From Bispira polyomma (taxonomy: Eukaryota), in NCBI GenBank assembly GCA_965649765.1, contig OZ287752.1:56668001-56732000 (forward strand): 64,000 nucleotides of DNA, written 5' to 3'. The translations under genes and the position numbers were made by a program. Below the pieces are notes generated by a model, which worked only from the letters and a program-made list of their open reading frames with translations, had not been told where the DNA came from and searched no databases. Numbering within the stretch: the stretch's first letter is position 1; each line of letters starts with the position of its first letter. This document shows, one piece after another, positions 1-64,000 of this stretch.

Positions 1-2499
1 CACAATCAGTAAAACAGCTGCAATTTGTGCTGACATCTATAAGCATAAGGTGTTGCTTTTCATAATGGTTTCTATAAATATGATACACAGACTTGTGCAA
101 GTCTATATTCACTGCTGCAAGCACAAATAAATAAATCAGAGTAACTATAAGTATTACAAAAATATGAGGTTTTCAAAATCATACAGGAATGGCAATCAGA
201 TGCAAATGTTCCTTGTTTATTGGAATATACCAGGTTGCATACATGACTTATGGTGGTATTTTGCTCAGAACCATTTGCTATTTGAAAAAGTATAACTGAA
301 CTGACTAGAAGCTAGTCATATCAGTTAGTTGTTCAAGTATATGTATATGTAACAACTTTGTATTTATTAAGCATAAAATCTGATTATACCGTTAAGCTAA
401 ATCACAAAGAATGTAAACTTAACATGATTGATGAAATTGCTGTCAGTAATACTTAGGATTTAATATGTCTGTGAGAAACTATACAAAGTCAAATTGTCTG
501 ACAATGAAATTAAAGTTTTCTGATTGCAACACTTCTCTTGTAACTCTTAATTTTATTCAGTAATAGATTTTTTTCTCTTCTATATTTGTAATTCTATATT
601 TAAAAAACACTATTTAAAATAGGTACTTTGTGTGTACAAATAAATATATATATTTGGGAACCTGTTGGTCAAAAATTGTATTTTTGTCAGTTATGCCTGA
701 TGGTATAGTAGATTGATCTGGTTATGATTTAGGTTTTAGGATCACTTGCAGTTAAAAAGGTTAGAGATTTTGAGGTAGCAACTAAACAAGTTTCTAGGGT
801 AAGGTCGGGGATTGGGTTGAGGAAAACGTATGGTCTCGGGTTTAAGAATATCTTCTCAGTGGAGTATCTACATTAAAGACAGACTGGATGCAATTTTAAC
901 ACAGTTTTGCAGAAGAGATTGTAAACCAATTTAATATAATTGTTCAGCTAGACATACCAACACTGTTTCTTCACTAATGGACTAGCAAGATAATTGAATT
1001 CCAAGACACCGACAGAACTACATATAGCATTGAGTCTAATTGCATCACTGGATTATGATGTACTGAATAATTTAGGGACCGCTTTTTATTATATCAACAT
1101 ATACACCGGTTGATCTTTTGATTTCAATAATGACTTTTGGAATTTCTTTTTCTTTTCTAGATAATATAAGATATAGCAAAACATGATGGCAAAGATATAT
1201 TTAGCCATTTTTAATAAGTGGCCAATTGTCATTGCTACTAATTCACAGTCCGAAAAAAGCTGTATTGATACAGCTGCTTTAGGAATATTAACACATGTAA
1301 CATCAAGCTACAGGACATGAAGTGGTATATTTTATTTAGCAAAACATATGCCTATATGTATTTGTTCATTTAAAGCAGCCCATTCATATCTGTGTACATT
1401 CATATTAGTTAGTCTACTCCCTACACATTACTCATTACTACATCTAGTAACACATAATAAGATAACACACGATTATAGTTTATATGCATTTGAATATGGC
1501 AAAGGACCTCATACCTGGTTCAGTACACACAATCATGAAGTGGATATATTTGAAATAAATAAAAGATTTTTTCCCTAAAAGAACCAAAACATAACCACTT
1601 ATATATGCTTTGCATGCAAACATTCCCATATAATCAAATTCCATTTGTTAACTATGAAATTAGAAACATATGTACACATCTATACTACTTAGACCATTTA
1701 TATCATTAAATTAAAGGTATTTTGATTTATGTTTTTACCAAATATCATAGCAAAAATAAAATCTGAATCTATGAACCTGTTGAATAGAGAGAACATGACA
1801 CACCAAGCAGGTAGCCAATATTAGTCTTAGGGACAAAGTCGGCATATCCATCAGTCGTCATGGTAACGAAGGCTTACCACTGTGCATGTATACCTGAAAG
1901 GAACAAATCTACAGGATTAATGTAGATCTCTATTAAAAAAACACACTATACACAGTCGAACCCATGGTTATAATGATACTCAAGAGGAAGGCTTCTTTCA
2001 TGCTGTACTTGTAGGCCAATAATATCATCCGCAGTGGTTTAAAATGTAAGACGATGAGCCAAAATCAAAACAGTATGAATAGGTGCAAGATTACCAATAT
2101 TATGCTGGTATGAACATGCCTATCCAGGAACTTCCAGTTCTTCACAGACCACAACAAAAATTATGACAACCAACCATATGTGAAAAGATATGAGAGTCAA
2201 GAGGAATGTTAAAAAAAAAAATAAATAGTAGTTTGCAATAGCAAATATTACAAATTTTTTAAATATATACATTTTTAAAAATATACCAACATATATATGT
2301 GCCACATCAACAGGAGTTAACACAAGTACGATTTATAACTATTAGAAGTAGCATGTTTCATTTAGGAATAATTACTTTCGATTATAGTTGACTGACTGCC
2401 TTCTTAGACAGGAACTGCTCTCTGCTCACTAAATGGATGTACAACTAACATTTACCAACCTTTCCCGGCAGAGAATCCAAAGGATTTACCAACAGTTCT

Positions 2500-4260
2500 A
2501 AAATTTTCTCCATTAGCCAACCATGTGGCTTATATACAATGCTGCTCTCTGTCTTTTCCTCTTATACAGCATCCACGCCATGCCCTGTTACATTTACTTT
2601 TATTGGGTGGTGTTCTAACAGCTCATCTGATTGGTTAATTGTGTCTTTGTCTCTGGCTTGCTTCCTCATTTTCAGTGGACATACCCACAGGCAAGATGAT
2701 GTGGTATTGCTGCAGTTCACCCATTCTTCAGAAATCGTTCTTTATAATAGCTGTGGCAAGGTGGGTCTGGTTGGGGGTATGGCGGGATGCACAAAAATTT
2801 TACTTGTTTCTTCTCTGGTGTTGAAATTCGATATTGAGTTTCAGAAGGAAAACAGACAAACTTAGTGGTTCAAACGCATTGATTGACTATTGTCAAGAGT
2901 AGGGTATAATAACTTTGACATTTTTTGTCGAATGAGAGTATATTCAGCTTTGACAGGATTTATTTCAATTTGGAGTGATTCACAGACAGTTATAAAATTG
3001 ATCAACATTTTTAGGTGTATCATGAGAATTAAGAGAGAGAGATAAACCTAGGTGTCATCAACATACATGTTGTGTTTGATATTGTGATTAATGATAACAG
3101 TGCTGAGGAGAGGTGAATAGAGGGTAAAAAGTAAAGGCACGAGGACTGACTTAAAAGAGAATGAGAAGTGCTCATCTAATTTTTGTGCTCTAAAAATGAG
3201 ATAGGTTTCAATGAGGGACAGTGCCATTAAGTCGAAACCATTATTTGAAGGTGTCAAAAAGTAAGCAATTGTCAACTATATCAAAGGTTGCAGAGACATC
3301 TAAAAGGGTGGGCATAATTTCGTCATAATCTAAGGCAAAGTTAATATCGTTACCAATGAAAAAGGGGCACTTTCTGTAGAGTGAAACTTTCTGTAAGACT
3401 AGTGATAACAGTTTGAAATGTTATGTGTGTTGAGGTGCTCAGAGATTTGTTGTGGAATAGCTTTCTCGATGCATTTAGAGACAAAGATCAGATTGGAATC
3501 AGGTCTATCATTTTTAGCTAGTGTTCGTTAGGTCCTGGTTTTTTAACCTTTTAATACAAGAGGGACAAACACCATCACAAAGTGAAATTTTAATAATGTT
3601 GGTTATATGTGTGTTAAGAATGTCCAGTCATGGATGTCCAGAGTAATGGCTGGCGCAGGATCCAATTGCAGAACTTGTTAGAAAAGGATTTTATGAGTTT
3701 GAGAACATTGTTCTCTGAAAGTGAAAGTCTGACAGTGGAACAGATGAAAAACTTTGTAACCTGGGGTTTAAATTTCGGGGTTTCCCAGTGGTAAAATATT
3801 GGTGGATTTCCAGAGTGTTAGAAAATACCATAACTTCAGAAGAATCAACAGTAATAAATTTCAAAATTGTAAACTCCAAAGGTCTAATTAGATATTTATA
3901 CCAGAAGATGGTCTATTTGTTATGGTTAACTTCAGTTTAGATTGGGTTTACGATGGTGAGTTGACAGGCGGAAGAAATCAGAGCTAGATAGTTGGTGAAT
4001 GTTTCCTGTTCTGCAAACCATCGGCCGTCAGCAAGTATACTGCTAACTTTCCCACCCACATACCAAGATTGTGATTTGAACCTGTGAGTGCAGAAATGGG
4101 ATTTAGTTGTTATGGCGAGGTAGTAGTGATCATTTAAGGGACAACACACTGGGGCAAGATGTAAGAACACACCATCGTCTTTTGGTGAAGATCAGTGGTA
4201 TGTTGTAAGAATATTCATTTCTAGAGAACGAGTACCCCAGAGGATGCATTGTCAGGAATT
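2500..4260 (-). mobile_element. Degenerate L2/CR1-clade LINE (endonuclease/RT remnant)
   Basis: Broken frames with 'ALSLIETYL', 'VLVPLLFTLY', 'NMYVDDT' (YADDT motif); boundaries approximate. Confidence 0.75.
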
Positions 4261-4836
4261 TGACACTAAAAACATGCTCCAAATACACTACATAAATAAT
4301 TGTGATCTATGGATTTGGACAATAGTTTGAAACGGACAGCTAAGTCATAAAAATGTATATCAAAATTTAAAAGGTAAAATTTGGATTACTAAGGTATAAT
4401 TTTCTCATTTTGTATTTTTGTAAGAGGCCTACTTTCATTTGACAACTAATGAGTTCAAGAAGGTTGCTGATCAAATGCCCTAATTTAAGTTATTTTATCT
4501 AAAGTGTACTTTCTGGGGTTTTATTGACCTAACATGTATTAGTTGTTTTAGTGTACAACTTAATTTTGTCGATTAATTACTACTGTATCACATGAAAAAA
4601 AAAACTGTTGATGGGAAACGTAATGTCCCACCAGGTGACGAAAAATAATGTTTACAAATACATAGAGTATGAAAATATATTTAACACATTACTGAATTTA
4701 AAGGTAATATATAAACAACTAATTAGATGTACAACTATATGTTTTTCAGTAAAAATTCTGTGAAAACAGAGACTCTGAAAAACCCAAATAATACCATGAG
4801 TCAATAATAAGACAGTGAATAGAAAACACAAAGACA

Positions 4837-4842
4837 TTTATT
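4837..4842 (-). terminator. Probable polyadenylation signal of gene A
   Basis: AATAAA on the minus strand followed by a GT/T-rich tract, about 900 nt after the stop codon. Confidence 0.4.
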
Positions 4843-5744
4843 GGTGTAAAATAACTTGTAAAAATAACAATACTTTAATACTTAATATTCCCATGTAAAA
4901 TATAAAAAAGCAAAATATGGTGTGAATATGTATGAAAACAATAAATATGTATTAATACACAATAAAATTCAAATAAATACAGAGTAATTATCATATATAA
5001 CCTGTGATAGATGTAATAGAACAATGTATAACGGAATCCAAAATAAAAAATAGCTGATGAACTTGAAGAGAAAACTTAAATAAATCACCAGTAAACGAAG
5101 ATATGCATACTTCCGGTATTTATCAATACTTAATTGAAAGAACGTAATACACATGTATTGTCAAATGCACTGCGGTTACAATATGTATAGTTCCAGAATT
5201 GATTCCAATATCAGTACCCAATTTCACATTTTCACTTCAATGACTATAAGGACTGCAATTAAAAATATATGCATCTAAACCATATCTCCAGATTTCTGTT
5301 TAATTAAAAAATATATTCCACAGAAATAATCTATGACTCCTTTTTGATGTCAATACATATTTTGTATTTCTAGTGATCTGAGTTCAATAGGAAGACTGTT
5401 CCATAACATAAGCTCTAGACTGAAGGAAAGACGAATAACAAAGTGTGGGGACTGTTGAGAGACAACAGCTTTGAAACTGGTGACATGGATTATAAACAAA
5501 ATTTGATCATGAATACGAAGTCAATGGACCTTTTTGAGGTATGGAGAACTATATCAGAGGTATGGAGAACTATATCAGACTATATAACTTATTATATTAT
5601 ACCACACAAATTACATCCGTTGTGTGAGTCCTCTATGACAACAATACATATATATATGACTAAAACTAATTCTATACATGAGGTTGAAATTGTTGCTCTA
5701 GATATTCGCACTGAGTATTACCCAGGCACCTTTGTGTATAATGT

Positions 5745-5909
5745 TCAGATCTGGTGAGCACTGTTTCCTAAGAGTATTCTGTAGATGTCAGAGATCTGAT
5801 GGTACAAGTAGGACATGGCCACCAGACTGTATTTGTCTATGACATCCTTCTGATCAATGACAGACAGGGATATTGGTCTGTAGTTGATTTGGTGGTCTTC
5901 AATCTCATA
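5745..5909 (-). CDS. Gene A terminal exon (CD loop + putative helix D)
   Basis: ctatttttcag acceptor, phase 0, 54 codons to TGA. Confidence 0.85.
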   Translation of the reverse strand, partial: YEIEDHQINYRPISLSVIDQKDVIDKYSLVAMSYLYHQISDIYRILLGNSAHQI

Positions 5910-8900
5910 CTGAAAAATAGTGTGATAATGTTGGGTACTTAAAGCAATTGTTACCCTGGTTTTGCTGTGTACATGCAGTGTGTATGTCATTATTGTAGTT
6001 TATTGTAATTGATTTACCTTTATCCGGTAATTGAAGTGCTGATTGATCTTTTATTGACTTCCCAAGTATAGCCAGCCAGTACTAGTAACTGTCATTCCCC
6101 AAAGCGAAGAGAGAAGCTTGAGGGTGACTGATTATATAGGTTTTTAATAATCCACTTTTAATTTAAACTTTGTATAGCCATATTAAGTAATCCAGTGTTA
6201 CACATTAAAACCCATCACTTACCCTATATCTGATGAGACCTACTAAATCAGTAAGCCCACTGTTGATGTACATGTTCAGTTCAGAGAAGAGCCTCTCTTT
6301 GGGTGTTCTATCAGGTCTACACGCCATTGAACACAAGAGTGTATCCTCACCAATACAGTCATTAACCTGGACAGAAGCCAGTCCTACAGTTACAAGGGAA
6401 TCAGCTATGTGCTCAAGATACTTACTCCTCAGATACACTTCTTGGAGTCTTGCCATCTGAAAATGTAATTGTAAATGTGTAGGTTTATGGCTGATATCAC
6501 CTTTAGTGAGGTATTGTCCAACTTTACAATTTACAACCCGAGGGTGAGTTCTTTCAGTTGTCTTAGAGATATTAGAGATGTTGTTTTTGTAGTAATATAA
6601 CAAGTATGTACTGTCTGGTATCTATGGCACATACAAAAATCAGTTTACTGGTTTACTACATAGCTTGCATTGTGATGGTCACAGAACATTATAATAACCT
6701 CATTTAGAACATTTGAAATATGCTATATACATACATATATACATGTTTTGCTGGAGATTTATGTTTGTTTCTAGGGATTGATTTATATTTTATATGGGTT
6801 TTTATTGGTGATGTGTGTATGTTTTAATATTGATTACAATGGAAAACCTATATTTTTCAAGTTTCACATGCAGTTAGTGGACGGTTAAACTAGAAACTAA
6901 CACAGTGTAAATTTGCTTTCATATAAAATTTAAACAAACTTCAATTAAAAAGCTTCTTAGATTGCATCTTTATTTGTTATATTATTCTTTTAAAATAAGC
7001 ATGTGACATTTTCTGTTTTTAACAAAGCTTTTTGAGACGTTGTAAATGACCATATACAACAAAAATACTTCTTATTCATGTGCCTTTTATTTGAAGAGTT
7101 AATTAATGCTATCGTGACTTCCCAAGTACAGTCAAAAAGTAACTGACATTCCCCAAACTTATACGACACATGGTTGGAGATGACGATTTATTAACGTTGC
7201 CAAGGTTTCTTATCTCACCACTGGGGATAGGCCCCAAACACTGAAGGCTGCCATTTTAAGTTTCAGTAATTATGATATATAGAACACACCTCAACAAATT
7301 CTAAATGTCTACACTGATATACCACACAATTGTTAGTTATAGTGACACTAACCCATTCAGTAGGGACAGATGTCTGTTGAGGAGATGGATTGTTGAGTCC
7401 CACAGAGTCATAGCTCTCGGCTGATACTGTGCGACACCATTCCAGAGCTGTGACTTCATCTGTCTCCGTGAAAAAACTCTGACACTGAAAATTTTAACAT
7501 GGGATTAATCTATGGCACTGCAGTGTGTTTATAAATTTGTAAACCTAGTTTAACATATATCTGACGTGCAACTGCAGCAATAAATTTTAAAAATTATAAA
7601 AACTAGAATTGCAGTACAAATATAAGAAACAAAATACCAACTGTTTAAACATATAACTTGACAAGGAACTGCAGTATTTATTAATATTTTGACAACCATT
7701 AAAACATGTATTTACGATGGAACTACAGCTTCTAGTAAACATTTGACAACTATATACTTGATGTGGAACTACATTATGTAAAAACTTTGACAACTATTTT
7801 AACACACATTTGATATGGAATGGCAATAGTTGATAAGAAATTGACAATTACTTTAAATTAAATAAAATGTTTGATATGGATGTGTAGTGTTTGATACAAA
7901 TCTGACATTTATTTGAACATATATCACAATTATTCAAACATTTAAACATATATTTGTACCTAAAAGCCAGGTCACACCTACACGTGCCAACGTCTCACAA
8001 CACAGTTAAACAATAATATAAACTGAAGACGCGGTAGTTCGTGTAAAAGTGACGTCATTTTCACAAAGGTGCAGTCGATTGTGATGTTTTATGACGTTTC
8101 ATGGCGATGTTGGTACTTTTACAGACGGAAAAAAAAAAATAACTTACATATCTAGTGTAAATTCTTTGACTCTTCAAAAGTAGGTCATAGTACAACATTT
8201 CTAGATTTTCATCTCTTCCTTTTCTGGTGTGTGGCCTCCGGGCGTGTGAAACTTGCAACAGCATTGCCAAAGCCAGCAGACATACAAGTGTGAAAACTGG
8301 AAGTAGATATTAAGTAGGTGTTCTATTTCTTTAATTCAAAAACACATTTGCACGATATTACATGGCGCCATTATCGTGTATACTCAATATGTTATAATGC
8401 CAAATTCCCATGACTACAGGTGTTACAAATATTGCTTAAGTAGTATTTTGATTGAAATATCATTTTCGGTAATTGATACGGTATTTAATTTAACTAATAT
8501 TCACTATGGACCATTTTCAGAAAACAAAGCAGATATATCAAAACATTTTTACTATCCAGAGTCATCATTGAATATAATACTCATAAAATAGATAAAGATA
8601 TTGTTGTAGTTGTGTAGCAATATGTACCCATTGCATATTGCTACCTTTATCTGGTATTCAAAGTGGTAGCTACACTTTTTTGACTGCTCAAGTACAGCCA
8701 ACCAACACAGTAACTGTCATTCCCAACTAAATGGTGAAAGCCTCAAGGATGGCCATTTATCACCGTCCTGATCGGGAGACAAAAAGACGGGAAATGTTTA
8801 ATTGCATTTGCATATATTTGCATTCCCCGTTTATCACCTATTTTAACCTCCGTTTTAACTCTGTCATGCCCAGTTTATATAACGCTTTCTCCAGTTCTAT

Positions 8901-11103
8901 GCAGTTCCGGCCAGATCATACAAGTTCTAAGTAGTTTAAGTTCCATTTAATCCGATGTAGCACCAGATTTTAACTCCCCTTTTTTTCTTGGGGGGGGGGG
9001 GGATTTGACAAGGGGGTGCTATATTTTCACTCCCCCCCCCTTGCAAAATTTTTACTCCCCAAATTATAATTGCCATTAGGGCATTATAGCTATTATAGAT
9101 CAATAGGAGGTAACACTGTGGTATGTGGGTTTTCATTTATATATTCATGGCAAATTGGTGAAAATATGGCAGCCCCCTTGCCAAATTTTTACTTCCCAAA
9201 TCATAATTGCTATATGGGCATTATACTTATTATAGATCAATAGGAAATAACACTGTGGTATGTGGGTTTTTGTGTATATACGATGGCAAAGTTATCTAGG
9301 TAGGGACCCTATTATAATAACTCACAGGTTTGAGAGTAATGTAATGAGTTTGGTTAAAACACTAATTTCATTAAAATATTTTAGTTTAAATGATTTTCAT
9401 CTTTATCATTTCTGTACATACAAATCTAAATTTACATGTTTGGTTGTATAACAAATAACATATATATATATATTTACATAGGAAATTCAAATTTTTGAAG
9501 AATTGAAGATATAGAATATAGATATAAATTGAGAATTTCATCATTTCTGCAAAATAGTACAGATTAACACCTATTTTTTTACACACATTGAATTGGAATA
9601 TTCTATTTAAACTGATATATAAGCCTTAAGGCTGAGTGTTACATTAATAAAACATGTGAAACTTTGTATATCCGTACATGTAAAACACACTGTCAGTATA
9701 ATTAGGTAATTTATCTATCTATTTACATATACAATATACATACATAAACCTTTGAAGTTAACTAGGATATTAGATAATTGGCTTCTCATTGTGGTATACA
9801 ATACAAAGCGGAATTGATTACTAAACAACTGAATGTGGTTTTTCATAAGGAAACTCATCAGTACCTTGATTACTTGATTGTTTGATTAACTGGATTACTA
9901 GATGATTAGATGTGGCTCCTCATTGAGGTATATACTACTACAAAACTGGCTTGATCACCTAATAACTGAATTTAGCTTCTTGATTACAAGCGGCTTCCCA
10001 TAATTTAGTTGATTACTTCACTAAACGTGGTTTCTCATAGTGTGGTAAACATTTTTTATAGTAACTTCATGAAATACCCTTTGAAATTATCTTGATAGTT
10101 GCTTCTTACTTTTAAATAGTGGAATTAGACACATGGCTTCTCTTGAAAACTGGGCAACATTAAGTGTATATAAAGAGAGTGATATAAAAGTTAACTTTAT
10201 TATATTTCATATGTTGTTAGTTAATGAAAGCGTTGTATGAAGAGTTTATTTATTTAAGTATCAGTACCAGCCACAACTCCTAAATTATCTGCTTTATCCA
10301 AGTCATCCCATGCCATATCAACAATAAACCAGTATTTTTACAATCATCATTTGTTTTGCAATCGATATATTAATTATTGTTTTATTTATCGTTAAAAATT
10401 TCTGGCTGCAGCTCCCGTTCTTGCCATTTATGCTCGTTTAAGCCCAGTTTATGCCCACGTTTACTCAAGTTCACACATGTCCTCAGAACGGGGACAGTGT
10501 AAATACCACTTAACTATTTGATCTGACTCGAACCCCAATTTTTTTTTCATTCCCAAACTAGAATGTTGCCAACTAGGCCATAGTGGCAGAGAAAAAGCTT
10601 TTGTTAAAGTAATGTGAAGGCATTTGCAACTAAAATACAAAATCATCTGATTCACAGTTCTAAAACACTGTTCTAGCAGCAACAACATCACTCAGAATAG
10701 CATCAGTAATGGAGTGGCATCTTAACCAATGTTTTATGTCTCCACATTTCTTTAGCATGTGACTGGCAATAGCAACAATTTTAGGTGAGCCCCCCAAAGA
10801 TCATAGACATGCCTCAAATTAATGTTGTAGTTAGAAATCTACCACAATCAGATCATATATGATCATAGCCCAGGATGCCATGCCAACAGATGCACTACAT
10901 ATTTTGAATATATATTTGTCACGGTCACAATGTCACACTGTATGTTATAACAAAAGAAAACTAAAACGTTTTTGTGAAAATTAATATAAATGAAATAATC
11001 TGTAACCGCGACAAAAATTAATTCTTACCTTTCATTTTGACGTGAAAATTAATATAAATGAAATAATCTGTAACCGCGACAATAATTAATTCTTACCTTT
11101 CAT
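5745..11103 (-). CDS. Gene A: secreted 228-aa predicted four-helix (long-chain class-I cytokine-like) protein, 5 coding exons
   Basis: Exons 11103-11097 (or duplicate 11035-11029), 8296-8148, 7484-7353, 6456-6223, 5909-5745 all have GT..AG ends and join in one frame (687 nt incl. stop), phases 1,0,0,0. Protein: MKVFTLVCLLALAMLLQVSHA-RRPHTRKGRDENLEMLYYDLLLKSQRIYTRY/CQSFFTETDEVTALEWCRTVSAESYDSVGLNNPSPQQTSVPTEW/MARLQEVYLRSKYLEHIADSLVTVGLASVQVNDCIGEDTLLCSMACRPDRTPKERLFSELNMYINSGLTDLVGLIRYR/YEIEDHQINYRPISLSVIDQKDVIDKYSLVAMSYLYHQISDIYRILLGNSAHQI*. Gene model is well supported; cytokine identity is inference. Confidence 0.8.
6223..6456 (-). CDS. Gene A exon 4 (putative helices B and C)
   Basis: cattttcag acceptor, AGG|gtaagt donor, 234 nt open, phase 0-0. 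Confidence 0.88.
7353..7484 (-). CDS. Gene A exon 3 (putative AB loop)
   Basis: aattttcag acceptor, TGG|gttagt donor, 132 nt open, phase 0-0. Confidence 0.85.
8148..8296 (-). CDS. Gene A exon 2 (signal peptide + putative helix A)
   Basis: Acceptor ctacttccag, donor TAT|gtaagt; hydrophobic FTLVCLLALAMLLQVSHA. Confidence 0.85.
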
Positions 11104-11109
11104 TTTGAC
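10974..11109. repeat. 68-bp tandem duplication containing the start codon and donor of gene A
   Basis: 10974-11041 vs 11042-11109, one mismatch. Confidence 0.95.
11097..11103 (-). CDS. Gene A exon 1 (ATG AAA G, phase-1 donor)
   Basis: Minus strand reads caaaATGAAAG|gtaaga. Joined to exon 2 it gives MKVFTLVCLL. An identical copy lies at 11029-11035. Confidence 0.7.
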
Positions 11110-11173
11110 AGTTTGAAATAATAGCAAGAAATTATTCAATTTAATGGTTATTGAATGCAAGACTATGCTCTAA

Positions 11174-11203
11174 TTCTTAGAATAGCGTGTGCTTCTATAT
11201 ATA
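11174..11203 (-). promoter_or_regulatory. Candidate core promoter of gene A: TATA box with adjacent STAT (GAS) palindrome
   Basis: TATATATA at 11196-11203, about 95 nt upstream of the exon-1 ATG; TTCTTAGAA at 11174-11182. Confidence 0.4.
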
Positions 11204-13189
11204 CTCTTTAAGACCATTACAAGTGAATTAGATAATCTGGTAATTTTGGCAGTAAGATACCCTTTCAGGTTATACCAGAATGATTTCAGTTTCTTACCTT
11301 ATAAACTATTCCAGGATGCACATCCCAGCACTGATACTGGTCATTCTAAAGGCATATCGTGAGATTTTTAAATCGTCAGTTTTTTCCCAGTTTTGGAATC
11401 ACACCCACCATTATCATACACATTTATATGGATATTGTACATAGCCTGTGGCCTAGTGTGCAAATAGTTTCTAAAATTTACAGATATACACTAAAAAGGT
11501 TATATCACAAAATAAAAACTTTCTGTATATACTGGATATATATAATTTATATGTCAACATCATACATAGCATCTTTGATTTTAATCCTTGAACATGTAAA
11601 GTGTAAAATCGTACAGACACATGTAGAAATATTAGTAGTTCCATGTGTGCAATGGAATTCCCTAACATGTAATAATTCTCGTCTCAGTTTATTTCCTCAT
11701 TGATATTTGCTTTGTGACCTAATATACATATATAAAATCTGACCTGCCATTTCAGGCCTGTGTCAATAACCAGAGTTAATGGAAAGAAAATGAGTCCTAA
11801 ATGTAAATATACTTAAGTGAGTAGTGGAAGATATTCAGAAAAAATGCATCTATTTTAAAAACAACTGGTATTCGATACTCACAAATTCATGACCTGTTTG
11901 GTTACATTATATTGGAATTCCGGTGTACATCGTGACAGAAACTAAGATTTAATAAATTTATGCATATTATAGATGAAATCTGAGCTAATCTATTTGGGCT
12001 CAAGTTAAAAATATAAACGAAATGATAAAACAGGAAAAAATCAAGTCTTTTTTGCCATATTTTATTTGATATGTAAGGTTTCAAATTCAAATATCAAATT
12101 GTGGACTCCTGGTGACAGTGCTGGATTTGTGACACAAGAGTCCTTAGTTTGATTTTCAGTGTGTAAATGTGTGTAGGTTCTTCCACTTGTGAACCAATTG
12201 TTCATTCTCAGCTGCCGCAGGAAACATACTAGCCATGCAGCCATATTTTTACACTTGGCTAGAGAGGGACAACTTTTGTGTAAAACACCATGTCCAAGGA
12301 CACAATCTCCAGGCCAGCTGCAAGGATTGAAACCTTGAAACACTAAAGTTTGACACTCTAACCACTACGCCTAGTGGTACTGTGGTTTACATCTGTTTAG
12401 ACACTTTTCATGAGATCTGTCCATAGTATTGTCCATCTTTATCCATGTGTGGTAATAGGTAACTAGTTGCTTGAATTTTGGTGTGTGAACAGAGATGGTA
12501 CCTTTTCAAAGAGAACAACTAAGAGTGGACAATTATTTGACAAAAAAACTTTTTTTTTGAAAATAGCATGTTACTCAATCAAGACCAAATCATGAATTTC
12601 CCCCTTACTGCGTTGGTTGTGGTTTCAACTGTCAGGGGACATTTGATATAAATTTAATTTTAAAAAAAACAACATTTTAATAGGAAGTTGAAAATTAAAG
12701 TTCCTGCAAACACCGGAGCTACTGTAGATACATAGGAATTAATTCAATTTAGAAATATGACAAAGCAAAATAACATTTAGTTTTTAAAACCTCGAGATAT
12801 AACCTATACTTTTAGTTTTCGGTCATTTTCAATTCCAATTGGTTGATATTTATGATTTCCCTTTTATCAATTAAAAAGAAAACATATGTTGGTAAGACTG
12901 GAAAAGGGATAAGGGATTTGTCGGATAAATTGTTTTTAAGCGTACTACCGGATGTTATGTATAGTACTTATGAAGTGCAATATACTCTGTTTGCAAAGTG
13001 CACATCCACAGCCATATTCAAGAAGTACAATCCAAATGTATTGCAGGTCAGTATCCAGTGATCACTAGGGCATGAAATCACACTAACCAAAACAAATGAC
13101 TCCTTAGCTTCGTTCTGAACAAGTGTTATAAAAAACAGTGGTGCACTATATATATCAGACTTTTTTAGCACTTATTTTCGTTGTAACGA

Positions 13190-13730
13190 ATTCTAAGGCG
13201 CCAAAAAAACCACAGCCAGAGTCGAAAAACATAGGTGATAGACAGAAGGAAGTCGTCATCAATGCGTCCATCGAGAATGGCAAAGAGACTATTGAGGAAA
13301 TGCATCATTGAACAGATAGGTCTTTAAACTACACCGGAAGAAATACAGGGATGGAGCTGTCCTAATGTGTTGAAGCAAACTATTCCATAGGGTAGGGGCA
13401 TCATTTGCAAAACTTTTATCAAAGTGAACCTTTGACCTGTGTACTTATATTTTGGAACAAGAAGGAATCTATTTTTGGGAGCGGCTCTCCTGGTATTGAC
13501 TTTGTACTTGTAGTAGCTCAAGTGTGGTTCAAAGTATTTAGGCAAACCTGAATCGAGAAACTTATATACTATTGTAGCAGTTTTAAAAACACACCGATAC
13601 CTAACTTTGAAGCATTTCAAAGCTGAGCAGAACAACTGACCAGGCGTGCCAATGAGTTCTGGATGCATTGCAATTTCAATGTGACTAACACTCCTCAGTT
13701 TGGCTGGGTCGATTGCTTGCAAACAATCCA
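13190..13730 (-). mobile_element. LINE 3' remnant
   Basis: ORF2 C-terminal-like text (VRYRCVFKTATIVYKFL...VNTRR); related to the remnants at about 17620-17900 and 49000-49500. Confidence 0.6.
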
Positions 13731-14399
13731 TGAAGACCTTATATATTATTTCCAAAATTTATGAATTTTATCTAAAAAAACGTCTTGAGATGTATTTTTA
13801 TTAGTCAATTTGTCTATTTCCGGTATTTTGTCCACCATTTTAGTTTTGCTGAAGCCATCACTTGACAAGTATATAATGTTAAGGACATTTCTACTGATCT
13901 TTCCTTTTCTTAGGTAGATAGAATTATTTTGATTTCTGATCAAAGGTGGCCATAATAATTAAAATGATATCATTGGGTATCTTTGGTATTAAAAAAAATT
14001 GTCAATCTGTTATTCTGTCAAATTATTTCTATCAGAAAAAAACCCCGGGAAATCCCACAGGAAGAGATGGTGTGTGCATGCGCCAACAGGTTCTCGCTAG
14101 CAAACATGGAAGATAAATTCACAGAAACCTTTTATATATTGTGTATGAATTTAAATACTGATGATCAGCATTCAATAAAGGTTCTTATACAAAATATAAC
14201 CATTTATCTTCAATTCTATATATTTTTTGCTAGCCAAATCCTTATTTTAGGCTGTTATTTCTTAAGTTTTTGGTGTCATTACACTTTACAAAGATTTGCT
14301 ATAGTAAGAGACTCTGTCCCTCGACGAGCGTACATCACTAAATCGAAGCACACAGTTGAGTGGGAAGGATATTCTATTCTGAAGTAGATGGCACAGTAA

Positions 14400-16400
14400 T
14401 AATAATAATTAAAAAATTTATAAAGTGTCAAATTGATAAGAACATCCTCAAAGGCGCTGATATCAACAAGGGAAAAAATCCACAGACAAGCAAAAGTCAT
14501 TACCAGAAAAGCATCCCCCAAGGGAAGAGTGACTAAGGAGAGGGTGTAGGTCAGTCTGAAAAGGTAAGTTTTTAGATGGCTTGTGAAAGCAGTAAATTTA
14601 TCCTGTGATATGACAGTGTGTGGGAGTTTGGGAGACGGTGAGGAAGTTTCCCTAGGTAAGGCTATTACATTTGATAAGTGAGGACAGATAAGGAGGTTGG
14701 TTGAGTTTGATAGCTTTAAACACAAGAAGGTTGTATTTTTTTAAAAATCCACTGTTCGACAGTTAGCCAGTGGAGTTTCTTTAGGTAGGGTGAGACATGG
14801 CTAAATTTGTTAAGCATATACACAATACGACAGAGGGCATTTTAGACTCTTTGGAGCTTTGTTATATTGACCCTATTTATACTGTTTAGCAAGGCCTTGT
14901 AATAGTCTAGCCAGCTGCTTACCATTTCGTTACCCACCTGGGCCACAGTTTCGAGTCTGAGGTACCTGCGTATTATGCTCAGGTCGTGTAGATGGTAGTA
15001 GCATGCCCGACCGACACTGGCTGCATGACTACAGAATGAGTTATCTCAGTTAAAAATAATACCAAGGTTTTTAACTTTACTTGATGGTGACATATTAGAG
15101 TTTAGTAGACTGATCAGAAAAACTGATTTGAAATTGTCTCAAAATTTGGTTTTATCTAGGTTGATTTTAAGCTTGATGCTTTCCATCCATGTTTGCACAG
15201 TTCGAGGCATTTTGCCAACTCTGATATGCTTGATGTTAAGTTTCTTGCATCAAGCGCCAAGTATATTTTGTGTCATCACCAAACAGGTGGTGAGTGACGT
15301 TAAACTAAGATATTATTTTACTGAGGGGAGTGGTGTACATGGTGAAAAGAAGAGGGCCCTATACAGAACCTTGTGGGACACCATGTGGTAGTGAGAAAGC
15401 TTTTGGGAAATTATCGCCAATTTTGTGGTGTCTTCGTGGGCCATAAATTTGTTTAATTGTTTTGCCACTGCTTTCTCAATGAGTTTGGAGACAGGTCTGT
15501 AATTTTTAAAGATGTTTCTGTCGAGGCTGGGTTTTTTGAGAAGGGAAGAAATAAGGCGGTTTGAAAACAAGATGGAAAAATGCCTTCCTGGACTGAAAGA
15601 TTTATGATACTAGTAAGGGTGTGATAAGGATGTCGATTCTTTTACCAAAGATGTTGGGATTGGATCCAGATCACAGGATATATTTGGAGATGATTGAATA
15701 ATCTTGAGGAATTCTTCCTTGGACATAGTATGGAAGGAGGTAAAAGTGCTGTGTATAGTGGACAGGTGCGGTAAGATCTTGGAGGATGATGACGAGCTGG
15801 ACCTTAGTTTGGTAATTTTCTCTGAGAAAAATTTACCACAAATATTTGCCAAGTCTCCACTGATTTGCAGTCAGATAGTATTACCGTAGAGGAATTATGG
15901 AGTATTTTTTTTATAAAATTCCACAAGGCCTTTGGGTTATCGCAGTTTTTATTAACAATTTTAGTGTATTGGCCGTGTTTGAAATGTTCCAGCATGTCGT
16001 TGTAGCATTTTGTGTCGGCACAATGTCAGCTTTAAAATCCTAACCATTTATTTTGTTTAGCTTACGGATTGTTATGTGTCTGTAGTTTCATAGAACTCTG
16101 AAGGGGAAATCTACAGTTAGAACTATTACAAGGTGATCTGATAGACCGCTAATATAACATGGCGACTGATGGCAGTTGAGAAGGACTTACTGACGCACAG
16201 CACATCTGAGGTTGGCCATGTATATGGGTGGGCTCATCAATGAGCTGTGTGTTATCGAACTGAGATAAGATATCGGTAAAATTTGTGGACCATGTGTCAG
16301 ATGAATCCATTTGAATATTACGATCCCCGCAGATGACATTTTTACGACTTGATAGAGCAGCAGCTTCTATGGAGACAGTGACGTCATGGGTGCAATATTT
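14400..16400 (-). mobile_element. Degenerate L2/CR1-clade LINE
   Basis: 'SCDLDPIPTSLVKE', 'LLKKPSLD..KNYRPVS..KLIEKAVAKQL'; frameshifts and stops. Confidence 0.85.
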
Positions 16401-19091
16401 ACTTACGTTTGACTGATGCTAGTACAACGCAGAAGTTTTCCACTGATTTACACCAGATTTAATAGATAGACTCTATGATCAAAGGTAACTGTCTTGATTG
16501 CGAGACCATTCATTTTAAAAGTATTCTTTATTGACCTGGAAAAGCCAATGCCGTCTTTATTTCAGTAAATGTGCAACTGAAGAGACATATACCAGTTCTA
16601 CACCATGAAAAATATAACTTAATAAAATAATACTAATTGTAACCTTTTGTAGCAGTTTAATTTATGTGTTTTTATTGCAAAGAATTTAAGCAGAAATTTT
16701 TTTGAAATGTGGAATTGCGAAGTTTAAAATGTACTTCAGCTGTAGGCTGGATAAAGATTCATCTCCAGACTGTTTTATGGTTTACAATGTCTGAATAATT
16801 TAGATCTGGAACAGGATTTACAAACAAAATATTTTAAGTGAAGTGGTATTTATTAAAGTCTTTTAATTGACTTTAAGACGACCTTAGACTTTTATTTAGA
16901 TTTTAAGTGTGCAAGGCATTGTAAAATTTGATGATGAAAATTGTTCAATTATATATTGATAATTTTTATTCAAATACACAAGAGTGAACATGTAAAGATA
17001 TAGAACAGAATAAAGGTGTAGCTGACAAGTATACTTTTTTCTTTAAATGTGGCTATCAAATAATATATACAGTACAACACCTGGCTAAGAGGTGAAGGCC
17101 GAATGAACGTCAGATAAGGTCAATTGTGAGATAAAGTTTAAAAGGAGGGTCAAAGAAGGTGTTAAAGGTTTTAGCTAAGTACAAGCAAAGGTAAAGTTGA
17201 ATAGAGGTGAGAATTAAAACAGGAAGAAAGAGGGAAAATAATTATTGTGGGTGTATAATGAATCACTAAGGATCAGGCACAACCATCCTAAAATAAGATC
17301 ATTAAAAACAACAAATACAAACATTATAACTAAAACAATAATAATTGGTATCAATCCCATACAATAAAGACAATTGTTACAATGCATATTAATGCACCAA
17401 ATCGCAAGTTAGTAGGTTACACTAGTAATTAAAGCAAACCGTAACCTGCTATATAAATTTTAATGTTGCCCATAGCGTAGACAGCGTTCGGATAAATGAA
17501 GTTAGTCAACCATGGGTAAAAAATACAAACCCTCAATCTCTGTTAAACCTTCTCTGACTTTATCAAACTTCAATATCCTGACTTTATCAAACTTTAATCT
17601 CCTGCAATCATATTGCTTATTAACAAGGTACCTGGCCATTTAAAAAAAAGCAGAAGGCACAAGCATCTTTTTAAATTTTGCCCATATCAAGGTGATCCGA
17701 TTTGATCTATGTAGTATCAATCTATCAGTTCACAAATCTTAATACGACTTTCTCATATGATGCTCCTAAGCTGTGGTAAAATCTGCCTCATGATATCTGC
17801 ATTGCTTCCTCACTTGCCTTTTTTAGAAAAAAAGCTCAAAATCTAACTTTAGCAAGACTTTTCCATCTTAGTGTGCTTACCTTTTTCCGGCGTGTCCATG
17901 GTCACATCTAAACATCTATGCAACCTTTTAGGAGAACTACTAGTGCTTACTTTTGACCGACTACTAGAAGCAGTATGATCAATTTGACTTTGCAAGTCCA
18001 TATTGTTTTTGTCTAAAGAGGTAATTTTTTTGTAATATCAAGTCTAGTTTATTGGCAGTAGAAACGTTGTAAAATCTCGGATTATAGATTTCCCTCAACC
18101 TGGCATACGTAGATGGCTGCATAGCAGAGATCTGGTTTTTGAACTTCATCATCTACATCTGGTTCAACTGCAGGTACGTCAGGTAACACAGAAACACTGA
18201 GATTAGCTAACTTCAGACATCTAAAACAAAAAGGGTCTGGCGTCCTTGGACATACGTAACCATGGCATTATAATGTTAATGTTTATTCACTAGAATATAA
18301 AACAGTTCCTCCTGCTGCAGCAGTGATAGACTTCCAAAAAAGAGACAATGAAAGATTTTCTGCCAAAATGACAAATCTCAATCAAATGGAACGACACGTC
18401 CCATGCCAGTGCAGAAGTGCTGCAGCATTGTTCTTCAGACAAACATTTAACAGTATCCCCAGTGCAGTAAATTAACTTGTGACAATTTGTCATATAAAAG
18501 GGGGACGGGGGTTTATAAACTCAAGTACACCAGACGGCAGACATCCAGAGTAGACAGTGAAATGGGAAGGAGTGAGACATTATATGGCTACACCAAAACG
18601 TGAGAAAGGAGGCCCTAACATGAAGTGGAGGAAGGATTGGGGGGGGGGGGGCAACAGAGACAGAGAGACCGAGAAAATAAGATCCTAGGTACACCACACC
18701 TTGCCGAAAGCTAACCCTACCTTAGGGAAGAATGTTTAAGTTGACAGACAGACTTCTAGGTGTGTAAATAAAGTTTAAGGGAGCCTAAAGGTGGGGGGGG
18801 GGGGGGGGTAAGACGGAGACCTAACATAAATGGGCATGCTAAGACTGAAACATTGTGCAATGCAACAACACACACATGAATGTTACAAATAGCCCAGTTA
18901 AAAACCAAACATCCACTCCATCATTTAAATAGTATGTGGAGGTGTAAATTGCCTCATGTTGGTTTTTCACATATATATATATATAGAAAAAACAAATTCA
19001 TCTTTAGGTGTTCATGGCCTATGGGTAAACAGGTTTTTTTACCTGGATTTATTCAATTTAAAAAAAAATGGCAGGTCTTTAACAGTTGGGA

Positions 19092-19348
19092 GGGGCCGCG
19101 GTGGCCTAGTGGTTAGCAAGCATTGCGCTTCACAATCACTGGTCTCTCACCTCTGGGCGGCGTGAGTTCGAATCTCGTCGATGCCTATGTGGGAAAGGTG
19201 GTAGTTCCTTACTGTGGGCCGCTGGTTTCTCTGCAGAACCTTGACCGACTGTATGCAGTGTTTCCTCCAGCGTTTCCAACTACCCATCCCAATATAACCT
19301 ACTAAAAGGTACTAGAGGGGACGTTAAATATCCAAATTCAAATTCAAA
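19092..19348 (+). mobile_element. Full-length tRNA-derived SINE with target-site duplication
   Basis: A box TGGCCTAGTGG (19102), B box GAGTTCGAATC (19164), (CAAATT)n tail, flanked by direct repeat TTAACAGTTGGGA (19079-19091 and 19349-19361). Confidence 0.88.
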
Positions 19349-20917
19349 TTAACAGTTGGGAACAACCCACAAAACAATAAAAACTGTCACACACATAGCT
19401 CATGAATGAAGCAATAATATTTTTCTATTTTGGGGGCCTATTTTTTATCAACAAAGGAGGATTTTATTAACCACTAATTTACACCTCTGTGTAAGTGTAA
19501 GAAGGGATATATTCTCCTGTGATGTTTGAAGGTATTTTTTTTTTTTTGTTAACTAGAGACAAGGCCAAGCATTTGTAGGACAAGACACAAAGCATATGAT
19601 TCGTCCACGTGACGTTCTGGAGTATCCTCTATGACAAGACTTTAACCTCAAGGTTGTATATAAATACCCTTTAAGTTAGCAATTAGTCTTTTTTTTATAA
19701 AAAATTATATTTAACAGCTATATTTGATGAAATCCTATGAACAATTAATATTTATTGAAATTAAATTAAGGTGATAAACTATGTATGTACACATGGCAAT
19801 TTTTGTCGTTCAGAGCATTGAATGTACTAAAAGTTGATTATGCACATATATATATATATGTGAATATATATATATACAGACCAAACCATCTACCTCACTT
19901 CTTGGCTTACCTCAACATTTTGATTCCTAGATCGTCATTTATACATAAGCACAGATCTGTTGAAACTTAATTCAGACAAATATTGTCCACTGCTCGACTT
20001 TAAAAAAATTGTTGCTACATCCAAGACATGTCAGCTTGTCCTGTTATTTAGCCATTCTTTGCAGGGCAAATATGCTCACAAACATTTTGAAAATGAGTAA
20101 TCTACAATTATTCTATAAATAGACACAAAAGCTAAATTTAGGTTTTGGCATATGTGTTTAAGGTATAATTCAGACTAGGTACACAATATATAATTTATAA
20201 TAATTTGCATTATTTATAATAAAAGTTTCACCATAGATATATGTAGATCATAATTCCTTTTTCTATCATTGGGTTTGTTTCTATGGGGAATCATATGTAA
20301 CAAAATTTCACAGAGTGATTAATTTAAATATGAGTTATAGTTATCAAAGAGAGTATATCACTTTGAAAATAAAGATACATGTCCAGGTAATTTTTAATGA
20401 ATGAAATGATCAAAAGTTCAGTGCACACGTTGGCTAATCTTTGGCTATATTGTGAAAAAGTCCTAATTATAATTACTAATAAAACTGCCTCCTCAAAGGG
20501 TGTAGCTTAACAAAACCCATCAAAATTAACAAAATGTGATAATTAACGCCTTTGTAATTTGTCCCATTCGTATATTGAATTACCACAATGAAAAGGTGAG
20601 AGTTGGGGATAATAATACCACCCCAGGATTAATAAAACTGTTTTCAAAAACTGAGAACACAGAGCTCTGCCATGTTTGATGAGTCTGCTGCAGATGTTTC
20701 TTGTGTCCCCAAAAATGGATATACATGCTATATGTATAGATAGATATGTGTAATAGTATATATATAATTCTGGAATGAGTTTCATTCTTTCATTCTGTTC
20801 TAGCTGTTCACCTTTGGTGGTGTATGTCACACAAAACTAACACGAGAGGGAGTCGGTAACCTGGGTTTGTGTCATCTGCATATAGAGGAGAAAAGAGGAA
20901 AACCAAAAAGAAAGACC

Positions 20918-20930
20918 ATGATGGTTATGG
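20918..20930 (+). CDS. Gene B exon 1 (ATG ATG GTT ATG G, phase 1)
   Basis: Kozak-like accATG and G|gtaatt donor; phase fits exon 2; TATA-like run near 20755-20766. Confidence 0.5.
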
Positions 20931-22914
20931 GTAATTTGCTTGTTTTTTTTTTAAATATATGTTACATTTTGGTAGTTTGTGTTATATCAGTGATTTCAGG
21001 GTTGCAAGGTTTTATTGTTTTACTCTTTTTTTGGTGTTGTATAAAATACAACAACCTTGTAAATATGTGTTTTCATCGTTGAGACAAATTCGTAATGGAG
21101 CCTAAAGGCAACAGTGGGAAAACTTTGTTGAAGGTGAGACTTTCTTAACTTCTTTTTACACTGAATATTATGATTTTGTAGGGCATTTTTGGGTTTTATT
21201 AGACAAATATGAATAACTAGATGTACGTTTGGTCCAAGGCCTTAAAATGATTCATAGAGGGATTGTAAAAAGTTATTAGCGCTGACAATGATTGAACTAT
21301 TATTATCAGTAAGTAGAATGTTACCAGTAGATTATCATGTTAATAATGCTACTGTATACCCTCTAAACAACAGTAAAGCCCCTTCCAAAATATCCATAAA
21401 ATTACAATAGTTATAACAATGGGGTTTTTTCTTAACTTATTTTTACACTCAATATTATTAATTGGTACAACATCATGATTTGATAGAGCATTATGGGTTT
21501 TTAGCCCAGCATGAATCAATATTGGCGCAAGGACTGTTAGGTCCAAGGTGTGATCATGATTCATGGACAAATTAATATGCTAAAAAGTTATAAGAGCTGA
21601 TAAAATCAGGTTTTAATATTATTATCGAATACTTTGTAGAGCTTGCTAACTTTGGTCAAAGTTATACTTTAACATAATTTTAAAACTACTAAAAAATTTA
21701 ATTAGTACATTAAAATATCATGTGGGTTAAAATTTCTTTGAATTTTATCAATATTTAAATTTATCGTTGTTTAAGTATAAAAAGATGAAAAACACCTTAC
21801 ATCAAATTGCCCTACATTATTAAACATGAATAGAGATCAGCTTTAAAATACAACAATTAAAATTACAGGACCTTGGGCTTAAAATTTTATTAGCAGCCCC
21901 CCTGCCTTGCTAGGTAAATCAACATGCACTCAATATGTACCCAGTATTACCATGATAATTTACTACTAACACCTTGGTTACTGATAATAATATTCATTAA
22001 TAATGTGCTAGATGGAAATTTGTGACTTTTGGCTGGCTCATCTTCGCGGTATTTTAAAGTAACACAAAAAGAGGATGTTTATGTTTAATATGACTTCCCA
22101 ACTAAAATCTACAATTCTCAAATTAAATGGATGTAGAATTAGTTTGTCCAAGCATTTCAATTTACTCAAAGCTTACCTTCAGGATTAATAATTTAATCAG
22201 ATATAGTGAATCTAATTACTCACTAGTAATAAGAGATTAAGTTCAGTAAGTCTTGTGCAATCTTGAAACATAATAAAGTCATCTCTATTTTACCTTCACA
22301 ATTAATTAAGCCATTTATTATCTTTTTGGCTTGCAATGGATTAGTTAATCAATGTATAGTGTCTCTTTCAAGACATTTTGTGCCATATCACAATGGACAG
22401 TTTACTGGTGGGGAATCACACAACCTTTTAATTAGTCAAGGTATTTTGCTCTGCAAACCACCAGCCTTCAGCAAGTCTACTGTCAAATTTCCCACCTACA
22501 GGATACAGATTAGATTTTAAAACGACAACTGCAGAGGTGGGAGGTGAGTTGACTTGTTGTTTAAATGATTTCATCAGGCTAAAAGTGTGCAGCAGGATAT
22601 ACTGGACTTATCATGTGTGGCTATTTTGATATTGTTTTAGCAGCTGTTCATTTTAAACAGTTGGCTGTTCCACTGATATTACGTTTGGCAATTTCAATTT
22701 TTAAAAAGATACCTGGAAGATACTTTGGTAGTATATTTGAATTTATTGCTCAGTCAGAAGCAAGGACAGAAGTTAGCTATTTTAGAATTAACATTTTTTT
22801 AGGAGAGGGAGAAATAAATTGGGGTATTGCAGGTTTTACTGCACTATCAAAAGCTAGTAATTGTTTAGTCCGTCAAACTACAGTTCTGACTGTTACTAAA
22901 ATGCCAGTGTATTA

Positions 22915-22969
<55 letters not shown>

Positions 22970-23061
22970 TACACTGGCATTTTAGTAACAGTCAGAACTG
23001 TAGTTTGACGGACTAAACAATTACTAGCTTTTGATAGTGCAGTAACACCTGCAATACCCCA

Positions 23062-23101
<40 letters not shown>

Positions 23102-25339
23102 TTGTTGAAAATATGTCAATAAACATTTTTAGGAAAAGACTTTTTAAGATCGGTAAAGCCTTATTGTCATTAACCAGGGGAAAAGTAGAGCAATAACCGT
23201 ATTAGAAACAGCCCGGGAGATACAAATTAATAAAATACTCCACTGTACATCTCAATAAGTTTTGCCCGTCAATCACCACCCCACATTTTTAGTTAATAAA
23301 TGTAAAAATTTCTTATTTGACAAAGTCTATAATGGTTTTTCTACCTTATCACAGTTTTGCCCACCATTCCCGGGCTACAAGTTTCAAAGCTACTCCATTT
23401 TCACACAGTTTCTGAGAATGATGTTCTCAAACTCTTCAAACTTTCAAAATCTTCTTCCATCTAATCCCTGCCACTTCACGACAGTGTTTTCCACTCGTGT
23501 TTCAAGACCACTTATGTTGCCCCCTACTGAGGAAAATCAGGGCTTGACAAAAATTTAGACCAGTCTCTAACCTCACCTATGTCTCTAAACTCATTGAGAA
23601 AGCTGTTGCAAAACATAACTATGGCCACCTTAATAAACATAAACTTGCAAACTGCCACCAAGAAACACATGATTAAATACGCAATACCATATACCAGATT
23701 AACAATGTACCTTTACATTTCAAATTACCATTCAGATATTTACCTTTGGTTCATTCCATGTGTGGTCTTTTCTAATTTTGTATAATTTAATCATCACCAA
23801 AACATTTCTTGTGTATATGTATTTACTGTGAACAATGTTTAAATTTAGATTTTGCATATGAACTAAAGTAGTGAATTGATGTAGAGCATTCTCTCCCTAC
23901 CCCCCCCCCCCCCCCCACACACACACACCCCGCCCCTCTTAAGCACATTCATATTAACAGTAATATTTTTAAGGAAACAAAATTTATCAGCAATATAATG
24001 TACTGTTTTGTTGTTGTTTTTGAACATTTTATTTGACGACTAGTAATGCAATGACCACTAGTAATGCAATACAATGTGCTAACAAAAAACTACGACAATC
24101 TGCTTTTTTCTTTGTTTTATAATAGCATAAAGTAATGTCAAATAATTGTACTCTGAATTCACAGCAGAGGCGATCCCACAAGTGCAAGAGATTAGTGGGG
24201 CTAATAGTATTACTTGTAGACTTTAGTAAATACACTCCTAAACGTGTATCTTGTCTTATTAGAGGAAGAAACAGAAGTTATGAAAATGTACAATACTTCC
24301 CTTGTTGTTACAAACATATATACAAGTATATACCTCTTGGCATATACAATAATAAAATTTACAATTTCTTACGTGATATACTTACAATCACATGGTAAAA
24401 GACATTCGGGGACATAAACTCAAGCGCAATCTCAGACTCAAATCAAATGGAGGTGTTGTGTGGAATGCACTGTATATGGATATGACCTGTACACTAGTGA
24501 CCATTCATTTTAATAGAGCTTTCATTGCTAAATTCAAATATGCACTCTAATTTCACTAATCTTTACTCTAGCCGGAGATGTATGGACTTTGTAAAATTTG
24601 GGCTTGAGTCTGAGTTGAGCTTGAGACCTTTTGAGAATATGGCCACCTGGTTATTTTGGGCAAAACCTAATCATCATTATGCTGAAAAGATGAAAGCCAC
24701 AATGGTCTGAAAACCCTGACACTTAGAAGAACCTAATTATTCTGTTTGCTCTGTACTTGATGTTTAACCGTTTCATAACTCAGGGAGCAGTGTGCTGCAG
24801 TACTTTTTTTTTAAAAAATTACCAGGTTATAGATACTAGATAGCAACAGCCATTAAAACTTGGACCTCAGACGAATATCGGCATGTTATATAACAGGCAC
24901 ATTGAAAGTTCTTGAAATGTACAAAATTTGCCAGTTCTGCAAAGCACTGAAGTAAAGTAAATCAATAATATGGGGCTTAAGGTGCCTGTCGACGGATATC
25001 ATACCTGGGGAAAAAGTTGGTCAAGAAACATTATCGTGTAAAGGGTTAAAAGTCAAGATAGTCTTAGTTTTTTGAGAGGAAGGTGGGTGAAATCGAAGCC
25101 CAGGACAGTAATTTCACTTATTGTGTGGAACAGGTCACAAATATATTGAAGGCAAAGTAATAATGGATATCTTTTCCAAACGAAATAGCAATGTTTCTCT
25201 TAGAATTTTAAAGTCCGTAACCTTTTTGCCATCAAGTTACTAGATATGCTTCTTTGAGAATCTCTTTTGGTTTCACCAACCCTTGCTTAAAGTATGTCAT
25301 ATGTCATCTAACCTACACAGATAAACCACAAAAACAGTC

Positions 25340-25392
<53 letters not shown>

Positions 25393-28300
25393 TCATACAT
25401 TGATGTCTTCATTTTTCACTAATAGGACACAGAAACCATGTCTAGAAACAAAAAATATCTATTTATAAATCCATTTATTTCTAGCCCATTTATTCCTAGA
25501 TATTTCTCTTATCCCATGGGCCTGGAGGCAGCATTTCTTTGACAAGTTTGTCCCATTTTTAACATATGGTTTTTGTACAGACAATGAGGGAGGAAACATT
25601 TGATAATAATTAGTAATATATTGATGCAGAAATGTGGGATGTTTGTATTATATAAAAGACCGGAGGTGTTTTTGACTAATATTTACGATTATCTCAACAT
25701 CTGAACAGGTTAAAGACATTATTAAGTGAGACTGCATCTGTATTTTTTTTATCTGATGCCCCAGCTTTAAGTTTAATTTGTTTGGTGTTAAACATTGCTT
25801 TGGAAGCCATCGACATGCAGAATCCTGGTGGTAGAAATCAACATAGAGTTGTTACGATTTTTTTCACTGCAGTCCACCAGCCTTCACCAAGCTCAGACTG
25901 TATCTTTCTCTATTTCTAGGTTATACTCAAGTGTTCACCAAACTATGTCCTTGGCTTTTGACCCTACTTTTGTCAAGTACCAGTCTTTCGTCCCCTGTAC
26001 ACTTCAACCCGTGCCATGATCACCACGTCTCCTCCGAAACACAGCCCAGTCACCGAAGTTCGTGGAGAGGGCAGGACGCCTTCATGACTAAAGTACTCAT
26101 GGACCTGACAAAAACCACAGAAGTCACACAACAAATAAAACAACAGGTGAGGTAACTCGTCATACCATAACAAGAGTTGTCTTTTAAAAAACATAACATG
26201 GGCGCACAGGGTAAAATACATTAACGTTGATATGGCCACTGTATACTCAAGCTGTGCCTGATAAAAATAAGTCTGACACCTTTAAGTTTGGTGGCCGGGT
26301 CAATTTTCTTCCAACCAATCCATGAAGGCCTGACATATTTCTAACATGGCGGTGCCTTTTACAGAATGAGAAAAATATCAGGCACAGCCTGTAGGTAATT
26401 ATACTGAAACAAAGAGTACAAGCAAAGATTGCAAAATAAACATCTCACATTTCTGCCATAACATTCGTGTGCTGGTAACTGGGCTCCGATCACGAACCTT
26501 TGACCTTTGACTGTTGGACTACTCGTATTGGACAATAACCAGGACGTGCACTATAGAAGATGCACAGACATCAAGTATATGGCACTGTCGAAGTTTAACA
26601 TTGATATCAATAGTTTATTTTATTAACAATTAAACACAAGTTTAACATTGACATCAATAGTTTATTATATTAACAATTAAACAAAATACACATCGAGACA
26701 AAAGGTAAAGCATAAGACCAGAAAAGAGGATAATATCATGACACATGTAAAAGACTGTTGTATCAAATGGTGCTTGTAATTTAATTTAGCTTTTTTGGCA
26801 TGGATCCAAGGAGCTATTACATTTCCTTCCATGTCTTTGAAGACTCGTCATTTATATTACCCAGAATTGATGTCTCTCTCTCCCACCCATTGGTGGATTA
26901 AGCATAGTAACTAAATAGTTACTCTATAAACACATTGTGGTGATGACTTTGGTTTTATTTGATACACCATGTTCATGACTATTACCTCAGGCCTATAATC
27001 ATATTTCTGACTTTGATATAAAATGTAATCAGATTTATACTCAGCACATATATCTACCTTCATCTGCGGCAATTAACCCTTTCCTGACTGCAACAGTCTA
27101 CTGCCTCAGTTACTGTCACTCCCCTAACTGAAGAGAGAGGCTTAAGGATGACCATTTACCAACGTCCCCAAGGATCTTTGGCCTGCCACTGGGGATAGGA
27201 CCCAGTGACAGAGGATAGCTATTTTAAGTGGTCATCCGAGCCACTAGACAAACAGGTGTACACATCTTTCCCAAGGATGTTATCCCACCAATGAAATTAG
27301 CAGCCGGTACCGGGAATAGAATCCAGGACCTTCTGATCATTAGGTCAACTCCCTAACCACTAGGCCACAGGGGACAAAAGACACTAAGTGTAAATATTAG
27401 CATAATACCTCACTAATTTGCAATTTATATGAGAAATCAATTTGAATTTAGGCTTCACAATTACTCATTTTGATTAAACAATAATATGTAAATTATCATT
27501 TTGATTAAACAATAAGATGTAAATGCTCACTAATAATTTCATCTCATTGGCTAAAACAACTAAAATAAATATCACTTATAAATAATGTCCTTACAGGGCT
27601 TAGGAAAAAACCTGATTGAAAATTATGTTGTGAAATTATTTTAAGAAGTAATATTTTATCATAATGGAAAATAAATAAATGGTTATTTCAGTGTTGAAGG
27701 GTTTTAACTATATTGTATTAACTTATCCCTTGGTATCTTGTAAATAATTTTCCTGTAGCTTTCATGAAACAATTCCATTTCAGGTTAATTTAAAATCAAT
27801 TTAGTACTGATAATTTTTTTATTAAAGATTACGTAGTCTGATATATCTCTGTATGAATGTAACACTAGTTCTTATATTAAATGGTATTTTTTTATAAATA
27901 GCAGATAAGCATAAAACTTCCAGGTAAATATGAAGAATTGGCTTAGAATGTATGTCATGTGAAACCCATATTGGCAGAAAATCAGCTATGGCATTCTAAA
28001 CAATATTTTCTTATTCACGTAGAGTTTATTTTTATATTGATTTCACTTATTTCGTCTAATGTAAAAAAAAACGTTCCATAGAAACAATATTCTTATTTTA
28101 GTTTGTTATTATCTAAACTATTTGACCGATATATATGTTTTTGTTTTTGTCAGTTGGAGGATGATTTTGAAAATCTTGACCATATCGAATACTTGAAAGA
28201 GCGTGGAGAGATTGATGCCCTTCTTGCGGTGAGTATTACTATAACAAGTTAGACACAATCTTGTGATAGAGCTTTTGATGACTTCTAGGTGACTCTGCAC

Positions 28301-31300
28301 CACCTGTGACAATGCGACTAAAATTGTAAAAAGAGCTTGTTAAATATTCTTTGAAACATGTGATAATTCATGCATGTATTTATGGCCAAGACCCAAGCCG
28401 AGCCCAGCAAAGTTTAACTAACACGCTTGTCAGGAGTCATGAAGAAATAGACCTATTAAGAGTTCACAAGAGTTTGTCAGAGCTAAGTAGGACATACGCA
28501 TAGTTTATCAATAGCTGTCTTGAGTCAGCCAAGACATCCTTGAGTTTTTTCTGAAAATAAACAACAGTGTCCAGACTCTGTGGACAGGAAGGCAGTTCCA
28601 AATTGTGGTCGCAAACATTTATCCCCATATCTATTGTATGTCCTATGAACATCAAGCTGGAGTATATCGAAGGAATAAAGTGCTGAATTTGTTCTTCTGT
28701 ATTGAGGGAGACAATCAAACAGATAGGAGAGAAAGGTCCCTCTGGTGGTAATGTACATCAAAACCAAGACTTTAAATACTATTCTTTTCCAAATGGGAAG
28801 CCAGTGAAGCTGGTGTAGAATGGCATTGATATTTGAGTCCCGTGGTGCATTATAAGCAATCCTTGCAGCTGCATGCTGAATATTTTGAAGCTTTCACAGA
28901 AGATCCTTGCTAATTCCATGTAGTAGGCTATTGCAATAGTCTCAACGTGATGTGATATAGGCAAAAATGAGAGACTTCACTGTGAGGAATCTTCTGATTT
29001 TGGCAATGATTCTAAGGTAAAAAACACTGAAGCTTGAGGACACTTTTTGATGAACAAATTTTTTCATTGTCATACATGAATCAAATATTGCACCAAGATT
29101 TCTAGCGTGTGTTTTACTGTCAGTGGGAATATTGGCAACTGTTACTGAAATAGAGGAATGTTTCTGAAAAAAAATTTGGAGAAGCGAATAACAGTACTTC
29201 AGTTTTATTGTCATTGAAATTCATTGAAATTCATGAATAGCTGAGTGTCATCTGCATAACAGGTGTGGTCAATACCATGGCGAGTCCCAATTTCACCGAT
29301 AGGGGCAGTAAACATTCTCAAAAGGATCGGGCCAAAAACCGAACCCCGAGACACACCAAAATGTAGTTGGATACTTGAAGACAGTTTTCCAGACACAATT
29401 ACCCATTGTGGACGTCCTTGTATGACTTAAACCACTCCAAGGCATTTCCAGTTATTCCAAAACGAGACTTCATTTGATCGAAGAAGTTGCTATGATCAAT
29501 AATGTCAAAAGCAGCACTGAGGTCTACAAGAACAAGTGCCGCCATTTGTTTGTTATAGAGAATGTTTAGTATTTCACTCTAAACTTTGACGATGGCTGTT
29601 TCTGTGGAGTGGTATCGACGGTAAGCTGGCTGCATTATTGCATTTAGATTGTACGAAGCTAAGGGATACTCTAGGCATTTAGCAACAAATTTCTCAATGA
29701 TTTTGGAAACAAAGTTCAAATTAGACACAGGACGGCAGTTCTTCATGTTTTCAGGATCCAAAGAAATCTTTTAATAAGGGTTAATATAACTGCTCTCTTC
29801 ATCTTGTCAGGCACACAGGCTTGTTTCAGGGATAGAGTTACAACATCCGTGATTGGTTGTAGTACAACATCCAAGCAGGACTTCAATAGAAATGTTGGTA
29901 TAGGGTCTAAGATGGAAGGCGCATTTGAAGATGCCATGATGAGTTCGCAAATTTCCTCTGTGGTGGCAGGGGCAAAATCAGTCAAGTGTCCAGAACTATT
30001 CTCGCCGCCCAACTCACACAACAAGTCAGCTGTAGTAAGTGTGTGTATATCCAAATTCAGTGTATTTCTAATTTTGATTATTTTGTCCTCAAAGAAGGTG
30101 TTAAAATCACTAGGTAATTTAGTGGGCTCCATACTTGAGGACAAAACTAGGTCGAAGCTCCAATTGAAGATTCTCTTGGAAACACTAAAAAATTTACTTT
30201 TGTCATTTGCTGTGGTCAAAACTTGAGATCAGAAAAACATTTTTGCATCTTTCTTCTTTCATTAGATAGTTTAAAAATTAAAATTGCTTTTTAAAGCGAT
30301 CATAGTCAGAACGCAAGCCAGATTTTTTCCAGGCTCTTTTATATCTGCGTCTGTTAACACAGAATCTCGGCTTTATGTGTAAAGCTAGGATATAGACAAT
30401 GGTTTGACAAAATGTAAATGAAGCATAAAAATGGGGTTAACCAATTTACACCAAACCCATTTAACTTAACGAAAATGTGTCAAAAGTATTAGTAACATTT
30501 GGAAACTATTAGCATATGTAAAAAAACATTTACCACATTTACTGGGAATTAGTAATAGGTACCAAAACATATGCTTGCCTCTTTATATGTAAACCTTTTT
30601 GAAGATATTTTCCAGATTGTATATAAAGTATAGATTTTAGTATGCCTCATAATAATGGTGCTGTTCCACTATCAAGACTATAATCGGGAGGGGCACTGAT
30701 TATATGATCCTGGCCATATTAAACATTTGGGAAAATTTGCATATAAAGAATAAAAAAATAAAAAGATATGTCTGGAGGGCCCAAAAGATATGTATTTTCT
30801 AAGGAAAGGAAAAGATAAGTCTTAACTGAAAAAATAGGTCTTAACCCCCCCCCCCCCCCCACACACACACACACACAATCTCATAAAGATAAGTCTGCCA
30901 GCTTTGCTAGAAGATCGGGGCAATTATCAAGCCAATTAACCCAATCATAACCCACTAATGACTTATCATTCCCTAATCTTTATGTAGACCTATCTTTTCA
31001 ATCTCTCTCTAAATTGTTTAAAAATTGATCTCGAAAATATCTTTCCATCACAAAGAAAGGGTGGGGGCCATTACGAATTATCATTTCACCTCGCCAAGTT
31101 ATCATGCTATTTGTCAAAGATGGATCCTTTGTTTGTCCCCACCAACTGAAAAAATAACTTGTGGAAACAAAGGATAAGTCGGTTGCAAAGCCCTGATCGA
31201 AAAGATAGGCGAGCTAAACAAACGGTAAATCGCTGGCTCCAGCTGAATAAAAAATAACTTGGGGGTGAACAAAAGATAGGTCGAGGAGTGAATTAAGAGA

Positions 31301-34300
31301 TTAGGGTGTCAAAAGAAACTCTGGCACGAAAAGTTATTGGTCGGCGTGCATTTTGGGAGGCGGCCTGAGGGTATATAAGGGCGGCTGTGACAGTGATCTA
31401 CATTCATTCAGCTACAGCATCTTAAAGACTTTACAACTATAAACAATTCTACAGACAACAGAGATTATTATTGAGGTTATGAAGTTAGAAAAATAGGAAA
31501 GATCCAAAATACAAAGACACCCAGGCAAAAGACATGTTGTGGCGGGAGTTCTGCTTGGGAAAGCGATTGGACATGGAAGAAGTGAAGAATTGGTTTCAAT
31601 CACAAAGGACTAGCTATGGCAAGCTGAGTATCAGGAAGTCCAGCCAGGCAACACCTGAGTTGGCAGAGAAGCAGCACTGGGTCAAGAACACCTTTGACTT
31701 TTTAAAACCTCACATCATATGACATGTCTCGAGAACATCTGGCTTCAGACCCGTCGCATTCACCTCTTTGTCCGTGGCTCCAGAAGAATCACCAACTCCC
31801 ATGTGGGGTCCCAGTCAGAAAGAGATTAGGGCACTAAAACAGAGATGGAGTGTTCCTTGCTGGAGTACTTTAAAGCGGTCTTCAGTCTGTGCCAGATCAA
31901 CTCTGAACCGTAAGGTGGCACTATTTACTGAGCTGAGGAACACGCTGGCCATGATGCAGGACACCATCTCAGGCTTCTTCAGGGATGCCATTAAGCCCAA
32001 GACTGAGGGACCCAGGGAGGCATTTCTCAACTGGTTGACATTGGAAGAAGAGAAAATGCCAGATGAACATACTGACATACTGAATGCCTCGACAGCATCA
32101 TCTCTCTTCAGAGGTTTTGAGTCAGTGACTCACAGTCTCAGCTAACAGAACATAGATAATATTGAGCTGTTCACACCTCTCAATCCAGATGCATAACAAA
32201 CGGATTCCACCCTGAACACTCTAACCAAAGTCGTCTAAAGTACTTAGCCACAAGCCAGCAGCATCACTACAACCACCGAGATGTAGACATCGGCCTGTCC
32301 TCGTCTTCCTCCTCCTTCATTAGTCCCACTGGGGACACAAAAAGGCCCTTTTCAGGGACACCCAAAACATCCAAAAACTGTTTGACCTGTTGTTAAAAAA
32401 ACTCATAAAACCACCTCATGACAAGAAGCATACTGACCTGGTAGACTTTTTTCTCCTTCAGTTCGGATCTGTTAAAAATATAGGCATCCAAGTACGACCC
32501 CTTTCAACCTATGCCCCACACAGAAAACAGTAATCCCCATCTACCGGGGTAAGCATAATGATTGTGTGGTATCCCTTGTAGTGGTACCCTGCTCCAACTT
32601 TTCCTCGGGCATCTCATAGCAATGTATTTGCCGTCTATGGCCCCCAGGGCATTAGCAACATTCCACGTCTTCAGGAATGCAGACTCAACCTTCTTGTAGT
32701 CGTCGGGGCTGGTGGGGCATTTGAGGAATTCTTCCTGGTACTTGATGAAGGCCTGGCAAACTTCTGACACAAACTTTGTTATGGTTGACATGCCCACTAT
32801 GAACGAGTACTGCAGCAATGTGTTGGACTCCCCAGTAGCCAAATGCCTTAAAGTGATGACTATCTTGAGTCCAGGGGCTAGTGCCTTCCTCTACCAGGTG
32901 GTGTGTCCTGTATCCTGTTCCCCACCCACCGCTCCATCTCCTGGAATACATCAGGTGGCATCCTGAGCCCGTTAAGGTCGAGAGGTATGATCGGCATAGT
33001 GGAACAGGGGTATAAGCAAGGGACGTCCTAGCTCTGTTTTAAGTAATAATGATAATACTAACAATAACACTAACATTAATCGCAAGAAAAAGAATATTAA
33101 ATTTGGAAACATAATGCTTTTCTAATTTTGCAACAAGACAAATTAAAGATCGCATGTTAATTATCTGAGGTTGTCTACTATTTCATTTCAAACTAAATTG
33201 AACCGTCCCAAATACTATGCCATTAGTTACATTATCTCTTGCATTTACTTTAACTTGGGTAAACTTTGTGGTCACCTTAGCTCTGTCAGCAGATTAATTG
33301 AGCCATAGGTGTTTTTTTTGGTGTGATCTTATTTTGCTACAAGACTTTTGTTGAGATCACCATTGTGTATGTAAAACAAAAAAAAAAAAGAGCATAACCT
33401 TAAGTTACCTCGAGACAAGAAATTTAGACCTGTAAAAACCTTTTTTAGTAATCTGAGGTCTATACTATTTACATATGTATTTAATATAGATACATGTAAT
33501 AAAAAATATCCTGTATATTATGTTATTACCGAGGTATTTTGGACTTGTGTTTCGTAGTGATTATTAAACATTTAATTTGAATTTAGTTGTTGTTTCAACA
33601 GTTTCGGTCATATGATGATAGCCATATTTTATGGTGAAAGAAACCAGTGCTCAAGCATAGTAAACCACTGGCCTAAGGCAAGAACCTGACAAAATTTCCC
33701 TTCTAAAGGAACAAATGGAATTCGAACCCACATTGTAGCGAGGCTATTGATTGTAGAGCAAACCCTTCTAACCACTAAGCAAACCATGGCCTCTGAGAGC
33801 TTTAAAAAAATAATAACACTGTTTCACCTTTGTGCTGTATGCGTATTTGAGATAGAATTGAAGAAAGTCCATCTAATAAGTCACAATAACTTATTTGCTG
33901 TGAGGAACAAGAACCAGACAAGGAGCCTGTAATTCTACTTCACCTTGGAATGCTTTATGTCGATGAGTATCTGAAAACTAGAACAGATTTGACACCAAAA
34001 TAGAACTTCACTGACAAACTCCTAGTATTTGCCCAATAATTTGACAAGGCTATCACAAATACGGTGGTATTTCCTTTTTATGCGTTTTGACTTAAAATGA
34101 CGAATCTTTCTGATTGGAATATGTCTTCAACTTCAACCCTCTATGCTGAACAGAGATACACATGATAAATATGAATTATATTATAAAAACACTTAAAACA
34201 TTAGATCTTATTTTATTTTCTGTTAATAAAATATCACCCAACTCAAACTACCTAGCTGCATCAACAGCCAAAACCTTATTAACTTACATGGCATCATTTT

Positions 34301-37300
34301 GAACCACTGTAGAAAATACAGGAGAAAAAAATATCATTTAAAATAGAAAACTGGCTCAATAGAGTGAATATAGAGATTGCTTATACCACAAAAGAAAATT
34401 AACATCGTCAGTAAATATATGAAATTATCAGCATACTGTGTTGTCTGTATCAATTGTTAGGTCTTGTTTGTTACATGCAGAAGTAAAAAAAAAAAAAAAA
34501 AAATTTTAAGTTTTAATCAGGTAGTTGAAATATATACACAGTTATATGAATACGATACTAACAGTGTGATGTATTTATGTCTCAGGAAACACCAAAAACA
34601 GGATAGTTATTGTTTGGTTTATCTATATAAATAGATAAAGACATATATTTAATTCAAAATAATTCATAATGGTGGTTCGATATTGTAAGATGACGATGCG
34701 AGGTTTGCTACTTTGGCCTCCCCTGGTAGTCAGTGAAATTAAATACTGTGAAAAAAGGGTGAATATACTGATTTCTTTTTTAAAACCCAACAAGGATTTG
34801 GGGATATTATTATGTTTCTCTCTGGGTTATTTTAAGACTGATATTTCCTTCTAAATTTTGAGGATATTATTAAGATAATTGCACCTTGTGTCCTCGTTGC
34901 CTAACACCACCACAAAAAGGTGTGAGCTTCTCATCCTTCCCCTAATCAAACAACTTAATTAGGCTTTGATTTAACTAAAAATAAATGCTGCAGATTTTCT
35001 CACAGTGTAAATAAAAAGCACTTTTTAGTTAATATATAGATAAACACCAAGTGGTACTACATTATATAACCTTAATGGTGTACGAGGGCCTTTAGGCCGG
35101 AGTACCTATTAAGCTTACATAATGTAAGTGCCATAAGGTGTTTATCGATTATAAAACCCAAATAAAATAACATTTTTAATAAAGTGTAAAAAAAAACAAT
35201 TAAATTAAGAATACTTTTTTAAATATTTACTTTATTAAATGGTAGTAATAACGCTACCACTACATTATTTTCTACCACTACATTATTAGAAAATAATGTA
35301 GTGACACTTCAATAGCAATGCATACTGCTTGGGTTTTATTCCCTGGTAGCTCATAGTCTGGTGCTTTTTCACTTAATTTTGCATTTATTAATTTGAAAAA
35401 ATGAAATAAATTATAATCAAAATTTAAAACAAATTCTTATTTGAGTAGCTATAATGTATCAGTGTACATTCACCCACCTCCCTCTCTGTATTTATAAACT
35501 TCAGGAACCCCTAGCAGACCTGCCCTTTGAGAAACAACTGCTGAACATCTATGCATCACTCCGCCGGGTGGAGCTGTTTACCGGACACATCCGGACCCTC
35601 GTGCTCTCAACTACCAATCACGAATCGGCCCAAAATGTCATCCTCACAATGCTCACTCAACTAGGGCAGGGTGAGTTCTGTGTCCCCCTTTGTGTGTGTA
35701 TGTCAAAGGTCCTCATAAGCTCAATCTCACAACTATCTCCCAAGTCTCTTCTGGGATCATATTCACTAACATCTTTAAACTTAGAAAATTTTCTTATCTT
35801 AGAATAAGAATTTTTTTAGTAAGAATTATGAATAGAAATGTATGCACACATGTTTTAGGATAATCATGTGACCACTGTTTCCTATACTCTCATCCCTAAA
35901 TATGGAGAATGATATTTTAGTCAATATAAAAATTCTTATTTTTCGAATTTTAAGAGTAGGAATATTAGTGAAATAGTTCCCATATCTTCTTGGGGAAGTT
36001 GACACAAATATCCAACACAGCTTTAGAAACTTAAATTTCTCATTAAAATTAATATTTATCAAATGCATAATAAGAATGCCATGTCTTTTTCTTAAGTTAA
36101 GTAAAGTCTTGACCATTCTTAGAATTAAAGATCATTTTTAAACAAAAATTCTAAGAATAAGTAAATATTCTAAGAATAAGAATTTAGTGAATGTCAATAT
36201 TTATATACTTAGAATTATTCTTAGAAATCCTGGGTTTTCTAAGAATAATTCTGAGTATAAGAACAATTCTAAGAATAATAATGTGAGTGAATAAGGATTC
36301 TGGTGTAACTTTGTGTACAAAGAAAGGTATCTACAATCTGACCGCATATTTGAGGTTCTCTGGTGAAAACTCTATATTAAAAGAAATAATCACATGACAT
36401 GGTTATTACCAATAACGAGGATATCATATTTAACCATCTGCTTTCAGCCCCAATCTAAACATATATTTCATTAATAGAAGCTTTTATCAAATGATAAAAT
36501 AATGATGTCCATATAATATTACCTATAATACTGAATTTACAATATTGTTTGTGCAAACCAGGGGCCGTATTCACGAAGGGACTAGGTCAGGTCTCAGGCT
36601 TAAATCAGTATACGTTTGTGCTAGATTTAAGCCTAAGACCTGGCTAAGTCTTTTCTTGATTAAGGCCCCAGGAATCCTGCTTCAACAAGTGTTGAACATA
36701 ATGCCCATATTTGGCATAGTGCATAAAAATGCAATCAGTGTATCAATGAAGAGTTCACACTGTCACTTGGCCATAAATAGATCATAGTTTGATTGCTGGG
36801 TTTAGCCCAATGACAGAAGGAAAAAATGATATATTAATTATTTCTATACATATCATGGGCATAATATTTGGTGAAATAAGAAACAAATGCCATACCTATT
36901 AGTTAAGCCACTAACATTAAAAATGTGTTGGAAACTGGTTGAGTTATAAAGGTTCAGAGTCCAAAATATGCCCCTAAATTAGGATCGTTATTTGATACAT
37001 GCTTCTATCTAAGTGATTATAATCGTAAAATATTTTTATTATAACACCATTAATAAAATGTGAAATATTCTGATCACAAGACCAGATGCCAGTCACAGAG
37101 TGGTTGCGATCTCCTACAATTTTCCAACGATAGTAAGTTGTTAAAGGTTTTCATGATTCTTAAAAGAATTGGCTGAGAAGTTTTCCTTGTTACGTGACTG
37201 CTACCTAGGATTGGTATTTGGTCTCATACACTCTCTGGTAATCTCATATTTTTTATACTTGCCTGCCCAAGTACAGCCAAGCATTACTAGTAGCCATTCC

Positions 37301-37958
37301 AGTGACAGAGGACCTGCTATTTTCAGTGGTCATCCCTGCCACTATGTATCAGCCTGCACCTTCTTGCCACAGGCTGGGTTCAACCCAGCTCTCTGCATTC
37401 CTGGGCCAGCAAGTTATCCTCTGGGCCACATGGGCATATATGTATTACATTGTGTTTTGCATTTTTAACGCGTCGTTTCTTTCAAAGCGCAACAACAGAA
37501 TCAAAATAAAAATGTGCTCTAAAAGACAAAAAAAAAAAGCCAGATTCTAAGGAAGGATGTGGGGGTTAACAGGGAAGGAACAAAGGGGTGTAAGCCATTT
37601 AGCCAAAAGATAGGTTATAAGTTTTAACGCCATTGATCGCCATGTCACTTGGGCAGTTCTATTATTATTTCAAAATGTCAGGTAGGTAAAATTATATATT
37701 TTTTTATATATCAGTATAACATTTCAACCCTTTTTAGGTAATGGATCCGGTGGCGGAATCTTCCCCATTATGTGTAACATCTACAACAAGATCCGTGTGG
37801 TTGAGCCAGTGGTTGAGATCTCCCAACTGATCCCACAAAGCCTCCAGGACAGCAATCAGCTGGCGGACATCCAGGATGATTTCTACCACATCCTTGTCAA
37901 CACCCAAAGAGTGCTGAATAAGCTGACTGGAGACATGCAGCAAATCTCCAGTGTATAG
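20918..37958 (+). CDS. Gene B: secreted 233-aa predicted four-helix (long-chain class-I cytokine-like) protein, 5 coding exons
   Basis: Exons 20918-20930, 25920-26146, 28154-28228, 35505-35670, 37738-37958 join in frame (702 nt incl. stop), phases 1,0,0,1. Protein: MMVMG/YTQVFTKLCPWLLTLLLSSTSLS-SPVHFNPCHDHHVSSETQPSHRSSWRGQDAFMTKVLMDLTKTTEVTQQIKQQ/LEDDFENLDHIEYLKERGEIDALLA/EPLADLPFEKQLLNIYASLRRVELFTGHIRTLVLSTTNHESAQNVILTMLTQLGQ/GNGSGGGIFPIMCNIYNKIRVVEPVVEISQLIPQSLQDSNQLADIQDDFYHILVNTQRVLNKLTGDMQQISSV*. Exon 1 is the least certain. Confidence 0.78.
22814..23099. repeat. About 100-bp near-perfect inverted repeat around a (TA)n microsatellite, followed by a second (TA)n
   Basis: 22814-22916 is the reverse complement of 22964-23067, with one mismatch seen. 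Confidence 0.95.
23240..23660 (+). mobile_element. L2/CR1 LINE fragment
   Basis: Broken frames with 'RPVSNLTYVSKLIEKAVAKH'. Confidence 0.7.
25920..26146 (+). CDS. Gene B exon 2 (signal peptide + putative helix A)
   Basis: Polypyrimidine tract tctttctctatttctag, CAG|gtgagg donor, GC-richer open frame with hydrophobic PWLLTLLLSS. Confidence 0.82.
26249..26393. mobile_element. Short MITE
   Basis: Terminal inverted repeats gctgtgcctgata ... tatcaggcacagc; related internal sequence at about 41135-41340. Confidence 0.6.
27075..27372 (-). mobile_element. tRNA-derived SINE (second family)
   Basis: Minus strand begins ctgTGGCCTAGTGGttaggg...ggattctattcccggt; body-related fragments at about 6055-6130, 7115-7260, 8685-8765 and 37265-37340. 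Confidence 0.65.
28154..28228 (+). CDS. Gene B exon 3 (putative AB loop)
   Basis: Strong acceptor ttttgtttttgtcag, donor GCG|gtgagt, 75 nt open, phase 0-0. Confidence 0.78.
28470..30360 (-). mobile_element. Degenerate L2-clade LINE ORF2 in intron 3 of gene B
   Basis: 'LDPIPTFLLKSC', 'KNCRPVSNLNFVSKIIEK', 'HSTETAIVKV', 'GVSRGSVFGPIL', 'CYADDTQL', 'ARNLGAIFDS'; multiple frameshifts. Confidence 0.92.
30700..33030. mobile_element. Decayed PIF/Harbinger DNA transposon (MADF/Myb-like ORF on +, DDE transposase on -)
   Basis: + strand 31534-31722 'EEVKNWFQSQRTSYGKLS..KSSQA..EKQHWVKNTFDFLKPHI' is MADF-like. - strand 32504-32860 'LATG..LQYSFIVGMSTITKFVSEVCQA', 'ALGAIDGKYIAMRCP' is HARBI1-like. Subterminal AAAGATA(A/G)G repeats at 30760-31280; ends approximate. 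Confidence 0.85.
33580..33792 (-). mobile_element. tRNA-derived SINE remnant
   Basis: Minus strand has an A-box-like ttagtggttagaag and B box GGGTTCGAATTCC. Confidence 0.55.
35505..35670 (+). CDS. Gene B exon 4 (putative helix B, start of helix C)
   Basis: aaacttcag acceptor, CAGG|gtgagt donor, GC-rich codon usage. Confidence 0.85.
35752..36302. mobile_element. AT-rich MITE-like element with TTCT(T/A)AGAA repeats in intron 4 of gene B
   Basis: Imperfect inverted ends (ggatcatattcact ... agtgaataaggatt) and repeated ttctaagaa/ttcttagaa units. Confidence 0.5.
37738..37958 (+). CDS. Gene B terminal exon (putative helix C end, CD loop, helix D)
   Basis: ccctttttag acceptor; phase 1 matches exon 4; ends at TAG. 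Confidence 0.85.
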
Positions 37959-40656
37959 AGCCAGCTACTACACTAGTCATACTACACTATTGTCTAATAA
38001 TCTGCCACTAGATAGCAAACCTCCAATGTATACAGCTAGGATTATGTACAGTGGTGATGTTACATCATTGTGTTATGGATCTTTTTTTTTGTTCCAAATT
38101 TATGACAGCACACTGCACATGTCTGCTATGAATTCAGGGGAAAGTCTACCCCTTTGTCACTTCCTTCAGTACAAACAATGAATGATAATATTTTAATACT
38201 CTTATGTCTTTTTTAACATTCAGGTGTCAAATTTTAAAGACACCTTTCAGCTGTCCATAGAATAATTATCTATTAAAATATTTAAGTTTTGTATGTTGAA
38301 AAGACAGGCGTTAAGATGAATTGTAGTACAAAGTGCCTATTGTATACTAAATAAGGGAGAGACCTTTACCCATAATGCATTGCCCATAACGCTAGCAGAT
38401 AGTCAGCTTTATAGTCGTATAATGATAACATTTTACAAAACTAGTTATATAATAGTGATACAACAAAGTTATGAAATTATGCTGTAAGTTAGTAAGAAAT
38501 GACAGTCAATCATGTGTATGTAATACGTTAACTCTTTTCACCTAAAGACACTTGATAAATAAATGCAGTATACATTATTGAATATTGAGCAAAGTCTGTA
38601 ATTAATATGCTACCCCAATCTGAATTGTTATATATTCTATGATACTGTTAAACATATGGGTATAAATAGCAGATTGCATCTAGTTATTGGAAAATAGAAA
38701 TCATTTTTGGAGGAATAAACTTACAAAAAGTCATAGCATTGATCGGTTCTACCTAAACTGTTAGAGCTTCTTAATGTATGAATTAATAAATAAATATGTA
38801 TACCAGTTACATATGGGTGATATCATCAGCATACTTAATTCTATACCAATTGCATCAGTCTAGATCTAGTGTAGAACTTGTATTAGAAGCTAAGCTTTTA
38901 GGGCCCGTAATGTATCAGTGGACATCTTTACTAATGGCTAGAAAATATTAATTGTAAATAATAATGTTATAGTGTGCATTAACTTTTTTTGTTAGCCAAA
39001 CATAATCAATAGTGAAACATTATTTTTCAGTGAATTTCTCTAGAATAGTAAAGTAGTACAAAGAATAATTCTAACTAACATGTCCACTTGCAATGTTTTT
39101 TAGAAGTATAGATTTAGTGATTTAGTGATTAGTAGGTTTGGTTATTTCTGAGGCGGGGGTAATTTTATACTTAGTACAGATACATCAACATTGATAGTTT
39201 AGGTAGCATATATATACATATTAGTTTAATATTGAGATTTTATTCTCTATAAGACAATATTCAGAACTGTCATTCAAGCACAAATCTTTACTCTGTTCAA
39301 ATATATCATGTCTAAATAGTAGAGTAGTGAAACTTATCAAACTAGTAAAGTACTGTAAGTTATCTAAATAGGCAAGTAGTGAACCGTTTCTTCTAACTAA
39401 AATGTCCACATATAGGGTATTCTAGAAGTATCCATATAGGTTTGCACATACCATGGTAGTTGGTGACTGTAGCGGTTTAAAAGTGATATCAAAGGAAGGG
39501 ATAACTTTATACTTAGTATAGATACAAGAACATAGATAGTAAAGGTAGCATAGATACATATTAGTTTTGATATTGAGTTTTTTATTTTGGAAATGGTCAA
39601 TAATCAATACTGTCACTCAAGCTCAAAGATTCATCAAATCAGATTTCATATTTGCATTCACAGTTGAAAGGTCTACTAAAATGAATGGTGACAAATTGTA
39701 TGTTATTTCCATGGGCAGATATTTCTCAATAGTGGAGTATGTGCATAACATTGTGCTTTTTTTCGAAAATATGGTCCTAGTCATTGTTTTAGAAAGAACA
39801 TTCATATTACGTCATTTCTGTGAAAATATAATTTTATCTTAAATTTGTTACAAATTTGCAATTATTTCTTTATTGTACCTCAAATATTTTTCTAGTTAGC
39901 AATTATATTTAACATTAGTCTTGTCTAGCCTAACATCTACTCTGTAACTGTAACATTCCAAATAAAATACAATCATTGAATTGACTCTGTCAATCAAATA
40001 AATCCTATTAAAGGTGTTTTTTGTTTGTTGTTTCCTTCTGACGCCCAAACTTTCCCACACCTCCGCCAAATCCAGATATACAGATTTGTTGGTACTTATA
40101 AAAATCAACATGGGTGTTCACACTGCAACGAATCAGCATATCAATCGAGAAATTCTGTAGGGATCCAAAATTACATTATTTTTTTAAAAAAATAATGAAA
40201 GATAAACATAGCCCACGTGCTTTATGTACATTCGGGACACAATTGTACATGTTTCTGACGAAGACTTTAGCTGTGTATGTACATTTATTGACAATGTATA
40301 ACATTCGGCTTGGTATATATTTTTCTATATACCTTGATAATTCCAGATTCGATGCAGTATGAATCAACCATTAGTGTAAGAAGGCATACTTATTTAATAT
40401 AAAAGGAAGCAGGCGGCTGATTTAGTAGTCACTTATATAGGCAATAAATGAGTAGTCCATTTTCTTCTTACATCAAAGAGTAGACCTAGCCAAAATCGAA
40501 GCCATCTGTCAACGTGAAAACATATACTATGTAGACGTAATTGTCTGATGTCATCATTCGGACCTGTGTCAACCCTAAGTTCCGAGACATTCATTTGTTT
40601 CCTCCTTACTTTTTTTATCTTTAAATGAATTGAAAATAAAACAAGCAATTGTCTTA

Positions 40657-41096
40657 GCCTACGCTTCCTTTCAGTACATTTTTTTTCGGCCGACGTCGGC
40701 CGATATTTTCCCTAATTATACAATACTACCAAGTGCTTCCTTTCAGCAGATTCACATCAGATCCGATCCAACAGATTTTATCTGTCAGGGAGGGAAAAAA
40801 TCGGGATGACTGACCGATTTTGAACTAAAAATGGCTACAAAACCACTGTCATAGTTATAGTTTTCATCCAATAAATACTGAATATTCGTCGGATGTTAAA
40901 GTTGAAAATGGCATGAGAAAGCTTATTTTATTGTGATTACAATAAACTAAGCTTTTTCATGCCATTTTCAAAGTTACTATCCGACGAATATTGAGTATAT
41001 ATCTGATGAAAGGAAGCGCTACATCGGCCGACGTCGGCCGACGTCGGACACACACAAATCGGCCGACGTCGGAATGTGCTGAAAGGAAGCGTAGGC
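40657..41096. mobile_element. PIF/Harbinger-type MITE
   Basis: TIRs gcctacgcttcctttcag ... ctgaaaggaagcgtaggc, TTA flanks, internal TCGGCCGACG palindromic repeats. Confidence 0.85.
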
Positions 41097-42373
41097 TTAT
41101 TAAAAAACACATCGGCACACAGTGTGAGTAACACTCTTCAGTTTGGCCGGGTTGTTTGCTTCCAATCAATCAATGAAGGCCAACATGTCCTTACATATGA
41201 TTTCTAACATGACAGCCGTGTCTGATAATCACATGATAATATAAATCTGACACCCCTCAGTTTGGACGTGTTGATTGCTTCAAACAATCCATGAAGGCCT
41301 TACATATTATTCCTAAGATGGCGGCAGCCTTTGTCAGAGTAAATAGAAACAACCCTACTCCTGATAAAAACAGATATGTATATAGACTATAAAAACCTCG
41401 ATTATATAAGTATTTTAATACTGATTTCTGCACTGTAAAAGTTGTATTGTTAAATTTCTAAAGTAGTGTTTGCCCTATGATCCTGCTATTTTACGAATTC
41501 TGTTATCCTGACACGCTCTCCAAGTTCTTTAGTTAATACATGCTCTGCTGCACAAGTCTTTGAACTAAGACAAGATTACTGGCTTCAGGAAAAAGCTCAA
41601 AACACATTTGTATCAACTTAGTTTTCTGCCTTAACATTTGTTTGCTGGTCATGACTGAACTCTGATCACACACCTTTTCTCCTATCAGACTATTACTTTG
41701 CATACTGATTGGGATTTGCGCCACAGAGGATGTCTGGTCATCAATTGTGGGGCTGTGGAAGTAAAACATTATTACAAACATTAACTTTTACAAAAGCCTA
41801 AGATATATATATATATATATATCTGGCTTTTTAATTTAGACTTATGAAGGGACCACCAGATGACACCCAGACTATTTCGGTAAATTTTGGGTCGTTTGGA
41901 TCACAACCTTGCTTATGTGGTTGAAGGGAATAGACATCTTAATTTGCTTAAGTTATGGCCAAAAAACAATAACAGTTTTCTCTGGCAGAATACATGAAAA
42001 CGTCACACGTATTTGTAAATAGTAATCAAGTTTTATTTGAGGTTATACTTATATTAATACAATATTCTCAATAATGATGAAAAGGTATTTAAAGAGTTTG
42101 TTATTATCTGAACAAATCACCAAAGATTATTTATGTAAAAATATAGACGTGTTAGCTTTAACCTATAAAGTTTGAAGGTAACAAAACGAATCTCAAAAAT
42201 CCTATAGCTAAATACTAAACTCTTTACAAAGTTACCTAACCTTTAAGCTGCCTGCCACGTTTGTCTAAATGATAACAGTTAATCTGTTCCAAAAAAACAT
42301 TAGTTCAATAATAAAAGTAAATAACGCTAAACTGTAAGAATATATCTACCTGTGATTTCATATACCAATCTAA

Positions 42374-42995
42374 TGGCCTGGTCACACCTACACGTGCCAA
42401 CGTCCCCCAACGTACCTAAGCAATATACACTGCAAACGTGGTAGTATTGTATCAAAGTGACGTCATTTCCATAAAGGAGTAGTCGATTGTGACGTTTTGT
42501 GACGTTTCGTGATGATGTTGGTACTTGTACACACGAAGAGGGGGCAAAAAACGGAGCTTTTACTGGTAGGATATCACTACCTACTACTACATAAAGCTAA
42601 TGTATTGCTACTTACGGCTGCATTCTGCTGCCTTCTGCTACTCAGTGAAACTTTCTCGACTAACAGAGATGATCTCACTACTTACTGTGACTTCCTTGCT
42701 ACCTACTACTACATATAGCTACTTACTGATACGTCTATGCTACTTTCAGAAACGTTCGGGGATGAACAGAGAAACGGGGAGAAACGGGAGCTGTAAGTGT
42801 AGTGTTTCAAACTGTTTGAAACACTACATGCAAAAGACGAAACGGAGATGTTTCCGGAACGATATCATCCGTCGCACAACATAACGAGACTATCATAGAA
42901 GGGATCCCCACTTTCTACTACGTTTCAAAACGGTTCCAAAATTCACACAACATGACACAAACGTAGCTCTAGGACTTGTAGGTGTGACCAGGACA
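42374..42995. mobile_element. PIF/Harbinger-type MITE; 5' partial copy at about 7964-8128
   Basis: TIRs tggcctggtcacacctaca ... tgtaggtgtgaccaggaca with TAA target duplication. Confidence 0.85.
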
Positions 42996-44682
42996 TAAGG
43001 TTCCAGCTTACATTAAGGTTCCAGTCCTATATTCAGTCCTATGGCAACAGGAACGGCTAGTGAAATAAGAAACTATCGATACAACATGTAAAATGTGACC
43101 TTTGTCAAAGCTTAATAGAATAATTTATACCAGTGCATTATGATGTTTTCAAAGAATTCTAACCCTGCAATTGTATCCCCGACCAACTTCAGGGACAATA
43201 TGGACTTGTTTCGGTCATACTGCAGCCCCCCTCCCACCACCCCTACTTATTGTAAGCTTAAACTTTAATTCAGGGGTCATTAATTTGCCTTGATAATGGC
43301 CACATTTTTAGCTATTTTTGTTTGTCACATCACTGGCCTGATTGTCACATTTAGTAGCTTGAATAATTTGATAATTGTGAAAAAGTATGATAAAAAAATA
43401 TGTCCTGTATCAAATGGCACGTCATTCAATGTCATCCACAGTGCACCATAGCACTTAAAAAGGCCACTTGATTTTGTATTTGTAATTTTTAAGTGATGGA
43501 CGTTCGAAGTTGCTGTGCGCTATTCTCTAAAAAATGAGTTACTGATACATATCGATATTTGCATCAAGGTCACTCCTAAAGTTTCAAAATAAGGTCTTAT
43601 CATATATTTTTTAAGTTATAGCTATTTAGGATATCACGACTACGGAATCTGCTTAGTATGTCAGACTTGACCTTGAACTCCACCATTTAGGTTAGTTGGG
43701 GTATCAATACTTGTAGGTCATGCCTATCATTGTTCCTGCTTGTTATGAATGTGAAAAAGGACATCATGGACTAGTAATATTTTAACGAGATTAAATGTGA
43801 CTTTGCAGCCCTTCTTTTTAAGGTCAAATAGGGATATTAATCAATACCTATAGGTACTTTAAGTAGATGCTACGTACGAAGTTACAAGTACGAGCTTATA
43901 ACTTGTTGGTACAGCTCAGGGAATGGCAATACCGGTAGTTCTTGTTATGTTAGAAAAGTGTTAAATAATTAGCAATGCTAAATACTATGTGTGCTTCTTT
44001 TTTCATAGATATGTCCCACGTCATTGTAAAAATTAATATTATAGTCATCTTATTTCGATTCTCTCAAAGTAATACCAAAAAAAGACAACAAATAATAATT
44101 TATGTAATTCATTATTTGAAAAATATATATTAATTTTGTCTATAACATATAAATATCTCTTTATAACATAATAACAAATTTACTTGACTGGAGAAATATT
44201 TAAAGATATAATAAAAACCACCATTTTGAAACAATACTGGTGCATCCTTATGCAATATACTTTAGGAGTAAAAATACACATTAGTTAGTGACATAGGTAA
44301 TATATATGCCCATTAAATTATGTGTTCATAGTCTTATTTCACAAATTGTTTATATTGTTGGAATTTTGTACAAAGTGAAAGAACTGCATCTTCATCCTAC
44401 TCTAAATAAAAACATTTGGCAACATTAATGAGTAGGTTTATTGAATAAATTAATAAATAATAACAAAAAAAAATTTAAAAAAACATTAAATCCTTCATTA
44501 TAACTTGATTCGAGAGTCACTATACAAAATCAGAAAAACAATTTACCCCGAGTGAAATGAACTTTAATCTTAATTTTTTTTTTTTGTACATATATTATGT
44601 TAATGTGGACATGTCCAATGAATTGACACAAAATGTATAAATCCAATCTTGTCCAATTGTTGTTGTTTGTTTTTCCTTCTTG

Positions 44683-44982
44683 CTACTCTGGTCCAACGGG
44701 AGGATCTTGAATGGCGACGAGCATGTAATCTTTGTCGGGAGCAATAATTATTTCGTGCTTCTTGGTGCGCAGGCGCAGAAGCTGGAGGTCGTTCTGTACG
44801 TCCAAATGATTGACGACGTTCTTGGATTTCATGGCAAACCCGTGCACAAGGGTGGCATAGTGGGTGGTCACGTTGGCTTCCATGGTGCTCTTGATGACTA
44901 TTCCTTCACTGTTGAGGATGAAACAACCGATGACCCCTTTAGAAGACTGTAGCCTTTTAAACATGTCATCTACTTCAGCCAT
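44683..44982 (-). CDS. DYNLRB: Dynein light chain roadblock-type (LC7), intronless CDS, 99 aa
   Basis: MAEVDDMFKRLQSSKGVIG..LNSEGIVIKSTM...QNDLQLLRLRTKKHEIIIAPDKDYMLVAIQDP closely matches the roadblock consensus (MAEVEETLKRIQSHKGVIG...[31 protein letters not shown]). AATAAA at 44437-44442 (-). Confidence 0.96.
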   Translation of the reverse strand: MAEVDDMFKRLQSSKGVIGCFILNSEGIVIKSTMEANVTTHYATLVHGFAMKSKNVVNHLDVQNDLQLLRLRTKKHEIIIAPDKDYMLVAIQDPPVGPE

Positions 44983-45452
44983 ATTGATTTGATTATTAGT
45001 TGTGTGTTGGGTTTTTTTGTCAATATTATATATTTATATATCCGTCAGTGATGTTGGAGCTACTTCCTGTAAATAGTCTGTTGTTTTTTTATACTATATA
45101 TAATGGCAATTTGTAGAATCAAACTGAAGAAATAATAAATGCTTAGTAGATGCTATATACTGGCATAGATTCCACACATAAATATATCTTTATGTATTTT
45201 ACTTTTGTTATACCTGATGCATGTAGACTGAAAGACACACAGATATCTATATAAATGTATGTCTCCACTTATTCTAACACAGTTTGTTTTCAAATACACA
45301 TACACACATACATAAATATACGTGTCCACTCGTGGTAGTACTTAATATTCTAATATAAACAGGCGAGCTTTATATATGCTATGTGTTATAGCCTCTATAT
45401 ATACTTTGTAATACTTTCTAATCACAGACTGTTTATGCTCGGATACAAGAAC

Positions 45453-45593
45453 NNNNNNNNNNNNNNNNNNNNNNNNNNNNNNNNNNNNNNNNNNNNNNNN
45501 NNNNNNNNNNNNNNNNNNNNNNNNNNNNNNNNNNNNNNNNNNNNNNNNNNNNNNNNNNNNNNNNNNNNNNNNNNNNNNNNNNNNNNNNNNNNN
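45453..45593. other. Assembly gap
   Basis: Run of 141 N. Confidence 1.
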
Positions 45594-47194
45594 TTGGAAA
45601 TCAGGTTATAGCCAATGAATAGCATCATTTATGGATTTCTCTCTCTATATATAACTCCTAGGAGATCATTTGTATGGAGATTAGGCTCTTAGAAACAAGA
45701 GGGTTGGATACCTAATAGTGTTTGTCCTGAAAGGGTTGATGAAAACTATATGTTCCCTAATTCATTAAAAAAACACATTTATACTTTACATGCAGGTCTA
45801 CATAAAGTGTATATTATTTGACCATTTATAGTTTTAAGATTAATATATTAATCAGTCATTATAACCCAGATTAAAGCTATATTATTAATGTTAATAATAA
45901 TTTATTGTTTAAATTCCTTCTTTTAATGTGTCACTACCAACAAACTGACATACTGGTATCTATCAGGTGAGTTTGAAGACCAGTTGTCCACACATGCTCA
46001 ATTAATGGTCCATCCTCGTATTAAGACAGTGAATACGTTTAATACATGGTATGTGTTGACAAGCTAAATAATTAACCCCCTTTTGTTTTGAGGTAGCTTT
46101 GCTTAAGTCTCTCCTTAAGTCTCTCCTTAAGTCTCTTCTTTGCATTATCAGATAGAGATACTTTAACAGTAAACTATTTTATGTAGAATCTCATATAGCA
46201 TATACACAGTACTAATGTACACATCTGCACAATTTAAAATAAAAAAGAAGGGGCTAAGTTATGAAAACTGATTTCTTTTAAATAATATATTCACCCTGTT
46301 ATTGCTCTTATATTGCTGGAGTAACTGACTGTATCTTGCAATTACGTCAACATTAAGCTCAAGTTAGGCTTTTCTAAGTTAACCTTAACTTTAATTGAAT
46401 TTTAGTTTAACTAAATTTACTTCAATTAAATTTATACTCTCGCTTAAGGGGACCTTAATGTAAACTATTAAGTGTGATTATGGTTACCTTAAACTCAAGT
46501 TAACGTCTAAGCTAACCTTAAGATGGTATGCGGCATTCAATATCAGTCAGTACATACATCTTAGTTTTAATATAGTTAAAAAACTAACATACCCCAAATA
46601 CTCTCTCAATGTCTCAAGAGGTCAAAATAGGCAAGGTCACGGGAGAGGCACTGTTTTGTATATTCACAGAATTCCAAGCCCTATCTGTGGGGGATTGTTT
46701 TGCATTCAAAATAATGCCGACGCCATGAAAACAGTACTTTATGGTTTCAGTTCTAGTATACATTTTTCATGGCACAGTCTGTCATCTCAAGAAAATCAGA
46801 TGAATATGTTAAAATAGTAATTGCTTCATATCAAATAATTTAATAACAAGGGAGTGCATTTCTTAAATTGTTTAGATGTGTACATATAAAGGGACGTATG
46901 TACTATGTGTATTATAGTTTGTGGTTTACTAAAGTCAGTGACACCCCCAGACCTTGTCCAGTTTGACCTTATACACATGCAGTAAAAGGAAGCAAGTAGT
47001 GTATATTAATTTGATTCTGACTAAGTTCTAAAATTTATGTACAAACTGGACCACAATACCTGAGTTAAGATTAAGTCAAATACTTAACTTTAGGTTAAGG
47101 TTAACTAATACTGTGTAAAGACCTTTACTTTAAGGTTACCTTGAGTCAATGTAAGTATCACGAATTCAGTATTCAAGGTAAGGTGATTCAAACC

Positions 47195-47695
47195 GGTGTA
47201 TGAAAGTTTGCCCACAGGACCTTTACCCACAAGGACCTTTGCCCACAGCACCTTTGCCCCCAAGTAACTTTGCCCACAACAACTTTTACAGGGGAGGAAC
47301 TTTGCCCACAATAATAATAAAATATGAAATAATAACCATAAAAATAAGTTATTATTATTTTATTGAATTTATTTTAAACAAAATGTAAACAGTATATAAT
47401 ATCTACAATATCAAAACAGTCGACAGAACTTTGTACAGACTTCAGAAAGAGTCAATAGCATTATAACATCATGCTTTTAGTTTAGTTTTAGTTTTTAGTT
47501 TAGACAATTAATGTTTAATCTCTTTTGGAACTATCATGTCCTGAGCAGTTATCTAGGTGAATATTAGGAAGCAGGCAAAATTTATAATTTACCCTGTAAA
47601 AATGGTTGTGGACAAAGTTCCTGTGGGCAAAGTTCCTGTGGGAAAAGTCCCTTATTGGCAAAGTTCCTGTGGGCAAAGTTCCTGGATTCGATTAA
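47195..47695. mobile_element. Foldback/MITE with mirrored subterminal repeats
   Basis: (ctttgcccaca)n at 47203-47310 mirrored by (tgtgggcaaagttcc)n at 47607-47685 around an AT-rich core. Confidence 0.75.
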
Positions 47696-48999
47696 ACCAT
47701 AGTTAATATTAAGTAAATCTATGTATCATAAATATAAATTATATATAGTACTCATATAAAATTCAATATCCCAAAAGGAGCATGCACGCTGACAGCGTTC
47801 TAGCTAAAAGCCTAACTAAAAATCTGCAAAAATTGTCCAAGCACTTCCTAACTGAAACATTTCAGGACAGGAATCTCCAGACCATTAACAAGGTCAAAAG
47901 CAACCAAATGTATACACACCAACAATAGCAATAAAAGAAGTAGCAGCCTGATGTAACCCAGTTTATGCATTATTTTTCATGCATTGATGATTCTGAGGCT
48001 GCTTTATCTGTGAGGAGGATTTTCCATTCTTACTCGTAGGAGTATCCCAGTTACATATATTAATGATATGCACTCTTACTGACAACATTAAATTGAAACA
48101 CAATTTTTGACAACTAGAGGGGAATTATAATCAACGTCGGACTGGCCTGCCCTGGAAATTTTGCGTGTTTCTCCACAAGGATCCTGATGTTACCCAGTAG
48201 AGGGGTGGAGATAAGACATAAGGCCCTCACGTAAAAGCCAAAGTTCAAGACAACTATCCTTCCCCAAGCAACCACTCACCCCCACTGTGCAATGGACACA
48301 AAGTGGTGTTTGCTCCCAGACAATGTATGGGGAAGGATAGCTCCTAGGTAGAAAAAAGAGGAAGGTGGTGAGAAATATATGTTTATTAAAATGGAATCTT
48401 TTCTCTCATACTTTTAATTACAAAATAAAGATATAATGAAATTTGTTGTAATTAAAGATCTCAAAAAGTCGATTTGTTTTTTTTTTAAACATTTTATGAT
48501 AAGCATTATTTCTAAGCAGGTGGCACTATCGGGACGATTCTATTATTCCCCTACCTGTGTATGAATACATTTCTGTGTAGGAATTCATGTATTATAAATA
48601 TTTGGTAAAATATAATTTCTCTATATATTATCTTGTATAGGTCGACAGGTTGACAGGTTGATATGTTATAAAATATATACTGTACATAAGTAGATCCTCA
48701 GGTTGACCAGTCGAGGGTTGAAATGTAATAAAAAAAAATTACCCATAAATTTTTAGATATTTGATAATATGTTTTTACTCTATGTACTATCTTTATACAT
48801 ATACAGGTTGTCATGGAAACAAGCAAAAATTTGATGACCTATAAATATATAGATATTTTAAAAAATATAGTTCCTCTATATATTATCTTCAAATATAAGT
48901 TGCCATGTAAAGGAAATAAAAAAAAACCACTATTGACCTATAAATTTAGATATTTCATCAAATACAGTTAGTCTAGTCTATTATAGTCAGACTTTTATA

Positions 49000-50130
49000 G
49001 CGCTTAATCTTCATACAACGAATTCTAAGGTGTGACAAAACCTAAGCATTAATCAAAAAATTAAAAATCGGTGGGGGATGGTGGTCATAACCAGGAAGAC
49101 TACCGGAATGGTTGTAATGGTTGTGACAGTTAAGGTGAAGAGGCCTGTTCAAAAAGGTAGGCCTTCAGCTTACTCCTGAAAGAGGGGACAGTTTGAGCCA
49201 AGCGAACATGATCAGGCAGACTATTCCATATGAAGAGGCCATCATGACTTAGGCAATATCGAAATGTACTTTTGCATTTGTGGATGCGAAGTTCAAAAGT
49301 GGGAATATTAAGATATATTTTATCAGGGTTAGTACGCCTAGTCCTGACTGAGCATATATATTTGGATAGATGGGGGCTGAAATAACTGGGTAATTTAGAA
49401 TTTAGAAATTTGTATAAAATTGTTGCAGTTTTGAAAGCAACATGTTACTTTATTGAGAGCCCGTGGAGTGACTTGAGTACAGAAGTAATGTGAGAAAATT
49501 CAGAAGTTATGGTCACAGTTTTTCTTGTTGCGACTTGGAGCAAAACAAGATAACCTCAATCTTATCAGGGTTTAGCTTGAGTTTATTTGCTGCCTCAATC
49601 TTATCAGGGTTTAGCTTAAGTTTTTTTGCTGCCTCCCAGTGTTGTACATTGACAAGGCAGTTTTGTAAGGAGGTGGAAGCTGTCTAAGCAGAATCAGGCA
49701 TAGTGGATGTACAATTGGGTATCATAAGCATAGAAGTGAAAGTTTATGTTTTCGTATGCAGCAATAATCTTGCTGATTAGAGTGGTGTACATGGAAAACA
49801 AAATAGGACACAGGACTGAACCCTAGGGGAATGCCGAAATCTTGACCATGGTGGGATTGGATAATATGTTGCCAATTTTGGCCCGTTAAGTACAGTACCG
49901 CTGATATCAAACCAAGACAACAGGCACTCAAGAAGAACTTTGTGATCAATAGTGTCAAAGGCTGCTGACAGATCCAGCAATACCAAGGCAGTAGGCCTAT
50001 CTTTAGATAAAGATATATAAACATCTTTCTTTATGCAAAGTAGTGCAGTCTCAGTAGAATCATCACTTCTGCTGGCTGACTGATACTCAGCATGGATTAC
50101 TAACGTTGAGATGTTGTTTGATCTGTAAGG
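49000..50130 (-). mobile_element. Degenerate L2-clade LINE
   Basis: 'YQSA..STETALLCI..TALVLLDLSAAFDTIDH', 'FGIPLGFSP', 'LKLNPDKIE'. Confidence 0.88.
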
Positions 50131-50908
50131 CCACCACACGTTTAAAATGGTGTACAAAGCACAGAAAACAAAAGACAATATATAGTAGTAATGGGTGATA
50201 ATATGGGATAATTTTCAGTGTAACTCCAAAACTACCAAAAATAACAAATATTGTACGACGATTAAGCATTTTGAGGATGATTTCTAGTAAACAGAAGCTG
50301 AAACGTGGGTATAATAGATGAGATTTATTAAATTTTCAATTTTTCGATGAGACGTTGCCACAACCAGAAGTCTGTTCCTCTATATTAGCTTCATATATAG
50401 GTTGACGTGGGGGAAAAAAATTATTATTACACAGGCGTAATGAAGTATAGCTCTATTACAGCACCCATTCCGACCTCCAGTCCAACCTGCTGCCCTGTAA
50501 AGAAGCCTAGAATATTTCATTTTAAAAAAGTCATTTTTGCTTGGTTTTGTACTCAACAAAATGACGATTATATATTAATAACTCAGACATTACTGCAGAT
50601 TTGCATGAAAAATAATGTGAGAAAGCTTATTTTATTGTGATTTTTTATCTCTTTTGTTGCATCAGAATCCTTCAAAAACGGGTGAGATAGTCCCGCTTAA
50701 AAACAAGTACCCAACTTTTAAAATCAGGGTGGCAGTAAAGGGCGGCACTCCGATTCCATTCCGGTTCCAGTTATATTCCGAGATACAAACGAAGTATAAA
50801 TACGGAGAGCTCCACAATCGGTTTAAAATTTATCTCTCTAGTAATTCCCACAAAGGATGTCGCAAATAGCACTGCCCACTTAAAGAACCAATTTACGATA
50901 AAAACAAA

Positions 50909-51190
50909 ATGGCAAACTGTAAACATTGCGCCCCTTTATTGCGTTTCTTTGCACTTCTTTCAATTGTTGCATATTCACAAAGCAAAATATTTCAATTTAA
51001 AGATAATTCCTTTGAAGCAAACGTTCTTCACAAACCGTTTGGTGACTTTGAAAGTAACAAAGAGCGTCAGAGGTTTGTTCGTGATACGGGCACTGCACAA
51101 GGAAGCAATCTACCCAAATCAAAATTCCTAGAATTAAACCATCCAAACCATAATCAGGCAGTTCTGCATTGGTCTGGCAGAAATAGCGAT
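50909..51190 (+). CDS. VPS10 receptor exon 1
   Basis: aaaATGG start, signal peptide, HNQAVLHWSGRNSD, GAT|gtaagt donor. Confidence 0.92.
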
Positions 51191-54100
51191 GTAAGTATAT
51201 CTGCTGTATATTAAGTAAAGTAAAGAAAATATTCTTAAAGTTATTCTTAAAATGACACAAGCGCAGATACGTATGGTTATATAGTCACACTTCCTGTTAT
51301 CGATCACTTTCTATTATCGATCAGCAACAAAATAACCGGTTTATACTAGGTCATGTGACCTCAATTTAGCATTGATCATTTGGCATTTCGAAATAAAACA
51401 AAACTTCAATAACCTCCAACAAAAATTAAGAAAATAGGAGGTAAAAAAAGATATTAACTTGTTAAAATACATTTTATATATTATTCCGCTTACATGATTG
51501 ATAATTGGAGGTGCGAGGATACATTATGTTTTCGATGCAATGGGGTTTTCGACGTAACATATTTACTTTGAAACCTCGTTTACCATCATACTGTAGGTGT
51601 CCAAAGGTTTTGTTGTATTTCTGATTCGCTGTATAGTGTTGAAATGTAACTTCGGCATATTAAGCTATCTACGGCAGGTGACGTTTCCGCTCGGTATTGT
51701 ACAATAATATTGACAATTTGATCAATTTATTGCAATGAGATTTATCCCTGATTAATTATTGGTGTATTAATAGACACATAATTGGAAATGGTATACTTTG
51801 AATGTGGGTAACGATGATTTGGGTCAAAGTAATATATGCGCCGAATTTGCATAAACTGATGATATAGTTATTTTGCTATTAAAGTTATGGGATTTTGTTG
51901 GATATATATGTTAATTATAAGTTGTTGTTTTTTTTGACGTTTTCCGAAAATTTAAATTGATGAAATGCCTGTATCTATATGAATACTTAACCTAAAATGT
52001 TACTTTTAGTATCACTACAAAGCTGTTAGTATGTTCTTTGTGATAGGCATCTCCAATATTTATATGTACTGATAAATGAAAATTAAACCATTAATATAAA
52101 TTCAAAATGTATACTTAAAATTGTTGAATTTTGAGTGAATTTCATTGATTAAATGCTTACATTTCAGCAAATATAGGTTATACCAATTCTCAAATTATAT
52201 ATTCATGAAGCTAAATAAGTATAATTTCTGGAACTTTTTACGAAATAAAAATATCTGATGTATAATAGCTGAGTAAGTTGAAGTTGAAAAGGAGTCAAAA
52301 AAATTTACTGCGAACCTACTAAAACAGCAGCGAAACTGTCATACAGCAAAACCTCCATTAATAGGTATGTATACGATAATAAAACGGCAATTCCAAAGAC
52401 TAAAATTGCTTAGACTAGAATTTGCTTTAAAATACACTATTGTCAGTCTTTATGATAGAAATAAAGTCCTCGAGCTTAATTTATTTAAGATTAGAGGATG
52501 GCCCTTGTCCATTATTCCGCCAGTAGAGCCATCCTTAAATACATAAATAAAATTCCCGGCTTGTATCAAAAATATTGGATCTCGGGAAGTAATTAATAAT
52601 AATTTAATTGACTTCGGGAAGTGCATATCAGGATGCTGATTGTTTACATAAAGATCTACATATAACAATATTTAAGTTAAGGATGAAACAAGAAGCACAA
52701 TGATCACAATAAAATAAACTATTAATAAATCAAATTAAAAAATATTTCCTATAATTAAATCAAACTTTTATGAATAATTACTTCTTACTAATGACTGCTG
52801 TTTGAAGGTTACCTGACAACTATCAGAAGTACATTGTAAAGACTCAAGAAAGGGTGGTTATTTGGGAAAATATTAACTTCTGCCCATAGTTTTCAGCACC
52901 TAATTTATTTATGTTGATTTTATTTGTGGAAACAATACGTGCTGGATACACCATTAAATATAGGTCTTTATTAAAGTTACCTTAGCATTGTATGATGTTT
53001 AATTAAAGGATCTATAATTTTTTTAATGAGCTGTACTTTAGTACTTTGTCTTTATGTATGATAACATAGGCAATGTTCATGCTGACCCGGAAGAGAGAGT
53101 TCAATGGCTCTGTCTATGAGAGCGTTACCTACAGGTATGTTGTGACAATGTCTAGGGTCAAACTTTGGTTGTAAAGGTAAAATTATAATATTTGTGTCCT
53201 ATCTCAAGAAGTATCACTTGAAATTCCATTATACTAGAACTTGCCATACTTACTGGTAGGGTTTGTACCATACAGATCTATGTTAAGGTCACTTGTATTA
53301 CTCTAATTTTGTCAGTTTTATATAATGCTTCATGGAGCATTGCTTTTTATATTTAATTTTTCACTCCTTGGGGAGGAGGCTGACAGTATGCCTGTTTGGG
53401 CAAACAGTTCCTGTTTCATTTATAATATCCATAACAGTAAAATTAGTAAATGTTAAAGCGTATTAGCTTTTTAAGAAAATTAATAGCTTCTTCAACTGTT
53501 TTAGGTCTGACGATTATGGGTCAACATTTCGTGAAGTTGACACACAAATCAGGGGAAACAATAACAAGGTTGTCATTACCAGTTATTATGTGTCCCCAGT
53601 TGATGCAAATAAGGTAAGATACCACCTGAAGCTCATTCTGTAGTGTACTTTTAAAATGCTATAGGTTTCATGGGTGGTATTGCTAGGCTTGGTTTATAGT
53701 TTCTATTTTGCTACGATTTGGTTACATGTATATGGTTATTTATTTGTTATCAGTAAGAAATTATATCTGTATCCAACTACAATTTAGTGATAGAGAATTG
53801 TTTTAAGATAAATGCTAAACTTTTTGTTATTAAAACAAATGCAAACAGTTTATACATCATCATGTTGTTGCATTTATGTTGCAGCTCCTGTTTGTGGCAG
53901 TCAATGACAAGCTAATATTTAAAACGGACGATGAAGGACACACTTACTCGCAATGTAACAAGCCATTGACCTTCAGCCCTGACTACCTGTTATTTCACCC
54001 AAATAATTCACAAATGCTGCTTGCCTATGATTACTACAGGAGTTTAGTAAGTACCAAACGTCATATCAATAGATTTTAAGTCAGCTTAATTCCAGTAGAG

Positions 54101-56304
54101 CCTCTATTATCCGAACTTCTGTTATCTGGATATTTTATTTCATGAATTGATTTCCACTCTCTTGAACTTATGTTTTCCTTTTTTTTATATACTGAAATGC
54201 CACTTCTATTTTATGAATATTCTATTATCCAAACAAAATCCTACTCACACAATATGTTAGAATAATAGAAGTTGTACTGTATATATGGTTCTTAAAGACT
54301 GTAGAGTGGGATTTATAAGACGAGTAATGATAAAAATTGAAATTATAGATCAAAGTTCTCTGAATACAAACTTCCGTTATTTCAATATTCCGTTTTACAG
54401 AATCATTTTTACTATCTCTCAAATTTACATTTTCTATACTTTTGTACTAATATTAACACCTGTTATATTTTATATCACATCTGTTGTCTAAACTCAAGTA
54501 TTATTCATCCAGTATGATTGGATGATATAGGTTCTGCTGTACTTTGTGTTCATTATAGATGTTGTAAATGTACAACATCTTGCGCAACTTATAACTTGTA
54601 CAAAATCCTATCTTGTACACAACATATACAGTTGAACCCCTTTAAGTCGAACCTCAAGGGATCAGTAGAAATACCTCTACTTAAGCAGGATTTCCACTTA
54701 ACAGGGTAGATTTTTGAAGAAAAGGCTTTTGTGGGACCATAAATTTTGCTCCATATAAAAGGAAAATTGAGTTAACAGAGTTCTACTTGAAGGGGTTTGA
54801 CTGTACATCATTTTTCAATACTCTGGAGGAGGGCGACAGTAAGCACGTTCAGCCATTCAGTTTACGTATTTGCAGGTGAGTACCATCACTACTGAACAGG
54901 AAGTGATGGCATTCTCATGTTATACTAGACAGGCTCACAGGTATTTGTATTTTATCCCTTATCCACCATACATGCATGAATTCATTATGATTCCACTATC
55001 TGAATTGGACCAGTCTTCTCTGTGTAAATGTCAGCACCAGTATCTATTTACAAAGTCAAACTGCGCTAATATAATTCTTAAGGCAAAAGGACTTTAATAA
55101 AGTCTAATGCTATAGCATCGGTGGATGTACTATTCATCCCTAAAAATGGTGACAGGCTAATCTCAGAAGTGGTTGGGAGCTGTGGTCTCAAATTTGACAC
55201 ACAGACATAGTCTTTTTGTTTTTGTATGTACTGTAAACTTGTGTTAGTTTCTGATAATACAAGCCCTGTTTTCAGCTCTACGTATCCAAGGACTTCTGTG
55301 TGAACTGGCAGTTGGTTGCCAGGCATGTGACTCCACGCTTCAGCTGGGGAGTGCCCAGCTTACAGGATGACCAGAATGTGATTTATGCAGAAGTGGAAGA
55401 CATTGAGTCAGGTGTGTCAGTGTTATTCATTCAGTCAGCAAATCTACTGGAATCCAGGGCCCATATTCTTTAAATATCAACAGTTTAGACCCATGCTCAA
55501 AGCCTGAAGTCCTAATCTCCCTTTGGGTAGATTAAGGTTGGGTAAGATCTCACTATATAAATGAATTCAGCACTGAAAGCTCTATTATGTAGTGAATCGT
55601 CACACAAGTATGTGAAGGTTTATATCTATCCACAAGGATGTCCACAAAGCCTTCATTTGGGTTTAGTCTGAATTTGAGCTAGAGTTAGTTGGTTTTGGGT
55701 TTTTATTGGGGGGAGGGGGAATATATAGCTTCGAGGTTTCTATAAGTAGAACCAGTATAGCCCCAAGGTTTCTATAACCAGGACCAGTATCTCTCTAAAG
55801 TTTCTATAACCAAAACCAGTATAGCTCCGAGGTTTCTTAAAGTGGAACCAGTACAGCTCTGAGGTTTCTATAACCAGAACCAGTATAGCTCCCAGGTTTC
55901 TATAACTAAAACCAGTGTATCTTTAAGGTTTCTGTAAGTAGAACCAGTGAAGCTCCAAGGTTTCTATGACTAGAACCAGTATATATCCTAGGTTTATGTA
56001 ACCAGAACCAGTATATCGCCGAGGTTTCTATAACTAGAACCAGTATAGCTTAAAGGTTTCTATAACCAGAACCAGTATAGCTCCAAGGTTTTTATAACTA
56101 GAACCAGTAAAGATTCAAGGTTTCCATAACAACTATGACCAGTAACCAGAACCAAGTTTGGCTACCCACATTCAATAACACTAGTTCTAAATTAGGTGTC
56201 AGTAGAAGACTAGGACTTAGCCATAACTAGAGCTAGTACTGCCACTAATAGGCCAAAAGTGGAGCCGAATATCGCTTGTTATTACTGACAACATATCGGT
56301 ACTG

Positions 56305-56343
<39 letters not shown>

Positions 56344-59300
56344 TTCTATTTTAAATGATCCATTTCGATAAATAGTAAGGGAGTCTCTCTTTAATATCTT
56401 TATGTTGTTAAGGTGTCAAACCAGTAAAATGTAGTTGGTGCTTACTGTTTTGTGTACAAAGAATTCTGGTACTGCAGTAAACAGGACAAAAAAAGGAAAA
56501 TGCGGGCAAAATACCACAAAAAGATGATTAATGGTTGGATTTTATTCAATTATCAAAAGTTTCTTGGTTTATTGGCAGAATCAAACCTTTAAAATATTTT
56601 CCAATATCACTCACAATGACTGTGCAGACCAATTCTTAGATCATAACGAATGTCCTGGCAGTACTAACTAGAACTAAGTCCTATGTAAATTAGACATTCT
56701 ACTGATGCAGAATTTAGTGTATATCTAGTCTAATACATATGAGTATTTATTATCCAGGTGGTTATCGTTACTGCAATATGTAGTCTAATACATACGAGTT
56801 TGTATTCTCCAGGTGGTTATCGCTACATGTCTTTCAAACCAACATATGGAGATGACAACACCACATCGGATGGATGGATTGGACTTATTGATGTGGATTC
56901 TTTTCTTTTAATCGGGAAATATATATTTGTACAGGTAAATATCACCCCTCTCCTGTTCCAGATAAAATAAATTACAGACTAATTAAAAAGTTACAGATTT
57001 TTGCCTGCTGAACTGTGTTTCATGACAATAATGTGTTTGTGGAATTTATTGCAAATTAAATGGTCACATGTATTGATTCTTTTGATAAAACAGTTGTGAT
57101 TTTTCTTTTAAAACAAACCTTTGTACATAAATAAAAAATTATCCACTTTCTAAACATAAAGTAAAGCACTGTTTAAAAACTTTGTATAATTATTTGTTTA
57201 TCATACACAATGATTCGTTAATACACATTAAAAAGTGGGCTATTGTATATTATTACACATATCAAACATTACCTGTATCCCAAATATCAAACATTACCTG
57301 TATCTCACATATCAAACATTACCTGTATCTCACATATCAAACATTACCTGTACATCCCGTATCAAACATTACCTGTATCCCACATATCAAACATTTACCT
57401 GTTTCCCACATGTTTCAGAAAACGTCAGGCCTTGACACAGCCCTGTATGTATCCTACGAGAGAGGAGAATTTAAGAAGGCTTATTTCCCACTAGATCAGC
57501 ACCCCTTGGTAAGATTGTGGCACATTTTGTTCCCTTTAAAAAATATTTTTGTTGAAGATCAAAGCAGTGATATTTCTGTGTATAAATTTGGTACAAAGTA
57601 CTATTTCATTGTTTTGTTCTTTTAATGTAATCAGCATTTGTCTCCGGAAATTGGTGAGATTTTCATCTAGCTAAAATCTCCACCATTATGTGGTGTAGTT
57701 GTATACTGCTTATTAAGGCAGAACCGACATCAGTCGATTGCTCACGACCGGCAGCGATTAATCAATCTTTCAACCACTGATGCATCACAGATGTTAAAAA
57801 AGTCTTCTTATCAAACTTCCATGTTACTATAGTGAGATTTGTTAAATATACAACAGGAATTTTACATTTCTTGGTGAAATAATTGTTTATTTTTATTGTT
57901 CCCTTTAATTTCTCAGAGGCAAAAAAAGTAGATTTTAAGTAATAAATTTTGCATTACAATTACAAATATACTAAGTAGCAACTTCATTTCTACTGATGCT
58001 AGTGAAGTACCACAAATATGTAGTTTGTGATAAATTCATTATCGGTGAACCAAAATCAGTTCATGATCACTTAATTAGAAATTACTTGTTGGTGCTATAC
58101 CATCATTGTGTTGGTAATAGTGTTGGTAATTAGTCTGCTTCTAACAGCATGTACTGATAACCTACATACCACTTCCTGTAAACATTAAACAGAATCAAAT
58201 TTAATAGTGCACCAATAAAACTACCTATAATAATAAAAAGTATTAAAAACACCAGGATATTGCATTTAAGGTAGATATTTGTTGAATAATCGATTAAATA
58301 ACTTTTAAGTGATCACAACATTGAAGTGTCACCAATGATGAATTGACCCATCCATTAGATGGTAAGTGACTCCCAGCTGTACTGTTCAAATATGGTGTGT
58401 TAACTGTGTTTTAGGACTTTACAATAGTGAATGCTGATCAAGACCAAATCTTTCTGTTAGCCGGTCATAAGGAAGGCCATGTGAATCTTTACCTGTCTGA
58501 TAAGACTGGGCAGTTTTACACCATATCCCTGGACAATGTGGTGTCCATTAACCTAATGGGCAAAGGGGTCAGTGGAGACGTGTATGAGGTATGTCAGCTG
58601 TACATCTGAAAGAGAATAGCCTTATAGTCTTTGTATTGTAGTGGTGGAACAATTGTCGGAAAATGTCGATGCATCAGTCGAGACAGCTTACAATATCAAA
58701 TATCGATCCTCCCATGTCATCAATCGATTAATCACAAAATACTTTTCCGAATTTGAACTAATAGATATTTTGAGGTTTTCTTATGATTTAAGATAGTTTT
58801 TAAATCAAATAAAGCAATTTTGGCCACTTTTATATTTGTTTTCGTTTGCAGCCATGTTTACTGGAAGTCATATAGGTTAGCAGTTGATACTAAATGTCGA
58901 ACGTTTGATTTTGACCAATTCTTACCCAATCACAATATATTTGGCTTGGGATGACAGGATAAGTAACTTAATACTTTATTACAATGAAATTATGTTAATA
59001 ATCAATTTCATGTCGATTATCGGTGGGAAAATTAAGCAATTTATCGACCTCTAGGTACAGACGATTTCCCAACACTATTGTATTGGTCTCCATGGCCTAG
59101 CGGTTAGTGTATCAGATTTTTGGATCTTAGGGATCTTGATGGGTCCCGGTTTGATCCTCATTGCAGTTCTGGAGGTTGTACCCTTGGACATGGTACTTTA
59201 ACACAAAGTTGTCCCCCTCTACCCAGGTGTAGGAGACGACCCTCCAATCACTAGACAAGTCCCCACTGGGAGTTGAACCAGGGATCTTCTGATCACCAGA

Positions 59301-62300
59301 ATAACTCACCAGACCGCAGATTTAATTCCTTGTATTCGTTTGGAGGGGGCATTATTCTTTCACTCTGTCCATCCGTCTGTCCGTCTGTTCATCCATGGAC
59401 AACAGATAACACAAACTCAACAGTTATGTTGCCTTCATATTGGAGTAGGTCATTCATATTGGGTATCAAATAGATATGACCTTGACTTTTGTGTTCTTAC
59501 ATTTCCAATTATGATGTAATTTCTTGTATATCCCTGCTCTTCGTAATAGTTTATTCCATAATAAAAGTCGGAAAGTCCACAAAAATTCCTATAAGCTGTA
59601 AATGTTAAATAATAAGCTTATCAATTCATTATTGTAGAGTATCACCTCTATCATCCAAACTTCTATTCTCTGAACATTCAATTCTATGACCTCATTTATT
59701 GTTTTGTATAGACTTAAATTTATGAACCTTTTATTATCTTAACATAATATTGCTGTCTCAACATTCTTTGCATATTAGAGATTCTTCTATATTAGATATT
59801 TTTATACCCCGGCGGTGAATTAAGCAATCCTATTGGTTAAAATGCTATCATGTGACATAACATATTTCCCGATATGGCCCGGGAGTCAGGGGCCATATCA
59901 CTGCAGCAGGTCATATCACTGCAGCAGGTCATATCACTTGCAAAGTTTAGCAAGCACCATCGGCGGTAATATTTTAGAATTTTAATAATGGATCCATTTA
60001 TTTAATATATATAACTTTAAATTACATCAAAACTAGTACTTAAAGCCATTTTATTAAAATTATTGCTAATGTGCTGAAAACCCCTACAATCTTCGCAGGA
60101 GTTAGGGGTGCTACTAAACCACGGAGCTCAGCGAATATATACATTGGGTCTCTAAAATCTCTTTTTGAAAGACCACTGAGTATCTTTATTAAAAATTCTC
60201 AAAAATGCTTTAGTTTAATAAACAGAATAAAAGCTGTTTGTGAGGGCTATACTGGGATATAGGCACCCGTGGTCAGGCCAATATTGCTCCAGGGCCGTCA
60301 ATATTTAACCTGTAAAGTATAAAGTATTTATGCTGCTGATACATATGTTTTCAAAATACTGTTATGGTCATAATGCCATTATTCATACCATTGTTATATT
60401 ATTTTTACATACATGTACTTTAAACATGGAAATTATTGATGTATATTTAATTCATGGAGTATATTAAAAATGAACAAAAAAATAATTGATTTAAAAAAAT
60501 ATCCATGTTTTATAATGTTTATAAATATGTGTCGACTAGTATTATGATCTGATCGGTATTTTGAACGCTCGTGTAGTGTTATAACATTTTTTTAGCATAT
60601 GTGAATACATGTAGGAGTTTATATTGTCCAAAACTTTCTGCATAGTATGGTATTGTATTTTGAATTTTTAACGCGCCTTATTGATGCTAGGCATCTCCTA
60701 AAGTGCAACAACAGAAAGGCAAACCTATAGAGAAGTCCAAAAACATAGCCACGGTCGTAGAGAAGGATGTAGGGGTTACGAGGAGGGAAACTATGGGGGA
60801 TAGGCAAGATTAACCGTTTAACTAATAGTAGTATCTGTACTATGTTTAGGTTAAAAGTGTGCATGGAACATACTTAGCCAATCAGCACACCAGTGGAAAC
60901 CCACGCACACTGATCACCCACAATATGGGAGGGATTTGGTCCCCAATACCTACACCAAAAGATGTGGCTGAATGCAAGGTTAGTAGAATTGATGTCACAT
61001 TGTACACAAATCATCTTAATCCTGTCACCGAGGTAGGAAAATTTGCCATGTACTGAAGGAAATTCACAGTATGCACAGGTGGCACTTGCTTCGGCCTACC
61101 CATGGCCACGGCCTACCCTTCAAATTACTTCGATATTTACATTGCCTTTGTATTAATTTTACTCAGTGGCCAAGGGTAGGCTATACGCTGAAGCCAGCGC
61201 CAGCTGTGTAATAGTATGAGTAAAATGTGCAGCTCAAGGAGTGCATTATATTAAATCAACCATTATGGTCCAACATCTGGTAGATATTGTAAATACTTCC
61301 CTTGCTGATAAGGGCCCAGGTGTTTTAGGGATGAGTGTAAGACTTATACCTCTGTGTTATCAAAACATTAAAAACTAAATGCACTATTTAAATGGTAGAG
61401 ATCAGTGGTTTAAATCCCACAAACCACTCAGTAAAGACTGGCAAGAGTGACTAGACCAGTGCAGTAGAACCTCTACTTTACAGACATCTTGGGAGAGTGA
61501 CAATTTATTTGGATAATAGAATGTCCGTAAAATAGAAGTGGCATTTTAGTATAAAACAATAGGAAACATAAGTTTAGGAGAGTAAAATTGAGTCCGTAAA
61601 ATCTAATATTCGGATAATAGAGGGTGGGATAATGGAGGTTCTACAGTAGTTGACATCACATTGACATCATTTAGTGCATGTGGTGTCTAGGGACATGCAA
61701 AATGTTATTGCCTACCAACAAATGACATTCAAATCATTTGAGCACAGTCAGGCATACAGAGTGCAGAATTGAGACCTTGCCATGTTTTGAACTATAGACT
61801 AGTAGTTGTAGTTGACTTATATACACAGAAGAGCTGAGGAAAGTGCTCATTTTAACATGTTAATGCGTCTTATAGTATGAGCACATTGTGTATGTTGTTC
61901 AATATAGAAAATCAAGAACAATGGTCCTGGTTCAAACAACTTGTACTAGTAAGCCTGGCATTTTAGGGATTTGTGGGTAACATGTCTGCCTCAGTGTAAA
62001 CAAAACCAACTATCACTATCTGGAGCATTACAACAGGGAACAGATTTGAATTCTAGATTGCTGAGGTAAGGTGTATGTGAAAGATATATTTGAAGATATC
62101 TTCTTTTATTAGCTGATATGTACAAACTTGAGTGGAACAGTGAAGCTTTCTTTGTCTGGGCTCATATTCATATATTCTTACTTCTTTAATATTAGCCTCA
62201 ATCAATTTGATTGACTGAAAATATTGTTTTACAGAATCTGATTGGTTTAGACTTGTATTCTAATAATGTTTGTGAATATGGTGCCAAGTAATGTACTGAC

Positions 62301-63366
62301 AAACAACATTTTAGCCTTTCTAAGTTGAATCTCGAGGGAACAAAACAAATGCTGCTACTTAAGCAACATTTCCACTAAAGTGGATAGATATTAAAAGAAA
62401 ATCTAATTTCCAAGCCTTTGTAGGTGCAATGTCTTCACCATAAGAGTAAATCATCGCACAAACAAAATTTAAAATGAGGGTCATAAAAGGGACAGTAATT
62501 CAGGAAGATGTGATCGTAGATGAGGGAGCCATTAATGGGACCTCAAAAAATAAGGGGAAATTGACTCTAGCAGACATTCTGCATAAAAGGTTGTTCAACT
62601 GTAGCTTTTGTTAAATATGTACTTTTAGGATAAGAAGTGTGGCCTTCACCTTCATTTACAGACCAGTAGTATCTATCATAACAGAGGTATGCCCTTGTCT
62701 GAGAAGAATGCTGCAGGACTTATCCTGGCGCATGGTAAGCTCATCCAAATAATATGTCCCCTTTTAGGGGGCGAGATTCCTTATAAGCATTTTGTTTGAC
62801 GGAATCGTGAAAAAACTATAGAGTGGAGCCCTATATTAAAATGTTGTAACAGCAATTGTTACCTATGTCTGTCAGCATGCAGTCACCACCTCCCCCCCAA
62901 AAAAATACCAGAAGTAGTTTGTGGTGTGTGTTTTAATGACTATAGCAATCTGTAACCTATTGTTGAAAAATCTCTTTTGACTTCCAGTATCAAAAGTGTT
63001 AATGATAAATCCTCCATAAATATTATATGGCAACACCGAATATAAATTTTAGGTTTGTTTGTGTACTTTGTTGTCCATAATTGTTTTTAAGTATCTGTTG
63101 GGGTTGTGAATACCATTGCTAGTTTTGGTGAATTCTTTGGGTGATGTTGCCAAAACGAATAAAGTATTTTTGCTCATTATTTTTTTTTCAGGAGTTGTTG
63201 ACACAGAGTTAAAGACAGACAAATCCTCACTATTTATCTCCAGAGATGGTGGTCTTACGTGGAAGGCCACTGATCTGCAGGGAGATTTTGCGCTGAATAT
63301 CCTGGACCAAGGAGGTGCTGTAGTGGTGGTCAATATGACAGGGACTAACCTGCAGAAAGAGCTCTG
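50909..63366 (+). CDS. VPS10-domain receptor (SorCS/SORL1-like), 5' part, 11 exons, continues beyond the window
   Basis: Exons 50909-51190, 53070-53134, 53505-53613, 53885-54046, 55276-55411, 56813-56934, 57419-57508, 58415-58588, 60850-60978, 62629-62734, 63192-63366 are all GT-AG and phase-compatible. Signal peptide, propeptide ending RQRFVR, HNQAVLHWSG motif, Asp-box repeats (RSDDYGSTF, KTDDEGHTY, VSKDFCVNW, LSDKTGQFY, ITHNMGGIW, ISRDGGLTW), CGLHLH and AAGLILAHG motifs. Confidence 0.93.
53070..53134 (+). CDS. VPS10 receptor exon 2
   Basis: AMFMLTRKREFNGSVYESVTYR; phase 0-2. Confidence 0.88.
53505..53613 (+). CDS. VPS10 receptor exon 3
   Basis: SDDYGSTF Asp-box ... YYVSPVDANK; phase 2-0. 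Confidence 0.9.
53885..54046 (+). CDS. VPS10 receptor exon 4
   Basis: IFKTDDEGHTY ... LLFHP ... LLAYD; phase 0-0. Confidence 0.92.
54629..54803. mobile_element. Tc1/mariner-type MITE
   Basis: TA|cagttgaacccctt ... aaggggtttgactg|TA; a similar CAGTAGAACCTC element lies at about 61461-61646. Confidence 0.75.
55276..55411 (+). CDS. VPS10 receptor exon 5
   Basis: LYVSKDFCVNWQLVARHVTPRFSWG; phase 0-1. Confidence 0.9.
55725..56130. repeat. 32-bp minisatellite, about 12 copies
   Basis: Unit about aggtttctataaccagaaccagtatagctccn; period checked at 55734/55766/55798/55830. Confidence 0.93.
56813..56934 (+). CDS. VPS10 receptor exon 6
   Basis: IDVDSFLLIGKYIFVQ; phase 1-0. Confidence 0.88.
57255..57411. 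repeat. 25-bp minisatellite, about 6 copies, abutting the exon-7 acceptor
   Basis: Unit about catatcaaacattacctgtatc(t/c)ca. Confidence 0.93.
57419..57508 (+). CDS. VPS10 receptor exon 7
   Basis: LYVSYERGEFKKAYFP; phase 0-0. Confidence 0.9.
58415..58588 (+). CDS. VPS10 receptor exon 8
   Basis: NLYLSDKTGQFYTISLDNV ... DVYE; phase 0-0. Confidence 0.92.
60850..60978 (+). CDS. VPS10 receptor exon 9
   Basis: VKSVHGTYLAN ... TLITHNMGGIWSPIPTP; phase 0-0. Confidence 0.92.
62629..62734 (+). CDS. VPS10 receptor exon 10
   Basis: CGLHLHL ... SEKNAAGLILAHG; phase 0-1. Confidence 0.92.
63192..63366 (+). CDS. VPS10 receptor exon 11
   Basis: LFISRDGGLTW ... ILDQGGAVVVV; phase 1-2. Confidence 0.92.
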
Positions 63367-64000
63367 GTCAGTGGAGGCTACTTGTAAAAATGTGTCATCA
63401 GCAAAATGTTTTGTTTTTTTTTCATTCTAAATTGAACAAAACCTGTGGTACCCCAAAAGGCTTTTTCCTTAAAAAGTTTACCCTGTTTTTAACTGGCTGT
63501 TAAGTAGAACTTCACCCCTAAGTGAAGGTCTCTCTGCCATTCTTGCATAGTGTGGCAACACAGAGGACCTAGGTTTGAGCCCAATCTAGGATGGCCAAGT
63601 ACAGGCAGATAAATAGTGGCTCACATGGGTAGTACACTGTTGGAGGAAATCAGAACATGGTAGTTGTTTTCTAACATAGCTATTTCTCAGAGCCATGCAA
63701 ACCCATTGACCAACATAATAACTTAAGAAATCTCAATATAAAAAAAAAAAAAAACTTACCAAAATTAAATCAGAGATAAACCTCACTGTTGATGGCCAAC
63801 AAAAATAATGAAGTAAACATAGGATCAAGTGACCCTTTTGGCGGGAGGACGGACTACTATATATACACATTGGCTGGTTAAGGTAGTGCTATACCTTAAG
63901 TTTTGCATGTCCGCATTTTCGAATGAGTTGGATGGCTCCAACAAATAGCAATGTTAGGAAATGGTTAGTATTTCTAATCAAAATTTAAATTACAACAAAA

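What the first reader, a model, noticed from the sequence alone, without database searches (positions are those of the whole stretch)
5745..11103. Gene A has the exact IL-6/G-CSF/GH exon-phase signature and an odd number of cysteines
Seen: phases 1-0-0-0 and a basic RRPHTRKGR segment (R-x-x-R) just after the predicted signal peptide. There are five Cys in the mature chain: a C-x15-C pair opening the AB-loop exon, and C-x7-C-x3-C in an unusually long putative BC loop. Inference: possible convertase trimming and one free Cys for a covalent homo- or heterodimer, as IL-12p35 and IL-23p19 bond to a soluble receptor-like chain.
Basis: partly seen in the sequence, partly recalled or inferred. Interest (0 to 1): 0.7.

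Follow-up and report, generated by a model that had tools for sequence, protein, structure and literature searches.

The report
Annelid IL-6-like cytokine missing one cysteine
This is a five-exon worm gene for a predicted secreted protein of an unnamed annelid family that likely signals like interleukin-6; its odd cysteine comes from losing one cysteine that most relatives keep, which more likely leaves an orphan than a designed link to a partner chain.

Summary
In detail: five GT-AG exons, phases 1-0-0-0, 228 aa, R-K-G-R after a predicted signal peptide, five mature cysteines. The genome is an annelid's. Gene A has four paralogues 650 kb away with the same layout and unnamed tubeworm relatives. 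The family has six core cysteines; A has Ser at the sixth (helix C). Of 17 sequences, 14 have Cys there, 2 Ser (A and a 59%-identical orthologue), 1 lacks the stretch. So the odd count is a lineage-specific loss, not a family trait like IL-12p35/p19; a covalent dimer is possible (about 25%) but unsupported, and no soluble partner chain was found. The R-x-x-R site recurs in register in 5 of 7 tubeworm proteins. Predicted helices follow the exons as in IL-6/G-CSF, and a gp130/Domeless-like receptor is encoded, but two low-confidence models gave no cytokine match. Cytokine-like ligand: about 65%. The scan noted similar five-exon families in cephalopods before (unchecked).

The parts
11196..11203 (-). 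TATA-like element about 100 nt upstream of the ATG (inferred promoter)
   Evidence: seen in sequence; function untested
11097..11103 (-). coding exon 1 (Met-Lys + 1 nt), phase-1 GTAAG donor
10974..11109 (.). 68-bp tandem duplicate (99% alike) carrying a second copy of exon 1 at 11035-11029
8148..8296 (-). exon 2: rest of predicted signal peptide (to Ala21), basic propeptide, predicted helix A
8214..8240 (-). RRPHTRKGR (residues 22-30); R-K-G-R candidate convertase site, 23 residues before Cys53
7353..7484 (-). exon 3: AB loop with Cys53 (7484-7482), Cys69 (7436-7434) and a predicted short helix
6223..6456 (-). exon 4: predicted helix B, long BC loop with Cys130, Cys138, Cys142, predicted helix C
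6283..6285 (-). Ser154 codon (TCT) where paralogues and tubeworm relatives have the sixth core Cys (TGT in B2)
5745..5909 (-). exon 5: CD loop (about 20 residues), predicted helix D, stop; no Cys

Best explanation
Gene A is a five-exon annelid gene whose product is predicted to be secreted and likely folds as a long-chain four-helix cytokine that would signal as a single chain through the genome's gp130/Domeless-like receptors, its fifth cysteine being the orphan of a lost internal disulfide. Steps: (shown) five exons, phases 1-0-0-0, a paralogue cluster, a six-Cys family core with Ser in place of the sixth Cys in the A lineage; (predicted) signal peptide cut after Ala21, four long helices one-to-one with the exons; (inferred) trimming after Arg30 by a furin-like enzyme, two internal disulfides capping the end where helix A finishes and the BC loop turns, one unpaired thiol (most likely Cys138 or Cys142, next Cys53), binding to the C3 receptor pair and JAK/STAT output.
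For: Gene model. Paralogues B1, B2, C with the same phases and exon sizes (B1 lacks a clear exon 1); B1/B2 dN/dS 0.37. Helices predicted on tubeworm relatives map to A 29-55/59, 97-127, 148-174/176, 188/191-221/223, against exon ends at 52, 96, 174, 228. B1 and B2 carry an extra Cys before helix A and an extra Cys just after helix C, the broken B3 shows both too, and A and C have neither: if these two pair, A's start lies by C's end, as in up-up-down-down bundles (inference). Cys at the helix-C position in 14 of 17 sequences. A receptor gene at C3:32.64-32.70 Mb has a cytokine-receptor exon (best PDB hit CRLF1, E 0.019), a WSDWS FN3 exon (gp130, IL-31RA, PRLR among the top hits, E 0.004-0.007), more FN3 exons, a membrane segment, a Pro-rich Box1-like stretch, nine YSKV and one YIMQ motifs; a tandem paralogue lies at 32.53 Mb. 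Human IL-27p28 has a free Cys yet pairs non-covalently (PMC9597551, passages).
Against: Both AlphaFold2 models of relatives are low-confidence (pLDDT 53 and 54, pTM 0.37 and 0.46) and pack the AB-loop helix with B, C, D as a plain up-down bundle, leaving helix A out; the best structural matches are generic bundles (Z about 10) and no cytokine is listed. No Pfam or PDB sequence match to any cytokine. A's direct score against the tubeworm profile is marginal (7.7 bits; best of 246 scored shuffles 6.5); the link runs through paralogue C (52.3 bits). The 20-27 residue BC loop with three or four Cys is unlike IL-6/G-CSF (recalled). The orthologue P0002 also has Ser and keeps the three loop Cys, so an unpaired thiol may have been kept by selection.
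Confidence: 0.5

Rival explanations
1. Same cytokine-like fold, but the A lineage has turned the orphan cysteine into an interchain latch: a covalent homodimer, or a heterodimer with a soluble receptor-like chain as in IL-12/IL-23.
For: Ser154 and the three BC-loop Cys are shared by A and the 59%-identical P0002, so the odd exon-4 pattern has lasted. Cys69 lies in the AB loop, the region where IL-23p19 C73 bonds to p40 (PMC9597551, passages).
Against: Even counts in C (6), B1/B2 (8), P0008 and P0010 (6). Only exon 4 of the orthologue is known, so a compensating Cys elsewhere cannot be excluded. Odd counts also occur in tubeworm gene models P0009 (5) and P0014 (7), which look mis-spliced or truncated. 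The class I receptor genes found both carry membrane-proximal FN3 exons.
Confidence: 0.2
2. A secreted all-helical annelid protein of another fold or use (plain helical bundle, class II-like or hormone precursor), whose 1-0-0-0 phases resemble IL-6 by chance.
For: Fold searches list only generic bundles; the phase string has a 3-6% chance rate; no profile match; all named relatives are siboglinid annelids.
Against: Helix borders fall on exon borders as in IL-6/G-CSF; long AB (about 44 residues) and CD (about 20 residues, Pro/Gly-rich) connections; the B-specific Cys pair; interferon-type genes are described with phases 0-0-0-0 (bioRxiv 10.64898/2026.05.30.728932, passages); the models are too weak to count as a test.
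Confidence: 0.27
3. The gene model is a chance assembly or a pseudogene.
For: No transcript seen; exon 1 is only 7 nt and duplicated; paralogue B3 has a degraded exon 4 and B1 lacks a clear ATG.
Against: Intact frame and splice sites; matching paralogues; an orthologous exon 4 at 59% identity ending at the same codon; annotated tubeworm relatives.
Confidence: 0.03

Closest known systems
IL-6 / G-CSF / IL-11 long-chain class I helical cytokines
   Same: [quoted passage not shown]
   Different: No sequence or fold match found; Cys pattern differs (C-x15-C, then C-x7-C-x3-C-x11-[C/S] in a long BC loop); basic propeptide.
IL-12p35 / IL-23p19 / IL-27p28
   Same: Odd cysteine count; a Cys in the AB loop.
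   Different: The odd count is a loss in one lineage; no p40/EBI3/CRLF1-like soluble chain found; p35 has a different exon number (recalled).
LIF / oncostatin M
   Same: The B paralogues' extra Cys pair (before helix A, after helix C) recalls their N-terminus-to-helix-C disulfide (recalled).
   Different: Five exons rather than three (recalled); no Cys in helix D.
Growth hormone / prolactin
   Same: Five exons, phase-1 first intron (recalled).
   Different: No Cys in exon 5 of A, so neither the AB-loop-to-helix-D nor the C-terminal disulfide can form.
Lamellibrachia satsuma LSAT2_015479, _017409, _001701, _010558, _010559, _019867, _019868 and Ridgeia piscesae NP493_850g01055 (all 'hypothetical' or 'uncharacterized')
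   Same: Same family: core Cys, E-[RQ]-x-[LV]-[YF]-C helix-C start, R-x-R-R before helix A.
   Different: They keep the sixth Cys where the stretch is present; 17-25% identity to A's exon 4.

Membership tests
Long-chain class I helical cytokines (IL-6/G-CSF type) | 150-280 aa with N-terminal signal peptide, no membrane segment | tested here: met
   228 aa; hydropathy peak 3.18 at residue 6, none above 1.2 later; hydropathy only, SignalP not available
Long-chain class I helical cytokines (IL-6/G-CSF type) | [quoted passage not shown] | tested here: met
   1-0-0-0 in A, B2, C; layout as in PMC13081863; phase digits of IL-6 recalled
Long-chain class I helical cytokines (IL-6/G-CSF type) | Four long helices | tested here: met
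   secondary structure of two relatives' models, mapped to A; low confidence for helices A and D
Long-chain class I helical cytokines (IL-6/G-CSF type) | Up-up-down-down topology and structural match to known cytokines | tested here: inconclusive
   models pLDDT 53-54; only generic bundles listed; indirect support from the B-specific Cys pair
Long-chain class I helical cytokines (IL-6/G-CSF type) | Binds a WSxWS receptor and activates JAK/STAT | not testable with these tools
   a gp130/Domeless-like receptor gene and a tandem paralogue are present; binding untested
IL-6 proper | Four-Cys configuration in the AB loop and Pfam IL6 domain | tested here: not met
   two AB-loop Cys 15 apart, the rest in the BC loop; no Pfam family for A's exons or P0008/P0010
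IL-12/IL-23 alpha subunits | Conserved unpaired Cys bonded to a soluble beta chain | tested here: inconclusive
   odd count confined to the A lineage; position and exposure of the free Cys unknown
IL-12/IL-23 alpha subunits | Soluble p40/EBI3/CRLF1-like partner in the genome | tested here: inconclusive
   searches are exon-wise and narrow
GH/prolactin family | AB-loop-to-helix-D and C-terminal disulfides | tested here: not met
   no Cys after residue 142 in A
Furin-type convertase substrate | R-x-[K/R]-R or minimal R-x-x-R ahead of the mature domain, conserved | tested here: inconclusive
   minimal site in A; full R-x-R-R in 5 of 7 tubeworm proteins at nearly the same distance from the first Cys; none in B1, B2, C

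The most novel reading that the evidence does not exclude
Annelids have their own expanded family of IL-6/G-CSF-type cytokines, descended with its exon layout from the bilaterian ancestor and acting on a tandem pair of gp130-like receptors, and the A lineage has independently evolved an IL-12/IL-23-style disulfide latch by giving up one internal disulfide.
Probability: 0.18. Interest if true: 0.85.

Novelty: new variant of a known kind. Interest (0 to 1): 0.62.

Why it matters
Two recent papers state that IL-6-family ligands are known only from vertebrates although receptor, JAK and STAT occur in invertebrates (PMC13203501, PMC12284397; passages read). A named ligand candidate and a receptor candidate in one annelid genome make the question of the missing protostome JAK/STAT ligand testable, and a shared 1-0-0-0 layout would date the gene plan to the bilaterian ancestor. 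The narrower claim of the finding, a covalent dimer, is the weaker part.

Tried and rejected
Word-index search with A's exon 4 against longer proteins: 0 of 96 candidates scored. No RNA holder listed. Pfam: no family for A's four larger exons, only weak unrelated hits for relatives. PDB sequence searches: 0 and 3 unrelated weak hits. The protein Atlas held none of three sequences tried. Metagenome scans: 0 of 216 and 0 of 76 pattern hits confirmed, so the orthologue's other exons and tubeworm intron phases were not seen. Fold searches listed no cytokine. No soluble receptor-like chain found: PF09240 0 of 8 and PF09067 0 of 11 candidates; the PF06328 hit has stops and is spurious; of 26 WSxWS-pattern hits (16 for the control pattern; only some codons covered) one was a cytokine-receptor exon, and of three similar ones the one opened is not exon-like; the C4 hit lacks WSxWS. 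P0003 was dropped as a low-complexity repeat. Two weak own-genome hits (L004, L005) were not followed. No further paralogue in the window or 20 kb of flank. The full spliced A protein was not folded, so its disulfide geometry stays open. No complex prediction was run. Ten paper searches listed no paper on annelid class I helical cytokines; subscription journals and supplements were not seen.
Full report
1. The observation. Gene A is on the minus strand with coding exons 11103-11097, 8296-8148, 7484-7353, 6456-6223 and 5909-5745; every intron is GT...AG, the phases are 1-0-0-0 and the frame gives 228 residues with Cys at 8, 53, 69, 130, 138 and 142. The N-terminus is hydrophobic and there is no later membrane segment; cleavage after Ala21 is my reading, not a SignalP result. 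The R-x-x-R is R27-K-G-R30. Exon 1 sits in a 68-bp tandem duplicate; either copy yields the same protein. Contigs of three DNA runs from one study agree letter for letter over 5457-7989; they may be the same animal and are not independent.

2. The animal. The mitochondrial contig reads under table 5 with AAA as Lys and has the block atp6-R-H-nad5-F-nad4L-nad4 (annelid pattern recalled), and the genome encodes the erythrocruorin linker family above its cut-off. It is an annelid.

3. A family, not a lone gene. Searching the genome with exon 4 gave two hits 650 kb away. Reading 290 kb there gave B1, B2, a degraded B3, and C. B2 and C have five exons in phases 1-0-0-0, B1 exons 2-5 in the same phases; exon 3 always opens with a Cys codon. 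A vs B2 scores z=19.6 and A vs C z=9.1, 0 of 1000 shuffles each. B1/B2 show dN/dS 0.37. A profile of the four exon-4 peptides found 6 proteins at E up to 0.001 among 1.84 billion; one was a repeat artefact and was dropped. P0002, an unnamed exon ORF, is 46 of 78 identical to A's exon 4 and ends at the same codon. Further rounds gave seven Lamellibrachia satsuma and one Ridgeia piscesae hypothetical proteins. A's own score against a tubeworm profile is marginal (7.7 bits against a best shuffle of 6.5); C's is 52.3, so the link is transitive.

4. The cysteines. The family core has six: one at the end of helix A, one 9-20 residues on, three in the BC loop and one eleven residues after those at the start of helix C. 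C, P0008 and P0010 have exactly these six; B1 and B2 add one before helix A and one at the first codon of exon 5, making eight. At the helix-C place 14 of 17 sequences have Cys, A and P0002 have Ser, and P0013 lacks the stretch; A's codon is TCT against TGT in B2. So A's odd count is six minus one. That removes the basis for calling it an IL-12/IL-23-like family design. It does not exclude a later role: the Ser is shared with an orthologue that keeps all three loop Cys, but only that orthologue's exon 4 is known. Which Cys is free was not determined; fixed spacings (x3, x11) against variable ones suggest Cys138 or Cys142, with Cys53 next (inference). A free Cys need not mean a dimer: IL-27p28 has one and pairs non-covalently, whereas p19 and p35 bond to p40 (PMC9597551, passages); G-CSF has five Cys and is a monomer (recalled). 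No soluble receptor-like chain turned up in narrow searches (see Tried and rejected).

5. The basic segment. An R-x-x-R this close to the N-terminus arises in 4.7% of shuffles and is absent from B1, B2 and C. But 5 of 7 near-full-length tubeworm proteins have R-x-R-R ending 24 residues before the first Cys, against 23 in A; the other two models start at or after the site. Trimming is plausible, about 55%.

6. The fold. A itself could be examined only exon by exon, so two stored relatives were folded with shallow alignments: P0008 (18 rows; pLDDT 53, pTM 0.37) and P0010 (12 rows; 54, 0.46). Both show four long helices and a short one in the AB loop. Mapped to A, helix B starts at residue 97, the first of exon 4, helix C ends at 174-176, the end of exon 4, helix A fills exon 2 and helix D the end of exon 5, the register of IL-6/G-CSF genes (recalled; five exons with one intron in the signal region per PMC13081863 and PMC6389648, passages). 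The CD connection is about 20 residues with Pro/Gly and a Ser/Asp cap in all members. The co-occurring B-specific Cys pair would join the start of helix A to the end of helix C, which fits up-up-down-down (PMC7378365, passages, for the topology) and not a plain up-down bundle; the pairing is inferred. Against this, the models themselves pack as plain bundles without helix A, and five fold searches list only generic bundles at Z about 10 or less. The structural test is inconclusive.

7. A receptor exists. A WSxWS scan found an FN3 exon at C3:32,669,285. The gene around it has an exon whose best PDB hit is CRLF1 (E 0.019), the WSDWS exon with gp130, IL-31RA and PRLR among its top hits, further FN3 exons, a membrane segment, a Pro-rich Box1-like stretch, and a tail with nine YSKV and one YIMQ (SHP2/SOCS and STAT3 roles of such motifs recalled). 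A tandem paralogue lies 140 kb upstream. Each hit alone is weak; their order makes the case. Binding of A is untested.

8. Mechanism and odds. Most likely (0.50): secretion, probable trimming at Arg30, a disulfide-capped long-chain four-helix bundle with one orphan thiol, acting as a single chain on the C3 receptors. Covalent dimer on the same fold: about 0.2 overall (about 0.25-0.3 given the fold). Another helical fold or use: 0.27. Not a gene: 0.03. Cytokine-like in total about 0.65-0.7.

9. Novelty. PMC13203501 (passages) screened 18 phyla or subphyla, annelids included, by BLAST and found IL-6 only in vertebrates; PMC12284397 (passages) says the same of IL-6-family ligands and leptin; PMC13081863 (passages) reached lampreys and hagfish by structure. 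Ten searches listed no paper on annelid members. Three earlier notes of this scan describe five-exon IL-6-like families in cephalopods (unchecked; they led me to the search that found PMC13203501); no look-alike of A's exon 4 was on record. I also saw passages of PMC12162339 and bioRxiv 10.64898/2026.05.30.728932; no supplements were read. I rate it a new variant of a known kind: not IL-6, not GH/prolactin, membership of the long-chain class I cytokines likely but unproven.

Noticed in passing
G000:C5:57,313,896-57,367,898 (L013, L006-L008, L016, L017): Tandem paralogue cluster B3, B1, B2, C; B3 has a degraded exon 4 and B1 seems to lack its ATG, a birth-and-death pattern.
   Followed up: yes
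G000:C3:32.53-32.70 Mb (L056, L074-L082, L095-L105): Tandem pair of gp130/Domeless-like receptor genes; one tail holds nine repeated YSKV motifs and one YIMQ.
   Followed up: partly
window 10974-11109: 68-bp duplicate of exon 1; if the downstream donor is used, the upstream copy becomes a five-codon upstream ORF.
   Followed up: partly
window 44686-44979 (-): Intronless Roadblock/LC7 gene (Pfam E 2.8e-21).
   Followed up: no
window 50909-64000 (+): 5' exons of a Vps10/SorCS-like receptor gene (Pfam Sortilin-Vps10).
   Followed up: no
window about 37676-37955 (+): Apparent small two-exon gene (about 75 aa) with only weak Pfam hints (BORCS6, E 0.068).
   Followed up: no
window about 31489-33038: Facing ORFs that look like a Harbinger transposon's Myb/MADF-like and DDE genes, broken (labels recalled).
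   Followed up: no
window 22814-23067: 127-nt inverted repeat, 98% complementary, with no spacer.
   Followed up: no
G000:C75 (L022, L023): Mitochondrial genome with protein genes on both strands and cox1-cox2-cox3 adjacent, unusual for annelids (comparison recalled).
   Followed up: partly

What the first reader, a model, noticed from the sequence alone, without database searches (positions are those of the whole stretch)
5745..37958. Candidate cluster of unannotated long-chain four-helix cytokine-like genes (two divergent genes, possibly a third)
Seen: two head-to-head 5-exon genes, invisible as long ORFs, each encoding a 228-233 aa protein with a signal peptide, no TM segment and four amphipathic segments separated by long AB and CD loops. 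Both have a tiny ATG exon ending in a phase-1 intron, a signal+helix-A exon, a loop exon, a B/C exon and a helix-D exon. Weak by-eye parallels: PTEWMARLQEVY vs LPFEKQLLNIY, SGLTDLVGLI vs GGIFPIMCNI, DVIDKYSLVAM vs DIQDDFYHILV. Established: IL-6, IL-11, G-CSF, GH and prolactin have 5 exons with phases 1-0-0-0; helical cytokines diverge beyond BLAST detection; JAK/STAT receptor ligands are poorly known in invertebrates outside the clustered Drosophila upd genes. Inference: this is an ancient tandem cluster of gp130/Domeless-type receptor ligands.
Basis: partly seen in the sequence, partly recalled or inferred. Interest (0 to 1): 0.92.

Follow-up and report, generated by a model that had tools for sequence, protein, structure and literature searches.

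The report
Two hidden cytokine-like secreted-protein genes
Two real but unnamed genes for secreted helical proteins sit head to head in this marine invertebrate (probably an annelid worm) and are kept in the same order in a second species; one is laid out like vertebrate IL-6/G-CSF signal genes, so they may be missing JAK/STAT signals, but predicted structures did not confirm this.

Summary
Both genes are real. Gene A (minus strand, 11103-5745, 228 aa) and gene B (plus strand, 25815-37958, 233 aa) have orthologs in a second genome: 61% and 56% identical, same splice sites, dN/dS about 0.2, same A/B/DYNLRB order. No RNA run was available.

Corrections: only A has intron phases 1-0-0-0; B is 1-0-0-1. 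No third gene was found in the window.

A belongs to an unnamed family: seven copies on this chromosome and arrays in the tubeworm Lamellibrachia. B has one paralog 15 Mb away.

Cytokine identity is unproven. Signal peptide, size, four long helices, exon layout and JAK-like and STAT genes in the genome fit. Pfam (including Unpaired) and PDB sequence searches are blank. Two low-confidence AlphaFold models of tubeworm homologs of A gave plain helical bundles with no cytokine match. B was not folded.

This scan had already flagged two other cytokine candidates on the same chromosome (s1-596204, s1-627036); they are separate families. Long-chain cytokine-like ligands: about 50%.

The parts
11097..11103 (-). 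Gene A exon 1 (Met-Lys + 1 nt, phase-1 donor). A second identical copy lies at 11029-11035 inside a 68-bp tandem duplication
   Evidence: same mini-exon in the ortholog
8148..8296 (-). Gene A exon 2: signal peptide, basic segment, helix A ending in an invariant Tyr at the phase-0 intron
7353..7484 (-). Gene A exon 3: AB connection, starts with invariant Cys, second invariant Cys 16-23 residues on
6223..6456 (-). Gene A exon 4: helix B, Cys-rich linker of about 28 residues, helix C
5745..5909 (-). Gene A exon 5: CD connection, helix D, stop
11381..11405 (-). Non-coding element about 290 bp upstream of A's ATG, 25 bp identical in the ortholog; TATA-like box near 11190-11200 in this genome
25815..25827 (+). 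Gene B exon 1 (4 codons + 1 nt, phase 1); an alternative phase-1 donor lies 3 nt further on; least certain part of the model
   Evidence: sequence; not recovered in the ortholog
25920..26146 (+). Gene B exon 2: signal peptide, conserved Asn-Pro-Cys, helix A
   Evidence: ortholog 43% identical, E 1e-14
28154..28228 (+). Gene B exon 3 (25 codons)
35505..35670 (+). Gene B exon 4: helix B and first half of helix C, ends in a phase-1 intron
   Evidence: contiguous with exon 5 in the paralog L007
37738..37958 (+). Gene B exon 5: rest of helix C with conserved Cys, CD connection, helix D, stop
44683..44982 (-). Neighbour: single-exon Roadblock/LC7 (DYNLRB) reading frame, syntenic marker
   Evidence: Pfam PF03259 E 3e-21; follows B in the second genome too

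Best explanation
A and B are two separate families of secreted alpha-helical signalling proteins that most likely work like long-chain class I helical cytokines (IL-6/G-CSF/LIF/Unpaired type). Shown: transcription units with signal peptide, about 200-residue mature chain, no transmembrane segment, purifying selection, conserved head-to-head position, lineage expansion of the A family. Predicted: four long helices with long AB and CD connections; in the A family one Cys pair in the AB connection and a Cys-rich BC insert; in B one disulfide between the N-terminal Cys and the Cys late in helix C. Inferred: the proteins are secreted, fold up-up-down-down, bind a Domeless/gp130-type receptor and activate the JAK and STAT encoded in this genome. 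Their shared position would then be the remnant of duplications too old to leave sequence similarity.
For: Gene models and conservation. A family: phases 1-0-0-0 in A, C, D, F, both orthologs and Lamellibrachia, with exon 2 = signal + helix A, exon 4 = helices B and C, exon 5 = linker + helix D; the NCBI model LSAT2_015479 has the same junctions. IL-6 has five exons in fish and mammals (PMC3271213); the 1-0-0-0 phases and exon-to-helix mapping of IL-6/G-CSF are from my own knowledge. STAT_alpha (C13, E 2e-13) and JAK-type FERM_F1 (C2, E 8e-4) are in the genome. The same chromosome carries further secreted helical genes of similar layout. IL-6-like ligands are reported as not found in most invertebrates although receptor, JAK and STAT are (PMC13203501).
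Confidence: 0.5

Rival explanations
1. They are secreted helical-bundle proteins of another fold (up-down five-helix bundle with disulfides), for example ligands of another receptor class, carrier proteins, or tube, mucus or egg-coat components; the cytokine-like exon layout is coincidence.
For: Both AlphaFold models packed as ordinary bundles; the better one (pTM 0.57) matches up-down bundles over residues 31-198. Rapid tandem expansion with a broken copy (E) and near-identical pairs (C/D; L049/L050; Lamellibrachia arrays) is also typical of effector and structural secreted families.
Against: Models rest on 5 near-full-length rows from one species plus exon fragments, with pLDDT 50-60 in helices A and D; the two models hit different fold classes, so the packing is not determined. 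All four intron positions and phases fit the long-chain cytokine plan. A and B are one-to-one orthologs at conserved position in two species.
Confidence: 0.3
2. Only one of the two is a cytokine-like ligand: B (with the other four-exon genes on this chromosome) is an Unpaired/LIF-type ligand and A is an unrelated secreted family, or the reverse.
For: No homology between A and B; different last-exon design: helices B-C-D lie in one exon in the B paralog and in the candidates at 46.5 and 53.3 Mb. Only the A family was folded and it failed to match.
Against: B also lacks significant similarity to the other four-exon candidates (z below 1.5) and to PF15972. Conserved adjacency of A and B hints at common origin.
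Confidence: 0.17
3. The gene models are chance joins of short frames or dead genes.
For: No RNA support; genes not annotated.
Against: Orthologs with identical splice sites, dN/dS about 0.2, open frames throughout, paralogs with the same phases, an NCBI model with the same junctions.
Confidence: 0.03

Closest known systems
IL-6 / G-CSF / IL-11 five-exon long-chain class I cytokines
   Same: Signal peptide, about 200-residue mature chain, five coding exons with tiny first exon; in the A family phases 1-0-0-0, exon 3 opening with a Cys pair, exon 4 holding helices B and C, exon 5 of 50-55 codons holding linker and helix D (vertebrate layout from own knowledge; five exons for IL-6 in PMC3271213).
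   Different: No sequence similarity; Cys-rich BC insert of about 28 residues in the A family; predicted models did not adopt up-up-down-down; gene B has a phase-1 fourth intron inside helix C.
LIF / oncostatin M / CNTF / CLCF1 subgroup
   Same: From memory, a lead only: helix A exon ending on Tyr at a phase-0 intron (A family, also the candidates at 46.5 and 53.3 Mb), and a disulfide from the N-terminal segment to the end of helix C (pattern of the two mature Cys in B).
   Different: No profile or structure hit; exon numbers differ.
Drosophila Unpaired (Upd1-3), Pfam PF15972, ligands of Domeless
   Same: Clustered secreted helical proteins in a protostome with JAK-like and STAT genes.
   Different: PF15972 does not match A, B or any locus in this genome (best E 1.7).
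Lamellibrachia satsuma hypothetical proteins LSAT2_015479, _017409, _001701, _010558, _010559, _019867
   Same: True homologs of gene A (E 4e-45 to 1e-13 with the family profile), same exon junctions, tandem arrays.
   Different: About 20-25% identical to A; unnamed, no Pfam domain, no function known.

Membership tests
Long-chain class I four-helix cytokines | Secreted or signal-bearing protein of about 170-250 aa without transmembrane segment | tested here: met
   228 and 233 aa, hydrophobic N-terminus, later KD19 maximum 1.2 and 1.0; no dedicated signal-peptide predictor was run
Long-chain class I four-helix cytokines | Four long helices of 20-30 residues | tested here: met
   A-family homologs: helices 13-42, 83-113, 142-167, 186-217 plus an extra AB helix; similar. 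B: amphipathic segments only
Long-chain class I four-helix cytokines | Up-up-down-down topology with long AB and CD crossovers (PMC7378365) | tested here: inconclusive
   Models of pTM 0.35 and 0.57 from shallow alignments; no cytokine among top 50 Foldseek or VIA hits; better model resembles up-down bundles. B not folded
IL-6/G-CSF-type five-exon genes | Five coding exons, intron phases 1-0-0-0 (gene A) | tested here: met
   A, C, D, F, orthologs and Lamellibrachia gene
IL-6/G-CSF-type five-exon genes | Five coding exons, intron phases 1-0-0-0 (gene B) | tested here: not met
   1-0-0-1 in B and its ortholog; the paralog lacks the fourth intron
Pfam four-helical cytokine families | Profile match above curated cut-off | tested here: not met
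   No match exon by exon or with full-length homologs; expected to be insensitive at this divergence
Unpaired (PF15972) | Profile match | tested here: not met
Domeless/gp130 ligands | Binds a receptor with a cytokine-binding homology region and activates JAK/STAT | not testable with these tools
   STAT and JAK-type FERM domains present; receptor only sub-threshold; no complex modelling or assay available
Tandem gene cluster (A with B) | Members homologous to each other | tested here: not met
   Local score at shuffle level; HHalign probability 0.1%, E 0.56

The most novel reading that the evidence does not exclude
One chromosome of this lophotrochozoan carries at least four sequence-unrelated families of long-chain helical cytokines (A family with seven copies, B family with two, and the loci at 46.5 and 53.3 Mb), including the first protostome genes with the IL-6/G-CSF five-exon 1-0-0-0 plan. 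The ligand side of JAK/STAT signalling would then have diversified before or independently of vertebrates and have been missed because of short exons and fast divergence.
Probability: 0.35. Interest if true: 0.88.

Novelty: new variant of a known kind. Interest (0 to 1): 0.62.

Why it matters
Receptor, JAK and STAT are reported in molluscs and other invertebrates while IL-6-like ligands are reported as not found outside insects (PMC13203501). These genes give concrete, conserved, expressible candidates that make the missing-ligand question directly testable in annelids. If they are not cytokines, they are still two unnamed conserved families of secreted proteins, one expanded in tandem in vent/seep tubeworms.

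Tried and rejected
RNA evidence: none available; the three runs laid on 5400-11300 are genomic contigs that confirm the exon letters; only gene A was laid (one call, 6,000-letter limit). Word-based homolog search with A exon 4: blank (length-limited). Pfam, PDB sequence and ESM Atlas searches: blank. B-family homolog search: only an ortholog of the 46.5 Mb gene; candidates were limited to 72-229 aa, so full-length B kin could be missed. P0003 (repeat protein) rejected as a compositional hit. L004, L026 rejected as transposon-like or broken frames. Third gene: rejected. Induction signals: AU-rich elements not enriched in the 3' kilobase of A or B; the six STAT-consensus sites in B intron 4 are absent from the ortholog's intron. 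Mixed-fragment alignments misaligned exon 2 and 3 pieces, so these were left out of the folding alignments. Left out by the operators' rule: searching or folding the joined A and B proteins; I searched exon by exon by reference and folded database homologs of A instead; no full-length homolog of B was available. The N stretch 45453-45593 was not touched. Paper searches found no description of these families.

Full report
Setting. The window is G000:C5:56,668,001-56,732,000 of a 1.035-Gb animal genome in 75 contigs. The only named homologs come from the siboglinid annelid Lamellibrachia satsuma, so the organism is probably an annelid or a related lophotrochozoan; this is inference.

Gene models. 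Gene A lies on the minus strand with exons 11103-11097, 8296-8148, 7484-7353, 6456-6223 and 5909-5745; it encodes 228 aa with intron phases 1-0-0-0 (the exon 4 end was corrected). Gene B lies on the plus strand with exons 25815-25827, 25920-26146, 28154-28228, 35505-35670 and 37738-37958; it encodes 233 aa with phases 1-0-0-1. Both start with a hydrophobic segment and have no later membrane-spanning stretch. No RNA run holds the locus; three runs of genomic contigs confirm the letters of A and show no spliced joints.

The genes are real. A profile of exon 4 searched against 1.84 billion proteins found single-exon frames from another genome. Walking along that contig (ENA ERZ22147071 ctg31305l) gave an ortholog of A with the same splice sites, the same Met-Lys first exon and a 25-bp identical upstream element, then on the opposite strand an ortholog of B with the same splice sites including the phase-1 fourth intron, then the single-exon DYNLRB gene. 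Identities are 61% (A), 56% (B) and 81% (DYNLRB). dN/dS is 0.28/1.17 for A and 0.34/2.1 for B. The head-to-head arrangement is therefore conserved between two well-separated species. B's exon 1 is the one part without outside support.

A and B are not one family. Their local alignment score is reached by about half of the shuffles, and profile-profile comparison of the two families gives probability 0.1%. Family HMMs and cross-species comparison show no third gene in the window.

A family. About 650 kb downstream lie C and D (230 aa, 89% identical to each other), F (237 aa) and E, whose exon 4 is degenerate; C, D and F are five-exon 1-0-0-0 genes, 21-25% identical to A in local alignments with no shuffle reaching the score. 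Two more exon-4 copies lie at 66.15 and 73.66 Mb. F has its own ortholog in the second genome (57%). Lamellibrachia has tandem arrays of at least six annotated hypothetical proteins; LSAT2_015479 has the junctions my model predicts. Conserved marks: Tyr closing exon 2, two Cys in exon 3, Cys-x3-Cys in exon 4, Gln in helix D.

B family. A paralog at 72.11 Mb carries B's exons 4 and 5 as one open frame (local score 91, shuffle maximum 58). This confirms B's last junction and shows that the fourth intron is not part of a shared IL-6-like plan. Mature B has two Cys, both kept in the ortholog.

Other candidates on the chromosome. Earlier notes of this scan (s1-596204, s1-627036) pointed to 53.28-53.30 and 46.50 Mb. 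I found the last exons there; the two at 53.3 Mb are related to each other (z 14.8) but none is significantly similar to A, B or one another otherwise. The 46.5 Mb gene has an ortholog in another assembly. These notes are leads, not support.

Pathway context. The genome has a STAT gene and a JAK-type FERM domain. Receptor domains gave only sub-threshold hits. PF15972 Unpaired matches nothing. A 2026 survey reports IL-6-like ligands as not found in most invertebrates despite receptor, JAK and STAT (PMC13203501). An intron-phase screen was recently used to find interferons in lamprey and lancelet (bioRxiv 10.64898/2026.05.30.728932), which shows that such gene anatomy can be informative; their 0-0-0-0 pattern differs from A's.

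How it most likely works. Shown: two conserved, selected genes for secreted helical proteins. Predicted: four long helices with conserved cysteines. Inferred: secretion, a long-chain cytokine fold, binding to a Domeless/gp130-type receptor and JAK/STAT activation (about 50%). Main rival: a secreted helical bundle of another fold and function (30%); or only one of the two is a cytokine (17%). I do not file either gene as a member of a named cytokine family: the topology test is inconclusive, profile tests are negative and B fails the intron-phase test.

Verdict. Observation partly confirmed, interpretation partly supported. Two unnamed conserved families, good candidates for missing lophotrochozoan JAK/STAT ligands, not yet shown to be such. 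Interest 0.62.

Noticed in passing
G000:C5:57,313,900-57,367,900 (L008, L009, L012, L013): Cluster of four A-family genes (E, C, D, F) on the minus strand; C and D are a recent duplicate pair, E has a degenerate exon 4.
   Followed up: yes
G000:C5:73.656 Mb (L049) and 66.154 Mb (L050): Near-identical duplicated segments 7.5 Mb apart, each with an A-family exon 4; other exons not fetched.
   Followed up: partly
G000:C5:72.112 Mb (L007:1486-1878, minus): Paralog of gene B with exons 4 and 5 in one frame; upstream exons not fetched.
   Followed up: partly
G000:C5:46,502,790-46,507,250 (L039, L032) and 53,275,900-53,296,725 (L037, L029): Further secreted helical genes with helices B-C-D in one last exon, a Cys in helix C and an Arg-Asp motif near helix D; unrelated by sequence to A or B; the 46.5 Mb gene has an ortholog (P0015).
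   Followed up: partly
L042, L044, L052 (Lamellibrachia and a close relative): Tandem and divergent arrays of at least three A-family genes per 20 kb; NCBI model LSAT2_019867 lacks exons 1-3 and includes an intronic piece.
   Followed up: partly
window 10974-11135: 68-bp tandem duplication that doubles gene A's first exon and donor.
   Followed up: yes
window 36116-36275: Six STAT-consensus (TTC-N3-GAA) sites in gene B intron 4, absent in the ortholog's intron; probably part of a repeat.
   Followed up: yes
window 45655-45693: 39-bp non-coding match (92%) upstream of DYNLRB, conserved in the second genome (L056:1130-1167).
   Followed up: no
window 50909-64000: Start of a Vps10-domain (sortilin/SorCS-type) gene on the plus strand; Sortilin-Vps10 hit E 3e-10 at 63116-63427.
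   Followed up: partly
G000:C2:67.155 Mb and 67.280 Mb: A weak Lep_receptor_Ig hit (E 0.05) lies 125 kb from the JAK-type FERM hit; two identical weak IL6Ra-bind hits at C4:39.92 and 40.14 Mb. Leads for the receptor.
   Followed up: no
window 31300-33000: Degenerate Harbinger-like DNA transposon inside gene B intron 3 (judged by eye from the frames); several LINE fragments elsewhere between the genes.
   Followed up: no
L029:7100-L031:2340 (C5:53.302-53.317 Mb): Multi-exon gene with repeated ricin-B-like lectin segments (by eye) and a 3.2-kb tandem array of about 24-bp units in an intron.
   Followed up: no
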